Assembly: GCA_965644265.1 (NCBI GenBank)
Contig: OZ286467.1
Coordinates: 63,302,001-63,366,000, forward strand
Direction: 5' to 3'
DNA length: 64,000 bases
Source: Glycera tridactyla
Taxonomy: Eukaryota
In this document: positions 1 through 64,000 of the stretch, in pieces
Position numbering within the stretch: the stretch's first letter is position 1
How the letters are laid out: each line of letters begins with the position of its first letter
The notes under the pieces: generated by a model
Database searches by the model: none
Seen by the model: the letters and a program-made list of their open reading frames with translations, nothing else
Told to the model about the DNA's origin: nothing
Translations under genes and position numbers: made by a program

Positions 1-79
1 AGTAACTGCTCACTGGAGATGAGTGTGATATTTCCAGGATGCTCAGCAAGAGTAACTGCTCCCAGGAGACGAGTGTGAT
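1..79. repeat. Two imperfect 29-bp direct repeats, 50-bp period
   Basis: agtaactgctcactggagatgagtgtgat (1-29) vs agtaactgctcccaggagacgagtgtgat (51-79). Confidence 0.8.
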
Positions 80-181
80 TTAGATAAACAGAGCCGCGAT
101 CAAGTAGCGTCCGTAGCAACCGAGACAACGAAGTGTGACGGAGAATAAACGTAATTCCACCACTGACAATGTCACCAAATC

Positions 182-570
182 GATTCGAATTCTCTCTAAT
201 GCATTGCGAGAGCGTAAACAAACTATCGCAATCAGGAATCTACTCGCGCAATACGTACGGGAGTCGAACACACGATTATATCATCCAGCCGGGACTGCCG
301 GCAGCGTAGACGACGTTTAGCCGGGATTGCGTGCCAGTCTACCGGCAGCGCTTCCGACCGTCTGGCCAAAGAGACCATCCAACGCGCGATCCTGATTCGA
401 ATTCTCTCTAATGCATTGCGAACCCGTAAACAAACCTATCTGTCGCGCAATGAAAAATTGACGAACCGCCGACTGGATAATCAGACTGCGAACCGTACCC
501 AACCGGCCACCGAAACTATCGTTGACACCACTCACATTTATCTCCAATGCATTGCGAGACGTGAACAAAC
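182..570. repeat. Dispersed direct repeat: two copies with a 28-bp identical core plus one partial copy
   Basis: gattcgaattctctctaatgcattgcga at 182-209 and 394-421, each followed by cgtaaacaaac; partial aatgcattgcgagacgtgaacaaac at 546-570. Confidence 0.85.
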
Positions 571-678
571 ATTTCCGCGTTCCGCCGATCAACACGATCG
601 GAGCTGTCAACTCATACTGATATGAAATTCACAGACACACTACATTGACCACTACATGTAGGCGTCATTTCAACACTT

Positions 679-717
679 CAAATCACATCAAATCACATCA
701 AATCACAATAATCACAC
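679..717. repeat. 10-bp minisatellite (aaatcacatc) x ~3.5
   Basis: Direct reading: caaatcacatcaaatcacatcaaatcacaataatcacac. Confidence 0.8.
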
Positions 718-1192
718 TCTATGCCTCCACCCCCGGTCACGGCGATCACCGCACACGCGCGAGCGTGCGTACCCAACGCAACTGTCACTTTCTTACTATT
801 TGTTCGCAAAACTATCCAATAGAACAATCCGAGATCATGTTAGATCCTAGTCTGTAAACAAACAATTATGATCCAATGCTCGAAATCGCAATCGCGGATA
901 GCCGTAGGCCTCGTAATATCGACGAATTACGGAGCCCAGGTATTCCTCAACCTTCTCGTACAACGCGAAGTTGAAAAATACACAGAGTACTCGGTAGTTG
1001 CTAGGGACAACAACAACAGTCCCACCTGCCATCTGGAGGAACTACCGGCGGCCGGGAGGGACACCCCTAAATAGGATATTTATTGTTTTAATGTTCGCAC
1101 GTAGGCCTATCGGCCCGGGGAATGCTAAATTTGAGGGAGAAATGGTACAGATAGATCTAATTTTACTTAATGTTCATCCTCTTTGCTTTCAG

Positions 1193-1216
1193 AAGCACCA
1201 GCAGTAGGTACCACAG
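1193..1216 (+). CDS. Unit 1 micro-exon A (24 nt): EAPAVGTT
   Basis: ctttgctttcag|AAGCACCAGCAGTAGGTACCACAG|gtatgt. Confidence 0.88.
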
Positions 1217-4200
1217 GTATGTAAACACCAGATTCTATTTTTTGCCGTCAGTAGTACCAACCTCGCCAAATTGATCAAATTGACCAATATATGATATCAT
1301 CATCCATCATTTTCCTATGTGTATTCCGATTCATTCCAGGGCAAAGAAGCATGAGAGCAACAATAATTAGTTCCGGATTCTATAGTTGATCATCTATTCT
1401 CCCAAGTCTGTCCTAAAGATATTGGTACTCCAGATTGATCAGGTGCATCTCGAAAAATATATGTTGGCTATTTCATTCAAATGCAATGGATCATCACTGA
1501 CTTTGCATATGTGAGCCTCATCACAATCGACATTCATATGTCATTCGATCAAGTCGAAAATGCGAAAAAACTATTCATGGATGGCCATTTCATCAAAAAT
1601 TCTGTCACTCCAAAATATTATTATAATAATTTATCTTACTCACTTTGTTATCTGTGTCTACTTACAGCAGCCCCAGGAGCACCTACAACAGGTACGTGAA
1701 CACCAACAAAATGCGCAAGTGATTTCCCGTTTTCGATTTCATCATTGTTGGACTGTACCTGTATGTCCCAATCACATCTGTGGTCCATGGGCATAGACAG
1801 CAAGGTATTGAGTGTCATCGATGGAATTGGTCTAATAGAGATGGTGCCCATATGGATATATGGATGTATTGAGCACCCTCCTACTTTTGATCCTATTTTA
1901 TATTTGTATACTTCTAAGAATCACTCTTCACTCATTCCACCTTCCTCTGTATCTCAACTGCTTCATATATAATGACAAAATACTTTTTGAAGACCAATAT
2001 TACTGAATGTTCATCCTTTTTGCTTTCAGAAGCCCCAGCAGTGGCTACCACAGGTATGTTTACACCAGTTGTTATTAATTGCCATCATTGGTACCAACCG
2101 CTCAGTATTGATCAAACTAATCCATATATAGAATTTCATTATCGTTCATTTTTCCATGCATATCCTGATTCATTTCCTGGCCGAGAGGCATGACAGAAAA
2201 TAAAGAAAATTCTGAATTTGATACCATCTTTCAAATTTCACTGTGCTCATATGGATTTGCAACTCAATATTGCACTCTATCTTCTGACCATATCGTGTTC
2301 ATGTGCCCTCCAAAGTATGTGCAAAAGATATCGGCTCTTGGTATTGAAAGTGTGCATCTGAAAAAATATATGTTGACTAAGCCATTCAAATGAAAGGAAT
2401 TATTGATGGATGGCCACTAAACTGATAATCTGTGGTTTATAGGACATGAAGGTGTCGAGGGTCACTGTATGATCATCATGTAAAGGCTGTCTTCAATGTT
2501 ATCAGGATATCAGAGAATGACATAAATGACATTCTTTTTTTTTGTTTTTTGCAGGACCAGCAGCAACAACAGCAGGTACAAAAAGTGAAAAGGACGTAGA
2601 CCAGGAATACAAATACTTTCGACCCACTACTCCTCTCATTTGCCAAGATGAGGCATATTACAATTCTTTGCTGACGATAATACCGATGGAATGTAAACAA
2701 ATGATAATTGGAGAGCCAAGGTATTCTGTCATTGACTTGAAGTCAATGCCGATGGTGGTTAAACAAATAGTCCCACCTGAAGGAAAATATGTTACTCTTC
2801 ATCTGGTCATTGTTCCACTGTTTCCCTTGATTTGTCTTTTTTATCCCTTGTGCACCTCATCCACCTCAGTCATCCCTGAATCTTCAAGCAAGGGGACACA
2901 TCATCATGTTCAATTATTCGAGTCTATCTATCAAGTGAATGTCGTATTTGATACCATGCATGGCAAGGCACAAATCTGGATTCAAGCACTTGGCAAGGTA
3001 ATATTTCAGAAGCTAGATCTTCGAAAAGAATGGAAGGGCTGTGCTAAGATCATATTGTCATAGATGCAATAGGCACTTTGCCTAATGCATCATCGAAGAA
3101 TATCACGACAGTTTGCTCGACACAGGCAGGGGCATGAAATCCTAATTTTATTACTCAGATACTTCTCGACATGTCCTGTATTTATGTCAGCTAAAGAACA
3201 TGTTGAATCTCTCTTTTGCCCATGTAGGACTGACACCATTTGCTGGAGGCGAAGAACTGACAACGACAGCAGCTGAAGAGGAGGAAGAAGTCTTCACAAC
3301 TGGTAGGTTTGATGTCGAAAGCATGCTCTTGATGTATATTCTGCATTCGTCATATGAATCTTCATATCAAAAACTTCCACTTGAAGTATTCAATATCCAA
3401 TTGAATTTTCCAAAATGTTGTATATTTTTGCACACCTTCACGACAGATTTTACTTCTCTTCTATTTTAAACCCTAGTATGTTATCACAAGCCACATCTGA
3501 GTTACTGGAGTCAAATTCCTAGTCTATACGGGATATGTTTAACAATATTAGTAGAATGAGTTTCAATACTGATAGTCTTTCATGAGTTGACACTTTTCAT
3601 TCAAAAATGTCAGTGCACTCTCATTTTCGAATATGCCTGATGGTAGATTTCATGCCTCATGAAGTCAATATCCCAGCTGCTGTGAAATCATTGAGAGACA
3701 ACATTGAGAGAAAATTTCGAGAGAGAGTTTGAAACGAATGGGATTCTCGGTGCTCAATCAATCACTTTTTACAACCGTGGTGACTAGCACAAAGGATTGT
3801 TGGTCAACAGTTGATACCTCTTCAGAACTTTGATTCATTCTACTTACCTACATACCCATCGATTTCAAAATTGATGCATGTGTCCTGTTTGAGAATATCG
3901 GAGGAAGGATGACCTTCACTGAATATTTATCTTCATTGCTTTCAGGAGCACCAGCAGCTGCAACCACAGGTATGTTGACACCAGTTGTTATTCATGGTCG
4001 TCAGTTGTACCAACCTCACCAAATAGATCAAAATGACGCATATATTTGCTTACATCATCGTTTCAAATGGATTGGGCTCCCTTCTTATTCTGATCATGTT
4101 TTATTTGTGCATACTTTTGAGACCTATCCATCATTCATTACACCTACTTGTATATCTCATTCGTTCCAATAAAAAAGCAGAATACTTTGGAAGGACTAAT

Positions 4201-7200
4201 TTTACTGAATGATCATCTTCTTTGCTTTCAGAAGCACCAGAGGTACCCACCACAGGTATGCATACACAAGTTGTTATCAATTGCTGTCAGTTGTGCAGAC
4301 CCCACCAAATCTATCACAAATGGACCTATATATATATGATTTCATCACCGTTCATTTGTCGATGCAAATCCCAATTCATTCACAGGCCAAGACCCATGAG
4401 AGCACATATATGGTTGTGAATTAAACATCTTTAATATTTCAATGTGTATATCGGGAAATGCAACTCGATTGAGCACTCCATCCTCCAACCTTTCCTCCAT
4501 CTGCTCGCTCAAGTCTGTCTGAAAAACATTGGCTCTGAAGATTGGAGGGTCATATCTAAAAAATATATTGAGCAGTCAATTCAAATGAAATGGATCACCA
4601 ATAACATTGAGTATATGAGACTCATCCATGTGATTATCCATATGTCAATATATGGAGTCAAAAATGTTGAAATTATTGACGTATGGCTTCTTGACCGAAA
4701 ATTCCGTCCCTTTGAAATATCATTACAATGGTTGACCTATCTGACTCTGTATCTTTGTCTACTTCCAGCAGCCCCGGGAGCACCAACAACAGGTACGTGA
4801 ACACCAATTAGAATCGATATTTGATTCTACTAAATAAGCAAAATGAATACCCAGTCTCGATTTCATCATTGTTTGACTGTACTTGAAGGTACAAATCAAA
4901 TCTGTTAACATGGAAGGATTGAGATTCAATGTTGGTATTCGTCCCGGGGAGATAGTGCTTTCATGGATGTGTGGATGGAATGAGCACCCTCCTCATGCTG
5001 ATCATATTTCAATTTCTTATACTGCTGAGAACCATGCTTCATCCATTTCACCCATATCTATAGCAGTAGCTACCACAGGTATGTTACACCAGTTGTCATT
5101 TATTGCCATCAGTTGTACCAACCTCTCCATATTGATCAAACTAATCAATATGTACAATTTCATCATCGTTTCTTTGTCCATACGTATCCTGATTCATTTC
5201 CTAGGCGAGAGGCATGACAGCGAATATATAGACTTCATCCACTCCACCCACATCTATATCTCAGCCATTCAAATGATAATGCAGAATTACTTTGATAGAA
5301 CTAATTCTACTTAATATTCACACTCTTTGCTTTCAGAAGCCCCAGCAGCAGCTACCACAGGTATGTTCACACAAGTTGTTATCTTTTGCGGTCAGTTGTA
5401 CCAACCTCTCTGTAGTGATCAAACTAATCGATATATAGAATTTTATCATCGTTTATTTGTCCATACGTATCCTGAATCATTTCCTAGGCAAGAGGCATGA
5501 CAGGGAATATATAGACTTCATCCACTTCACCCACATCTATATCTCATCCATTCAAATGATAATGCAGAATTACTTTGGGAGAACTAATTTTACTTAATGT
5601 TCATCCTCTTTGCTTTCAGAAGCACCAGCAGTAGGTACCACAGGTATGTAAACACCAGATTCTATTTATTGCCATCAGTGGTACCAACCTCGCAAAATTG
5701 ATCAAATGGACCAATATATGATATCATCATCCATCATTTTCCCATGTGTATTCCGATTCGTTCCAGGGCAAAGAAGCATGAGAGCAACAATAATTAGTTC
5801 TGGATTCCATAGTTGATCATCTATTCTCCCAAGTCTGTCCTAAAGATATTGGTACTCCAGATTGATCAGGTGCATCTCGAGAAATATATGTTGACTATTT
5901 CATTCAAACGCAATGGATCATCACTGACTTTGTGTATATGAGCCTCATCACACTCGACATTCATATGTCATTCGATCAAGTAGAAAATGTGGAAAACTAT
6001 TCATGGATGGCCATTTTATCAAAAATTCTCGCACTCCAAGATATCATTATAATAGTTTATCTTACTCACTTTGTTATCTGTGTCTACTTACAGCAGCCCC
6101 AGGAGCACCTACGACAGGTACGTGAACACCAACAAAATGAGCAAGTGATTACCCATTTTCGATTTCATCATTGTTGGACTGTACCTGTATGTCCCGATCA
6201 CATCTGTGGTCCATGGGCATAGACAGCAAGGTATTGAGTGTCATCGATGGAATTGGTCTAATAGAGATGGTGCCCATATGGATATATGGATGAATTGAGC
6301 ACCCTCCTACTTTTGATCCTATTTATATTTATATACTTCTAAGAATCACTCTTCACTCATTCTACCTTCCTCTGTATCTCAACTGCTTCATAAATAATGC
6401 CGAAATACTTTTTGAAGACCAATAGTACTGAATGTTCATCCTTTTTGCTTTCAGAAGCCCCAGCAGTAGCTACCACAGGTATGTTTACACCAGTTGTTAT
6501 TAATTGCCATCAGTGGTACCACCAACTGCTCAGTATTGATCAAACTAATCCATATATAGGATTTCATTGTCGTTCATTTTTCCATGCATATCCTGATTAA
6601 TTTCCTGGCCGAGAGGCATGACAGAAAATAAAGAAAGTTCTGAATTTGATACCATCTTTCAAATTTCACTGTGCTCATATGGATATGCAACTCAATATTG
6701 CACTCTATCTTCTGACCATATCGTGTTCATGTGCCCTCCCAAGTATGTGCAAAAGATATCGGCTCTTGGTATTGAAGGTGTGCATCTGAAAAAATATATG
6801 TTGACTAAGCCATTCAAATAAAAGGAATTATTGATGGATGGCCACCTAACTGATAATCTGTGGTTTTTAGGACATGAAGGTGTCGAGTGTCACTGTATGA
6901 TCATCATGTAAAGGCTGTCTTCAATGTTATCAGGATATCAGAGAATGACATGAATGACATTCTTTTTTTTGTTTTTTTCGCAGGACCAGCAGCAACAACA
7001 GCAGGTACGAAAAGTAAAAAGGACGTAGACCAGGAATACAAATACTTTCAACCCACTACTCCTCTCATTTGCCAAGATGAGGCATATTACAATTCTTAGC
7101 TGATGATAATACTGATGCAATGTAAACAAATGATAATTGGAGAGTCAAGGTATTCTGTCATTGACTTGAAGTCAATGCCGATGGTGGTTAAACAAATAGT

Positions 7201-10200
7201 CCCACCTGAAGGAAAATATGTTACTTTTCATCTGGTCATTGTTCCACTGTTTCCCTTGATTTGTCTTTTATTATCCCTGGTGCACCTCATCCACCTCAGT
7301 AATCCCTGAATCTTCAAGCAAGTAGACACATCATCATGTTCAATTATATGAGTCTATCTATCAAGTGAATGTCGTATATGATAACGTGCATGGCAAGGCA
7401 CAAATCTAGAATCAGGCACTTGGCAAGGTAATATTTCAGAATCTAGATCTTCAAAAAGAATGGAAGGGCTGTGCTAAGATCATATTGTCATAGATGCAAT
7501 AGGCACTTTGCCTAATGCATCATCGAAAAATATCACGACAGTTTGCTCGACACAGGGATATGAAATCCAAATTTTATTACTCAGATACTTCTCGACATGT
7601 CCTGTATCCATGTCAGCTAAAGAACATGTTGAATCTCTCTTTTGCCCATGTAGGACTGACACCATTTGCTGGAGGCGAAGAACTGACAACGACAGCAGCT
7701 GAAGAGGAGGAAGAAGTCTTCACAACTGGTAGGTTTGATGTCAAAAGCATGCTCTTGATGTATATTCTGCATTCGTCATATGAATCTTCATATCAAAAAC
7801 TTCCACTTGAAGTATTCAATATCCAATTGAATTTTCCAAAATGTTGTATATTTTTTCAAACCTTCGCAACAGATTTTACTTCTCTTCTATTTTCAACCCT
7901 AGTATGTTATCACAAGCCACATCTGAGTTACTGGAGTCAAATTCCTAGTCTATACGGAATATGTTTGACAACTTTAGTAGAATGAGTTTCAATACTGATA
8001 GTCTTTCATGAGTTGACACTTTTCATTCAAAAATGTCAGTGCACTCTCATTTTCGAATATGCCTGATGGTAGATTTCATGCCCCATGAAGTCAATATCCC
8101 AGCTGCTGTAAAAGCATTGAGAGACAACATTGAGAGAAAATTTCGAGAGAGAGTTTGAAACAAATGGGATTCTCGGTGCTCAATCAATCACTTCTTACAA
8201 CCATGGTGACTAGCACGAAGGATTGTTGGCCAACAGTTGATACCTCTCCAGAACTTTGATTCATCCTACTTACCTACGTACCCATCGATTTCAAAATTGA
8301 TGCATGTGTCCTGTTTGAGAATATCAGAGGAAGGATGACCTTCACTGAATATTCATCTTCATTGCTTTCAGGAGCACCAGCAGCTGCAACCACAGGTATG
8401 TTGACACCAGTTGTTATTCATGGTCGTCAGTTGTACCAACCTCACCAAATTGATCAAAATGATGCATATATTTGCTTCCATCATCGTTCCAAATGGATTG
8501 GGCTCCCTTCTTATTCTGATCATGTTTTATTTGTGCATACTTTTGAGACCTATCCATCATTTATTACACCTACTTGTATATCTCATTCGTTCCAATAAAA
8601 AAGCAGAATACTTTGGAAGGACTAATTTTACTGAATGATCATCTTCTTTGCTTTCAGAAGCACCAGAAGTACCCACCACAGTTATGCATACACAAGTTGT
8701 TATCAATTACTGTCAGTTGTGCAGACCCTACCAAATCTATCACAAATGGACCTATATATATATGATTTCATCACCGCTCATTTGTCCATGCAAATCCCAA
8801 TTCATTCACAGGCCAAGACCCATGAGAGCACATATATGGTTGTGAATTAAACATCTTTAATATTTCAATGTGTATATCGGGAAATGCAACCTGATTGAGC
8901 ACTCCATCCTCCGACTTTTCCTCTATCTGCTCTCTCAAGTCTGTCTGAAAGACATTGGCTCTGAAGATTGAAGGGTCGTATCTAAAAAAAATATTGAGCA
9001 GTCAATTCAAATGAAATGGATCACCAATAACATTGAGTATATGAGACTCATCCATGTGATTATCCATATGTCAATATATGGAGTCAAAAATGTTGAAATT
9101 ATTGACGTATGGCTTCTTGACCGAAAATTCCGTCCCTTTGAAATATCATTACAATGGTTGACCTATCTGACTCTGTATCTTTGTCCACTTCCAGCAGCCC
9201 CGGGAGCACCAACAACAGGTACGTGAACACCAATTAGAATCGATATTTGATTCTACTAAATAAGCAAAATGAATACCCAGTCTCGATTTCATCATTGTTT
9301 GACTGTACTTGAAGGTACAAATCAAATCTGTTAACATGGAAGGATTGAGATTCAATGTTGGTATTCGTCCCGGGGAGATAGTGCTTTCATTGATGTGTGG
9401 ATGGAATTAGCACCCTCCTCATGCTGATCATATTTCAATTTCTTATACTGCTGAGAACCATGCTTCATCCATTTCACCCATATCTATAGCAGTAGCTACC
9501 ACAGGTATGTTACACCAGTTGTCATTTTTTGCCATCAGTTGTACCAACCTCTCCATATTGATCAAACTAATCAATATGTACAATTTCATCATCGTTTCTT
9601 TGTCCATACGTATCCTGATTCATTTCCTAGGCGAGAGGCATGACAGCGAATATATAGACTTCATCCACTCCACCCACATCTATATCTCAGCCATTCAAAT
9701 GATAATGCAGAATTACTTTGATAGAACTAATTTCACTTAATATTCACCCTCTTTGCTTTCAGAAGCCCCAGCAGCAGCTACCACAGGTATGTTCACACAA
9801 GTTGTTATCTTTTGCGGTCAGTTGTACCAACCTCTCTGTAGTGATCAAACTAATCGATATATAGAATTTTATCATCGTTTATTTGTCCATACGTATCCTG
9901 AATCATTTCCTAGGCAAGAGGCATGACAGGGAATATATAGACTTCATCCACTTCACCCACATCTATATCTCATCCATTCAAATGATAATGCAGAATTACT
10001 TTGGGAGAACTAATTTTACTTAATGTTCATCCTCTTTGCTTTCAGAAGCACCAGCAGTAGGTACCACAGGTATGTAAACACCAGATTCTATTTATTGCCA
10101 TCAGTGGTACCAACCTCGCAAAATTGATCAAATGGACCAATATATGATATCATCATCCATCATTTTCCCATGTGTATTCCGATTCGTTCCAGGGCAAAGA

Positions 10201-13200
10201 ACCTTGAGAGCAACGATAATTAGTTCTGGATTCCATAGTTGATCATCTATTCTCCCAAGTCTGTCCTAAAGATATTGGTACTCCAGATTGATCAGGTGCA
10301 TCTCGAGAAATATATGTTGACTATTTCATTCAAACGCAATGGATCATCACTGACTTTGTGTATATGAGCCTCATCACATTCGACATTCATATGTCATTCG
10401 ATCAAGTAGAAAATGTGGAAAACTATTCATGGATGGCCATTTTATCAAAAATTCTCGCACTCCAAGATATCATTATAATAGTTTATCTTACTCACTTTGT
10501 TATCTGTGTCTACTTACAGCAGCCCCAGGAGCACCTACGACAGGTACGTGAACACCAACAAAATGAGCAAGTGATTACCCATTTTCGATTTCATCATTGT
10601 TGGACTGTACCTGTATGTCCCGATCACATCTGTGGTCCATGGGCATAGACAGCAAGGTATTGAGTGTCATCGATGGAATTGGTCTAATAGAGATGGTGCC
10701 CATATGGATATATGGATGAATTGAGCACCCTCCTACTTTTGATCCTATTTATATTTATATACTTCTAAGAATCACTCTTCACTCATTCTACCTTCCTCTG
10801 TATCTCAACTGCTTCATAAATAATGCCGAAATACTTTTTGAAGACCAATAGTACTGAATGTTCATCCTTTTTGCTTTCAGAAGCCCCAGCAGTAGCTACC
10901 ACAGGTATGTTTACACCAGTTGTTATTAATTGCCATCAGTGGTACCACCAACCGCTCAGTATTGATCAAACTAATCCATATATAGAATTTCATTGTCGTT
11001 CATTTTTCCATGCATATCCTGATTAATTTCCTGGCCGAGAGGTATGACAGGAAATAAAGAAAATTCTGAATTTGATACCATCTTTCAAATTTCACTGTGC
11101 TCATATGGATATGCAACTCAATATTGCACTCTATCTTCTGACCATATCGTGTTCATGTGCCCTCCCAAGTATGTGCAAAAGATATCGGCTCTTGGTATTG
11201 AAGGTGTGCATCTGAAAGAATATATGTTGACTAAGCCATTCAAATAAAAGGAATTATTGATGGATGGCCACCTAACTGATAATCTGTGGTTTTTAGGACA
11301 TGAAGGTGTCGAGTGTCACTGTATGATCATCATGTAAAGGCTGTCTTCAATGTTATCAGGATATCAGAGAATGACATGAATGACATTCTTTTTTTTGTTT
11401 TTTGCAGGACCAGCAGCAACAACAGCAGGTACGAAAAGTAAAAAGGACGTAGACCAGGAATACAAATACTTTCAACCCACTACTCCTCTCATTTGCCAAG
11501 ATGAGGCATATTACAATTCTTAGCTGATGATAATACTGATGCAATATAAACAAATGATAATTGGAGAGTCAAGGTATTCTGTCATTGACTTGAAGTCAAT
11601 GCCGATGGTGGTTAAACAAATAGTCCCACCTGAAGGAAAATATGTTACTTTTCATCTGGTCATTGTTCCACTGTTTCCCTTGATTTGTCTTTTATTATCC
11701 CTGGTGCACCTCATCCACCTCAGTAATCCCTGAATCTTCAAGCAAGTAGACACATCATCATGTTCAATTATATGAGTCTATCTATCAAGTGAATGTCGTA
11801 TTGGTACCATGCATGGCAAGGCACAAATCTAGAATCAAGCACTTGGCAAGGTAATATTTCAGAATCTAGATCTTCAAAAAGAATGGAAGGGCTGTGCTGA
11901 GATCATATTGTCATAGATGCAATAGGCACTTTGCCTAATGCATCATCGAAAAATATCACGACAGTTTGCTCGACACAGGGATATGAAATCCAAATTTTAT
12001 TACTCAGATACTTCTCGACATGTCCTGTATCTATGTCAGCTAAAGAACATGTTGAATCTCTCTTTTGCCCATGTAGGACTGACACCATTTGCTGGAGGCG
12101 AAGAACTGACAACGACAGCAGCTGAAGAGGAGGAAGAAGTCTTCACAACTGGTAGGTTTGATGTCAAAAGCATGCTCTTGATGTATATTCTGCATTCGTC
12201 ATATGAATCTTCATATCAAAAACTTCCACTTGAAGTATTCAATATCCAATTGAATTTTCCAAAATGTTGTATATTTTTTCAAACCTTCGCAACAGATTTT
12301 ACTTCTCTTCTATTTTCAACCCTAGTATGTTATCACAAGCCACATCTGAGTTACTGGAGTCAAATTCCTAGTCTATACGGAATATGTTTGACAATTTTAG
12401 TAGAATGAGTTTCAATACTGATAGTCTTTCATGAGTTGACACTTTTCATTCAAAAATGTCAGTGCACTCTCATTTTCGAATATGCCTGATGGTAGATTTC
12501 ATGCCTCATGAAGTCAATATCCCAGCTGCTGTAAAAGCATTGAGAGACAACATTGAGAGAAAATTTCGAGAGAGAGTTTGAAACAAATGGGATTCTCGGT
12601 GCTCAATCAATCACTTCTAACAACCATGGTGACTAGCACGAAGGATTGTTGGCCAACAGTTGATACCTCTCCAGAACTTTGATTCATCCTACTTACCTAC
12701 GTACCCATCGATTTCAAAATTGATGCATTTGTCCTGTTTGAGAATATCAGAGGAAGGATGACCTTCACTGAATATTCATCTTCATTGCTTTCAGGAGCAC
12801 CAGCAGCTGCAACCACAGGTGTGTTGACACCAGTTGTTATTCATGGTCGTCAGTTGTACCAACCTCACCAAATTGATCAAAATGACGCATATATTTGCTT
12901 CCATCATAGTTCCAAATGGATTGGGCTCCCTTCTTATTCTGATCATGTTTTATTTGTGCATACTTTTGAGACCTATCCATCATTTATTACACCTACTTGT
13001 ATATCTCATTCGTTCCAATAAAAAAGCAGAATACTTTGGAAGGACTAATTTTACTGAATGATCATCTTCTTTGCTTTCAGAAGCACCAGAAGTACCCACC
13101 ACAGGTATGCATACACAAGTTGTTATCAATTACTGTCAGTTGTGCAGACCCTACCAAATCTATCACAAATGGACCTATATATATATGATTTCATCACCGC

Positions 13201-16200
13201 TCATTTGTCCATGCAAATCCCAATTCATTCACAGGCCAAGACCCATGAGAGCACATATATGGTTGTGGATTAAACATCTTTAATATTTCAATGTGTATAT
13301 CAGGAAATGCAACCTGATTGAGCACTCCATCCTCCGACTTTTCCTCTATCTGCTCTCTCAAGTCTGTCTGAAAGACATTGGCTCTGAAGATTGAAGGGTC
13401 GTATCTAAAAAAAATATTGAGCAGTCAATTCAAATGAAATGGATCACCAATAACATTGAGTATATGAGACTCATCCATGTGATTATCCATATGTCAATAT
13501 ATGGAGTCAAAAATGTTGAAATTATTGACGTATGGCTTCTTGACCGAAAATTCCGTCCCTTTGAAATATCATTACAATGGTTGACCTATCTGACTCTGTA
13601 TCTTTGTCTACTTCCAGCAGCCCCGGGAGCACCAACAACAGGTACGTGAACACCAATTAGAATCGATATTTGATTCTACTAAATAAGCAAAATGAATACC
13701 CAGTCTCGATTTCATCATTGTTTGACTGTACTTGAAGGTACAAATCAAATCTGTTAACATGGAAGGATTGAGATTCAATGTTGGTATTCGTCCCGGGGAG
13801 ATAGTGCTTTCATGGATGTGTGGATGGAATGAGCACCCTCCTCATGCTGATCATATTTCAATTTCTTATACTGCTGAGAACCATGCTTCATCCATTTCAC
13901 CCATATCTATAGCAGTAGCTACCACAGGTATGTTACACCAGTTGTCATTTATTGCCATCAGTTGTACCAACCTCTCCATATTGATCAAACTAATCAATAT
14001 GTACAATTTCATCATCGTTTCTTTGTCCATACGTATCCTGATTCATTTCCTAGGCGAGAGGCATGACAGCGAATATATAGACTTCATCCACTCCACCCAC
14101 ATCTATATCTCAGCCATTCAAATGATAATGCAGAATTACTTTGATAGAACTAATTCTACTTAATATTCACCCTCTTTGCTTTCAGAAGCCCCAGCAGCAG
14201 CTACCACAGGTATGTTCACACAAGTTGTTATCTTTTGCGGTCAGTTGTACCAACCTCTCTGTAGTGATCAAACTAATCGATATATAGAATTTTATCATCG
14301 TTTATTTGTCCATACGTATCCTGAATCATTTCCTAGGCAAGAGGCATGACAGGGAATATATAGACTTCATCCACTTCACCCACATCTATATCTCATCCAT
14401 TCAAATGATAATGCAGAATTACTTTGGGAGAACTAATTTTACTTAATGTTCATCCTCTTTGCTTTCAGAAGCACCAGCAGTAGGTACCACAGGTATGTAA
14501 ACACCAGATTCTATTTATTGCCATCAGTGGTACCAACCTCGCAAAATTGATCAAATGGACCAATATATAATATCATCATCCATCATTTTCCCATGTGTAT
14601 TCCGATTCGTTCCAGGGCAAAGAAGCATGAGAGCAACAATAATTAGTTCTGGATTCCATAGTTGATCATCTATTCTCCCAAGTCTGTCCTAAAGATATTG
14701 GTACTCCAGATTGATCAGGTGCATCTCGAGAAATATATGTTGACTATTTCATTCAAACGCAATGGATCATCACTGACTTTGTGTATATGAGCCTCATCAC
14801 ATTCGACATTCATATGTCATTCGATCAAGTAGAAAATGTGGAAAACTATTCATGGATGGCCATTTTATCAAAAATTCTGTCACTCCCAGATATTATTACA
14901 ATAATTTATCTTACTCACTTTGTTATCTGTATCTACTGACAGCAGCCCCAGGAGCACCTACAACAGGTACGTGAACACCAACAAAATGAGCAAGTGATTA
15001 CCCATTTTCGATTTCATCATTGTTGGACTGTACCTGTATGTCCCAATCACATCTGTGGTCCATAGGCATAGACAGCAAGGTATTGAGTGTCATCGATGGA
15101 ATTGGTCTAATAGAGATGGTGCCCATATGGATATATGGATGTATTGAGCACCCTCCTACTTTTGATCCTATTTTATATGTGTATACTTCTAAGAATCACT
15201 CTTCACTCATTCTACCTCCCTCTGTACCTCAACTGCTTCATAAATAATGCCAAAATACTTTTTGAAGACCAATATTACTGAATGTTCATCCTCTTTGCTT
15301 TCAGAAGCCCCAGCAGTAGCTACCACAGGTATGTTTACACCAGTTGTTATTAATTGCCATCAGTGGTACCAACCGCTCAGTTTTGATCAAACTAATCCAT
15401 ATATAGAATCACATCATCGTTCATTTTTCCATGCATATCCTGATTCACTTCCTGGCCGAGAGGCATGACAGAAAATAAAGAAAGTTCTGAATTTTATACC
15501 ATCTTTCAAATTTCACTGTGCTCATATGGATTTGCAACTCAATATTGCACTCTATCTTCTGACCATATCGTGTTCATGTGCCCTCCAAAGTATGTGCAAA
15601 AGATATCGGCTCTTGGTATTGAAGGTGTGCATCTGAAAAAATATATGTTGACTAAGCCATTCAAATGAAAGGAATTATTGATGGATGGCCACTAAACTGA
15701 TAATCTGTGGTTTATAGGACATGAAGGTGTCGAGGGTCACTGTATGATCATCATGTAAAGGCTGTCTTCAATGTTATCAGGATATCAGAGAATGACATGA
15801 ATGACATTCTTTTTTTTTGTTTTTTGCAGGACCAGCAGCAACAACAGCAGGTACGAAAAGTAAAAAGGACGTAGACCAGAAATACAAATACTTTCAACCC
15901 ACTACTCCTCTCATTTGCCAAGATTAGGCATTTTACAATTCTTTGCTGACGATAATACCGATGGAATGTAAACAAATGATAATTGGAGAGCCAAGGTATT
16001 CTGTCATCGACTTGAAGTCAATGCCGATGGTGGTTAAACAAATAGTCCCACCTGAAGGAAAATGTGTTACTGTTCATCTGGTCATTGTTCCACTGTTTCC
16101 CTTGATTTGTCTTTTTTATCCCTGGTGCACCTCATCCACCTCAGTCATCCCTGAATCTTCAAGCAAGGGGACACATCATCATGTTCTATTATTTGAGTCT

Positions 16201-19200
16201 ATCTATCAAGTAAATGTCGTATTTGATACCATGCATGAGAAGGCACAAATCTGGATTCGAGCACTTGGCAAGGTAATATTTCAGAAGCTAGATCTTCAAA
16301 AAGAATGGAAGGGCTGTGCTGAGATCATATTGTCATAGATGCAATAGGCACTTTGCCTAATGCATCATCAAAGAATATCACGACAGTTTGCTCGACACAG
16401 GGATATGAAATCTAAATTTCATCACTCAGATACTTCTCGACATGTCCTGTATTTATGTCAGCTAAAGAACATGTTGAATCTCTCTTTTGCCCATGTAGGA
16501 CTGACACCATTTGCTGGAGGCGAAGAACTGACAACGACAGCAGCTGAAGAGGAGGAAGAAGTCTTCACAACTGGTAGGTTTGATGTCGAAAGCATGCTCT
16601 TGAAGTAAAATCTGCATTCGTCATATGAATCTTCATATCAAAAACTTCCACTTGAAGTATTCAATATCCAATTGAATTTTCCAAAATGTTGTATATTTTT
16701 TCACACCTTCACAACATATTTTACTTCTCTTCTATTTTGAACCCTAGTATGTTATCACAAGCCACATCTGAGTTACTGGAGTCAAATTCCTAGTCTATAC
16801 GGAATATGTTTGACAATTTTAGTAGAATGAGTTTCAATACTGATAGTCCTTCATGAGTTGACACTTTTCATTCAAAAATGTCAGTGCACTCTCATTTTCG
16901 AATATGCCTGATGGTAGATTTTATGCCTCATGAAGTCAATATCCCAGCTGCTGTGAAATCATTGAGAGACAACATTGAGAGAAAATTTCGAGAGAGAGCT
17001 TGAAACAAAAGGGATTCTCGGTGCTCAATCAATCACTTCTTACAACCATGGTGACTAGCACAAAGGATTGTTGGCCAACAGTTGATACCTCTCCAGAACT
17101 TTGATTCATCCTACTTACCTACATACCCATCGATTTCAAAATTGATGCATGTGTCCTGTTTGAGAATATCAGAGGAAGGATGACCTTCACTGAATATTCA
17201 TCTTCATTGCTTTCAGGAGCACCAGCAGCTGCAACCACAGGTATGTTGACACCAGTTGTTATTCATGGTCGTCAGTTGTACCAACCTCACCAAATTGATC
17301 AAAATGACGCATATATTTGCTTCCATCATAGTTCCAAATGGATTGGGCTCCCTTCTTATTCTGATCATGTTTTATTTGTGCATACTTTTGAGACCTATCC
17401 ATCATTCATTACACCTACTTGTATATCTCATTCGTTCCAATAATAATGCAAAATACTTTGGAAGGACTAATTTTACTGAATGATCATCTTCTTTGCTTTC
17501 AGAAGCACCAGAAGTACCCACCACAGGTATGCATACACAAGTTGTTATCAATTACTGTCAGTTGTGCAGACCCCACCAAATCTATCACAAATGGACCTAT
17601 ATATATATGATTTCATCACCGTTCATTTGTCCATGCAAATCCCAATTCATTCACAGGCCAAGACCCATGAGAGCACATATGTGGTTGTGAATAAAACATT
17701 TTTAATATTTCAATGTGTATATCGGGAAATGCAACCTGATTGAGCACTCCATCCTCCGACTTTTCCTCTATCTGCTCTCTCAAGTCTGTCTGAAAGACAT
17801 TGGCTCTGAAGATTGAAGGGTCGTATCTAAAAAAAATATTGAGCAGTCAATTCAAATGAAATGGATCACCAATAACATTGAGTATATGAGACTCATCCAT
17901 GTGATTATCCATATGTCAATATATGGAGTCAAAAATGTTGAAATTATTGACGTATGGCTTCTTGACCGAAAATTCCGTCCCTTTGAAATATCATTACAAT
18001 GGTTGACCTATCTGACTCTGTATCTTTGTCTACTTCCAGCAGCCCCGGGAGCACCAACAACAGGTACGTGAACACCAATTAGAATCGATATTTGATTCTA
18101 CTAAATAAGCAAAATGAATACCCAGTCTCGATTTCATCATTGTTTGACTGTACTTGAAGGTACAAATCAAATCTGTTAACATGGAAGGATTGAGATTCAA
18201 TGTTGGTATTCGTCCCGGGGAGATAGTGCTTTCATGGATGTGTGGATGGAATGAGCACCATCCTCATGCTGATCATATTTCAATTTCTTATACTGCTGAG
18301 AACCATGCTTCATCCATTTCACCCATATCTATAGCAGTAGCTACCACAGGTATGTTACACCAGTTGTCATTTATTGCCATCAGTTGTACCAACCTCTCCA
18401 TATTGATCAAACTAATCAATATGTACAATTTCATCATCGTTTCTTTGTCCATACGTATCCTGATTCATTTCCTAGGCGAGAGGCATGACAGCGAATATAT
18501 AGACTTCATCCACTCCACCCACATCTATATCTCAGCCATTCAAATGATAATGCAGAATTACTTTGATAGAACTAATTCTACTTAATATTCACACTCTTTG
18601 CTTTCAGAAGCCCCAGCAGCAGCTACCACAGGTATGTTCACACAAGTTGTTATCTTTTGCGGTCAGTTGTACCAACCTCTCTGTAGTGATCAAACTAATC
18701 GATATATAGAATTTTATCATCGTTTATTTGTCCATACGTATCCTGAATCATTTCCTAGGCAAGAGGCATGACAGGGAATATATAGACTTCATCCACTTCA
18801 CCCACATCTATATCTCATCCATTCAAATGATAATGCAGAATTACTTTGGGAGAACTAATTTTACTTAATGTTCATCCTCTTTGCTTTCAGAAGCACCAGC
18901 AGTAGGTACCACAGGTATGTAAACACCAGATTCTATTTATTGCCATCAGTGGTACCAACCTCGCAAAATTGATCAAATGGACCAATATATGATATCATCA
19001 TCCATCATTTTCCCATGTGTATTCCGATTCGTTCCAGGGCAAAGAAGCATGAGAGCAACAATAATTAGTTCTGGATTCCATAGTTGATCATCTATTCTCC
19101 CAAGTCTGTCCTAAAGATATTGGTACTCCAGATTGATCAGGTGCATCTCGAGAAATATATGTTGACTATTTCATTCAAACGCAATGGATCATCACTGACT

Positions 19201-22200
19201 TTGTGTATATGAGCCTCATCACACTCGACATTCATATGTCATTCGATCAAGTAGAAAATGTGGAAAACTATTCATGGATGGCCATTTTATCAAAAATTCT
19301 CGCACTCCAAGATATCATTATAATAGTTTATCTTACTCACTTTGTTATCTGTGTCTACTTACAGCAGCCCCAGGAGCACCTACGACAGGTACGTGAACAC
19401 CAACAAAATGAGCAAGTGATTACCCATTTTCGATTTCATCATTGTTGGACTGTACCTGTATGTCCCGATCACATCTGTGGTCCATGGGCATAGACAGCAA
19501 GGTATTGAGTGTCATCGATGGAATTGGTCTAATAGAGATGGTGCCCATATGGATATATGGATGAATTGAGCACCCTCCTACTTTTGATCCTATTTATATT
19601 TATATACTTCTAAGAATCACTCTTCACTCATTCTACCTTCCTCTGTATCTCAACTGCTTCATAAATAATGCCGAAATACTTTTTGAAGACCAATAGTACT
19701 GAATGTTCATCCTTTTTGCTTTCAGAAGCCCCAGCAGTAGCTACCACAGGTATGTTTACACCAGTTGTTATTAATTGCCATCAGTGGTACCACCAACTGC
19801 TCAGTATTGATCAAACTAATCCATATATAGGATTTCATTGTCGTTCATTTTTCCATGCATATCCTGATTAATTTCCTGGCCGAGAGGCATGACAGAAAAT
19901 AAAGAAAGTTCTGAATTTGATACCATCTTTCAAATTTCACTGTGCTCATATGGATATGCAACTCAATATTGCACTCTATCTTCTGACCATATCGTGTTCA
20001 TGTGCCCTCCCAAGTATGTGCAAAAGATATCGGCTCTTGGTATTGAAGGTGTGCATCTGAAAAAATATATGTTGACTAAGCCATTCAAATAAAAGGAATT
20101 ATTGATGGATGGCCACCTAACTGATAATCTGTGGTTTTTAGGACATGAAGGTGTCGAGTGTCACTGTATGATCATCATGTAAAGGCTGTCTTCAATGTTA
20201 TCAGGATATCAGAGAATGACATGAATGACATTCTTTTTTTTGTTTTTTTCGCAGGACCAGCAGCAACAACAGCAGGTACGAAAAGTAAAAAGGACGTAGA
20301 CCAGGAATACAAATACTTTCAACCCACTACTCCTCTCATTTGCCAAGATGAGGCATATTACAATTCTTAGCTGATGATAATACTGATGCAATGTAAACAA
20401 ATGATAATTGGAGAGTCAAGGTATTCTGTCATTGACTTGAAGTCAATGCCGATGGTGGTTAAACAAATAGTCCCACCTGAAGGAAAATATGTTACTTTTC
20501 ATCTGGTCATTGTTCCACTGTTTCCCTTGATTTGTCTTTTATTATCCCTGGTGCACCTCATCCACCTCAGTAATCCCTGAATCTTCAAGCAAGTAGACAC
20601 ATCATCATGTTCAATTATATGAGTCTATCTATCAAGTGAATGTCGTATATGATAACGTGCATGGCAAGGCACAAATCTAGAATCAGGCACTTGGCAAGGT
20701 AATATTTCAGAATCTAGATCTTCAAAAAGAATGGAAGGGCTGTGCTAAGATCATATTGTCATAGATGCAATAGGCACTTTGCCTAATGCATCATCGAAAA
20801 ATATCACGACAGTTTGCTCGACACAGGGATATGAAATCCAAATTTTATTACTCAGATACTTCTCGACATGTCCTGTATCCATGTCAGCTAAAGAACATGT
20901 TGAATCTCTCTTTTGCCCATGTAGGACTGACACCATTTGCTGGAGGCGAAGAACTGACAACGACAGCAGCTGAAGAGGAGGAAGAAGTCTTCACAACTGG
21001 TAGGTTTGATGTCAAAAGCATGCTCTTGATGTATATTCTGCATTCGTCATATGAATCTTCATATCAAAAACTTCCACTTGAAGTATTCAATATCCAATTG
21101 AATTTTCCAAAATGTTGTATATTTTTTCAAACCTTCGCAACAGATTTTACTTCTCTTCTATTTTCAACCCTAGTATGTTATCACAAGCCACATCTGAGTT
21201 ACTGGAGTCAAATTCCTAGTCTATACGGAATATGTTTGACAACTTTAGTAGAATGAGTTTCAATACTGATAGTCTTTCATGAGTTGACACTTTTCATTCA
21301 AAAATGTCAGTGCACTCTCATTTTCGAATATGCCTGATGGTAGATTTCATGCCCCATGAAGTCAATATCCCAGCTGCTGTAAAAGCATTGAGAGACAACA
21401 TTGAGAGAAAATTTCGAGAGAGAGTTTGAAACAAATGGGATTCTCGGTGCTCAATCAATCACTTCTTACAACCATGGTGACTAGCACGAAGGATTGTTGG
21501 CCAACAGTTGATACCTCTCCAGAACTTTGATTCATCCTACTTACCTACGTACCCATCGATTTCAAAATTGATGCATGTGTCCTGTTTGAGAATATCAGAG
21601 GAAGGATGACCTTCACTGAATATTCATCTTCATTGCTTTCAGGAGCACCAGCAGCTGCAACCACAGGTATGTTGACACCAGTTGTTATTCATGGTCGTCA
21701 GTTGTACCAACCTCACCAAATTGATCAAAATGATGCATATATTTGCTTCCATCATCGTTCCAAATGGATTGGGCTCCCTTCTTATTCTGATCATGTTTTA
21801 TTTGTGCATACTTTTGAGACCTATCCATCATTTATTACACCTACTTGTATATCTCATTCGTTCCAATAAAAAAGCAGAATACTTTGGAAGGACTAATTTT
21901 ACTGAATGATCATCTTCTTTGCTTTCAGAAGCACCAGAAGTACCCACCACAGTTATGCATACACAAGTTGTTATCAATTACTGTCAGTTGTGCAGACCCT
22001 ACCAAATCTATCACAAATGGACCTATATATATATGATTTCATCACCGCTCATTTGTCCATGCAAATCCCAATTCATTCACAGGCCAAGACCCATGAGAGC
22101 ACATATATGGTTGTGAATTAAACATCTTTAATATTTCAATGTGTATATCGGGAAATGCAACCTGATTGAGCACTCCATCCTCCGACTTTTCCTCTATCTG

Positions 22201-25200
22201 CTCTCTCAAGTCTGTCTGAAAGACATTGGCTCTGAAGATTGAAGGGTCGTATCTAAAAAAAATATTGAGCAGTCAATTCAAATGAAATGGATCACCAATA
22301 ACATTGAGTATATGAGACTCATCCATGTGATTATCCATATGTCAATATATGGAGTCAAAAATGTTGAAATTATTGACGTATGGCTTCTTGACCGAAAATT
22401 CCGTCCCTTTGAAATATCATTACAATGGTTGACCTATCTGACTCTGTATCTTTGTCCACTTCCAGCAGCCCCGGGAGCACCAACAACAGGTACGTGAACA
22501 CCAATTAGAATCGATATTTGATTCTACTAAATAAGCAAAATGAATACCCAGTCTCGATTTCATCATTGTTTGACTGTACTTGAAGGTACAAATCAAATCT
22601 GTTAACATGGAAGGATTGAGATTCAATGTTGGTATTCGTCCCGGGGAGATAGTGCTTTCATGGATGTGTGGATGGAATGAGCACCATCCTCATGCTGATC
22701 ATATTTCAATTTCTTATACTGCTGAGAACCATGCTTCATCCATTTCACCCATATCTATAGCAGTAGCTACCACAGGTATGTTACACCAGTTGTCATTTAT
22801 TGCCATCAGTTGTACCAACCTCTCCATATTGATCAAACTAATCAATATGTACAATTTCATCATCGTTTCTTTGTCCATACGTATCCTGATTCATTTCCTA
22901 GGCGAGAGGCATGACAGCGAATATATAGACTTCATCCACTCCACCCACATCTATATCTCAGCCATTCAAATGATAATGCAGAATTACTTTGATAGAACTA
23001 ATTCTACTTAATATTCACCCTCTTTGCTTTCAGAAGCCCCAGCAGCAGCTACCACAGGTATGTTCACACAAGTTGTTATCTTTTGCGGTCAGTTGTACCA
23101 ACCTCTCTGTAGTGATCAAACTAATCGATATATAGAATTTTATCATCGTTTATTTGTCCATACGTATCCTGAATCATTTCCTAGGCAAGAGGCATGACAG
23201 GGAATATATAGACTTCATCCACTTCACCCATATCTATATCTCATCCATTCAAATGATAATGCAGAATTACTTTGGGAGAACTAATTTTACTTAATGTTCA
23301 TCCTCTTTGCTTTCAGAAGCACCAGCAGTAGGTACCACAGGTATGTAAACACCAGATTCTATTTATTGCCATCAGTGGTACCAACCTCGCAAAATTGATC
23401 AAATGGACCAATATATGATATCATCATCCATCATTTTCCCATGTGTATTCCGATTCGTTCCAGGGCAAAGAAGCATGAGACCAACAATAATTAGTTCTGG
23501 ATTCTATAGTTGATCATCTATTCTTCCAAGTCTGTCCTAAAGATATTGGTACTCCAGATTGATCAGGTGCATCTCGAGAAATATATGTTGACTATTTCAT
23601 TCAAATGCAATGGATCATCACTGACTTTGTGTATATGAGCCTCATCACATTCGACATTCATCTGTCATTCGATCAAGTCGAAAATGTGGAAAACTATTCA
23701 TGGATGGCCATTTTATCAAAAATTCTCGCACTCCAAGATATCATTATAATAGTTTATCTTACTCACTTTGTTATCTATGTCTACTTACAGCAGCCCCAGG
23801 AGCACCTACAACAGGTACGTGAACACCAACAAAATGAGCAAGTGATTACCCATTTTCGATTTCATCATTGTTGGACTGTACCTGTATGTCCCAATCACAT
23901 CTGTGGTCCATAGGCATAGACAGCAAGGTATTGAGTGTCATCGATGGAATTGGTCTAATAGAGATGGTGCCCATATGGATATATGGATGAATTGAGCACC
24001 CTCCTACTTTTGATCCTATTTATATTTGTATACTTCTAAGAATCACTCTTCACTCATTCTACCTTCCTCTGTATCTCAACTGCTTCACAAATAATGCCGA
24101 AATACTTTTTGAAGACCAATAGTACTGAATGTTCATCCTTTTTGCTTTCAGAAGCCCCAGCAGTAGCTACCACAGGTATGTTTACACCAGTTGTTATTAT
24201 TGCCATCAGTGGTACCACCAACCGCTCAGTATTGATCAAACTAATCCATATATAGAATTTCATTGTCGTTCATTTTTCCATGCATATCCTGATTCACTTC
24301 CTGGCCGAGAGGCATGACAGAAAATAAAGAAAGTTCTGAATTTGATACCATCTTTCAAATTTCACTGTGCTCATATGGATATGCAACTCAATATTGCACT
24401 TTATCTTCTGACCATATCGTGTTCATGTGCCCTCTCAAGTATGTGCAAAAGATATCGGCTCTTGGTATTGAAGGTGTGCATCTGAAAAAATATATGTTGA
24501 CTAAGCCATTCAAATAAAAGGAATTATTGATGGATGGCCACCTAACTGATAATCTGTGGTTTTTAGGACATGAAGGTGTCGAGTGTCACTGTATGATCAT
24601 CATGTAAAGGCTGTCTTCAATGTTATCAGGATATCAGAGAATGACATGAATGACATTCTTTTTTTTGTTTTTTTCGCAGGACCAGCAGCAACAACAGCAG
24701 GTACGAAAAGTAAAAAGGACGTAGACCAGGAATACAAATACTTTCAACCCACTACTCCTCTTATTTGCCAAGATGAGGCATATTACAATTCTTAGCTGAT
24801 GATAATACTGATGCAATGTAAACAAATGATAATTGGAGAGTCAAGGTATTCTGTCATTGACTTGAAGTCAATGCCGATGGTGGTTAAACAAATAGTCCCA
24901 CCTGAAGGAAAATATGTTACTTTTCATCTGGTCATTGTTCCACTGTTTCCCTTGATTTGTCTTTTATTATCCCTGGTGCACCTCATCCACCTCAGTAATC
25001 CCTGGATCTTCAAGCAAGTAGACACATCATCATGTTCAATTATATGAGTCTATCTATCAAGTGAATGTCGTATTGGTACCATGCATGGCAAGGCACAAAT
25101 CTAGAATCAAGCACTTGGCAAGGTAATATTTCAGAATCTAGATCTTCAAAAAGAATGGAAGGGCTGTGCTAAGATCATATTGTCATAGATGCAATAGGCA

Positions 25201-28200
25201 CTTTGCCTAATGCATCATCGAAAAATATCACGACAGTTTGCTCGACACAGGGATATGAAATCCAAATTTTATTACTCAGATACTTCTCGACATGTCCTGT
25301 ATCTATGTCAGCTAAAGAACATGTTGAATCTCTCTTTTGCCCATGTAGGACTGACACCATTTGCTGGAGGCGAAGAACTGACAACGACAGCAGCTGAAGA
25401 GGAGGAAGAAGTCTTCACAACTGGTAGGTTTGATGTCAAAAGCATGCTCTTGATGTATATTCTGCATTCGTCATATGAATCTTCATATCAAAAACTTCCA
25501 CTTGAAGTATTCAATATCCAATTGAATTTTCCAAAATGTTGTACATTTTCTCAAACCTTCGCAACAGATTTTACTTCTCTTCTATTTTCAACCCTAGTAT
25601 GTTATCACAAGCCACATCTGAGTTACTGGAGTCAAATTCCTAGTCTATACGGAATATGTTTGACAATTTTAGTAGAATGAGTTTCAATACTGATAGTCTT
25701 TCATGAGTTGACACTTTTCATTCAAAAATGTCAGTGCACTCTCATTTTCGAATATGCCTGATGGTAGATTTCATGCCTCATGAAGTCAATATCCCAGCTG
25801 CTGTAAAGGCATTGAGAGACAACATTGAGAGAAAATTTCGAGAGAGAGTTTGAAACAAATGGGATTCTCGGTGCTCAATCAATCACTTCTTACAACCATG
25901 GTGACTAGCACGAAGGATTGTTGGCCAACAGTTGATACCTCTCCAGAACTTTGATTCATCCTACTTACCTACGTACCCATCGATTTCAAAATTGATGCAT
26001 GTGTCCTGTTTGAGAATATCGGAGAAAGGATGACCTTCACTGAATATTCATCTTCATTGCTTTCAGGAGCACCAGCAGCTGCAACCACAGGTATGTTGAC
26101 ACCAGTTGTTATTCATGGTCGTCAGTTGTACCAACCTCACCAAATTGATCAAAATGACGCATATATTTGCTTCCATCATAGTTCCAAATGGATTGGGCTC
26201 CCTTCTTATTCTGATCATGTTTTATTTGTGCATACTTTTGAGACCTATCCATCATTTATTACACCTACTTGTATATCTCATTCGTTCCAATAAAAAAGCA
26301 GAATACTTTGGAAGGACTAATTTTACTGAATGATCATCTTCTTTGCTTTCAGAAGCACCAGAAGTACCCACCACAGGTATGCATACACAAGTTGTTATCA
26401 ATTACTGTCAGTTGTGCAGACCCTACCAAATCTATCACAAATGGACCTATATATATATGATTTCATCACCGCTCATTTGTCCATGCAAATCCCAATTCAT
26501 TCACAGGCCAAGACCCATGAGAGCACATATATGGTTGTGAATTAAACATCTTTAATATTTCAATGTGTATATCGGGAAATGCAACCTGATTGAGCACTCC
26601 ATCCTCCGACTTTTCCTCTATCTGCTCTCTCAAGTCTGTCTGAAAGACATTGGCTCTGAAGATTGAAGGGTCGTATCTAAAAAAAATATTGAGCAGTCAA
26701 TTCAAATGAAATGGATCACCAATAACATTGAGTATATGAGACTCATCCATGTGATTATCCATATGTCAATATATGGAGTCAAAAATGTTGAAATTATTGA
26801 CGTATGGCTTCTTGACCGAAAATTCCGTCCCTTTGAAATATCATTACAATGGTTGACCTATCTGACTCTGTATCTTTGTCTACTTCCAGCAGCCCCGGGA
26901 GCACCAACAACAGGTACGTGAACACCAATTAGAATCGATATTTGATTCTACTAAATAAGCAAAATGAATACCCAGTCTCGATTTCATCATTGTTTGACTG
27001 TACTTGAAGGTACAAATCAAATCTGTTAACATGGAAGGATTGAGATTCAATGTTGGTATTCGTCCCGGGGAGATAGTGCTTTCATGGATGTGTGGATGGA
27101 ATGAGCACCATCCTCATGCTGATCATATTTCAATTTCTTATACTGCTGAGAACCATGCTTCATCCATTTCACCCATATCTATAGCAGTAGCTACCACAGG
27201 TATGTTACACCAGTTGTCATTTATTGCCATCAGTTGTACCTACCTCTCCATATTGATCAAACTAATCAATATGTACAATTTCATCATCGTTTCTTTGTCC
27301 ATACGTATCCTGATTCATTTCCTAGGCGAGAGGCATGACAGCGAATATATAGACTTCATCCACTCCACCCACATCTATATCTCAGCCATTCAAATGATAA
27401 TGCAGAATTACTTTGATAGAACTAATTCTACTTAATATTCACCCTCTTTGCTTTCAGAAGCCCCAGCAGCAGCTACCACAGGTATGTTCACACAAGTTGT
27501 TATCTTTTGCGGTCAGTTGTACCAACCTCTCTGTAGTGATCAAACTAATCGATATATAGAATTTTATCATCGTTTATTTGTCCATACGTATCCTGAATCA
27601 TTTCCTAGGCAAGAGGCATGACAGGGAATATATAGACTTCATCCACTTCACCCACATCTATATCTCATCCATTCAAATGATAATGCAGAATTACTTTGGG
27701 AGAACTAATTTTACTTAATGTTCATCCTCTTTGCTTTCAGAAGCACCAGCAGTAGGTACCACAGGTATGTAAACACCAGATTCTATTTATTGCCATCAGT
27801 GGTACCAACCTCGCAAAATTGATCAAATGGACCAATATATGATATCATCATCCATCATTTTCCCATGTGTATTCCGATTCGTTCCAGGGCAAAGAAGCAT
27901 GAGAGCAACAATAATTAGTTCTGGATTCCATAGTTGATCATCTATTCTCCCAAGTCTGTCCTAAAGATATTGGTACTCCAGATTGATCAGGTGCATCTCG
28001 AGAAATATATGTTGACTATTTCATTCAAACGCAATGGATCATCACTGACTTTGTGTATATGAGCCTCATCACATTCGACATTCATATGTCATTCGATCAA
28101 GTAGAAAATGTGGAAAACTATTCATGGATGGCCATTTTATCAAAAATTCTCGCACTCCAAGATATCATTATAATAGTTTATCTTACTCACTTTGTTATCT

Positions 28201-31200
28201 GTGTCTACTTACAGCAGCCCCAGGAGCACCTACGACAGGTACGTGAACACCAACAAAATGAGCAAGTGATTACCCATTTTCGATTTCATCATTGTTGGAC
28301 TGTACCTGTATGTCCCGATCACATCTGTGGTCCATGGGCATAGACAGCAAGGTATTGAGTGTCATCGATGGAATTGGTCTAATAGAGATGGTGCCCATAT
28401 GGATATATGGATGAATTGAGCACCCTCCTACTTTTGATCCTATTTATATTTATATACTTCTAAGAATCACTCTTCACTCATTCTACCTTCCTCTGTATCT
28501 CAACTGCTTCATAAATAATGCCGAAATACTTTTTGAAGACCAATAGTACTGAATGTTCATCCTTTTTGCTTTCAGAAGCCCCAGCAGTAGCTACCACAGG
28601 TATGTTTACACCAGTTGTTATTAATTGCCATCAGTGGTACCACCAACCGCTCAGTATTGATCAAACTAATCCATATATAGGATTTCATTGTCGTTCATTT
28701 TTCCATGCATATCCTGATTCATTTCCTGGCCGAGAGGCATGACAGAAAATAAAGAAAATTCTGAATTTGATACCATCTTTCAAATTTCACTGTGCTCATA
28801 TGGATATGCAACTCAATATTGCACTCTATCTTCTGACCATATCGTGTTCATGTGCCCTCCCAAGTATGTGCAAAAGATATCGGCTCTTGGTATTGAAGGT
28901 GTGCATCTGAAAAAATATATGTTGACTAAGCCATTCAAATAAAAGGAACTATTGATGGATGGCCACCTAACTGATAATCTGTGGTTTTTAGGACATGAAG
29001 GTGTCGAGTGTCACTGTATGATCATCATGTAAAGGCTGTCTTCAATGTTATCAGGATATCAGAGAATGACATGAATGACATTCTTTTTTTTGTTTTTTGC
29101 AGGACCAGCAGCAACAACAGCAGGTACGAAAAGTAAAAAGGACGTAGACCAGGAATACAAATACTTTCAACCCACTACTCCTCTCATTTGCCAAGATGAG
29201 GCATATTACAATTCTTAGCTGATGATAATACTGATGCAATGTAAACAAATGATAATTGGAGAGTCAAGGTATTCTGTCATTGACTTGAAGTCAATGCCGA
29301 TGGTGGTTAAACAAATAGTCCCACCTGAAGGAAAATATGTTACTTTTCATCTGGTCATTGTTCCACTGTTTCCCTTGATTTGTCTTTTATTATCCCTGGT
29401 GCACCTCATCCACCTCAGTAATCCCTGAATCTTCAAGCAAGTAGACACATCATCATGTTCAATTATATGAGTCTATCTATCAAGTGAATGTCGTATTGGT
29501 ACCGTGCATGGCAAGGCACAAATCTAGAATCAAGCACTTGGCGAGGTAATATTTCAGAATCTAGATCTTCAAAAAGAATGGAAGGGCTGTGCTAAGATCA
29601 TATTGTCATAGATGCAATAGGCACTTTGCCTAATGCATCATCGAAAAATATCACGACAGTTTGCTCGACACAGGGATATGAAATCCAAATTTTATTACTC
29701 AGATACTTCTCGACATGTCCTGTATCTATGTCAGCTGAAGAACATGTTGAATCTCTCTTTTGCCCATGTAGGACTGACACCATTTGCTGGAGGCGAAGAA
29801 CTGACAACGACAGCAGCTGAAGAGGAGGAAGAAGTCTTCACAACTGGTAGGTTTGATGTCAAAAGCATGCTCTTGATGTATATTCTGCATTCGTCATATG
29901 AATCTTCATATCAAAAACTTCCACTTGAAGTATTCAATATCCAATTGAATTTTCCAAAATGTTGTATATTTTTTCAAACCTTCGCAACGGATTTTACTTC
30001 TCTTCTATTTTCAACCCTAGTATGTTATCACAAGCCACATCTGAGTTACTGGAGTCAAATTCCTAGTCTATACGGAATATGTTTGACAATTTTAGTAGAA
30101 TGAGTTTCAATACTGATAGTCTTTCATGAGTTGACACTTTTCATTCAAAAATGTCAGTGCACTCTCATTTTCGAATATGCCTGATGGTAGATTTCATGCC
30201 TCATGAAGTCAATATCCCAGCTGCTGTAAAAGCATTGAGAGACAACATTGAGAGAAAATTTCGAGAGAGAGTTTGAAACAAATGGGATTCTCGGTGCTCA
30301 ATCAATCACTTCTTACAACCATGGTGACTAGCACGAAGGATTGTTGGCCAACAGTTGATACCTCTCCAGAACTTTGATTCATCCTACTTACCTACGTACC
30401 CATCGATTTCAAAATTGATGCATGTGTCCTGTTTGAGAATATCAGAGGAAGGATGACCTTCACTGAATATTCATCTTCATTGCTTTCAGGAGCACCAGCA
30501 GCTGCAACCACAGGTATGTTGACACCAGTTGTTATTCATGGTCGTCAGTTGTACCAACCTCACCAAATTGATCAAAATGACGCATATATTTGCTTCCATC
30601 ATAGTTCCAAATGGATTGGGCTCCCTTCTTATTCTGATCATGTTTTATTTGTGCATACTTTTGAGACCTATCCATCATTTATTACACCTACTTGTATATC
30701 TCATTCGTTCCAATAAAAAAGCAGAATACTTTGGAAGGACTAATTTTACTGAATGATCATCTTCTTTGCTTTCAGAAGCACCAGAAGTACCCACCACAGG
30801 TATGCATACACAAGTTGTTATCAATTACTGTCAGTTGTGCAGACCCTACCAAATCTATCACAAATGGACCTATATATATATGATTTCATCACCGCTCATT
30901 TGTCCATGCAAATCCCAATTCATTCACAGGCCAAGACCCATGAGAGCACATATATGGTTGTGAATTAAACATCTTTAATATTTCAATGTGTATATCGGGA
31001 AATGCAACCTGATTGAGCACTCCATCCTCCGACTTTTCCTCTATCTGCTCTCTCAAGTCTGTCTGAAAGACATTGGCTCTGAAGATTGAAGGGTCGTATC
31101 TAAAAAAAATATTGAGCAGTCAATTCAAATGAAATGGATCACCAATAACATTGAGTATATGAGACTCATCCATGTGATTATCCATATGTCAATATATGGA

Positions 31201-34200
31201 GTCAAAAATGTTGAAATTATTGACGTATGGCTTCTTGACCGAAAATTCCGTCCCTTTGAAATATCATTACAATGGTTGACCTATCTGACTCTGTATCTTT
31301 GTCTACTTCCAGCAGCCCCGGGAGCACCAACAACAGGTACGTGAACACCAATTAGAATCGATATTTGATTCTACTAAATAAGCAAAATGAATACCCAGTC
31401 TCGATTTCATCATTGTTTGACTGTACTTGAAGGTACAAATCAAATCTGTTAACATGGAAGGATTGAGATTCAATGTTGGTATTCGTCCCGGGGAGATAGT
31501 GCTTTCATTGATGTGTGGATGGAATTAGCACCCTCCTCATGCTGATCATATTTCAATTTCTTATACTGCTGAGAACCATGCTTCATCCATTTCACCCATA
31601 TCTATAGCAGTAGCTACCACAGGTATGTTACACCAGTTGTCATTTATTGCCATCAGTTGTACCAACCTCTCCATATTGATCAAACTAATCAATATGTACA
31701 ATTTCATCATCGTTTCTTTGTCCATACGTATCCTGATTCATTTCCTAGGCGAGAGGCATGACAGCGAATATATAGACTTCATCCACTCCACCCACATCTA
31801 TATCTCAGCCATTCAAATGATAATGCAGAATTACTTTGATAGAACTAATTCTACTTAATATTCACCCTCTTTGCTTTCAGAAGCCCCAGCAGCAGCTACC
31901 ACAGGTATGTTCACACAAGTTGTTATCTTTTGCGGTCAGTTGTACCAACCTCTCTGTAGTGATCAAACTAATCGATATATAGAATTTTATCATCGTTTAT
32001 TTGTCCATACGTATCCTGAATCATTTCCTAGGCAAGAGGCATGACAGGGAATATATAGACTTCATCCACTTCACCCACATCTATATCTCATCCATTCAAA
32101 TGATAATGCAGAATTACTTTGGGAGAACTAATTTTACTTAATGTTCATCCTCTTTGCTTTCAGAAGCACCAGCAGTAGGTACCACAGGTATGTAAACACC
32201 AGATTCTATTTATTGCAATCAGTGGTACCAACCTCGCAAAATTGATCAAATGGACCAATATATGATATCATCATCCATCATTTTCCCATGTGTATTCCGA
32301 TTCGTTCCAGGGCAAAGAAGCATGAGAGCAACAATAATTAGTTCTGGATTCCATAGTTGATCATCTATTCTCCCAAGTCTGTCCTAAAGATATTGGTACT
32401 CCAGATTGATCAGGTGCATCTCGAGAAATATATGTTGACTATTTCATTCAAACGCAATGGATCATCACTGACTTTGTGTATATGAGCCTCATCACATTCG
32501 ACATTCATATGTCATTCGATCAAGTAGAAAATGTGGAAAACTATTCATGGATGGCCATTTTATCAAAAATTCTCGTACTCCAAGATATCATTATAATAGT
32601 TTATCTTACTAACTTTGTTATCTGTGTCTACTTACAGCAGCCCCAGGAGCACCTACGACAGGTACGTGAACACCAACAAAATGAGCAAGTGATTACCCAT
32701 TTTCGATTTCATCATTGTTGGACTGTACCTGTATGTCCCGATCACATCTGTGGTCCATGGGCATAGACAGCAAGGTATTGAGTGTCATCGATGGAATTGG
32801 TCTAATAGAGATGGTGCCCATATGGATATATGGATGAATTGAGCACCCTCCTACTTTTGATCCTATTTATATTTATATACTTCTAAGAATCACTCTTCAC
32901 TCATTCTACCTTCCTCTGTATCTCAACTGCTTCATAAATAATGCCGAAATACTTTTTGAAGACCAATAGTACTGAATGTTCATCCTTTTTGCTTTCAGAA
33001 GCCCCAGCAGTAGCTACCACAGGTATGTTTACACCAGTTGTTATTAATTGCCATCAGTGGTACCACCAACCACTCAGTATTGATCAAACTAATCCATATA
33101 TAGAATTTCATTGTCGTTCATTTTTCCATGCATATCCTGATTAATTTCCTGGCCGAGAGGCATGACAGAAAATAAAGAAAATTCTGAATTTGATACCATC
33201 TTTCAAATTTCACTGTGCTCATATGGATATGCAACTCAATATTGCACTCTATCTTCTGACCATATCGTGTTCATGTGCCCTCCCAAGTATGTGCAAAAGA
33301 TATCGGCTCTTGGTATTGAAGGTGTGCATCTGAAAAAATATATGTTGACTAAGCCATTCAAATAAAAGGAATTATTGATGGATGGCCACCTAACTGATAA
33401 TCTGTGGTTTTTAGGACATGAAGGTGTCGAGTGTCACTGTATGATCATCATGTAAAGGCTGTCTTCAATGTTATCAGGATATCAGAGAATGACATGAATG
33501 ACATTCTTTTTTTTGTTTTTTGCAGGACCAGCAGCAACAACAGCAGGTACGAAAAGTAAAAAGGACGTAGACCAGGAATACAAATACTTTCAACCCACTA
33601 CTCCTCTCATTTGCCAAGATGAGGCATATTACAATTCTTAGCTGATGATAATACTGATGCAATGTGAACAAATGATAATTGGAGAGTCAAGGTATTCTGT
33701 CATTGACTTGAAGTCAATGCCGATGGTGGTTAAACAAATAGTCCCACCTGAAGGAAAATATGTTACTTTTCATCTGGTCATTGTTCCACTGTTTCCCTTG
33801 ATTTGTCTTTTATTATCCCTGGTGCACCTCATCCACCTCAGTAATCCCTGAATCTTCAAGCAAGTAGACACATCATCATGTTCAATTATATGAGTCTATC
33901 TATCAAGTGAATGTCGTATTGGTACCGTGCATGGCAAGGCACAAATCTAGAATCAAGCACTTGGCGAGGTAATATTTCAGAATCTAGATCTTCAAAAAGA
34001 ATGGAAGGGCTGTGCTAAGATCATATTGTCATAGATGCAATTGGCACTTTGCCTAATGCATCATCGAAAAATATCACGACAGTTTGCTCGACACAGGGAT
34101 ATGAAATCCAAATTTTATTACTCAGATACTTCTCGACATGTCCTGTATCTATGTCAGCTAAAGAACATGTTGAATCTCTCTTTTGCCCATGTAGGACTGA

Positions 34201-37200
34201 CACCATTTGCTGGAGGCGAAGAACTGACAACGACAGCAGCTGAAGAGGAGGAAGAAGTCTTCACAACTGGTAGGTTTGATGTCAAAAGCATGCTCTTGAT
34301 GTATATTCTGCATTCGTCATATGAATCTTCATATCAAAAACTTCCACTTGAAGTATTCAATATCCAATTGAATTTTCCAAAATGTTGTATATTTTTTCAA
34401 ACCTTCGCAACAGATTTTACTTCTCTTCTATTTTCAACCCTAGTATGTTATCACAAGCCACATCTGAGTTACTGGAGTCAAATTCCTAGTCTATACGGAA
34501 TATGTTTGACAATTTTAGTAGAATGAGTTTCAATACTGATAGTCTTTCATGAGTTGACACTTTTCATTCAAAAATGTCAGTGCACTCTCATTTTCGAATA
34601 TGCCTGATGGTAGATTTCATGCCTCATGAAGTCAATATCCCAGCTGCTGTAAAAGCATTGAGAGACAACATTGAGAGAAAATTTCGAGAGAGAGTTTGAA
34701 ACAAATGGGATTCTCGGTGCTCAATCAATCACTTCTAACAACCATGGTGACTAGCACGAAGGATTGTTGGCCAACAGTTGATACCTCTCCAGAACTTTGA
34801 TTCATCCTACTTACCTACGTACCCATCGATTTCAAAATTGATGCATGTGTCCTGTTTGAGAATATCAGAGGAAGGATGACCTTCACTGAATATTCATCTT
34901 CATTGCTTTCAGGAGCACCAGCAGCTGCAACCACAGGTATGTTGACACCAGTTGTTATTCATGGTCGTCAGTTGTACCAACCTCACCAAATTGATCAAAA
35001 TGACGCATATATTTGCTTCCATCATAGTTCCAAATGGATTGGGCTCCCTTCTTATTCTGATCATGTTTTATTTGTGCATACTTTTGAGACCTATCCATCA
35101 TTTATTACACCTACTTGTATATCTCATTCGTTCCAATAAAAAAGCAGAATACTTTGGAAGGACTAATTTTACTGAATGATCATCTTCTTTGCTTTCAGAA
35201 GCACCAGAAGTACCCACCACAGGTATGCATACACAAGTTGTTATCAATTACTGTCAGTTGTGCAGACCCTACCAAATCTATCACAAATGGACCTATATAT
35301 ATATGATTTCATCACCGCTCATTTGTCCATGCAAATCCCAATTCATTCACAGGCCAAGACCCATGAGAGCACATATATGGTTGTGAATTAAACATCTTTA
35401 ATATTTCAATGTGTATATCGGGAAATGCAACCTGATTGAGCACTCCATCCTCCGACTTTTCCTCTATCTGCTCTCTCAAGTCTGTCTGAAAGACATTGGC
35501 TCTGAAGATTGAAGGGTCGTATCTAAAAAAAATATTGAGCAGTCAATTCAAATGAAATGGATCACCAATAACATTGAGTATATGAGACTCATCCATGTGA
35601 TTATCCATATGTCAATATATGGAGTCAAAAATGTTGAAATTATTGACGTATGGCTTCTTGACCGAAAATTCCGTCCCTTTGAAATATCATTACAATGGTT
35701 GACCTATCTGACTCTGTATCTTTGTCTACTTCCAGCAGCCCCGGGAGCACCAACAACAGGTACGTGAACACCAATTAGAATCGATATTTGATTCTACTAA
35801 ATAAGCAAAATGAATACCCAGTCTCGATTTCATCATTGTTTGACTGTACTTGAAGGTACAAATCAAATCTGTTAACATGGAAGGATTGAGATTCAATGTT
35901 GGTATTCGTCCCGGGGAGATAGTGCTTTCATTGATGTGTGGATGGAATTAGCACCCTCCTCATGCTGATCATATTTCAATTTCTTATACTGCTGAGAACC
36001 ATGCTTCATCCATTTCACCCATATCTATAGCAGTAGCTACCACAGGTATGTTACACCAGTTGTCATTTATTGCCATCAGTTGTACCAACCTCTCCATATT
36101 GATCAAACTAATCAATATGTACAATTTCATCATCGTTTCTTTGTCCATACGTATCCTGATTCATTTCCTAGGCGAGAGGCATGACAGCGAATATATAGAC
36201 TTCATCCACTCCACCCACATCTATATCTCAGCCATTCAAATGATAATGCAGAATTACTTTGATAGAACTAATTCTACTTAATATTCACCCTCTTTGCTTT
36301 CAGAAGCCCCAGCAGCAGCTACCACAGGTATGTTCACACAAGTTGTTATCTTTTGCGGTCAGTTGTACCAACCTCTCTGTAGTGATCAAACTAATCGATA
36401 TATAGAATTTTATCATCGTTTATTTGTCCATACGTATCCTGAATCATTTCCTAGGCAAGAGGCATGACAGGGAATATATAGACTTCATCCACTTCACCCA
36501 CATCTATATCTCATCCATTCAAATGATAATGCAGAATTACTTTGGGAGAACTAATTTTACTTAATGTTCATCCTCTTTGCTTTCAGAAGCACCAGCAGTA
36601 GGTACCACAGGTATGTAAACACCAGATTCTATTTATTGCCATCAGTGGTACCAACCTCGCAAAATTGATCAAATGGACCAATATATGATATCATCATCCA
36701 TCATTTTCCCATGTGTATTCCGATTCGTTCCAGGGCAAAGAACCTTGAGAGCAACAATAATTAGTTCTGGATTCTATAGTTGATCATCTATTCTCCCAAG
36801 TCTGTCCTAAAGATATTGGTACTCCAGATTGATCAGGTGCATCTCGAGAAATATATGTTGACTATTTCATTCAAACGCAATGGATCATCACTGACTTTGT
36901 GTATATGAGCCTCATCACATTCGACATTCATATGTCATTCGATCAAGTAGAAAATGTGGAAAACTATTCATGGATGGCCATTTTATCAAAAATTCTCGCA
37001 CTCCAAGATATCATTATAATAGTTTATCTCACTCACTTTGTTATCTGTGTCTACTTACAGCAGCCCCAGGAGCACCTACGACAGGTACGTGAACACCAAC
37101 AAAATGAGCAAGTGATTACCCATTTTCGATTTCATCATTGTTGGACTGTACCTGTATGTCCCGATCACATCTGTGGTCCATGGGCATAGACAGCAAGGTA

Positions 37201-40200
37201 TTGAGTGTCATCGATGGAATTGGTCTAATAGAGATGGTGCCCATATGGATATATGGATGAATTGAGCACCCTCCTACTTTTGATCCTATTTATATTTATA
37301 TACTTCTAAGAATCACTCTTCACTCATTCTACCTTCCTCTGTATCTCAACTGCTTCATAAATAATGCCGAAATACTTTTTGAAGACCAATAGTACTGAAT
37401 GTTCATCCTTTTTGCTTTCAGAAGCCCCAGCAGTAGCTACCACAGGTATGTTTACACCAGTTGTTATTAATTGCCATCAGTGGTACCACCAACCGCTCAG
37501 TATTGATCAAACTAATCCATATATAGAATTTCATTGTCGTTCATTTTTCCATGCATATCCTGATTAATTTCCTGGCCGAGAGGCATGACAGAAAATAAAA
37601 AAAATTCTGAATTTGATACCATCTTTCAAATTTCACTGTGCTCATATGGATATGCAACTCAATATTGCACTCTATCTTCTGACCATATCGTGTTCATGTG
37701 CCCTCCCAAGTATGTGCAAAAGATATCGGCTCTTGGTATTGAAGGTGTGCATCTGAAAAAATATATGTTGACTAAGCCATTCAAATAAAAGGAATTATTG
37801 ATGGATGGCCACCTAACTGATAATCTGTGGTTTTTAGGACATGAAGGTGTCGAGTGTCACTGTATGATCATCATGTAAAGGCTGTCTTCAATGTTATCAG
37901 GATATCAGAGAATGACATGAATGACATTTTTGTTTTGTTTTTTGCAGGACCAGCAGCAACAACAGCAGGTACGAAAAGTAAAAAGGACGTAGACCAGGAA
38001 TACAAATACTTTCAACCCACTACTCCTCTCATTTGCCAAGATGAGGCATATTACAATTCTTAGCTGATGGTAATACTGATGGAATGTGAACAAATGATAA
38101 TTGGAGAGTCAAGGTATTCTGTCATTGACTTGAAGTCAATGCCGATGGTGGTTAAACAAATAGTCCCACCTGAAGAAAATATGTTACTTTTTATCTGGTC
38201 ATTGTTCCACTGTTTCCCTTGTTTTGTCTTTTTTTTTATCCCTGGTACACCTCATCCACCTCATTCATCCCTGAATCTTCAAGCAAGGGGACACATCATC
38301 ATGTTCAATTATATGAGTCTATCTATCAAGTGAATGTCGTATATGATACCGTGCATGGCAAGGAACATATCTGGATTCAAGCATTTGGCAAGTTAATATT
38401 TCAGAAGCTAGATCTTCAAAAAGAATGGAAGGGCTGTGCTAAGATCATATTGTCATAGATGCAATAGGCACTTTGCCTAATGCATCATCGAAGAATATCA
38501 GGACAGTTTGCTTGACACAGGGATATGAAATCTAAATTTTATTACTCAGATACTTCTCGACATGTCCTGTATTTATGTCAGCTAAAGAACATGTTGAATC
38601 TCTCTTATGCCCATGTAGGACTGACACCATTTGCTGGAGGCGAAGAACTGACAACGACAGCAGCTGAAGAGGAGGAAGAAGTCTTCACAACTGGTAGGTT
38701 TGATGTCGAAAGCAGGCTCTTGATGTATATTCTGCATTCGTCATATGAATCTTCATATCAAAAACTTCCACTTGAAGTATTCAATATCTAATTGAATTTT
38801 CCCAAATGTATATCTTTTCACACCTTCACAACAGATTTTACTTCTCTCTATTTTCAACCCTAGTATGTTATCACAAGCCACATCTGAGTTACTGGAGTGA
38901 AATTCCCAGTCCATACAGAATATGTTTGACAATATCAGTAGAATGAGTTTCAATACTGATAGTCTTTCATGAGTTGACACTTTTCATTCAAAAATGTCAG
39001 TGCACTCTCATTTTCGAATATGCCTGATGGTAGATTTCATGCCTCATGAAGTCAATATCCCAGCTGCTGTGAAATCATTGAGAGACAACATTGAGAGAAC
39101 ATTTCGAGAGAGAGTTTGAAACAAATGGGATTCTCGGTGCTCAATCAATCACTTTTTACAACCTTATTGACTAGCACAAAGGATTGTTGGCCAACAGTTG
39201 ATACCTCTTCAGAACTTTGATTCATCCTACTTACCTACTTACCCATCGATTTAAGAATTGATGCATGTGTCCTGTTTGAGAATATCGGAGGAAGGATGAC
39301 CTTCACTGAATATTCATCTTCATTGCTTTCAGGAGCACCAGCAGCTGCAACCACAGGTATGTTGACATCAGTTGTTATTCATGGTCGTCAGTTGTACCAA
39401 CCTCACCAAATTGATCAAAATGACGCATATATTTGCTTCCATCATAGTTCCAAATGGATTGGGCTCCCTTCTTATTCTGATCATGTTTAATTTGTGTATA
39501 CTTTTGAGACCTATCCATCATTCATTACACCTACTTGTATATCTCATTCGTTCCAATAATAATGCAAAATACTTTGGAAGGACTAATTCTACTGAATGAT
39601 CATCTTCTTTGCTTTCAGAAGCACCAGAAGTACCCACCACAGGTATGTATACACAAGTTGTTATCAGTTGCTGTCAGTTGTGCAGACCCCACCAAATTTA
39701 TCACAAATGGACCTATATATATATGATTTCATCACCGTTCATTTGTCCATGCAGATTCTGATTCATTCACAGGCCAAGACCCATGAGAGCACATATATGG
39801 TTGTGAATAAAACATCTTCAATATTTCAATGTGCATATCTGGAAATGCAACTCGATTGAGCACTCTATCTTCCGACCTTTTCTCCATCTGCTCTCTCAAG
39901 TCTGTCTGAAAGACATCGGCTCTAAAGATTGAAGGGTTGTATTTAAAAAAATATATTGAGCAGTCAATTCAAATAAAATGGATCACCAATAACATTGAGT
40001 ATATGAGACTCATCCATGTGATTATCCATATGTCAATATATGGAGTCGAAAATGTGGAAATTATTGATGTATGGCCTCTCGACTTAAAATTCTGTCCCTT
40101 TGAAATATCATTACAATGGTTGACCTATCTGACTCTGTATCTTTGTCTACTTCCAGCAGCCCCGGGAGCACCAACAACAGGTACGTGAACACCAATTAGA

Positions 40201-43200
40201 ATCGATATTTGATTCTACTAAATGAGCAAAATGAATACTCATTCCCGATTTCATCATTGTCGGACTGTACTTGAATGTACAAATCAAATCTGTGAACATG
40301 GAAGGATTGAGATTCACTGTTTGAATTCGTCCCGGGGAGATAGTGCTTTCATTGATGTGTGGATGGAATGAGCACCCTCCTCATGCTGATCATATTTTAA
40401 TTTCTTATACTGCTGAGAACCATGCTTCATCCATTGCACCCATATCTATAGCAGTAGCTACCACAGGTATGTTACACCAGTTGTTATTTATTGCCATCAG
40501 TTGTACCAACCTCTCCATATTGATCAAACTAATCAATATATACAATTTCATCATCGTTTCTTTGTCCATACGTATCCTGATTCATTTCCTAGTCGAGAGA
40601 CATGACAGCAAATATATAGACATCATCCACTTCACCCACATCTTTATCTCAGCCATTCAAATGATAATGCAGAATTACTTTGGTAGAACTAATTCTACTC
40701 AATGTTATTCCTCTTTGCTTTCAGAAGCCCCAGCAGCAGCTACCACAGGTATGTTCACACAAGTTGTTATCTTTTGCGGTCAGTTGTACCAACCTCTCTG
40801 TAGTGATCAAACTAATCGATATATAGAATTTCATCATCGTTTATTTGTCCATACGTATCCTGAATCATTTCCTAGGCGAGAGGCATGGCAGGGAATATAT
40901 AGACTTCATCCACTTCACCCACATCTATATCTCATCCATTCAAATGATAATGCAGAATTACTTTGGGAGAACTAATTTTACCTAATGTTCATCCTCTTTG
41001 CTTTCAGAAGCACCAGCGGTAGTTACCACAGGTATGTAAACACCAGATTCTATTTATTGCCGTCAGTAGTACCAACCTCGCCAAATTGATCAAATGGACC
41101 AACATATGATATCATCATCCATCATTTTCCCATGTGTATTCCGATTCGTTCCAGGGCAAAGAAGCATGAGAGCAACAATAATTAGTTCTGGATTCTATAG
41201 TTGATCATCTATTCTCCATAGTCTGTCCTAAAGATATTGGTACTCTAGATTGATCAGGTGCATTTCGAAAAATATATGTTGACTATTTCATTCCAATGCG
41301 ATGGATCATCACTGACTTTGCGTATATGAGCCTCATCACATTCGACATTCATATGTCATTCAATCAAGTCAAAAATGTGGAAAATTATACATGGATGGCC
41401 ATTCTATCAAAAATTCTGTCACTCCAAAATATCATTACAATAATTTATCTTACCTTGTTATCTGTCTCTACTTACAGCAGCCCCAGGAGCACCTACAACA
41501 GGTACGTGAACACCAACAGAATGAGCAAGTGATTACCCATTTTCGATTTCATCATTGTTGGACTGTACCTGTATGTCCCAATCACATCTGTGGTTCATGG
41601 GCATAGATGGCCAGGTATTGAGTGTCATCGATGGAATCGGTCTAATAGAGATGGTGCCCATATGGATATATGGATGAATCGAGCACCCTCCTACTTTTTA
41701 TCCTATTTTATATTTGTATACTTCTATGAATCACTCTTCACTCATTCTACCTTTCTCTGTATCCCAACTGCTTCATAAATAATGCCAAAATACTTTTTGA
41801 AGATCAATACTACTGAATGTTCATCCTCTTTGCTTTCAGAAGCCCCGGCAGTAGCTACCACAGGTATGTTCACACCAGTTGTTATTTATTGCCATCAGGG
41901 GTACCAACCTCTCAGTATTGATCGAACTAATCCATATATAGAATTCCATTATTGTTCATTTTTCCATGCATATCCTGATTCATTTCCTGGCCGAGAGGCA
42001 TGACAGAAAATAAAGAAAGTTCTGAATTTTATACCATCTTTCAAATTTCACTGTGCTCATATGGATATGCAACTCAATATTGCACTTTATCTTCTGACCA
42101 TATCGTGTTCATGTGCCCTCTAAAGTATCTGCAAAAGATATCGGCTCTTGGTATTGAAGGTGTGCATCTAAAAAAATATATGTTGACTAAGCCATTCAAA
42201 TGAAAGGAATTATTGATGGATGGCCACTTAACTGATAATCTGTGGTTTATAGGACATGAAGGTGTCGAGTGTCACTGTATGATCATCATGTAAAGGCTGT
42301 CTTCAATGTTATTAGGATATCAGAGAATGACATGAATGAAATTCATTTTTTTTTGCAGGACCAGCAGCAACAACAGCAGGTACGAAAAGTAAAAAGGACT
42401 TAGACCAGGAATACAATTACTTTCGACCTACTACTCCTCTTATTTGCCAAGATGAGGCATATTACAATTTTTTGCTGATGATAATACCAATTGAATGTAA
42501 ACAAATGATGATTGGAGAGTCGTATGTATTCTGTCATTGACTTGAAGTCAATGCCGATGGTGGTTAAACAAATAGTCCCACCTGAAGAAAATATGTTACT
42601 TTTTATCTGGTCATTGTTCCACTGTTTCCCTTGTTTTGTCTTTTTTTATCCCTGGTGCACCTCATCCACCTCATTTATCCCTGAATCTTCAAGCAAAGGG
42701 ACACATCATCATGTTCAATTATATGAGTCTATCTATCAAGTGAATGTCGTATATGATACCGTGCATGGCAAGGCACAAATCTGGATTCGAGCACTTGGCA
42801 AGTTGATATTTCAGAAGCTAGATCTTCAAAAAGAATGGAAGGGCTGTGCCATGATCATATTGTCATAGATGCAATAGGCACTTCGCCTTATGCATCATCG
42901 AAGAATATCACGACAGTTTGCTTGACACAGGGATATGAAATCTAAATTTTATTACTCAGATACTTCTCGACATGTCCTGTATCTATGTCAGCTAAAGAAC
43001 ATGTTGAATCTCTCTTTTGCCCATGTAGGACTGACACCATTTGCTGGAGGCGAAGAACTGACAACGACAGCAGCTGAAGAGGAGGAAGAAGTCTTCACAA
43101 CTGGTAGGTTTGATGTCGAAAGCATGCTCTTGATGTATATTCTGCATTCGTCATAAGAATCTTCATGTCAAAAACTTCCACTTGAAGTATTCAATATCTA

Positions 43201-46200
43201 ATTGAATTTTCCCAAATGTATATCTTTTCACACCTTCACAACAGATTTTACTTCTCTTCTATTTTCAACCCTTGTATGTTATCACAAGCCACATCTGAGT
43301 TACTTAAGTGAAATTCCTAGTCCATACGAAATATGTTTGACAATATTAGTAGAATGAGTTTCAATACTGATAGTCTTTCATGAGTTGACACTTTTCATTC
43401 AAAAATGTCAGTGCACTCTCATTTTCGAATATGCCTGATGGTAGATTTCATGCCTCATGAAGTCACTATCCCAGCTGCTGTGAAATCATTGAGAGACAAC
43501 ATTGAGAGAAAATTTAGAGAGAGAGTTTGAAACAGATGGGATTCTCGGTGCTCAATCAATCACTTTTTACAACCTTATCGACTAGCACAAAGGATTGTTG
43601 GCCAACAGTTGATACCTCTTCAGAACTTTGATTCATCCTACTTACCTACTTACCCATCGATTTAAGAATTGATGCATGTGTCCTGTTTGAGAATATCGGA
43701 GGAAGGATGACCTTCACTGAATATTCATCTTCATTGCTTTCAGGAGCACCAGCAGCTGCAACCACAGGTATGTTGACACCAGTTGTTATTCATGGTCGTC
43801 AGTTGTACCAACCTCACCAAATTGATCAAAATGACGCATATATTTGCTTCCATCATCGTTCCAAATGGATTGGGCTCCCTACTTATTCTGATCATGTTTA
43901 ATTTGTGTATACTTTTGAGACCTATCCATCATTCATTACACCTACTTGTATATCTCATTCGTTCCAATAATAATGCAAAATACTTTGGAAGGACTAATTC
44001 TACTGAATGATCATCTTCTTTGCTTTCAGAAGCACCAGAAGTACCCACCACAGGTATGTATACACAAGTTGTTATCAATTGCTGTCAGTTGTGCAGACCC
44101 CACCAAATTTATCACAAATGGACCTATATATATATGATTTCATCACCGTTCATTTGTCCATGCAGATTCCGATTCATTCACAGGCCAAGACCCATGAGAG
44201 CACATATATGGTTGTGAATAAAACATCTTCAATATTTCAATGTGCATATCTGGAAATGCAACTCGATTGAGCACTCTATCTTCCGACCTTTTCTCCATCT
44301 GCTCTCTCAAGTCTGTCTGAAAGACATCGGCTCTAAAGATTGAAGGGTTGTATTTAAAAAAATATATTGAGCAGTCAATTCAAATGAAATGGATCACCAA
44401 TAACATTGAGTATATGAGACTCATCCATGTGATTATCCATATGTCAATATATGGAGTCGAAAATGTGGAAATTATTGATGTATGGCCTCTCGACTTAAAA
44501 TTCTGTCCCTTTGAAATATCATTACAATGGTTGACCTATCTGACTCTGTATCTTTGTCTACTTCCAGCAGCCCCGGGAGCACCAACAACAGGTACGTGAA
44601 CACCAATTAGAATCGATATTTGATTCTACTAAATGAGCAAAATGAATACTCATTCCCGATTTCATCATTGTCGGACTGTACTTGAATGTACAAATCAAAT
44701 CTGTGAACATGGAAGGATTGAGATTCACTGTTTGAATTCGTCCCGGGGAGATAGTGCTTTCATTGATGTGTGGATGGAATGAGCACCCTCCTCATGCTGA
44801 TCATATTTTAATTTCTTATACTGCTGAGAACCATGCTTCATCCATTGCACCCATATCTATAGCAGTAGCTACCACAGGTATGTTACACCAGTTGTTATTT
44901 ATTGCCATCAGTTGTACCAACCTCTCCATATTGATCAAACTAATCAATATATACAATTTCATCATCGTTTCTTTGTCCATACGTATCCTGATTCATTTCC
45001 TAGTCGAGAGACATGACAGCAAATATATAGACATCATCCACTTCACCCACATCTTTATCTCAGCCATTCAAATGATAATGCAGAATTACTTTGGTAGAAC
45101 TAATTCTACTCAATGTTATTCCTCTTTGCTTTCAGAAGCCCCAGCAGCAGCTACCACAGGTATGTTCACACAAGTTGTTATCTTTTGCGGTCAGTTGTAC
45201 CAACCTCTCTGTAGTGATCAAACTAATCGATATATAGAATTTCATCATCGTTTATTTGTCCATACGTATCCTGAATCATTTCCTAGGCGAGAGGCATGGC
45301 AGGGAATATATAGACTTCATCCACTTCACCCACATCTATATCTCATCCATTCAAATGATAATGCAGAATTACTTTGGGAGAACTAATTTTACCTAATGTT
45401 CATCCTCTTTGCTTTCAGAAGCACCAGCGGTAGTTACCACAGGTATGTAAACACCAGATTCTATTTATTGCCGTCAGTAGTACCAACCTCGCCAAATTGA
45501 TCAAATGGACCAACATATGATATCATCATCCATCATTTTCCCATGTGTATTCCGATTCGTTCCAGGGCAAAGAAGCATGAGAGCAATAATAATTAGTTCT
45601 GGATTCTATAGTTGATCATCTATTCTCCATAGTCTGTCCTAAAGATATTGGTACTCTAGATTGATCAGGTGCATCTCGAAAAATATATGTTGACTATTTC
45701 ATTCCAATGCAATGGATCATCACTGACTTTGCGTATATGAGCCTCATCACATTCGACATTCATATGTCATTCAATCAAGTCAAAAATGTGGAAAATTATA
45801 CATGGATGGCCATTCTATCAAAAATTCTGTCACTCCAAAATATCATTACAATAATTTATCTTACTTACCTTGTTATCTGTGTCTACTTACAGCAGCCCCA
45901 GGAGCACCTACAACAGGTACGTGAACACCAACAGAATGAGCAAGTGATTACCCATTTTCGATTTCATCATTGTTGGACTGTACCTGTATGTCCCAATCAC
46001 ATCTGTGGTTCATGGGCATAGACAGCCAGGTATTGAGTGTCATCGATGGAATCGGTCTAATAGAGATGGTGCCCATATGGATATATGGATGAATCGAGCA
46101 CCCTCCTACTTTTTATCCTATTTTATATTTGTATACTTCTATGAATCACTCTTCACTCATTCTACCTTTCTCTGTATCCCAACTGCTTCATAAATAATGC

Positions 46201-49200
46201 CAAAATACTTTTTGAAGATCAATACTACTGAATGTTCATCCTCTTTGCTTTCAGAAGCCCCGGCAGTAGCTACCACAGGTATGTTCACACCAGTTGTTAT
46301 TTATTGCCATCAGTGGTACCAACCTCTCAGTATTGATCGAACTAATCCATATATAGAATTCCATTATCGTTCATTTTTCCATGCATATCCTGATTCATTT
46401 CCTGGCCGAGAGGCATGACAGAAAATAAAGAAAGTTCTGAATTTTATACCATCTTTCAAATTTCACTGTGCTCATATGGATATGCAACTCAATATTGCAC
46501 TTTATCTTCTGACCATATCGTGTTCATGTGCCCTCTAAAGTATCTGCAAAAGATATCGGCTCTTGGTATTGAAGGTGTGCATCTAAAAAAATATATGTTG
46601 ACTAAGCCATTCAAATGAAAGGAATTATTGATGGATGGCCACTTAACTGATAATCTGTGGTTTATAGGACATGAAGGTGTCGAGTGTCACTGTATGATCA
46701 TCATGTAAAGGCTGTCTTCAATGTTATTAGGATATCAGAGAATGACATGAATGAAATTCATTTTTTTTTGCAGGACCAGCAGCAACAACAGCAGGTACGA
46801 AAAGTAAAAAGGACTTAGACCAGGAATACAATTACTTTCGACCTACTACTCCTCTTATTTGCCAAGATGAGGCATATTACAATTTTTTGCTGATGATAAT
46901 ACCAATTGAATGTAAACAAATGATGATTGGAGAGTCGTATGTATTCTGTCATTGACTTGAAGTCAATGCCGATGGTGGTTAAACAAATAGTCCCACCTGA
47001 AGAAAATATGTTACTTTTTATCTGGTCATTGTTCCACTGTTTCCCTTGTTTTGTCTTTTTTTATCCCTGGTGCACCTCATCCACCTCATTTATCCCTGAA
47101 TCTTCAAGCAAAGGGACACATCATCATGTTCAATTATATGAGTCTATCTATCAAGTGAATGTCGTATATGATACCGTGCATGGCAAGGCACAAATCTGGA
47201 TTCGAGCACTTGGCAAGTTGATATTTCAGAAGCTAGATCTTCAAAAAGAATGGAAGGGCTGTGCCATGATCATATTGTCATAGATGCAATAGGCACTTCG
47301 CCTTATGCATCATCGAAGAATATCACGACAGTTTGCTTGACACAGGGATATGAAATCTGAATTTTATTACTCAGATACTTCTCGACATGTCCTGTATCTA
47401 TGTCAGCTAAAGAACATGTTGAATCTCTCTTTTGCCCATGTAGGACTGACACCATTTGCTGGAGGCGAAGAACTGACAACGACAGCAGCTGAAGAGGAGG
47501 AAGAAGTCTTCACAACTGGTAGGTTTGATGTCGAAAGCATGCTCTTGACGTATATTCTGCATTCGTCATAAGAATCTTCATGTCAAAAACTTCCACTTGA
47601 AGTATTCAATATCTAATTGAATTTTCCCAAATGTATATCTTTTCACACCTTCACAACAGATTTTACTTCTCTTCTATTTTCAACCCTTGTATGTTATCAC
47701 AAGCCACATCTGAGTTACTTGAGTGAAATTCCTAGTCCATACGAAATATGTTTGACAATATTAGTAGAATGAGTTTCAATACTGATAGTCTTTCATGAGT
47801 TGACACTTTTCATTCAAAAATGTCAGTGCACTCTCATTTTCGAATATGCCTGATGGTAGATTTCATGCCTCATGAAGTCACTATCCCAGCTGCTGTGAAA
47901 TCATTGAGAGACAACATTGAGAGAAAATTTAGAGAGAGAGTTTGAAACAGATGGGATTCTCGGTGCTCAATCAATCACTTTTTACAACCTTATCGACTAG
48001 CACAAAGGATTGTTGGCCAACAGTTGATACCTCTTCAGAACTTTGATTCATCCTACTTACCTACTTACCCATCGATTTAAGAATTGATGCATGTGTCCTG
48101 TTTGAGAATATCGGAGGAAGGATGACCTTCACTGAATATTCATCTTCATTGCTTTCAGGAGCACCAGCAGCTGCAACCACAGGTATGTTGACACCAGTTG
48201 TTATTCATGGTCGTCAGTTGTACCAACCTCACCAAATTGATCAAAATGACGCATATATTTGCTTCCATCATCGTTCCAAATGGATTGGGCTCCCTTCTTA
48301 TTCTGATCATGTTTAATTTGTGTATACTTTTGAGACCTATCCATCATTCATTACACCTACTTGTATATCTCATTCGTTCCAATAATAATGCAAAATACTT
48401 TGGAAGGACTAATTCTACTGAATGATCATCTTCTTTGCTTTCAGAAGCACCAGAAGTACCCACCACAGGTATGTATACACAAGTTGTTATCAATTGCTGT
48501 CAGTTGTGCAGACCCCACCAAATTTATCACAAATGGACCTATATATATATGATTTCATCACCGTTCATTTGTCCATGCAGATTCCGATTCATTCACAGGC
48601 CAAGACCCATGAGAGCACATATATGGTTGTGAATAAAACATCTTCAATATTTCAATGTGCATATCTGGAAATGCAACTCGATTGAGCACTCTATCTTCCG
48701 ACCTTTTCTCCATCTACTCTCTCAAGTCTGTCTGAAAGACATCGGCTCTAAAGATTGAAGGGTTGTATTTAAAAAAATATATTGAGCAGTCAATTCAAAT
48801 GAAATGGATCACCAATAACATTGAGTATATGAGACTCATCCATGTGATTATCCATATGTCAATATATGGAGTCGAAAATGTGGAAATTATTGATGTATGG
48901 CCTCTCGACTTAAAATTCTGTCCCTTTGAAATATCATTACAATGGTTGACCTATCTGACTCTGTATCTTTGTCTACTTCCAGCAGCCCCGGGAGCACCAA
49001 CAACAGGTACGTGAACACCAATTAGAATCGATATTTGATTCTACTAAATGAGCAAAATGAATACTCATTCCCGATTTCATCATTGTCGGACTGTACTTGA
49101 ATGTACAAATCAAATCTGTGAACATGGAAGGATTGAGATTCACTGTTTGAATTCGTCCCGGGGAGATAGTGCTTTCATTGATGTGTGGATGGAATGAGCA

Positions 49201-52200
49201 CCCTCCTCATGCTGATCATATTTTAATTTCTTATACTGCTGAGAACCATGCTTCATCCATTGCACCCATATCTATAGCAGTAGCTACCACAGGTATGTTA
49301 CACCAGTTGTTATTTATTGCCATCAGTTGTACCAACCTCTCCATATTGATCAAACTAATCAATATATACAATTTCATCATCGTTTCTTTGTCCATACGTA
49401 TCCTGATTCATTTCCTAGTCGAGAGACATGACAGCAAATATATAGACATCATCCACTTCACCCACATCTTTATCTCAGCCATTCAAATGATAATGCAGAA
49501 TTACTTTGGTAGAACTAATTCTACTCAATGTTATTCCTCTTTGCTTTCAGAAGCCCCAGCAGCAGCTACCACAGGTATGTTCACACAAGTTGTTATCTTT
49601 TGCGGTCAGTTGTACCAACCTCTCTGTAGTGATCAAACTAATCGATATATAGAATTTCATCATCGTTTATTTGTCCATACGTATCCTGAATCATTTCCTA
49701 GGCGAGAGGCATGGCAGGGAATATATAGACTTCATCCACTTCACCCACATCTATATCTCATCCATTCAAATGATAATGCAGAATTACTTTGGGAGAACTA
49801 ATTTTACCTAATGTTCATCCTCTTTGCTTTCAGAAGCACCAGCGGTAGTTACCACAGGTATGTAAACACCAGATTCTATTTATTGCCGTCAGTAGTACCA
49901 ACCTCGCCAAATTGATCAAATGGACCAACATATGATATCATCATCCATCATTTTCCCATGTGTATTCCGATTCGTTCCAGGGCAAAGAAGCATGAGAGCA
50001 ATAATAATTAGTTCTGGATTCTATAGTTGATCATCTATTCTCCATAGTCTGTCCTAAAGATATTGGTACTCTAGATTGATCAGGTGCATCTCGAAAAATA
50101 TATGTTGACTATTTCATTCCAATGCAATGGATCATCACTGACTTTGCGTATATGAGCCTCATCACATTCGACATTCATATGTCATTCAATCAAGTCAAAA
50201 ATGTGGAAAATTATACATGGATGGCCATTCTATCAAAAATTCTGTCACTCCAAAATATCATTACAATAATTTATCTTACTTACCTTGTTATCTGTGTCTA
50301 CTTACAGCAGCCCCAGGAGCACCTACAACAGGTACGTGAACACCAACAGAATGAGCAAGTGATTACCCATTTTCGATTTCATCATTGTTGGACTGTACCT
50401 GTATGTCCCAATCACATCTGTGGTTCATGGGCATAGACAGCCAGGTATTGAGTGTCATCGATGGAATCGGTCTAATAGAGATGGTGCCCATATGGATATA
50501 TGGATGAATCGAGCACCCTCCTACTTTTTATCCTATTTTATATTTGTATACTTCTATGAATCACTCTTCACTCATTCTACCTTTCTCTGTATCCCAACTG
50601 CTTCATAAATAATGCCAAAATACTTTTTGAAGATCAATACTACTGAATGTTCATCCTCTTTGCTTTCAGAAGCCCCGGCAGTAGCTACCACAGGTATGTT
50701 CACACCAGTTGTTATTTATTGCCATCAGTGGTACCAACCTCTCAGTATTGATCGAACTAATCCATATATAGAATTCCATTATCGTTCATTTTTCCATGCA
50801 TATCCTGATTCATTTCCTGGCCGAGAGGCATGACAGAAAATAAAGAAAGTTCTGAATTTTATACCATCTTTCAAATTTCACTGTGCTCATATGGATATGC
50901 AACTCAATATTGCACTTTATCTTCTGACCATATCGTGTTCATGTGCCCTCTAAAGTATCTGCAAAAGATATCGGCTCTTGGTATTGAAGGTGTGCATCTA
51001 AAAAAATATATGTTGACTAAGCCATTCAAATGAAAGGAATTATTGATGGATGGCCACTTAACTGATAATCTGTGGTTTATAGGACATGAAGGTGTCGAGT
51101 GTCACTGTATGATCATCATGTAAAGGCTGTCTTCAATGTTATTAGGATATCAGAGAATGACATGAATGAAATTCATTTTTTTTTGCAGGACCAGCAGCAA
51201 CAACAGCAGGTACGAAAAGTAAAAAGGACTTAGACCAGGAATACAATTACTTTCGACCTACTACTCCTCTTATTTGCCAAGATGAGGCATATTACAATTT
51301 TTTGCTGATGATAATACCAATTGAATGTAAACAAATGATGATTGGAGAGTCGTATGTATTCTGTCATTGACTTGAAGTCAATGCCGATGGTGGTTAAACA
51401 AATAGTCCCACCTGAAGAAAATATGTTACTTTTTATCTGGTCATTGTTCCACTGTTTCCCTTGTTTTGTCTTTTTTTATCCCTGGTGCACCTCATCCACC
51501 TCATTTATCCCTGAATCTTCAAGCAAAGGGACACATCATCATGTTCAATTATATGAGTCTATCTATCAAGTGAATGTCGTATATGATACCGTGCATGGCA
51601 AGGCACAAATCTGGATTCGAGCACTTGGCAAGTTGATATTTCAGAAGCTAGATCTTCAAAAAGAATGGAAGGGCTGTGCCATGATCATATTGTCATAGAT
51701 GCAATAGGCACTTCGCCTTATGCATCATCGAAGAATATCACGACAGTTTGCTTGACACAGGGATATGAAATCTGAATTTTATTACTCAGATACTTCTCGA
51801 CATGTCCTGTATCTATGTCAGCTAAAGAACATGTTGAATCTCTCTTTTGCCCATGTAGGACTGACACCATTTGCTGGAGGCGAAGAACTGACAACGACAG
51901 CAGCTGAAGAGGAGGAAGAAGTCTTCACAACTGGTAGGTTTGATGTCGAAAGCATGCTCCTGATGTATATTCTGCATTCGTCATAAGAATCTTCATGTCA
52001 AAAACTTCCACTTGAAGTATTCAATATCTAATTGAATTTTCCCAAATGTATATCTTTTCACACCTTCACAACAGATTTTACTTCTCTTCTATTTTCAACC
52101 CTTGTATGTTACCACGAGCCACATCTGAGTTACTTGAGTGAAATTCCTAGTCCATACGAAATATGATTGACAATATTAGTAGAATGAGTTTCAATACTGA

Positions 52201-55200
52201 TAGTCTTTCATGAGTTGACACTTTTCATTCAAAAATGTCAGTGCACTCTCATTTACGAATATGCCTGATGGTAGATTTCATGCCTCATGAAGTCACTATC
52301 CCAGCTGCTGTGAAATCATTGAGAGACAACATTGAGAGAAAATTTAGAGAGAGAGTTTGAAACAGATGGGATTCTCGGTGCTCAATCAATCACTTTTTAC
52401 AACCTTATCGACTAGCACAAAGGATTGTTGGCCAACAGTTGATACCTCTTCAGAACTTTGATTCATCCTACTTACCTACTTACCCATCGATTTAAGAATT
52501 GATGCATGTGTCCTGTTTGAGAATATCGGAGGAAGGATGACCTTCACTGAATATTCATCTTCATTGCTTTCAGGAGCACCAGCAGCTGCAACCACAGGTA
52601 TGTTGACACCAGTTGTTATTCATGGTCGTCAGTTGTACCAACCTCACCAAATTGATCAAAATGACGCATATATTTGCTTCCATCATCGTTCCAAATGGAT
52701 TGGGCTCCCTTCTTATTCTGATCATGTTTAATTTGTGTATACTTTTGAGACCTATCCATCATTCATTACACCTACTCGTATATCTCATTCATTCCAATAA
52801 TAATGCAAAATACTTTGGAAGGACTAATTTTACTGAATGATCATCTTCTTTGCTTTCAGAAGCACCAGAAGTACCCACCACAGGTATGTATACACAAGTT
52901 GTTATCAATTGCTGTCAGTTGTGCAGACCCCACCAAATTTATCACAAATGGACCTATATATATATGATTTCATCACCGTTCATTTGTCCATGCAGATCCT
53001 GATTCATTCACAGGCCAAGACCCATGAGAGCACATATATGGTTGTGAATAAAACATCGTCAATATTTCGATGTGCATATCTGGAAATGCAACTCGATTGA
53101 GCACTCTATCTTCCGACCTTTTCTCTATCTTCTCTCTCGAGTCTGTCTGAAAGACATTGGCTCTAAATATTGAAGGGTTGTATTTAAAAAAATATATTGA
53201 GCAGTCAATTCAAATGAAATGGATCACCAATAACATTGAGTATATGAGACTCATCCATGTGATTATCCCTATGTCAATATATGGAGTCGAAAATGTGGAA
53301 ATTATTGACGTATGGCCTCTCGACTTGAAATTCTGTCCCTTTGAAATATCATTACAATGGTTGACCTATCTGACTCTGTATCTTTGTCTACTTCCAGCAG
53401 CCCCAGGAGCACCAACAACAGGTACGTGAACACCAATTAGAATCGATATTTGATTCTAATAAATGAGCAAAATGAATACTCATTTCCGATTTCATCATTG
53501 TCGGACTGTACTTGAATGTACAAATCAAATCTGTGAACATGGAAGGATTGAGGTTCACTGTTGGAATTCGTCTCGGGGAGATGGTGCTTTCATGGATGTG
53601 TGGATGAAATGAGCACCCTCCTCATGCTGATCATATTTTAATTTCTTATTCTGCTGAGAACCATGCTTCATCCATTTCACCCATATCTATAGCAGTAGCT
53701 ACCACAGGTATGTTACACCAGTTGTTATTTATTGCCATCAGTTGTGCCAACCTCTCCATATTGATCAAACTAATCAATATATACAATTTCATCATCGTTT
53801 ATTTGTCCATACGTATCCTGATTCATTTCCTAGTCGAGAAACATGACAGCGAATATATAGACATCATCCACTTCACCCACATCTATATCTCAGCCATTCA
53901 AATGATAATGCGGAATTACTTTGGTAGAACTAATTCTACTTAATGTTCATCCTCTTTGCTTTCAGAAGCCCCAGCAGCAGCTACCACAGGTTAATTCAAT
54001 ACCGTGCTTCTCCTTCAAATTAAGCATTTGCCCTCGGCTAACTGCCCACGCTCGAACTTCACAACATAAGTGAAGATTTTCCAAAAGTACTCCCCCTCCG
54101 ATCCGCACCAATATCCCCGAAGAGGATCCCCTTCGGCGGATGTAAACATACGCGCATCCGCACCTGCGCACTTCGTATTTTTTCGCTTCGCTTTGCTCAG
54201 CAATCACGCGTTGAAATACCTCGGCTCTTTTTCAGGATTATTCTTGATATTTCAAGCCCGCGTTCATTCTATTGTATTATTCATGTTTACGGCGTTCTTG
54301 CGCCACTTATTCACTCAGCGCCGACGCCGTATATAGTGTGTAATTCGTGTAGTTAGACGGGCCAATTTCGGGTGCCCTGGCACCCGGCGTTGTCCGGTGA
54401 CGCTCTGCGTTGTCAGACTGCAGGAAGCACTTTCGTCGTGCGTAGTGAATTTACAGTGAACTGTAGTTGTGTTCACTACACCTTATTTTGTTTATTCTTC
54501 CATGAAACGCTGTCACTCCAATTGTTGCGTTTCATGAGAATTGTTCATTTTGTCCGGTGATACAACGTGTTGACTTTGTTGCACATTTGAAATGACCTAT
54601 CCCAGCATAGGTTTGTGATTTTCATATCATTACAGGTGCTCTATAACAACCATGTCGTCAGGACAAAAGCTTGGCCTATGTGGCCATTTTGTAGCTGCTT
54701 GGGACCAGCACCCGGTTTGCCCATCTTGTAGACCATGTGGAAAACCGAGTGAAGATTCAGAACAGAATGTTGTATGCAACATTTGTAGTGAGTGGTCTCA
54801 GGAGCAGTGGGACCGTTTTCAGTCTAGGCGTACTTACAAATCCAAAAATAGGTCGCCTTCAGTTAGCTCTTCACAGTCTGAAAAATCTCATTCAGTTAAA
54901 TCCTTCAAGCTCAAAACCGCGTCAGTGAAAGTTGAAAGGTTGGCTGAATCAACTTGTGTTGAGTTAGGTCCTACATCTAAGAAAGCTAGGCAAACTCAGT
55001 CAGCTTTAGCTAGATTGGCCGATGCTTCTAGTGAGTCAGAAAACAGTGCGTCTGATCAACCGATGAGCTCTGTCCGTCCGTCACCTAGATCTTATTCTGA
55101 GGCTCTCAGACAGACAGTTAGTCATTCTCCTAAAGTTTCTTTCAAGACACCTTGTTTGACATCCTTAGGTAACACTTCTAGGATTCAAAAGAGAGTTTCT

Positions 55201-58200
55201 AAGAAGATCACGACTCACAGTAGCTCTTCTGACAAGGAGGTGAATCTGGAAGTCCCGTCCATTGCGGTGTCTGTTCAGAAGTCACCGGACACTGGAAACT
55301 TATGTAAGGAGGATTTTAATTGTTCTCCGGCTAAGTCGACAGTGTCCAGTCATGAAGAGAGGCATACGGACACTGTGTCCGGTGCACTGAGCCCTACACA
55401 ACTTGTAGTATTCAACTCAGACGATGAAGCTGACTCATCTGTCCGTGGTCCGGTCGATGTATTGCCAGTACTGCCGGCCAATGAAGTCAGCTCTCAGTTA
55501 GAGTTACTAGAAACTAGTCAGATTGATTCCCCTAAATCAGTCCGTTCAAGTTCTAGCAGCAGAATATCCGGGGTTCAGTTTGTTGTTAAATTGGACAACA
55601 AGACTTCTCTATCTGATCAGAGTAAGACTGCACTGGGAAGTCTTCTCAATACTTCCGTGGGTTTTTCTTTGTTTGACAAACATTTCACTGCTTCATACAA
55701 GAAGAGTCAATGTTCATTATCAGATAGGTTTGTGGAGAAACAAAATCCAGTTATTCCTAGAGTGACCTCCCCTCAGGTGGTTCTAACTCAGGATGAGTCC
55801 GGTAGGACCAGGAAATCTTGTCCGTTGAGTATTCAACCAGTGTTGACAAAATCAATTGTGTCTGCTTAATCTCAGTCTAGTAAACAGACCACAGCAATTC
55901 CAGGCATATCTCAGCTTAAACTGACTTCTGATGTCCATACAACTCAGTCTAAGTCTCAAACTCAGTCTAAGACATCTAGCTCATCGGACAAACTTAAAAC
56001 TGGTTCTTCGGACAAACCTAAATCTGGTTCTTCCGACAACCCAAGGTCTGGTTCTTCGGGAAAACCTAAATCTGGTTCTTCGGTTAAACCAAAATCTGGT
56101 TCTTCGGTTAAACCAAAATCTGGTTCTTCGGACAAACCGAAATCTGGTTCTTCAGACAAGCCAAGATCCGACAAACCAAAATCTGGTTCTTCAAAAACTT
56201 CTGGGACTCAACATTCATCTAAGTCCAAGCCACCGGACAAATCTAAGTCTGGTCCACCGGACAAAGGGAAACCCATTTCTCAGAGTGTTAAGCTTAAACC
56301 AGTTCTATCTCAGACAAAGATTGCTCCTAGAATGACTGTAGCGCAGGTTATTCAGCAACAGATAGGTCAGGTTCCTACGCCAGGAGCTGTTCAAACTGTT
56401 ATGTCCGGTATGTCCGGTAACCAGAGTATATTACCAGGTATATTTGGTTCAGAATCGGATAACGAGTCAGACGTTAAGTCTTTATCAGAAAGTGATCCTA
56501 ATTCTAGTGGAAACCCTACTTCAGGACTGCCAATGGGCAGGCCCGCAGCTACAGGATCGCCTAAAAAGATTCCGCATATTATTCCCTCAGTTATACCTGA
56601 TCCAACTGTGATTCAGAATGCTACTCAACAAAGAACTCTGATTGACATTCTAGACTGGTGGTCAGCCAATAAACCGTCTCAGACTGCCCCTGTAGCTAGG
56701 GTTCCATCCCCTAAACTCATCCCACACACTGCCACAAGTCAGTCACCTGTTCAGATGGGTCCTCCCCAACAGGTGGTGCTAGATCCTTCTGCTAGGCTAA
56801 TTCTGGCCAAAGTAGAAGCGATGAGAGAAGAGTTTAAGGAGGTAAAGGAGGCATGCAGAAAGAGACCTTTGGAAGAAGGTGACTCAATGCATTCTTCTCA
56901 ATCAGAGGCAACAGAGAATCAAGCTCCGGTGCATAAAAAGCGGATGAAAGCCTTTAGGAAATATGCAGCGGAGTCGCTGGCACAATATGTTCCCCAACCT
57001 GATCCAGCCAGTAGAGGAAATCTTGGGGGTATAACAGCTAGCAAGGTGGACACTTCATTTGCGGCAGAAACTAGGACTAAGGATGTAGAGTTTCAGTCAG
57101 AGTCATCTTTACCTCTATCCCCTCTCTTGGTAAATGTGCAGAAGATTCTGGACGCAGCCTTACAGGGTGAGGAAAAAGATGAACCACCTCAATCAGTTAA
57201 TACTCCTCTTAGTGAGTTTGTATTAGGAGAGGGAGGTCAAGCTGAGGCTATGTCAAGGACATTTAAACCTAGTTTCCCAAAATTCTATGGTTGCAATCCT
57301 CAGGTTTATAAAATACGTGCTGGAGCAACCAAAGCAGACTATTTGGTCAGTCCACCTACTCTAGATTCGGAGTATGCATCTCATGGGGGGACGGCTACCA
57401 TAAATGATGTGAAACCTTCTCAAGATGAGTTTATGTTGAGAGATTGTCTGAAAATAATCTCTTATATAGATATGGCTCTCGCTGCAGGTGTCACAGCGAC
57501 GGAAGACGAAGTACTTGATTCTGCTGAAGTCAGACAGAAAGCCAGAGACTCTATGAGAGTAGGGGTTAGAGCTATAGATCACTTAGCCTCACTTATTGCC
57601 AAAGTCTCGGGAAATTTGGAATTAAATCGACGTTCCAATGCCTTGAAGTCTCTGCCCTTCGATGATAGAACCAAGGCTCAATTGAGAGTTCTTCCATTAG
57701 GTCACTCCACTCTCTTCGCGGGTAGACTTGATGATGCTTTTGATCGCTCATCGGAAATCCAACGTAAAAGAAGAGAGATGGAACACGATTATGAAAGGTC
57801 GAAATCCAAGAAGCAAACTGAGTCCAAATCGGGAGCTCATCAGGAAGCTTCTACTTCTAAGTCTTGGAGGAAGTCTTCTGGTAGGAGAGGAGGAAATTCT
57901 GGCAGAGGCAGAGGAAGAGGCAGAGGGCAACAGCAGAAATCGTCTGACAATCAAAACAGTCAGAATCAGACTCAGAATAAATCTGAGACCCCCAGGTTCT
58001 TCAGTAAGAAAAGGGGTCGAGGTCGTGGTTCTAAGCCCTAGGATGGGGGGCGTCACTTCCCAATTTCTAGTGGGTGCAAGACTACAGAATTTTGTAGCAG
58101 CTTGGCAGAGCATAACAAACAATCAGTTCATTTTAGACATGATCAGAGAGGGATTAACTTGGACCTTTCAAAATCCACCTGTGCTATCGACAAAATGGCT

Positions 58201-61200
58201 TCCTTTTTCTCTACCGAGGGTAGGGAATCCAAAAAGAGAGGCCCTTCTAGAAGAAATTCGCATGATGTTGGAAAAGAAGGCCATTTCCCCTATTATACCA
58301 GATCAGTCACCAGGATTCTACAGCCGGATATTTCTGGTAACCAAGTCCACAGGGGGTTATCGACCGATAATCAATTTGAAACCTCTGAACCAATATATAT
58401 TCAATCAGAGGTTCAAAATGGAAACAACGAGGTCGATAGTGAAAGCCGTATCACAAGGAGATTGGACAGTGTCCATAGATCTCAAAGATGCGTACTTTCA
58501 CGTACCCATCCATGTGGACTTCCAGAAGTATCTGCGCTTTGCTCTGTCTCCGACGGAAGGCTACGAATTTCATGCTCTCCCGTTCGGATTGTGCTCTGCC
58601 CCTTGAGTCTTCACTATGCTAGTTCGAGAGGTGGCGCAACACCTTCATATGAAAGGGATAAAATTCCACTATTACCTGGACGACTGGTTGCTCAGGCACC
58701 AGGACCCGAAACAGCTTCAGATACATCTGACCTACACTTTGGCATTAATTCGCAAGTTAGGTTGGATAGTAAACGAAATGAAGTCAGATCTTATTCCAAG
58801 CCAAACATTCGTTTACCTGGGCATGGACTTCAACACGTCCTTGTCCCTGGTTCGTCCTACCCTCAAGCGAGTTCAGAAACTAGAGGGTTGGGTGAGGCTG
58901 TTTCGGAGAGTGCGAATACAACCAGCTCGTTCAGTCCTCAGACTTCTAGGACATATGTCCAGCCTTTCAGACACTATTCGTCTGGGGCGACTCCACATGA
59001 GACCACTTTAGTTGGCTCTTCTCAGCCAGTGGAGTCCGTTCCAGGACGATCCAGACCAGTTTGTTCTGTTACCAGACGAGGTTCTTCTAGATCTTCTCTG
59101 GTGGAGCGATCGGAGACACTCTTTAGAAGGAGTTCCATTGGTGATACCAGAACCATCATTAACTCTAATGACGGATGCGTCTCTGGTAGGGTGGGGAGCC
59201 CACATGGTGAAAGATGGTTTTCGTCGGGAAGTGTCAGGCTTATGGCCGGAACACTACAAGGACAGGTCGATAAACTCCCTGGAGCTGGAAGCCATTCTTC
59301 TAGCAATACAGGAGTTTTGTTTGATGATGTCCAACCAAGTAGTGCTGGTTTTGTCGGACAGTTCCACGGCTGTGGCCTATCTAAGCAATCAAGGAGGCAC
59401 CCAGTCTTCCCTCCTGTGTGGACTAACATGGAAAGTGTTCAAGAAGACGGAAGCACACAACATTTCTCTTCGTGCGAGACATATACCCGGCAAGAGAAAT
59501 GTGCTAGCCGACTCATTGTCAAGAACCTCTCCAGTCCAGACAGAATGGGAGCTCCTTCAATCAGTGTTCAACAGGATAGTTCAGAAGCTCAACCTCTCTC
59601 CGACAGTGGATCTGATGGCGACACCTTACAACAAGAAGCTGCCAGTGTTCGTGTGTCCCTTTCCAGAAGCAACAGCACTGGCAGTAGACGCGCTGTCAAT
59701 GTCGTGGGAGGGGCTAGGAGTAGCATACATTTTTCCCCCAACATCCATGATTCGCGATGTTCTGAACAAGCTGAGAGGGACAGATCTAATAATGATATGC
59801 ATAGCTCCCTGGTGGAAGAACCAATCTTGGTTCGTAGATCTGCTAGAAATGTCAATAGACTTACCCCTAGAGCTTCCACTTCCTCGGAACATTCTAACAC
59901 AGAAAGTGTCAGGCAAACTGGTCAACCACTTCCGACCCCAGGTGCTGAATCTTCACGCCTGGTGTCTATCCGGAGTAACCTCTCCAGAAAAGGTTTTTCA
60001 GCAGAGGCAGTCGAGCGCATCTCTCGACCTACACGCCAATCCACAGCCAGAGTGTATGATGGCCGATGGGTACGCTGGGAATCTTGTTGCTCCCAGCATC
60101 AAGTGGATAAAGAGCGTCCTGCTATGAATTTAGTAGCTGACTTCCTTCTTTCTCTTTGGAATTCAGGAATGGCTTATGAAACTATTAAAGGCTATCGATC
60201 GGCAATCAATTCAGTGTTGTCTCGCTCTGGTATAAGAATCGCGGATTCTTCTGAAATTAATGACTTGCTGAAGAACTTTGCTCTGGAGAGGCCAGTGCTT
60301 CATAAATCAATTCCTCAGTGGAATTTACCGTTGGTCTTATCGTACCTTCGCTTTCACCCTTTTGAACCAGTGGAAGAAATATCTCTTCCTTACCTGGCTA
60401 AAAAGGCTGCCTTTTTGATAGCACTGGCCTCCGGTAGACGCCGGAGTGAGATTCATGCACTCTCGGGTCTTCCGGATTCCGTTAGATTCTCTCGAGATTT
60501 ATCCAAGGTCTCGCTCATTTGTGAACCTGGTTTCCTCTCTAAGAATCAGAAGCCTGACGGACAGTCTCCGATAATTCAGATTCCAGCCTTGAAGATTACC
60601 CAAGGGGTATCTCAAGCTGACCGATTACTTTGCCCGGTCAGGGCATTGGAATGTTTTTACAGACGGTCTTTACCCGGTCGGGGTAATCGCCGTAAACTGT
60701 TTTATGATCCTTCTTCATTGTTGGATAAGGACATGCGTGTGGATCGCATTTCCAGATGGGTACAAGACATCGTCAAGGGTGCATATTTGGCATCAGGACT
60801 TGATCCTGATTCTATTGGAGATCATGTTTCGGCTCATGAGCTCAGAGCCTTTTCAGCCTCTTGGCGCATGTTTAACCGTTCTTGTTCCTTGGAAGAAGTT
60901 ATGAGATCAGCTTTTTGGCGATCTCGTTCTACTTTTGGAACATATTACCTGAGGGACATGTGTGGCCAGGCAATGGACCTTTACTCTTTGGGACCCATTG
61001 TAGCTGATCAAGCTGTAATAGTTCCTCCTGACTAGTTTTTCAGTATTCTGAAATAAGTCATATTTGTATAGGTAGTACCCACCATCCGTGTCTTATTCGG
61101 ATGCTTAATTTGAAGGAGAAGCACGGTATTGAATTAACCGAAACCCAGGTTTTTCTAACCTGGGGGTTAATACTATACCTGCTTCTCCTTCAAATCTGAT

Positions 61201-63820
61201 TCTCCCTCCCGTCCTCCCCGCACTATTGTTGTGGTGTGTATATACGAAGTGCGCAGGTGCGGATGCGCGTATGTTTACATCCGCCGAAGGGGATCCTCTT
61301 CGGGGATATTGGTGCGGATCGGAGGGGGAGTACTTTTGGAAAATCTTCACTTATGTTGTGAAGTTCGAGCGTGGGCAGTTAGCCGAGGGCAAATGCTTAA
61401 TTTGAAGGAGAAGCAGGTATAGTATTAACCCCCAGGTTAGAAAAACCTGGGTTTCGGTATGTTCACACAAGTTGTTATCTTTTGCGGTCAGTTGTAACAA
61501 CCTCTCTGTAGTGATCAAACTGAACGATATATAGAATTTCATCATCGTGTATTTGTCCATACGTATCCTAAATCATTTCCTAGGCGAGAGGCATGACCGG
61601 GGATATATAGACTTCATCCACTTCACCCACATCTATATCTCATCCATTCAAATGATAATGCAGAATTACTTTGGGAGAACTAATTTTACCTAATGTTCAT
61701 CCTCTTTGCTTTCAGAAGCACCAGCAGTAGTTACCACAGGTATGTAAACACCAGATTCTATTTATTGCCGTCAGTAGTACCAACCACGCCAAATTGATCA
61801 AATGGACCAACATATGATATCATCATCCATCATTTTCCCATGTGTATTCCGATTCGTTCCAGGGCAAAGAAGCATGAGAGCAACAATAATTAGTTCTGGA
61901 TTCTATAGTTGATCATCTATTCTCCCAAGTCTGTCCTAAAGATATTGGTACTCTAGATTGATCAGGTGCATCTCGAAAAATATATGTTGACTATTTCATT
62001 CCAATGCAATGGATCATCACTGACTTTGCATATATGAGCCTCATCACATTCGACATTCATATGTCATTCGATCAAGTCAAAAATGTGGAATATTATTCAT
62101 GGATGGCCATTTTATCAAAAATTCTGTCACTCCAAAATATTATTACAATAATTTATCTTACTTACCTTGTTATCTGTGTCTACTTACAGCAGCCCCAGGA
62201 GCACCTACAACAGGTACGTGAACACCAACAAAATGAGCAAGTGATTACCCATTTTCGATTTCATCATTGTTGGACTGTACCTGTATGTCCCAATCACATC
62301 CGTGGTCCATGGGCATAGACAGCAAGGTATTGAGTGTCATCTATGGAATCGGTCTAATAGAGATGGTGCCCATATGAATATATGGATGAATCCAGCACCC
62401 TCCTACTTTTGATCCTATTTTATATTTGTATACTTCTATGAATCACTCTTCACTCATTCTACCTTTCTCTGTATCTCAACTGCTGAAAAAATAATGCCAA
62501 AATACTTTTTGAAGATCAATACTACTGAATGTTCATCCTCTTTGCTTTCAGAAGCCCCGGCAGTAGCTACCACAGGTATGTTTACACCAGTTGTTATTTA
62601 TTGCCATCAGTGGTACCAACCTCTCAGTATTGATCGAACTAATCCATATATAGAATTCCATTATCCTTCATTTTTCCATGCATATCCTGATTCATTTCCT
62701 GGCCGAGAGGCATGACAGAAAATAAAGAAAGTTCTGAATTTGATACCATCTTTCGACTTTCACTGTGCTCATATGGATATGCAACTCAATATTGCACTTT
62801 ATCTTCTGACCATATCGTGTTCATGTGCCCTCTAAAGTATCTGCAAAAGATATCGGCTCTTGGTATTGAAGGTGTGCATCTGAAAAAATATATGTTGACT
62901 AAGCCATTCAAATGAAAGGAATTATTGATGGATGGCCACTAAACTGATAATCTGTGGTTTATGAGACATGAAGGTGTCGAGTGTCACTGTGTGATCATTA
63001 TGTAAAGGCTGTCTTCAATGTTATTAGGATATCAGAGAATGACATGATTGAAATTCATTTTTTTTGCAGGACCAGCAGCAACAACAGCAGGTACGAAAAG
63101 TAAAAAGGATGTAGACCAGGAATACAAATACTTTCAACCTACTACTCCTCTCATTTGCCAAGATGAGGCATATTACAATTTTTTGCTGATGATAATACCG
63201 ATGGAATGTGAACAAATGATAATTGGAGAGTCGAATGTATTCTGTCATTGACTTGAAGTCAAGGCCGATGGTGGTTAAACAGATAGTTCCACCTGAAGAA
63301 AATATGTTACCTTTTATCTGGTCATTGTTCCACTGTTTCCCTTGTTTCGTCTTTTTTTATCATCCCTGGTGCACCTCATCCCTCTCAGTCATCCCTGAAT
63401 CTTCAAGCAAGGGGACACATCATCATGTCCAATTATATGAGTCTATCTATCAAGTGAATGTCGTATATGATACTGTGCATGGCAAGGCACATATCTGGAT
63501 TCGAGCACTTGGCAAGTTAATATTTCAGAAGCTAGATCTTCAAAAAGAATGGAAGGGCTGTGCTAAGATCATATTGTCATAGATGAAATAGGCACTTCGC
63601 CTGATGCATCATCAAAGAATATCACGACAGTTTGCTGGACACAGGGATATGAAATCTAAATCTCATTTTTACTCAGATACTTCTCGACATGTCCTGTATT
63701 TATGTCAGCTAAAGAGCATGTTGAATCTCTCTTTTGCACATTTAGGACTGACACCATTTGCTGGAGGTGAAGAACTGACAACGACAGCAGCTGAAGAGGA
63801 GGAAGAAGGCTTCACAACTG
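1193..63820 (+). CDS. Internal portion of a multi-micro-exon gene encoding a mucin-like Ala/Thr/Pro/Glu-rich repeat protein (~93 aa per unit, ~1170 aa in window; no start or stop visible)
   Basis: Ten exon types per unit, each with a pyrimidine tract + AG and a GT donor (gtatgt/gtatgc/gtacgt/gtacga/gtaggt). All lengths are multiples of 3, all phase 1, and no stops occur in the joined frame. Most exon variants noticed between units are synonymous. Confidence 0.88.
1668..1691 (+). CDS. Unit 1 micro-exon B (24 nt): AAPGAPTT
   Basis: gtctacttacag|CAGCCCCAGGAGCACCTACAACAG|gtacgt; NAGNAG acceptor. Confidence 0.87.
2030..2053 (+). CDS. Unit 1 micro-exon C (24 nt): EAPAVATT
   Basis: tttttgctttcag|AAGCCCCAGCAGTGGCTACCACAG|gtatgt. 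Confidence 0.88.
2555..2575 (+). CDS. Unit 1 micro-exon D (21 nt): GPAATTA
   Basis: Long T tract ..tttgttttttgcag|GACCAGCAGCAACAACAGCAG|gtacaa (gtacga in other units). Confidence 0.85.
3228..3302 (+). CDS. Unit 1 exon E (75 nt): GLTPFAGGEELTTTAAEEEEEVFTT
   Basis: ctcttttgcccatgtag|GACTGACACC...TTCACAACTG|gtaggt. Copies start at 7654, 12077, 16499, 20925, 25349, 29772, 34195, 38619, 43029, 47444, 51859, 63746. Confidence 0.88.
3946..3969 (+). CDS. Unit 1 micro-exon F (24 nt): GAPAAATT
   Basis: cttcattgctttcag|GAGCACCAGCAGCTGCAACCACAG|gtatgt. Confidence 0.88.
4232..4255 (+). CDS. Unit 1 micro-exon G (24 nt): EAPEVPTT
   Basis: cttctttgctttcag|AAGCACCAGAGGTACCCACCACAG|gtatgc. Confidence 0.86.
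4769..4792 (+). CDS. Unit 1 micro-exon H (24 nt): AAPGAPTT
   Basis: ctttgtctacttccag|CAGCCCCGGGAGCACCAACAACAG|gtacgt; paralog of exon B. Confidence 0.87.
5064..5078 (+). CDS. Unit 1 candidate micro-exon I (15 nt): AVATT
   Basis: cccatatctatag|CAGTAGCTACCACAG|gtatgt; equals the last 15 nt of a C-type exon; weak pyrimidine tract. Confidence 0.55.
5337..5360 (+). CDS. Unit 1 micro-exon J (24 nt): EAPAAATT
   Basis: ctctttgctttcag|AAGCCCCAGCAGCAGCTACCACAG|gtatgt. Confidence 0.88.
5620..10045 (+). repeat. Array unit 2 (4426 bp); exon G donor mutated
   Basis: Exons A 5620, B 6094, C 6455, D 6984, E 7654, F 8372, G 8658. Confidence 0.97.
10046..14468 (+). repeat. Array unit 3 (4423 bp)
   Basis: A 10046, E 12077; exon F donor variant gtgtgt. 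Confidence 0.97.
14469..18890 (+). repeat. Array unit 4 (4422 bp)
   Basis: A 14469, E 16499; unit-1-like C-E introns. Confidence 0.97.
18891..23316 (+). repeat. Array unit 5 (4426 bp); exon G donor mutated
   Basis: A 18891, E 20925, G 21929; near-copy of unit 2 through exon H. Confidence 0.97.
23317..27740 (+). repeat. Array unit 6 (4424 bp)
   Basis: A 23317, E 25349. Confidence 0.97.
27741..32163 (+). repeat. Array unit 7 (4423 bp)
   Basis: A 27741, E 29772. Confidence 0.97.
32164..36586 (+). repeat. Array unit 8 (4423 bp)
   Basis: A 32164, E 34195; near-identical to unit 7. Confidence 0.97.
36587..41007 (+). repeat. Array unit 9 (4421 bp); hybrid between the two unit subfamilies
   Basis: A 36587, E 38619; type-I sequence up to ~37.9 kb, type-II variants from ~38.1 kb. 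Confidence 0.95.
41008..45418 (+). repeat. Array unit 10 (4411 bp), subfamily II
   Basis: A 41008 (EAPAVVTT), E 43029; 4-bp intron deletion before exon B. Confidence 0.97.
45419..49833 (+). repeat. Array unit 11 (4415 bp), subfamily II
   Basis: A 45419, E 47444. Confidence 0.97.
53989..54178 (+). repeat. DIRS left ITR
   Basis: 54005-54178 is the reverse complement of 61242-61415 (174 bp); the outermost ~16 bp differ from the right ITR, as expected for DIRS non-identical ITRs. Confidence 0.96.
54611..54635 (+). promoter_or_regulatory. Candidate 3' splice acceptor / conserved leader motif 16 nt upstream of gag ATG
   Basis: gtttgtgattttcatatcattacag|gtgctctataacaaccATG; the core is shared with 615-636 (minus strand). 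Confidence 0.4.
54652..58041 (+). pseudogene. gag: DIRS ORF1 (gag-like), 1129 codons with one in-frame TAA at 55867-55869
   Basis: Track ORFs 54652-55869 and 56332-58041 share a frame, and 55870-56331 is open in it. N-terminal Cys/His cluster (CGHF..HPVCPSC..C..CNIC), central Ser/Lys low-complexity region, C-terminal RR..L..LP....LFAG motif of DIRS gag type, RG-rich tail. Confidence 0.85.
55981..56193 (+). repeat. 24-nt coding repeat (SSDKPKSG) x ~8-9 within gag
   Basis: tct tcg gac aaa cct aaa tct ggt and variants, in the gag frame. Confidence 0.9.
58043..60127 (+). pseudogene. pol: DIRS pol: reverse transcriptase - RNase H - adenine methyltransferase-like, two in-frame stops (58604-58606 TGA, 59009-59011 TAG)
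   Basis: Track ORFs 57728-58606, 58616-59011 and 59012-60127 share a frame. Motifs: VGARLQNF, YSRIFLVTK..GGYRPIINLK, IDLKDAYFHVPI, LPFGLCSAP*VFT, YLDDWL, TDASLVGWG, INSLELEA, SDSSTAVAY, HIPGKRNVLADSLSR, DLMA..N, YIFPP, APWW..QSWF. Probable ATG at 58043 follows the gag stop by one base. Confidence 0.93.
58102..61035 (+). CDS. DIRS tyrosine recombinase ORF (977 aa open frame; recombinase domain in the C-terminal ~340 aa)
   Basis: ALASGRRRSEIHAL, LCPVRAL, HELRAFSAS, FWRS..TFGTYYLRD fit the R..HxxR..W..Y catalytic set; the N-terminal ~675 codons overlap pol in another frame; the true start is uncertain. Confidence 0.93.
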   Translation: MAEHNKQSVHFRHDQRGINLDLSKSTCAIDKMASFFSTEGRESKKRGPSRRNSHDVGKEGHFPYYTRSVTRILQPDISGNQVHRGLSTDNQFETSEPIYIQSEVQNGNNEVDSESRITRRLDSVHRSQRCVLSRTHPCGLPEVSALCSVSDGRLRISCSPVRIVLCPLSLHYASSRGGATPSYERDKIPLLPGRLVAQAPGPETASDTSDLHFGINSQVRLDSKRNEVRSYSKPNIRLPGHGLQHVLVPGSSYPQASSETRGLGEAVSESANTTSSFSPQTSRTYVQPFRHYSSGATPHETTLVGSSQPVESVPGRSRPVCSVTRRGSSRSSLVERSETLFRRSSIGDTRTIINSNDGCVSGRVGSPHGERWFSSGSVRLMAGTLQGQVDKLPGAGSHSSSNTGVLFDDVQPSSAGFVGQFHGCGLSKQSRRHPVFPPVWTNMESVQEDGSTQHFSSCETYTRQEKCASRLIVKNLSSPDRMGAPSISVQQDSSEAQPLSDSGSDGDTLQQEAASVRVSLSRSNSTGSRRAVNVVGGARSSIHFSPNIHDSRCSEQAERDRSNNDMHSSLVEEPILVRRSARNVNRLTPRASTSSEHSNTESVRQTGQPLPTPGAESSRLVSIRSNLSRKGFSAEAVERISRPTRQSTARVYDGRWVRWESCCSQHQVDKERPAMNLVADFLLSLWNSGMAYETIKGYRSAINSVLSRSGIRIADSSEINDLLKNFALERPVLHKSIPQWNLPLVLSYLRFHPFEPVEEISLPYLAKKAAFLIALASGRRRSEIHALSGLPDSVRFSRDLSKVSLICEPGFLSKNQKPDGQSPIIQIPALKITQGVSQADRLLCPVRALECFYRRSLPGRGNRRKLFYDPSSLLDKDMRVDRISRWVQDIVKGAYLASGLDPDSIGDHVSAHELRAFSASWRMFNRSCSLEEVMRSAFWRSRSTFGTYYLRDMCGQAMDLYSLGPIVADQAVIVPPD
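61101..61195. other. DIRS internal complementary region (ICR)
   Basis: 61101-61139 is the reverse complement of 53989-54027; 61137-61195 is the reverse complement of 61400-61458; the halves overlap at acc (= GGT). Confidence 0.96.
61242..61458 (-). repeat. DIRS right ITR plus right extension
   Basis: ITR 61242-61430; extension 61431-61455 contains hairpin cccaggtt-agaaa-aacctggg. Confidence 0.95.
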
Positions 63821-64000
63821 GTAGGTTTGATGTCAAAAGCATGCTCTTGATATATATTCTGCATTCGTCATATGAATCTTCATGTCAAAAACTTCCACTT
63901 GAAATATTCAATATCCAATTGAATTTTCCAAAATGTTGTACATTTTTTCACACCTTCACAACAGATTTTACTTCTCTTCTATTCTCAACCCTTGTATGTT
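61716..64000 (+). repeat. Array unit 13 (partial, exons A-E)
   Basis: A 61716-61739, B 62190-62213, C 62552-62575, D 63070-63090, E 63746-63820. Confidence 0.96.

Follow-up and report, generated by a model that had tools for sequence, protein, structure and literature searches.

A complete antisense DIRS1-like retrotransposon in a micro-exon array gene of Glycera tridactyla, probably placed by the target preference of its family

Introduction

DIRS1-like retrotransposons have ITRs, two adjacent internal complementary regions that match the termini, and a right extension; they carry gag, overlapping tyrosine recombinase (YR) and RT/RNase H/methyltransferase (RT/RH/MT) frames, with a long ORF overlap, and make no target-site duplication (Piednoel et al. 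2011; PMC3266345). Their circular junction is usually 3 bp long and typically NTT (PMC3266345). An identical target trinucleotide is typical of almost all annotated members, although it is not strictly defining. Integration has been modelled through such a 3-bp junction, with an essential role for the internal complementary region (ICR; PMC3266345, PMC7192593), and Cappello's model of DIRS replication is summarised in the same two papers (PMC7192593, PMC3266345). In Dictyostelium, DIRS cDNA is mostly linear and single-stranded (PMC7192593). Target choice by DIRS elements is experimentally unexamined, according to PMC7192593.

The element described here, which we call EL2, shares the structural features listed by Piednoel et al., with an open frame in the gag position and a long overlap of the frames. 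It is DIRS1-like in its ITRs, ICR, right extension, RT/RNase H/Dam-like region, tyrosine recombinase and lack of target-site duplication, and departs from that kind only in the usual trinucleotide junction. The two halves of its ICR overlap by 1 nt, a G, instead of 3 bp, and its target does not repeat a trinucleotide of the element: the shared G is followed by TT or TC in the target versus AT in the element. EL2 starts with GAT, and most targets read GTT, a discrepancy like the unequal GTT/GAT termini entered for TnDIRS1a in Table 3 of PMC3266345. At 8.2 kb, EL2 is also longer than the examples of 5.5-6.3 kb in those rows of the paper's table that were compared. Ngaro and PAT elements likewise combine a tyrosine recombinase with RT/RNase H and make no target duplication (PMC3266345). 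However, Ngaro and Viper are without a methyltransferase domain and usually without ORF overlaps (PMC3266345), whereas EL2 has a Dam-like region, and in PAT-like and Ngaro elements the boundaries consist of direct repeats in series (PMC7192593), whereas EL2 has ITRs and an ICR.

We analysed a window of 64,000 nucleotides (contig OZ286467.1 of assembly GCA_965644265.1, positions 63,302,001 to 63,366,000, forward strand). Its first 1157 bases are the 5' (left-ITR) end of a complete antisense DIRS1-like element inside a micro-exon array gene. The placement of the element is very probably due to the target preference of its family, with its proximity to splice signals a by-product.

Results

The window contains no N and comes from a 2.04-Gb assembly; the 20 kb of DNA before it were examined as well (L012 and L011, where an L011 position equals the window coordinate plus 10000). 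Most of the window is a higher-order tandem array with a period of 4423 bp and sub-repeats of 283 bp. The micro-exons of the array are in-frame, near-identical cassettes of 24 nt, each with G as its last base, a pyrimidine tract-AG before it and GTAYG after it, and the donor reads CAG/GT throughout. The J-A-type intron makes up 259 of the 4423 bp of a unit (5.9%).

A full DIRS1-like element, EL1, lies farther downstream in the window, and a 21-mer of its ITR recurs there with 0-1 mismatches at 54008-54028 (minus strand), 61100-61120 (plus) and 61392-61412 (plus). A sequence-only reading of the window had noticed a 19/21 match to this ITR at 1121-1141 and an 11/14 match at 1093-1106 at similar spacing. 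Both matches are real. The first is the 21-mer with two mismatches, and 100 dinucleotide-preserving shuffles gave an expectation of no 19/21 match; the second lies 28 nt upstream of the first, compared to 29 nt in EL1. With relaxed BLAST settings, 1084-1141 aligns to both EL1 ITRs (71% over 59 nt). That reading had also proposed a check, by which upstream DNA devoid of DIRS ORFs, ICR and a matching ITR, and without resumption of the array, would speak against it. ORFs, ICR and matching right ITR are all present upstream, and beyond them the array continues to the exact base.

The last array base before the insert, at window position -7069, corresponds to reference base 5584, and the first one after it, at 1158, to base 5585, where the sequence reads TAATTTTAC; homology to the array is absent over 1-1152, and BLAST starts vary between 1153 and 1158. 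Once the intervening 8226 bp are excised in silico, no gap is needed at the junction to align the host with an empty paralogue. Comparison of the occupied site to at least 12 empty paralogous sites shows neither a target-site duplication nor a loss of host bases. The sole ambiguity at the junction is one C, which is single in the empty site (…GAGAAC/TAATT…) and can be assigned to either side of the insert.

Within these limits, EL2 has the anatomy of a whole element (Table 1). The 94-nt ICR (nt 7875-7968) consists of the reverse complement of nt 1-37 followed directly by the reverse complement of nt 8170-8226, both at 100%. The right extension measures 28 nt (nt 8199-8226), lies outside the ITR match and inside the ICR match, and contains a hairpin-like CCCAGGTT…AACCTGGG. 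In the leader, a repeat of 30-47 nt occurs in three copies that are 84-91% identical (182-227, 394-440 and 541-570); these may have a promoter/enhancer or packaging role.

Table 1. Positions of EL2, EL1 and the adjoining host features (window coordinates unless marked; e, coordinate on the strand of EL2, equal to 1158 minus the window coordinate)
Feature	Position	Strand	Remarks
EL2, antisense DIRS1-like retrotransposon, part in window	1..1157	-	element nt 1-1157 of 8226; array break at -7069, restart at 1158
EL2, remainder upstream	L011:2932-10000 (window -7068 to 0)	-	ITRs and ICR from self-comparison
EL2 non-coding leader, left ITR to ORF1	1..969	-	no ORF of at least 100 aa; ORF1 frame opens at window -246, first ATG at -312
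EL2 left ITR, element nt 1-188	970..1157	-	partner nt 8012-8198 (L011:2960-3146); 189-nt inverted match, 98.4%
Outermost 37 nt of EL2 left terminus	1121..1157	-	exact reverse complement of left half of ICR, nt 7875-7911 (L011:3247-3283); holds the 19/21 match
Junction base	1157..1157	C on plus, G on element strand	invariant first base of EL2; sole base common to circle junction and target
EL2 gag-position frame	e1404-4187	-	928 aa, open
EL2 RT/RNase H/methyltransferase frame	e4141-6285	-	715 aa, open
EL2 tyrosine-recombinase (YR) frame	e4191-7178	-	996 aa, open; overlaps the 715-aa frame by ~2.1 kb
Remaining host intron	1158..1192	+	35 nt; CTAAT-like motif with C1157, CTTAAT at 1166-1171, pyrimidine tract, AG at 1191-1192
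Micro-exon A	1193..1216	+	24 nt, EAPAVGTT in phase 1, GTATGT directly after
EL1, full DIRS1-like element of another family	53989..61458	+	GGT on both sides; on the donor site of a J-A intron
EL1 ITRs	54005-54178 / 61242-61415	inverted pair	174 nt
EL1 ICR	61101-61195	+	internal complementary region

The 928-aa frame is homologous to the first frames of EL1 (E 4e-70), and neither ORF1 nor the N-terminal 650 aa of the YR frame matched a family in Pfam. The 715-aa frame matches RVT_1 (E 1.5e-25), with RT_RNaseH (E 1e-3) and Dam (E 2.5e-3) in the expected order, both sub-threshold, and its nearest atlas clusters carry RVT_1/RT_RNaseH/Dam. The tyrosine recombinase is recognized, from moderate profile matches, in the C-terminal 340 aa of the 996-aa frame, which match the phage integrase phrog_1 at E 1.2e-7 (4.8e-6 for the EL1 counterpart); this region also matches phrog_216. 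Pfam Phage_integrase is weak (E 0.063 in EL2, 0.0084 in EL1), as is Phage_int_SAM_1, the two in the right order, and the R, HxxR, W and Y motifs are kept between the recombinase regions of EL2 and EL1. This region had no match in NCBIfam, and in a PDB sequence search it found only chance-level cutinase matches (E at least 0.05). An AlphaFold model of the recombinase C-terminus, made from a two-sequence alignment, was too poor for use (mean pLDDT 45). With its 8226 bp, EL2 is complete and apparently coding-competent.

In both EL2 (L011:3980-9754, minus strand) and EL1 (54619-61032, plus strand), the gag-position and YR frames share one reading frame and are split by a single TAG, which occupies nt 4188-4190 in EL2. 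The RT/RH/MT frame is the +1 frame across ~2.1 kb of the YR frame, and the overlapped stretch of the YR frame is open in both families at only 35% identity. This arrangement suggests that a gag-YR product may be made through stop-codon read-through or other recoding.

EL2 and EL1 have a common architecture, a conserved ITR block (…GCTWAATTTGARGGAGAA…) and the same hairpin in the right extension. Because their proteins are only 35-63% identical and their ITRs ~57% identical, the two represent different families of one DIRS1-like kind. The earlier proposal of an antisense DIRS-type element is supported. They further differ in orientation, EL1 being sense and EL2 antisense to the array, in the junction, which is a 3-bp GGT in EL1 versus 1 nt in EL2, and in the state of the frames, all of which are open in EL2, whereas in EL1 the gag-like frame is interrupted by one in-frame stop and the RT frame by two. 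The gag-position frame of EL1 also contains, at 55984-56168, a tandem repeat of 24 bp with 7.7 copies and 85% matches.

At least 40 genomic copies belong to the EL2 family. Many of these are 99-100% identical, and several on other chromosomes are 100% identical over 553 nt. Judging from these sequences, the family is young and numerous and appears recently active. The EL1 family is also young, with copies 99-100% identical. At one locus (G000:C39:25714701-25717953) and nearby on C39, between 25.7 and 26.2 Mb, EL2-family ends stand head to tail as in the circle junction, with the G-run followed directly by GATCTATC, and several copies have identical flanks. This pattern indicates tandem or nested copies together with segmental duplication of the occupied site. 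Two EL1-family copies, L057 and L065 (G000:C1, 50.52 and 50.65 Mb), sit in the same host repeat with their GGT triplets 11 bp apart, and are independent insertions at neighbouring GGTs.

Family copies also settle the exact terminus of EL2. All 30 of the other left ends begin with G followed by ATCTATC, after flanks that are unrelated and variable in their final bases, and all 17 right ends that could be paired finish in CCTGGGGGG and then at least one further G. The ICR of EL2 predicts a circle junction of seven G followed by ATC; the count of G is 1 + 7 at the occupied site and one at the empty site, and therefore circle junction and target share a single base. The terminus, which had been left ambiguous within 1150-1159, is now fixed at C1157, the base found in 30/30 other left ends. 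The earlier placement of the array restart at 1157 was right to within the 1-nt ambiguity, as C1157 is common to the element and the empty site.

The sequence-only reading had further proposed that EL2 has its own 3-bp core, TAG/CTA, in place of the GGT of EL1. The letters that it quoted for the minus-strand end are correct. However, position-matched to the EL1 GGT, this TAG is made of two host bases plus the shared G, and we rejected it as a core given that the bases before the G vary among family copies and that the ICR-defined circle junction has only the one base in common with the target. An imperfect target duplication, suggested by the 5-nt likeness of AGATC and AGAAC that extends BLAST matches to 1153, was likewise rejected, since AGAT is element sequence in the family copies. 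A GGATCT hexamer core is not required for the family, because GAT is present in the target of only 2/17 paired copies. EL1 itself follows the 3-bp rule, with one GGT in the ICR junction, GGT on both sides in the genome and one in the target.

We derived the target motif of the EL2 family from 27 non-redundant left flanks and 17 paired flanks. To the left, A is found at -8, -7 and -6 in 17/27, 23/27 and 15/27 copies (for -7, binomial P = 4e-9), and a pyrimidine occupies -5 in 22/27; positions -4 to -1 are uninformative. To the right, past the G-run, T stands at the first three positions in 14/17, 14/17 and 13/17 copies (P ~1e-5 each). The preferred target, RAAAY-N4-GTTTY, is palindrome-like: an A-rich half-site, about four bases, G, and TTT. 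Several reconstructed targets are plain inverted repeats, e.g. TGAAA-N-TTTCA and GAGAA-N-TTCTC. At EL2 itself, the paralogous empty array sites prove that both half-sites are host sequence and not part of the element. Scored with a matrix built from other family copies only, the actual site (…TAAAATTA/GTTCTC…, element strand) ranks 52 among the 8886 positions that the two strands of an array unit provide (z ~2.4), and it is a good, not the best, available target.

The EL1 family prefers a different target. GGT precedes the element in 23/24 non-redundant copies and A stands at -4 in 18/24 (P = 7e-6), a preference for A-GGT that is drawn from left flanks and from one copy, the EL1 of the window, with its right flank. 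Because every donor of the array reads CAG/GT, every donor offers an EL1-family target. As read from the flanks, two DIRS families of one genome appear to have different, readable target preferences: A-GGT in one, and A-rich-N4-G-TTT with a 1-nt crossover in the other.

The insertion of EL2 lies 35 nt before the acceptor that serves an exon-A copy. The exon upstream of it is another exon-A copy (window -7682 to -7659), owing to a 683-bp segment that is duplicated in the unit. The host had been taken for a J-A intron of ~260 bp, which holds for its last 214 nt; the first ~412 nt resemble the A-B intron, and the chimeric intron measures ~625 nt without EL2 and ~8.85 kb with it. The type of array unit switches at the insertion (window -13334 to -7069, L012/L011, versus window 1158-53000): units upstream have a 5032-bp period, in which the duplicated segment yields the second exon A and the chimeric A-B/J-A intron, and units downstream have a 4423-bp period.

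A CTAAT near the acceptor had been pointed out as a branch-point-like motif, and it is found at 1157-1161, with its putative branch A (1160) 32 nt from the end of the intron. The 35 nt that follow EL2 are 96% identical to paralogous empty sites, e.g. 5585-5619. A second candidate within these 35 nt is CTTAAT at 1166-1171, with 1169/1170 as its putative branch A. The proximal motif ACT[T/G]AAT, at a distance of 22-27 nt from the AG, recurs in 4/4 diverged intron types versus 2/4 for the distal CTAAT, and as a candidate branch point it appears at least as good; the undisturbed 35 nt may contain the whole branch point. The earlier claim that both insertions left the splice signals intact is correct for CTAAT, which is rebuilt by the terminal C of EL2. 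At EL1, the donor keeps its GT alone: GTATGT becomes GTTAAT, with loss of the +3 purine and the +5 G. The prior chance that two insertions near splice signals share the J-A intron type is ~6% or less. This is mildly unlikely, for a coincidence noticed post hoc and comprising two events.

Discussion

The comparison of EL2 to its family and to empty array sites suggests how the element would have arrived. After reverse transcription, the termini of the cDNA would be restored on the ICR, as in the published DIRS model, and the cDNA would be closed into a circle whose predicted G-run/GATC junction is the exact reverse complement of the EL2 ICR. The mostly linear, single-stranded cDNA of Dictyostelium (PMC7192593) is a point against such a circle. 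The tyrosine recombinase encoded by EL2 would then cross the circle into the chromosome at the single shared G, in a preferred host site resembling RAAAY-N4-GTTTY. Because GAT at the left junction always comes from the element, and GTT or GTC at the right junction from the host, both strand exchanges would occur at or before this G; alternatively, the recombinase may tolerate no heteroduplex beyond it. The closeness of EL2 to CTAAT and the position of EL1 on the CAG/GT donor would be by-products of these sequence preferences, without any recognition of splice signals. The sequence-only reading had implied that both insertions are tied to splicing signals, and the family preferences explain the two positions better.

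The same two positions could instead reflect survivorship, with motif-fitting insertions landing anywhere and purifying selection in an expressed array sparing those that keep the GT, branch point and acceptor usable, so that selection is a filter and not a cause. The rebuilding of CTAAT by EL2, the close match of the 35-nt acceptor region to empty paralogues (96%) and the GT retained at EL1 would all be expected from such a filter. However, the change of GTATGT to GTTAAT at EL1 is a degraded donor, and skipping one 24-nt, in-frame, near-identical cassette should cost little, which implies weak selection on any single intron. Both families are also young, with copies 99-100% identical, which leaves little time for selection, and only two insertions were observed. 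We consider this account very unlikely.

We find it very unlikely that DIRS elements are directed to the donor GT or the branch point, for example by spliceosome- or RNA-associated tethering. It is true that EL1 lies exactly on CAG/GT, that EL2 splits, or restores, a CTAAT whose distance to the acceptor is 32 nt, that both are in J-A-type intron sequence, and that the A-GGT of the EL1 family coincides with the core of the donor consensus. Yet the sequences that flank the copies examined, 24 of the EL1 family and 27 of the EL2 family, are unrelated in other respects, and they show neither an extended donor (GTRAGT) nor a pyrimidine-tract/AG context. The EL2-family motif is a palindrome and not a branch-point consensus, and EL2 left untouched the better conserved candidate, ACT[T/G]AAT.

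Inside the window alone, the lack of an ORF and the weak ITR likeness to EL1 (71%) might have suggested a dead fragment, a solo ITR or a join made in assembly. Such readings are refuted by the whole 8226-bp element upstream, with its open frames, exact ICR and a host that resumes to the base, and we give them practically no weight.

Placement by family target preference is the reading that we retain for EL2. For annotation, it means that the first 1157 bases of the window and 7 kb upstream of them are transposon and not array gene, and that the intron is ~625 nt plus 8.2 kb. The biology is otherwise ordinary: a recently active DIRS family has left one copy inside a tolerant, repetitive intron. 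Of wider use is the paired-flank evidence for family-specific target preferences of two DIRS families in one genome. We tentatively suggest, as a possibility that we hold at somewhat less than even chances, that the EL2 family departs from the identical-trinucleotide rule by using a single shared G beside the palindrome-like RAAAY-N4-GTTTY, as if a recombinase dimer read inverted half-sites in the manner of bacterial tyrosine recombinases. If this is true genome-wide, the EL2 family would be a natural data set for target choice by the tyrosine recombinase of a eukaryotic retrotransposon.

Follow-up and report, generated by a model that had tools for sequence, protein, structure and literature searches.

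A homogenised tandem array of symmetric micro-exons that probably encodes the repeat region of a very large mucin-like protein

In the polymorphic mucins of Schistosoma mansoni (SmPoMuc), a 27-bp exon and its intron together form a tandem genomic repeat of 1 kb (PMC2576457). At most about 20 such repeats are found in a small gene of 15 exons, the introns being homogenised to more than 93% by concerted evolution (PMC2576457). Schistosome micro-exon genes (MEGs) have 10-20 exons; these are for the most part only 6-81 bp long, mostly with lengths that are multiples of three, account for most of the coding sequence and are separated by much longer introns. They encode small secreted proteins and are difficult for automatic annotation (PMC10526429). 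A third design is that of MUC16 (CA125), in which each 156-aa tandem repeat is encoded by five exons (PMC3431878). Within the collection of papers searched, no relevant report of micro-exon mucins outside flatworms was found.

The locus described here fills most of a 64-kb window, a term used below for the whole stretch of DNA that was analysed (64,000 nucleotides). With a G+C content of 38% and clear intron-like signals, the sequence is eukaryotic in character. The window holds a tandem array of 13 units on the + strand, the 13th being cut by the window edge (Table 1). Ten short predicted exons, named A to J, were located in each complete unit. Their lengths are 24, 24, 24, 21, 75, 24, 24, 24, 15 and 24 nt, respectively, which sum to 279 nt of coding sequence (93 aa), or about 6% of the unit; the introns are 258-655 nt long. 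Pattern searches across the whole window retrieved 125 segments, the order of which is strictly (ABCDEFGHIJ)x12 + ABCDE. Exon E of unit 13 ends at position 63820, beyond which the array continues to the window edge. We propose that this array most probably represents the interior of a very large gene, where the repeats of its product are encoded; that product would be a secreted or surface protein, acidic, heavily O-glycosylated and mucin-like. No signal peptide, start or terminal exon was found in the 64-kb window, and we read the gene as extending beyond it.

Table 1 Coordinates of the array, of its predicted exons and of the inserted elements (positions in the window)
Feature	Position	Strand	Remarks
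Tandem array of ~4.42 kb units	1158..64000	+	Anchor spacing 4411-4427; interrupted 53990-61456
Exon A starts (= unit starts), units 1-13	1193, 5620, 10046, 14469, 18891, 23317, 27741, 32164, 36587, 41008, 45419, 49834, 61716	+	
Unit 1 exon A	1193..1216	+	24 nt, EAPAVGTT; acceptor ttgctttcag, donor gtatgt, phase 1-1
Unit 1 exon B	1668..1691	+	24 nt, AAPGAPTT; acceptor ctacttacag, donor gtacgt
Unit 1 exon C	2030..2053	+	24 nt, EAPAVATT
Unit 1 exon D	2555..2575	+	21 nt, GPAATTA; acceptor tttttttgcag
Unit 1 exon E	3228..3302	+	75 nt, acidic 25-aa segment with two Phe
Unit 1 exon F	3946..3969	+	24 nt, GAPAAATT
Unit 1 exon G	4232..4255	+	24 nt, EAPEVPTT
Unit 1 exon H	4769..4792	+	24 nt, AAPGAPTT
Unit 1 exon I	5064..5078	+	15 nt, AVATT; shortened C-type copy
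Unit 1 exon J	5337..5360	+	24 nt, EAPAAATT
Units 2-12, exons A-J at homologous positions	5620..53989	+	
Unit 2 exons A-E	5620-5643, 6094-6117, 6455-6478, 6984-7004, 7654-7728	+	
Unit 2 exons F-J	8372-8395, 8658-8681, 9195-9218, 9490-9504, 9763-9786	+	
Unit 13 exons A-E	61716-61739, 62190-62213, 62552-62575, 63070-63090, 63746-63820	+	
Inactivated exon-G donor, TT	8682..8683 (unit 2) and 21953-21954 (unit 5)	+	
DIRS-like retroelement	53990..61456	+	7,467 nt; inserted at exon J / intron boundary, unit 12
Terminal part of a different inserted element	1..1157	.	J-A intron homology begins ~1158

The ten AG/GT-bounded short segments per unit that a preliminary description had reported were all recovered. 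Both flanks, AG before and GT after, are present in 123 of the 125 segments; in the remaining two, exon G of units 2 and 5, TT stands in place of the GT donor. One small correction concerns exon D of unit 1, which lies at 2555-2575. Pyrimidine content upstream of the acceptors is 0.70-0.90, and the motif CTAAT stands at -36 in the introns preceding exons A, G and J. The prevailing donors are CAG/GTATGT or CAG/GTACGT (the slash marks the exon end), and exon D has gtacga as its donor except in unit 1, where it is gtacaa. On the + strand of one unit, nine of the ten matches to AGGTRNG coincide with proposed exon ends, as against two matches in all on the minus strand. The splice sites themselves show no significant deficit of variable columns relative to introns (7.4% at donors and 6.7% at acceptors, as against 9.9% in introns).

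An unbiased scan of a unit for AG..GT-bounded, phase-1, stop-free segments behind a pyrimidine tract recovered the proposed exons, exon A lying outside the scanned range. It returned one weak extra candidate (27955-27972, donor GTACTC), which was not retained, and no further credible exon in the long introns. Separately, tandem NAGNAG acceptors (cagAAG, cagCAG) were observed at exons A, B, C, G, H and J in all units (e.g. 5614-5622), where they could move the 3' splice site by one codon and keep the frame.

All exons are of phase 1-1 and end in G, and their four distinct lengths are all divisible by three. Each predicted junction restores a codon starting with G, for Gly, Glu or Ala. Joined over the window, the exons give 3,516 nt, that is, 1,172 codons with 0 stops in the phase-1 frame, while the remaining two + frames of the joined exons contain 63 and 14 stops. 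The stop-free, mucin-like 93-aa repeat expected after joining is hence confirmed, in a single open + frame. This predicted repeat is made of xAPxxxTT octapeptides and of the acidic segment encoded by exon E. Only eight amino acids occur in the joined product (A 350, T 302, E 153, P 150, G 99, V 66, L 26 and F 26 out of 1,172); Ser, Cys, Lys and Arg are absent. The composition (T 25.8%, P 12.8%, A 29.9%) corresponds to the Thr/Pro-rich tandem repeats of a mucin-type (PTS) domain. Pro and Thr together make up about 39% of the residues, or about 43% when exon E is excluded, which is borderline by the usual composition cut-offs. Longer ORFs running through exon D (2542-3063) and exon E (e.g. 7515-7985) are present in some near-identical units only. 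They were set aside as intron read-through because they are not conserved across the diverged units.

The exons vary far less than the introns that separate them. In units 1-12, variable columns amount to 7 of 268 in exons (2.6%) and to 389 of 3,943 in introns (9.9%; Fisher p=1.1e-5), counts that overstate the number of independent events since the units are non-independent through gene conversion. When ten segments with the exon lengths were placed randomly in intron space, 29.5 +/- 6.3 variable columns were expected, and none of 20,000 trials reached 7 or fewer. Exon variation lies below intron variation for each of the four base types; composition therefore does not account for the deficit. 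Exon E is identical across units 1-12, and the 60-column windows that begin at alignment columns 2040 and 2060 contain no column that varies. In addition, six of the seven exon variants in units 1-12 are A/G changes at codon position 3, all synonymous (binomial ~0.007), the seventh being Gly to Val. In unit 13, exon E shows two further changes, one of them synonymous and the other Val to Gly.

The same asymmetry is found in an older duplicate inside the unit. When ABC is compared with GHI, the exons are 87% identical, as against 72% and about 200 gap columns for the introns. Gaps in the exons are confined to an in-frame 9-nt shortening that gives exon I, where an internal AG serves as acceptor and the loss leaves the frame intact. 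Exons B and H (unit 1 H compared with unit 2 B) show three differences, all at codon position 3. Overall, the exons are under purifying selection on the peptide, in the proposed frame and strand. The exon/intron contrast, the synonymous bias, the asymmetry of the duplicate and the in-frame length changes support the earlier view of the locus as a coding array of symmetric micro-exons.

Unit boundaries were set by exon-A anchors, and a repeated 30-mer used as anchor recurred with a spacing of 4,411-4,426 bp. Pairwise identity between units ranges from 94.1 to 99.8%. Units 2-3 and 5-8 constitute one block in which the units are at least 99% alike, and units 10-12 a second block of similarity. 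Unit 9 is intermediate; units 1, 4 and 13 are more diverged, unit 13 being the most diverged of all (94-96% identity). Units 2 and 5 are three units apart, yet they are 99.8% identical and have the exon-G donor mutation in common, which argues for a recent exchange; in terms of sequence, this near-identity points to gene conversion or to a block duplication. At a smaller scale, Tandem Repeats Finder detected a nested 283-bp sub-repeat (2.3 copies per unit, about 87% identity). Moreover, the first ~130 nt of the introns that follow A, C, F, G, I and J can be aligned among the paralogous modules (e.g. 5644-5780). These intron starts show ordinary between-unit variation, and so look like common ancestry rather than constraint.

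We suggest that the array arose in two steps. By duplication and divergence, an exon-plus-intron module of about 283 bp would first have grown into a unit of ten exons and 4.42 kb. This unit would then have been amplified at least 13 times, unit similarity being maintained by unequal crossing-over or gene conversion. In the transcript, the micro-exons would be spliced by intron definition and most of them included, giving at least 1,172 residues from the window. The peptide suggests that its Thr-Thr pairs, with Pro three or four residues later, would be densely O-glycosylated. The damaged exons, namely G in units 2 and 5 and J in unit 12, may be tolerated because the exons are symmetric, so that skipping any one of them leaves the frame intact. 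In vertebrates, mucin stalks are encoded by single large exons. A more general and frankly tentative idea is that this animal may build giant extracellular glycoprotein stalks from homogenised arrays of symmetric micro-exons. The locus would then hold the longest known run of consecutive micro-exons in a gene, spliced efficiently by intron definition, and unequal crossing-over together with exon skipping could adjust the length and composition of the product.

The exons could also be real and be used in another way, as combinatorial cassettes. Transcripts would then carry subsets of them and encode length and sequence variants, as in schistosome MEGs and SmPoMuc, rather than one constitutive product. 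Several features are compatible with such a use: phase 1-1 exons ending in G can be joined in frame in any subset, tandem NAGNAG acceptors offer in-frame alternatives, and exons with dead or displaced donors remain in otherwise intact units. However, the uniform strong sites and short introns suit constitutive splicing equally well, and all ten exon types are under selection. We consider a purely combinatorial use rather unlikely, and retain a product in which most exons would be included.

The array is interrupted in unit 12 by an insert whose ends are ambiguous by 2 nt, the dinucleotide GT being present at both junctions. Its termini are perfect 174-nt inverted repeats (54005-54178 and 61242-61415), and a 66-nt internal complement was also found. 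DIRS elements characteristically encode a reverse transcriptase and RNase H, use a tyrosine recombinase in place of an integrase, and have inverted termini as well as an internal region of complementarity. A Pfam search of the insert ORFs gave nothing at the default threshold; the matches appeared after the threshold was relaxed and the remaining overlapping frames were included. RVT_1 is above cut-off (57728-58603, E=3.7e-8), and matches to RNase H, Dam-like and Phage_integrase families are weak, below cut-offs and in overlapping frames. These sequence features lead us to read the insert as young and DIRS-like, with weak calls for the recombinase and for RNase H. As a result of the insertion, exon J of unit 12 is followed by an adjacent GTTAAT donor, the original GTATGT now lying 7.5 kb away. 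An ORF of the insert also contains a 24-nt tandem repeat (7.7 copies, 55984-56168), which encodes a Ser/Asp/Lys/Pro-rich peptide repeat. The other inserted element, at the beginning of the window, stops 35 nt upstream of unit 1 exon A, just before a branch-point-like CTAAT; its identity with the DIRS-like insert is limited to 72% over 65 nt.

Two retroelement insertions and three damaged donors within 64 kb might be taken as signs of a recently dead or silent exon array, that is, of a relic of a coding repeat that now sits within an intron or at an unexpressed locus and has had too little time to decay. But the units have diverged by up to 6% and exon changes are still almost only synonymous, no frameshift or stop is seen among the 125 exons, and neither insertion disrupts an exon sequence, both being located in introns. 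A dead array is thus very improbable. Finally, the idea of a non-coding macrosatellite, with splice-like flanks and an open frame that are accidental in a purine/pyrimidine-biased repeat, can practically be dismissed: low-complexity sequence can remain open by chance, and the joined segments are likewise free of stops in two frames of the reverse strand, but the frame is open only after exact removal of the intervening 94%, AG/GT flanks are confined to the + strand, and a codon-position-3 bias, a lower exon variability and in-frame length differences are unexpected for a satellite.

Homologues of the predicted product were sought at the protein and DNA levels. With phmmer, a 156-aa ORF containing exon E had a single match among 1.84 billion representatives, a bacterial-type repeat protein of 26% identity that we rejected as spurious. 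A word-index search of proteins between 86 and 273 aa, queried with the exon-E region, gave nothing, nor did a DNA scan of metagenome contigs for an exact 32-nt exon-E pattern. As a control, the 977-aa ORF of the inserted element was searched, and its best relatives are only 27% identical. The libraries are thus probably without this genome, which makes the blank searches weak evidence.

If the array is spliced as predicted, more than 100 exons of 15-24 nt would be recognised in succession, which would be an extreme natural test of short-exon definition. A sequence that looks like a macrosatellite could then conceal a large protein that ORF-based and standard gene finders would miss, and catalogues of mucin and extracellular-matrix genes in non-model invertebrates would be systematically incomplete. 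The design would also tie protein length directly to repeat copy number, each exon loss being frame-neutral; in this simple way, a glycoprotein of the surface or of mucus could vary rapidly.

As compared to the described systems, the array resembles SmPoMuc in that a mucin repeat peptide comes from micro-exons, with the exon and its flanking intron tandemly amplified and the introns homogenised. However, it has ten exons of four lengths per 4.42-kb unit, with a nested duplication of modules, instead of one 27-bp exon per unit. At least 13 units and 125 exons lie within the window, and the peptide is different, being Ser-free and acidic; no sequence similarity to SmPoMuc was detected. The likeness to MEGs lies in the short exons: apart from exon E, the exons of a unit measure 15-24 nt, and all lengths are divisible by three. 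Unlike this locus, MEGs are not amplified macrosatellite units. With no fewer than 125 exons and 1,172 residues in the window, the array departs from the small products and 10-20 exons of that family, and neither the word-index nor the phmmer search with exon-E sequence found relatives. We would thus describe the locus, by analogy, as working like a MEG without belonging to the MEG family.

Spider flagelliform silk genes and the titin PEVK region encode repetitive structural or elastic proteins by means of iterated exon-intron modules with homogenised introns. Their exons are larger, their chemistry is different and they are not known to have micro-exons of 15-24 nt. Kringle IV-2 of LPA is a multi-exon coding unit repeated in a tandem, in-frame array. 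Here also, the repeated unit is a multi-exon coding macrosatellite, since the 279-nt unit is in frame and the order ABCDEFGHIJ is kept 12 times. The units of MUC16 and LPA nevertheless correspond to folded domains (SEA and kringle, respectively) made from exons of ordinary size, whereas micro-exons here specify 93 Cys-free residues of low complexity; as with SmPoMuc and MEGs, sequence similarity to MUC16 was not detected. The proposal, made at the outset, that the locus combines micro-exon and multi-exon-repeat designs is supported by these comparisons; its novelty had been overstated, SmPoMuc already being a tandem micro-exon-plus-intron unit. Rather than a wholly new design, the locus can be viewed, on these analogies, as an enlarged version of the SmPoMuc principle merged with multi-exon units of the MUC16/LPA type.

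What the first reader, a model, noticed from the sequence alone, without database searches (positions are those of the whole stretch)
53981..61470. DIRS element integrated exactly at a 5' splice site, using the G|GT of the donor as its recombination core
Seen: the empty site is ..CCACAG|gtatgttcac. The filled site is ..CCACAG|gttaattc..[7.46 kb]..gggtttcggtatgttcac. The ICR predicts a circle junction tttcGGTtaat, so GGT is shared between element junction and target. Known: DIRS circles integrate by tyrosine-recombinase crossover at a short shared core without a true TSD. Consequence: exon J stays intact and is still followed by GT (weak gttaat), while the strong donor gtatgt moves 7.5 kb downstream. 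Almost every exon here offers a GGT donor, and the J target also shares ttca at +4..+7 with the element end. Inference: the family may favour splice donors, which is tolerated in a skip-proof gene.
Basis: partly seen in the sequence, partly recalled or inferred. Interest (0 to 1): 0.82.

Follow-up and report, generated by a model that had tools for sequence, protein, structure and literature searches.

The report
DIRS retrotransposon at a splice donor
A 7.5-kb DIRS-type jumping gene sits exactly on a predicted exon-intron boundary of a highly repeated animal gene and shares three bases with its target, as the known DIRS model expects; nothing I could test shows that its family seeks out splice sites.

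Summary
A 7,467-bp element (53990-61456) interrupts one of 15 otherwise identical CCACAG|GTATGTTCAC sites, with no host base lost or duplicated. It has perfect 174-nt inverted terminal repeats. A 95-nt internal complementary region spells the circle junction tttcGGTtaat, and GGT is common to that junction, the target and both flanks. It is a DIRS1-like retrotransposon with RT, RNase H/methyltransferase and a tyrosine recombinase that keeps all catalytic residues.

This copy is defective, with four in-frame stops. Public contigs read another letter at three of them.

Integration at a 3-bp identity without target-site duplication is the published DIRS model, so the mechanism is not new.

The splice-donor idea is not supported:
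- The donor is predicted only; no RNA data were available.
- About 8% of GGT sites in this gene are donors.
- The TTCA match is at chance level, and overall flank similarity is below average.
- The element's own start, GTTAAT, makes a poor donor.
- Close relatives place GTT at the junction, and three more distant ones are followed by NTT. Neither fits donors, which read GT[AG].
- A second DIRS-like end in this window lies inside an intron.

Other copies of this family could not be retrieved. This is an ordinary member of a known kind.

The parts
53966..53989 (+). Predicted 24-nt phase-1 microexon J of unit 12 (EAPAAATT), intact; its last base G is the first base of the shared GGT
   Evidence: tttcag|AAGCCCCAGCAGCAGCTACCACAG|, identical to J exons of other units; prediction only, no RNA data
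53990..61456 (+). DIRS1-like retrotransposon copy, 7,467 bp, same orientation as the host gene (boundaries can slide by up to 3 nt within the shared GGT)
   Evidence: GC 0.44-0.48 against 0.38 in the host
53989..53991 (+). Left copy of the shared GGT (host G plus element GT)
   Evidence: pair I3
53990..54004 (+). Left terminal extension outside the ITR (15 nt, starts GTTAAT)
54005..54178 (+). Left inverted terminal repeat
   Evidence: I1: 174 nt, 100% complementary to 61242-61415
54652..55869 (+). ORF1, 405 aa, no recognisable relatives; ends at a stop (55867-55869) where the one public contig covering it (run X1) reads another letter
   Evidence: table 3
55870..58038 (+). Continuation of the ORF1 frame, 723 codons. 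Holds 24-nt tandem repeats (55950-56264) and a 569-aa ATG ORF (56332-58041) with a weak LAP2alpha/DIRS-gag-like lead. Ends at stop 58039-58041.
57701..60124 (+). RT / RNase H / Dam-like methyltransferase frame, broken by in-frame stops at 58604-58606 and 59009-59011
   Evidence: RVT_1 profile positions 3-127 before and 130-204 after the first stop; weak RNase H and Dam hits. Atlas 0.98 to RT_RNaseH/Dam clusters. table 3.
58042..61032 (+). 997-codon open frame overlapping the RT frame for about 2.08 kb; its C-terminal part (about 60200-61032) is the tyrosine recombinase
   Evidence: E 2.9e-97, 50% identity to relatives; R148, K181, H279, R282, W306, Y316 invariant
61101..61195 (+). Internal complementary region: reverse complement of the left end joined to the reverse complement of the right end, overlapping in ACC (61137-61139)
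   Evidence: pairs I2 and I3
61242..61415 (+). Right inverted terminal repeat
   Evidence: I1
61416..61456 (+). Right terminal extension (41 nt) with an 8-bp hairpin, 61431-61438 pairing with 61444-61451
   Evidence: -8.8 kcal/mol, z -2.78
61456..61458 (+). Right copy of the shared GGT (element G plus host GT)
   Evidence: I2
61457..61715 (+). Displaced original intron of exon J (starts gtatgttcac), followed by the next predicted microexon at 61716-61739
1..1157 (.). End of a second, different DIRS-like element cut by the window edge. It shares the ITR-end block AATGCT.AATTTGA.GGAGAA. Its boundary lies in an intron about 36 nt upstream of an acceptor, not at a donor.

Best explanation
This is one copy of a DIRS1-like tyrosine-recombinase retrotransposon.

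Its RNA was reverse-transcribed and its ends were rebuilt on the internal complementary region into a circle with the junction ..gggtttcGGTtaattc... The element-encoded, or trans-supplied, tyrosine recombinase crossed that circle into the chromosome at a site sharing only a few bases with the junction: caG GT atg. That leaves one GGT on each side and no target-site duplication.

Shown here: the element's anatomy, the exact boundaries, the 3-nt identity and the intact recombinase.
Inferred: the circle and the crossover, which are the published model.

That the site is the predicted 5' splice site of a 24-nt microexon is most likely a coincidence. The gene carries a G|GT donor about every 400 bp. 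The host tolerates the insertion because every microexon is phase 1-1, so the exon can be skipped, or the weak GTTAAT used, without breaking the frame.

The copy itself cannot make reverse transcriptase, because that frame holds two in-frame stops. Either it was mobilised in trans or it decayed after insertion.
For: Structure: ITRs, ICR and the 3-nt overlap. Insert length of exactly 7,467 bp against 15 empty paralogous sites.

Proteins: RVT_1 above the Pfam cut-off on both sides of a stop, with weak RNase H, Dam and Phage_integrase hits. RH/MT confirmed by Atlas neighbours. The recombinase has 425 relatives, best E 2.9e-97, and keeps all catalytic residues.

Literature: integration by recombination between the 3-bp junction and an identical genomic sequence, without TSD, is the stated model (PMC3266345; PMC7192593). 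Table 3 of PMC3266345 lists elements whose start and end triplets differ by one base (ATT/ATA, GTT/GAT, TTT/TAT), as here (GTT/GTA). Section titles and text of PMC7192593 report that DIRS-1 RT acts in trans.

Coincidence reading:
- 110 G|GT donors among 1,393 GGT sites in the host window.
- Flank similarity beyond GGT is below average.
- The new donor CAG|GTTAATTC scores -6.6 against a median of 17 for local donors.
- The junction triplet is GTT in the two closest relatives. The genome triplet after the right end is GTT, TTT and GTT in three more distant relatives, none donor-like.
- A second DIRS-like end in this window lies inside an intron.
Against: - Only one insertion of this family could be examined, so a real bias toward donors cannot be excluded.
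- The donor is predicted from sequence, not seen in RNA.
- The exact extent of the crossover region is unknown. In three relatives the shared bases are the TT of NTT; here they are G+GT with the third base of GTT mismatched. So 'GGT is the core' and 'GTT core with a mismatched target' are both open.
- No read or contig was shown to bridge the junctions independently of the assembly. There is only an indirect sign: an X1 contig on the host flank ends at 61455/61456 (table 3, from_end 42 at 61497 and 55 at 61510), as a graph branch at the boundary would give.
Confidence: 0.8

Rival explanations
1. The family's recombinase, or selection on where copies survive, favours G|GT 5' splice sites. The donor position is then a property of the family, not chance.
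For: The one resolved insertion is exactly at a predicted donor and uses its G|GT. Within this gene only about 8% of GGT sites are donors, so the hit is mildly unlikely by chance.
Against: - It is a single event, picked out after the fact.
- The target shows no similarity to the junction beyond GGT.
- The element start gives GTTAAT, a poor donor. Nothing in the element looks adapted to sitting at donors.
- The homologous junction triplet in the closest relatives is GTT. Three relatives are followed by NTT. Canonical donors have A or G at +3.
- The second DIRS-like end in the window is intronic.
- No other note of this scan pairs DIRS with a donor (unchecked notes).
Confidence: 0.05
2. The family's real crossover core is the canonical GTT, possibly a longer overlap such as GGTTAAT. 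This copy went into a near-cognate GTA site. The shared GGT is then partly accidental: GT from the core plus a chance G.
For: - The ICRs of the closest relatives read ..cgGTTaat.. (L015) and ..ggGTTaga.. (L016) at the homologous place.
- 23 of 28 curated DIRS1-like elements start and end with NTT, and several have one-base mismatches between the two triplets (PMC3266345).
- Three relatives with both flanks share only TT, with a mismatched first base.
Against: In those relatives the mismatch is at the first base and TT is kept. Here the third base mismatches and the base before the triplet matches. A core shifted to GGT fits this one event without any mismatch.
Confidence: 0.4
3. The insertion is an assembly artefact: a DIRS copy from elsewhere collapsed into a tandem array that is hard to assemble.
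For: The array consists of 4.42-kb units 95-98% alike. No independent read was shown to bridge either junction.
Against: - The host periodicity is restored exactly when 7,467 bp are removed.
- The boundaries coincide to the base with the ICR-defined ends. A chimeric join would not respect them.
- An X1 contig on the host flank ends exactly at the boundary, as expected if a filled junction exists in that run too (table 3).
Confidence: 0.04
4. The GGT is a true 3-bp target-site duplication made by a staggered cut, by an integrase or transposase, not a recombination core.
For: GGT flanks the insert on both sides.
Against: - The ICR carries exactly one ACC between the complements of the two ends (61137-61139). 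The triplet therefore belongs to the element's junction and is not created from the target.
- No DDE integrase domain was found in any frame.
- A complete tyrosine recombinase is present.
Confidence: 0.02

Closest known systems
DIRS1-like retrotransposons (order DIRS; Dictyostelium DIRS-1, fish and amphibian DIRS, mollusc and annelid families such as LgDIRS1 and CaspDIRS1 of PMC3266345)
   Same: Inverted terminal repeats; an ICR complementary to both termini next to the right repeat; RT/RNase H/Dam-like methyltransferase plus tyrosine recombinase; a long ORF overlap; a hairpin near the 3' end; no target-site duplication; a 3-nt junction sequence shared with the target; element start GTT (PMC3266345, PMC7192593).
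   Different: - Larger (7.47 kb, against the 3.8-6.3 kb seen in the excerpt of that paper's table read).
- About 1.8 kb of extra coding sequence lies between ORF1 and RT.
- ORF1 has no detectable relatives.
- In this event the shared bases are GGT, one base to the left of the usual NTT triplet.
- This copy carries four in-frame stops.
Site-specific integration by phage and integron-type tyrosine recombinases at secondary (pseudo-att) sites
   Same: A circular donor crosses into a chromosomal site that shares only a short stretch with the donor site. The reaction is conservative, with no duplication (my own knowledge; mechanism inferred here).
   Different: Those enzymes use defined arm and core binding sites and a 6-8 bp overlap. 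Here no similarity beyond 3 nt is seen, and the binding sites of DIRS recombinases are unknown (PMC7192593 states the specificity has not been tested).
Crypton DNA transposons
   Same: Eukaryotic elements moved by a related tyrosine recombinase, inserting at short shared sequences (PMC3212892, listed; not read in detail).
   Different: Cryptons have no reverse transcriptase, no ITR-plus-ICR arrangement and no RNA intermediate. This element has all three.
Introner-type transposons that supply or co-opt splice sites
   Same: A mobile element ends up lying wholly inside an intron, with a GT at its upstream boundary (resemblance from my own knowledge, not tested).
   Different: Introners create new introns and carry or regenerate good splice sites. 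This element entered an existing intron boundary and weakens the donor: GTTAAT scores -6.6 against a median of 17.

Membership tests
DIRS1-like retrotransposon | Inverted terminal repeats | tested here: met
   54005-54178 and 61242-61415, 174 nt, 100% complementary
DIRS1-like retrotransposon | Internal complementary region matching both termini, next to the right repeat | tested here: met
   61101-61139 pairs with 53989-54027 (39 nt, 100%); 61137-61195 pairs with 61400-61458 (59 nt, 100%)
DIRS1-like retrotransposon | Reverse transcriptase domain | tested here: met
   RVT_1 at 33.7 and 31.6 bits (cut-off 29.6) in two pieces. The profile runs on across the stop at 58604, so the domain is present but broken in this copy.
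DIRS1-like retrotransposon | RNase H and Dam-like methyltransferase after RT | tested here: inconclusive
   Pfam RNase_H E 0.029 and Dam E 0.21, both below cut-off. Atlas score 0.98, nearest clusters carry RT_RNaseH and Dam. Consistent, but not a curated-threshold hit.
DIRS1-like retrotransposon | Tyrosine recombinase with catalytic R, K, H-x-x-R, H/W, Y instead of a DDE integrase | tested here: met
   425 relatives, best E 2.9e-97, some carrying PF00589/PF13495/PF02899. R148, K181, H279, R282, W306 and Y316 invariant in the alignment. No integrase (rve) hit.
DIRS1-like retrotransposon | No target-site duplication; junction trinucleotide shared with the target | tested here: met
   exact 7,467-bp insert; GGT shared by junction, target and both flanks
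DIRS1-like retrotransposon | Element begins and ends with the same NTT trinucleotide (23 of 28 curated elements) | tested here: inconclusive
   It begins with GTT, but the genome triplet after the right end is GTA. One-base mismatches of this kind are listed in PMC3266345 Table 3.
   No other copy of the family could be fetched.
   0 of 12 and 4 of 12 flank matches, with 89% of host GGT sites matching at least as well; the new donor GTTAAT scores -6.6 against a median of 17.

The most novel reading that the evidence does not exclude
This DIRS family has a crossover core shifted to GGT and, through it or through tethering to transcribed genes, lands preferentially on G|GT 5' splice sites. Insertions there survive in genes built of symmetric exons. 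That would be a retrotransposon whose integration site is the exon-intron boundary itself.
Probability: 0.04. Interest if true: 0.75.

Novelty: new member of a known kind. Interest (0 to 1): 0.25.

Why it matters
This is a clean natural example of DIRS integration resolved to the base. Fifteen identical empty sites sit beside the filled one, so it supports the 3-bp crossover model that has still not been tested biochemically. It also shows that identity can be limited to three bases, with no extended similarity.

If a donor preference were real, it would be a new way for a retroelement to choose targets and a new source of intron growth. The present evidence does not point that way.

Tried and rejected
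1. Other copies by exact protein look-up. ORF1 and the 569-aa ORF are not on record.
2. ORF1 relatives in 5.8 billion proteins. None found; the Atlas gave none either.
3. Reads. Only Logan contigs of four runs were on offer, with no RNA. Laid on 55601-61600 they showed the family in two studies and the private stops. The loose-end table was cut short and gave no flanks of other copies.
4. Scan notes by sequence. Blank. The words 'DIRS donor' found no note holding both.
5. Exact right-end pattern in metagenome and prokaryote genome contigs. No match. A degenerate ITR-end pattern gave 13 loci that are chance matches, with no element or recombinase similarity.
6. Extended target similarity (GGTnnnTTCA) as a pseudo-site. 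Rejected: the target is below average in similarity to the junction.
7. A 3-bp target-site duplication. Rejected by the single ACC in the ICR.
8. Hypermutation as the source of the stops. Rejected: the differences from public contigs run in both transition directions about equally (my tally, table 3).
9. A spliced host-protein search was not attempted.

Full report
**The observation**

The window is a tandem array of about thirteen 4.42-kb units at 38% GC. It holds one 7.5-kb block at 44-48% GC.

The left boundary reads ..gctaccacag|gttaattcaataccg.. at 53989/53990. The right boundary reads ..cctgggtttcg|gtatgttcacacaag.. at 61456/61457. Fifteen other sites in the window read ..ccacag|gtatgttcacacaag.. 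without interruption.

The 283-bp sub-repeat spacing is 7750 at this place. The insert is therefore exactly 7,467 bp, and no host base is missing or duplicated.

One search gives perfect 174-nt inverted terminal repeats (54005-54178 and 61242-61415). It also gives an internal region, 61101-61195, that is the reverse complement of the left end (53989-54027) joined to the reverse complement of the right end (61400-61458).

The two halves overlap in ACC (61137-61139). That triplet pairs with GGT at both 53989-53991 and 61456-61458. The next base on either side mismatches.

**What the element is**

One frame carries three domains:
- A reverse transcriptase: RVT_1 above the Pfam cut-off in two pieces, with the profile running on across a stop.
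- A weak RNase H signal.
- A weak Dam-like methyltransferase signal. Atlas neighbours at 0.98 carry RT_RNaseH and Dam.

A second frame, open for 997 codons (58042-61032), overlaps the first for about 2.08 kb and ends in a tyrosine recombinase. That region has 425 relatives, the best at E 2.9e-97 and 50% identity. The named ones are from molluscs. It keeps the catalytic R, K, H-x-x-R, W and Y.

The 41-nt right extension forms an 8-bp hairpin. The literature describes such a hairpin as a possible primer (PMC7192593). No DDE integrase is present.

ORF1 (405 aa) has no relatives anywhere I could search. The 569-aa ORF behind it gives only a weak LAP2alpha-type lead.

All structural features that define a DIRS1-like retrotransposon are met.

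**State of this copy**

The RT frame has in-frame stops at 58604-58606 and 59009-59011. The ORF1/recombinase frame has stops at 55867-55869 and 58039-58041.

I laid Logan contigs of four public runs, from two studies, on 55601-61600. 43 of the 138 contigs laid are at least 99% alike to the stretch. Every contig that covers 55867, 58604 or 59009 reads another letter there (table 3). The fourth stop is not in the rows shown.

The three stops that could be checked are therefore private to this copy or its lineage, not a family feature.

About 40 differences over 5.9 kb are listed. They run in both transition directions about equally (my tally), so this looks like ordinary drift rather than editing.

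The terminal repeats are nevertheless identical. Either a defective lineage was mobilised in trans (PMC7192593 reports that DIRS-1 RT acts in trans), or the copy is young and the contigs come from a slightly different master. I did not build or state any repaired version.

**The host site**

Each unit holds about eleven candidate exons, mostly 24 nt long. Each is flanked by a pyrimidine tract plus CAG on one side and GTATGT or GTACGT on the other. All have lengths that are multiples of three and are open in phase 1. They encode (E/G/A)AP.(A/V).TT-type octapeptides plus one 75-nt acidic exon.

110 of 117 predicted donors have G|GT. Exon J of unit 12 (53966-53989) is intact. These are predictions; no RNA run was on offer.

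After the insertion the exon is followed by GTTAAT. That scores -6.6 on a matrix built from the local donors, whose median is 17. The matrix is over-fitted to these repeats, but T at +3 and A at +5 are poor by any standard. The original gtatgt now follows ..tttcg.

Because all exons are phase 1-1, the reading frame is kept whether exon J is skipped or the weak donor is used.

**How it got there**

The literature states the model directly. [quoted passage not shown] This locus fits the model. By itself, a shared run of 3 nt or more is expected in about 5% of homology-free insertions (my calculation). The locus therefore illustrates the model more than it proves it.

A 3-bp target-site duplication is excluded, because the ICR holds one copy of the triplet between the two end complements.

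**Which triplet is the core**

In the curated families the element starts and ends with NTT, often GTT or ATT. The ICRs of the two closest recombinase relatives I could fetch place GTT at the homologous spot..gacgGTTaataaag.. (L015) and ..gggggGTTagatact.. (L016). This element reads ..tttcgGTTaattcaa...

In canonical terms this copy starts with GTT and is followed by GTA. That is a one-base mismatch of the kind listed for BmDIRS1 (ATT/ATA) and others.

Three more distant relatives with both flanks (L017, L018, L019) give the following:

| Locus | Element starts with | Genome triplet after right end |
|---|---|---|
| L017 | TTT | GTT |
| L018 | CTT | TTT |
| L019 | TTT | GTT |

In those three, TT is shared and the first base is not.

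Two readings therefore remain open: GGT as the core, or a GTT core with a near-cognate target. One event cannot decide between them.

**The splice-donor idea**

Five things speak against it, and nothing beyond the single hit speaks for it.

1. Within this gene, 110 of 1,393 GGT sites on both strands are predicted donors, about 8%. The gene has a donor about every 400 bp.
2. The TTCA at +4..+7 is not a sign of extended recognition. Over 12 nt on each side the target matches the junction at 0 and 4 positions. 89% of the host GGT sites match at least as well in total, and 37% match at least as well on the right.
3. The element's own start does not rebuild a usable donor. Nothing in it looks adapted to donors.
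4. If the family's target is GTT or NTT, as in its relatives, canonical donors (GT[AG]) are disfavoured. The right flanks of the three relatives (GTTTAT, TTTGTA, GTTTTT) are not donor-like.
5. The window itself holds the end of a second, different DIRS-like element at 1-1157. It shares the ITR-end block. Its boundary lies inside an intron, about 36 nt upstream of an acceptor.

Unchecked notes of this scan report other DIRS families in the same genome with other cores (GTTCAA, GGATCT). None of them mentions a donor.

The proper test is a target logo from the family's other copies. I could not run it, because no other copy was retrievable.

**Independent support for the insertion**

No contig was shown to bridge a junction. 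One indirect sign exists. The X1 contig on the host flank shows other letters at 61497 and 61510, and those lie 42 and 55 letters from its end (table 3). That places the contig's end at 61455/61456, exactly the boundary. An assembly graph would break there if both a filled and an empty version of this flank exist in that run. This cannot tell unit 12 from another J site.

**Verdict**

The mechanism is the known DIRS one. The copy is a defective member of a lophotrochozoan-type DIRS clade. The splice-donor position is best read as coincidence in a donor-dense, insertion-tolerant gene. Interest is low to moderate, mainly as a clean base-resolution example with its empty sites alongside.

Noticed in passing
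window 1-1157: End of a second DIRS-like element of another family, cut by the window edge. It ends ..gagggagaaatggtacagatagatct. It shares the ITR-end block with the main element and with relative L016. It lies in an intron of the same host gene, about 36 nt before an acceptor. The short 11-nt extension suggests it is a left end on the minus strand.
   Followed up: partly
window 54619-61032 (+): One frame is open for about 2,138 codons with only two stops (55867, 58039). It runs from ORF1 through the region that overlaps RT/RH/MT into the recombinase, giving about 2.08 kb of double coding. The one public contig that covers 55867 reads another letter there. This is the same feature as scan note s1-312425. 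Long ORF overlaps are known in half of the curated DIRS1-like elements (PMC3266345).
   Followed up: partly
window 54652-55869 (+): ORF1 (405 aa) has no Pfam hit, no relative among 5.8 billion proteins and no Atlas neighbour. It is an orphan 5' ORF of the element.
   Followed up: partly
window 55950-56264 (+): An array of 24-nt repeats inside the element, open in two frames. In the ORF1 frame it encodes an 8-residue Ser/Lys/Pro-rich repeat.
   Followed up: no
window 56332-58041 (+): A 569-aa ORF between ORF1 and RT. Its nearest Atlas clusters are mollusc hypothetical proteins, one carrying LAP2alpha (PF11560) in 21% of members. This could be the element's gag-like protein. The recognition score is low, so it is a lead only.
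   Followed up: partly
window 1158-53989 and 61457-64000 (+): The host gene has about 13 tandem 4.42-kb units. Each holds about 11 predicted phase-1 microexons, mostly 24 nt, encoding Pro/Ala/Thr-rich octapeptides, plus one 75-nt acidic exon. Runs of 24-nt exons on this scale are unusual. There is no RNA evidence here.
   Followed up: partly
window 61455-61456 (run X1, table 3): A public 2016 contig on the host flank ends exactly at the element-host boundary. A graph branch between filled and empty sites would give this. It hints that a filled J-type junction also exists in that run.
   Followed up: partly
proteins P0012, P0022, P0023, P0083, P0092, P0099: DIRS-type recombinases filed under bacterial MAGs (Candidatus Thiodiazotropha, Sedimenticola), on contigs of 2.2-7.1 kb. 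These look like host, probably bivalve, retrotransposon DNA binned into symbiont genomes.
   Followed up: no
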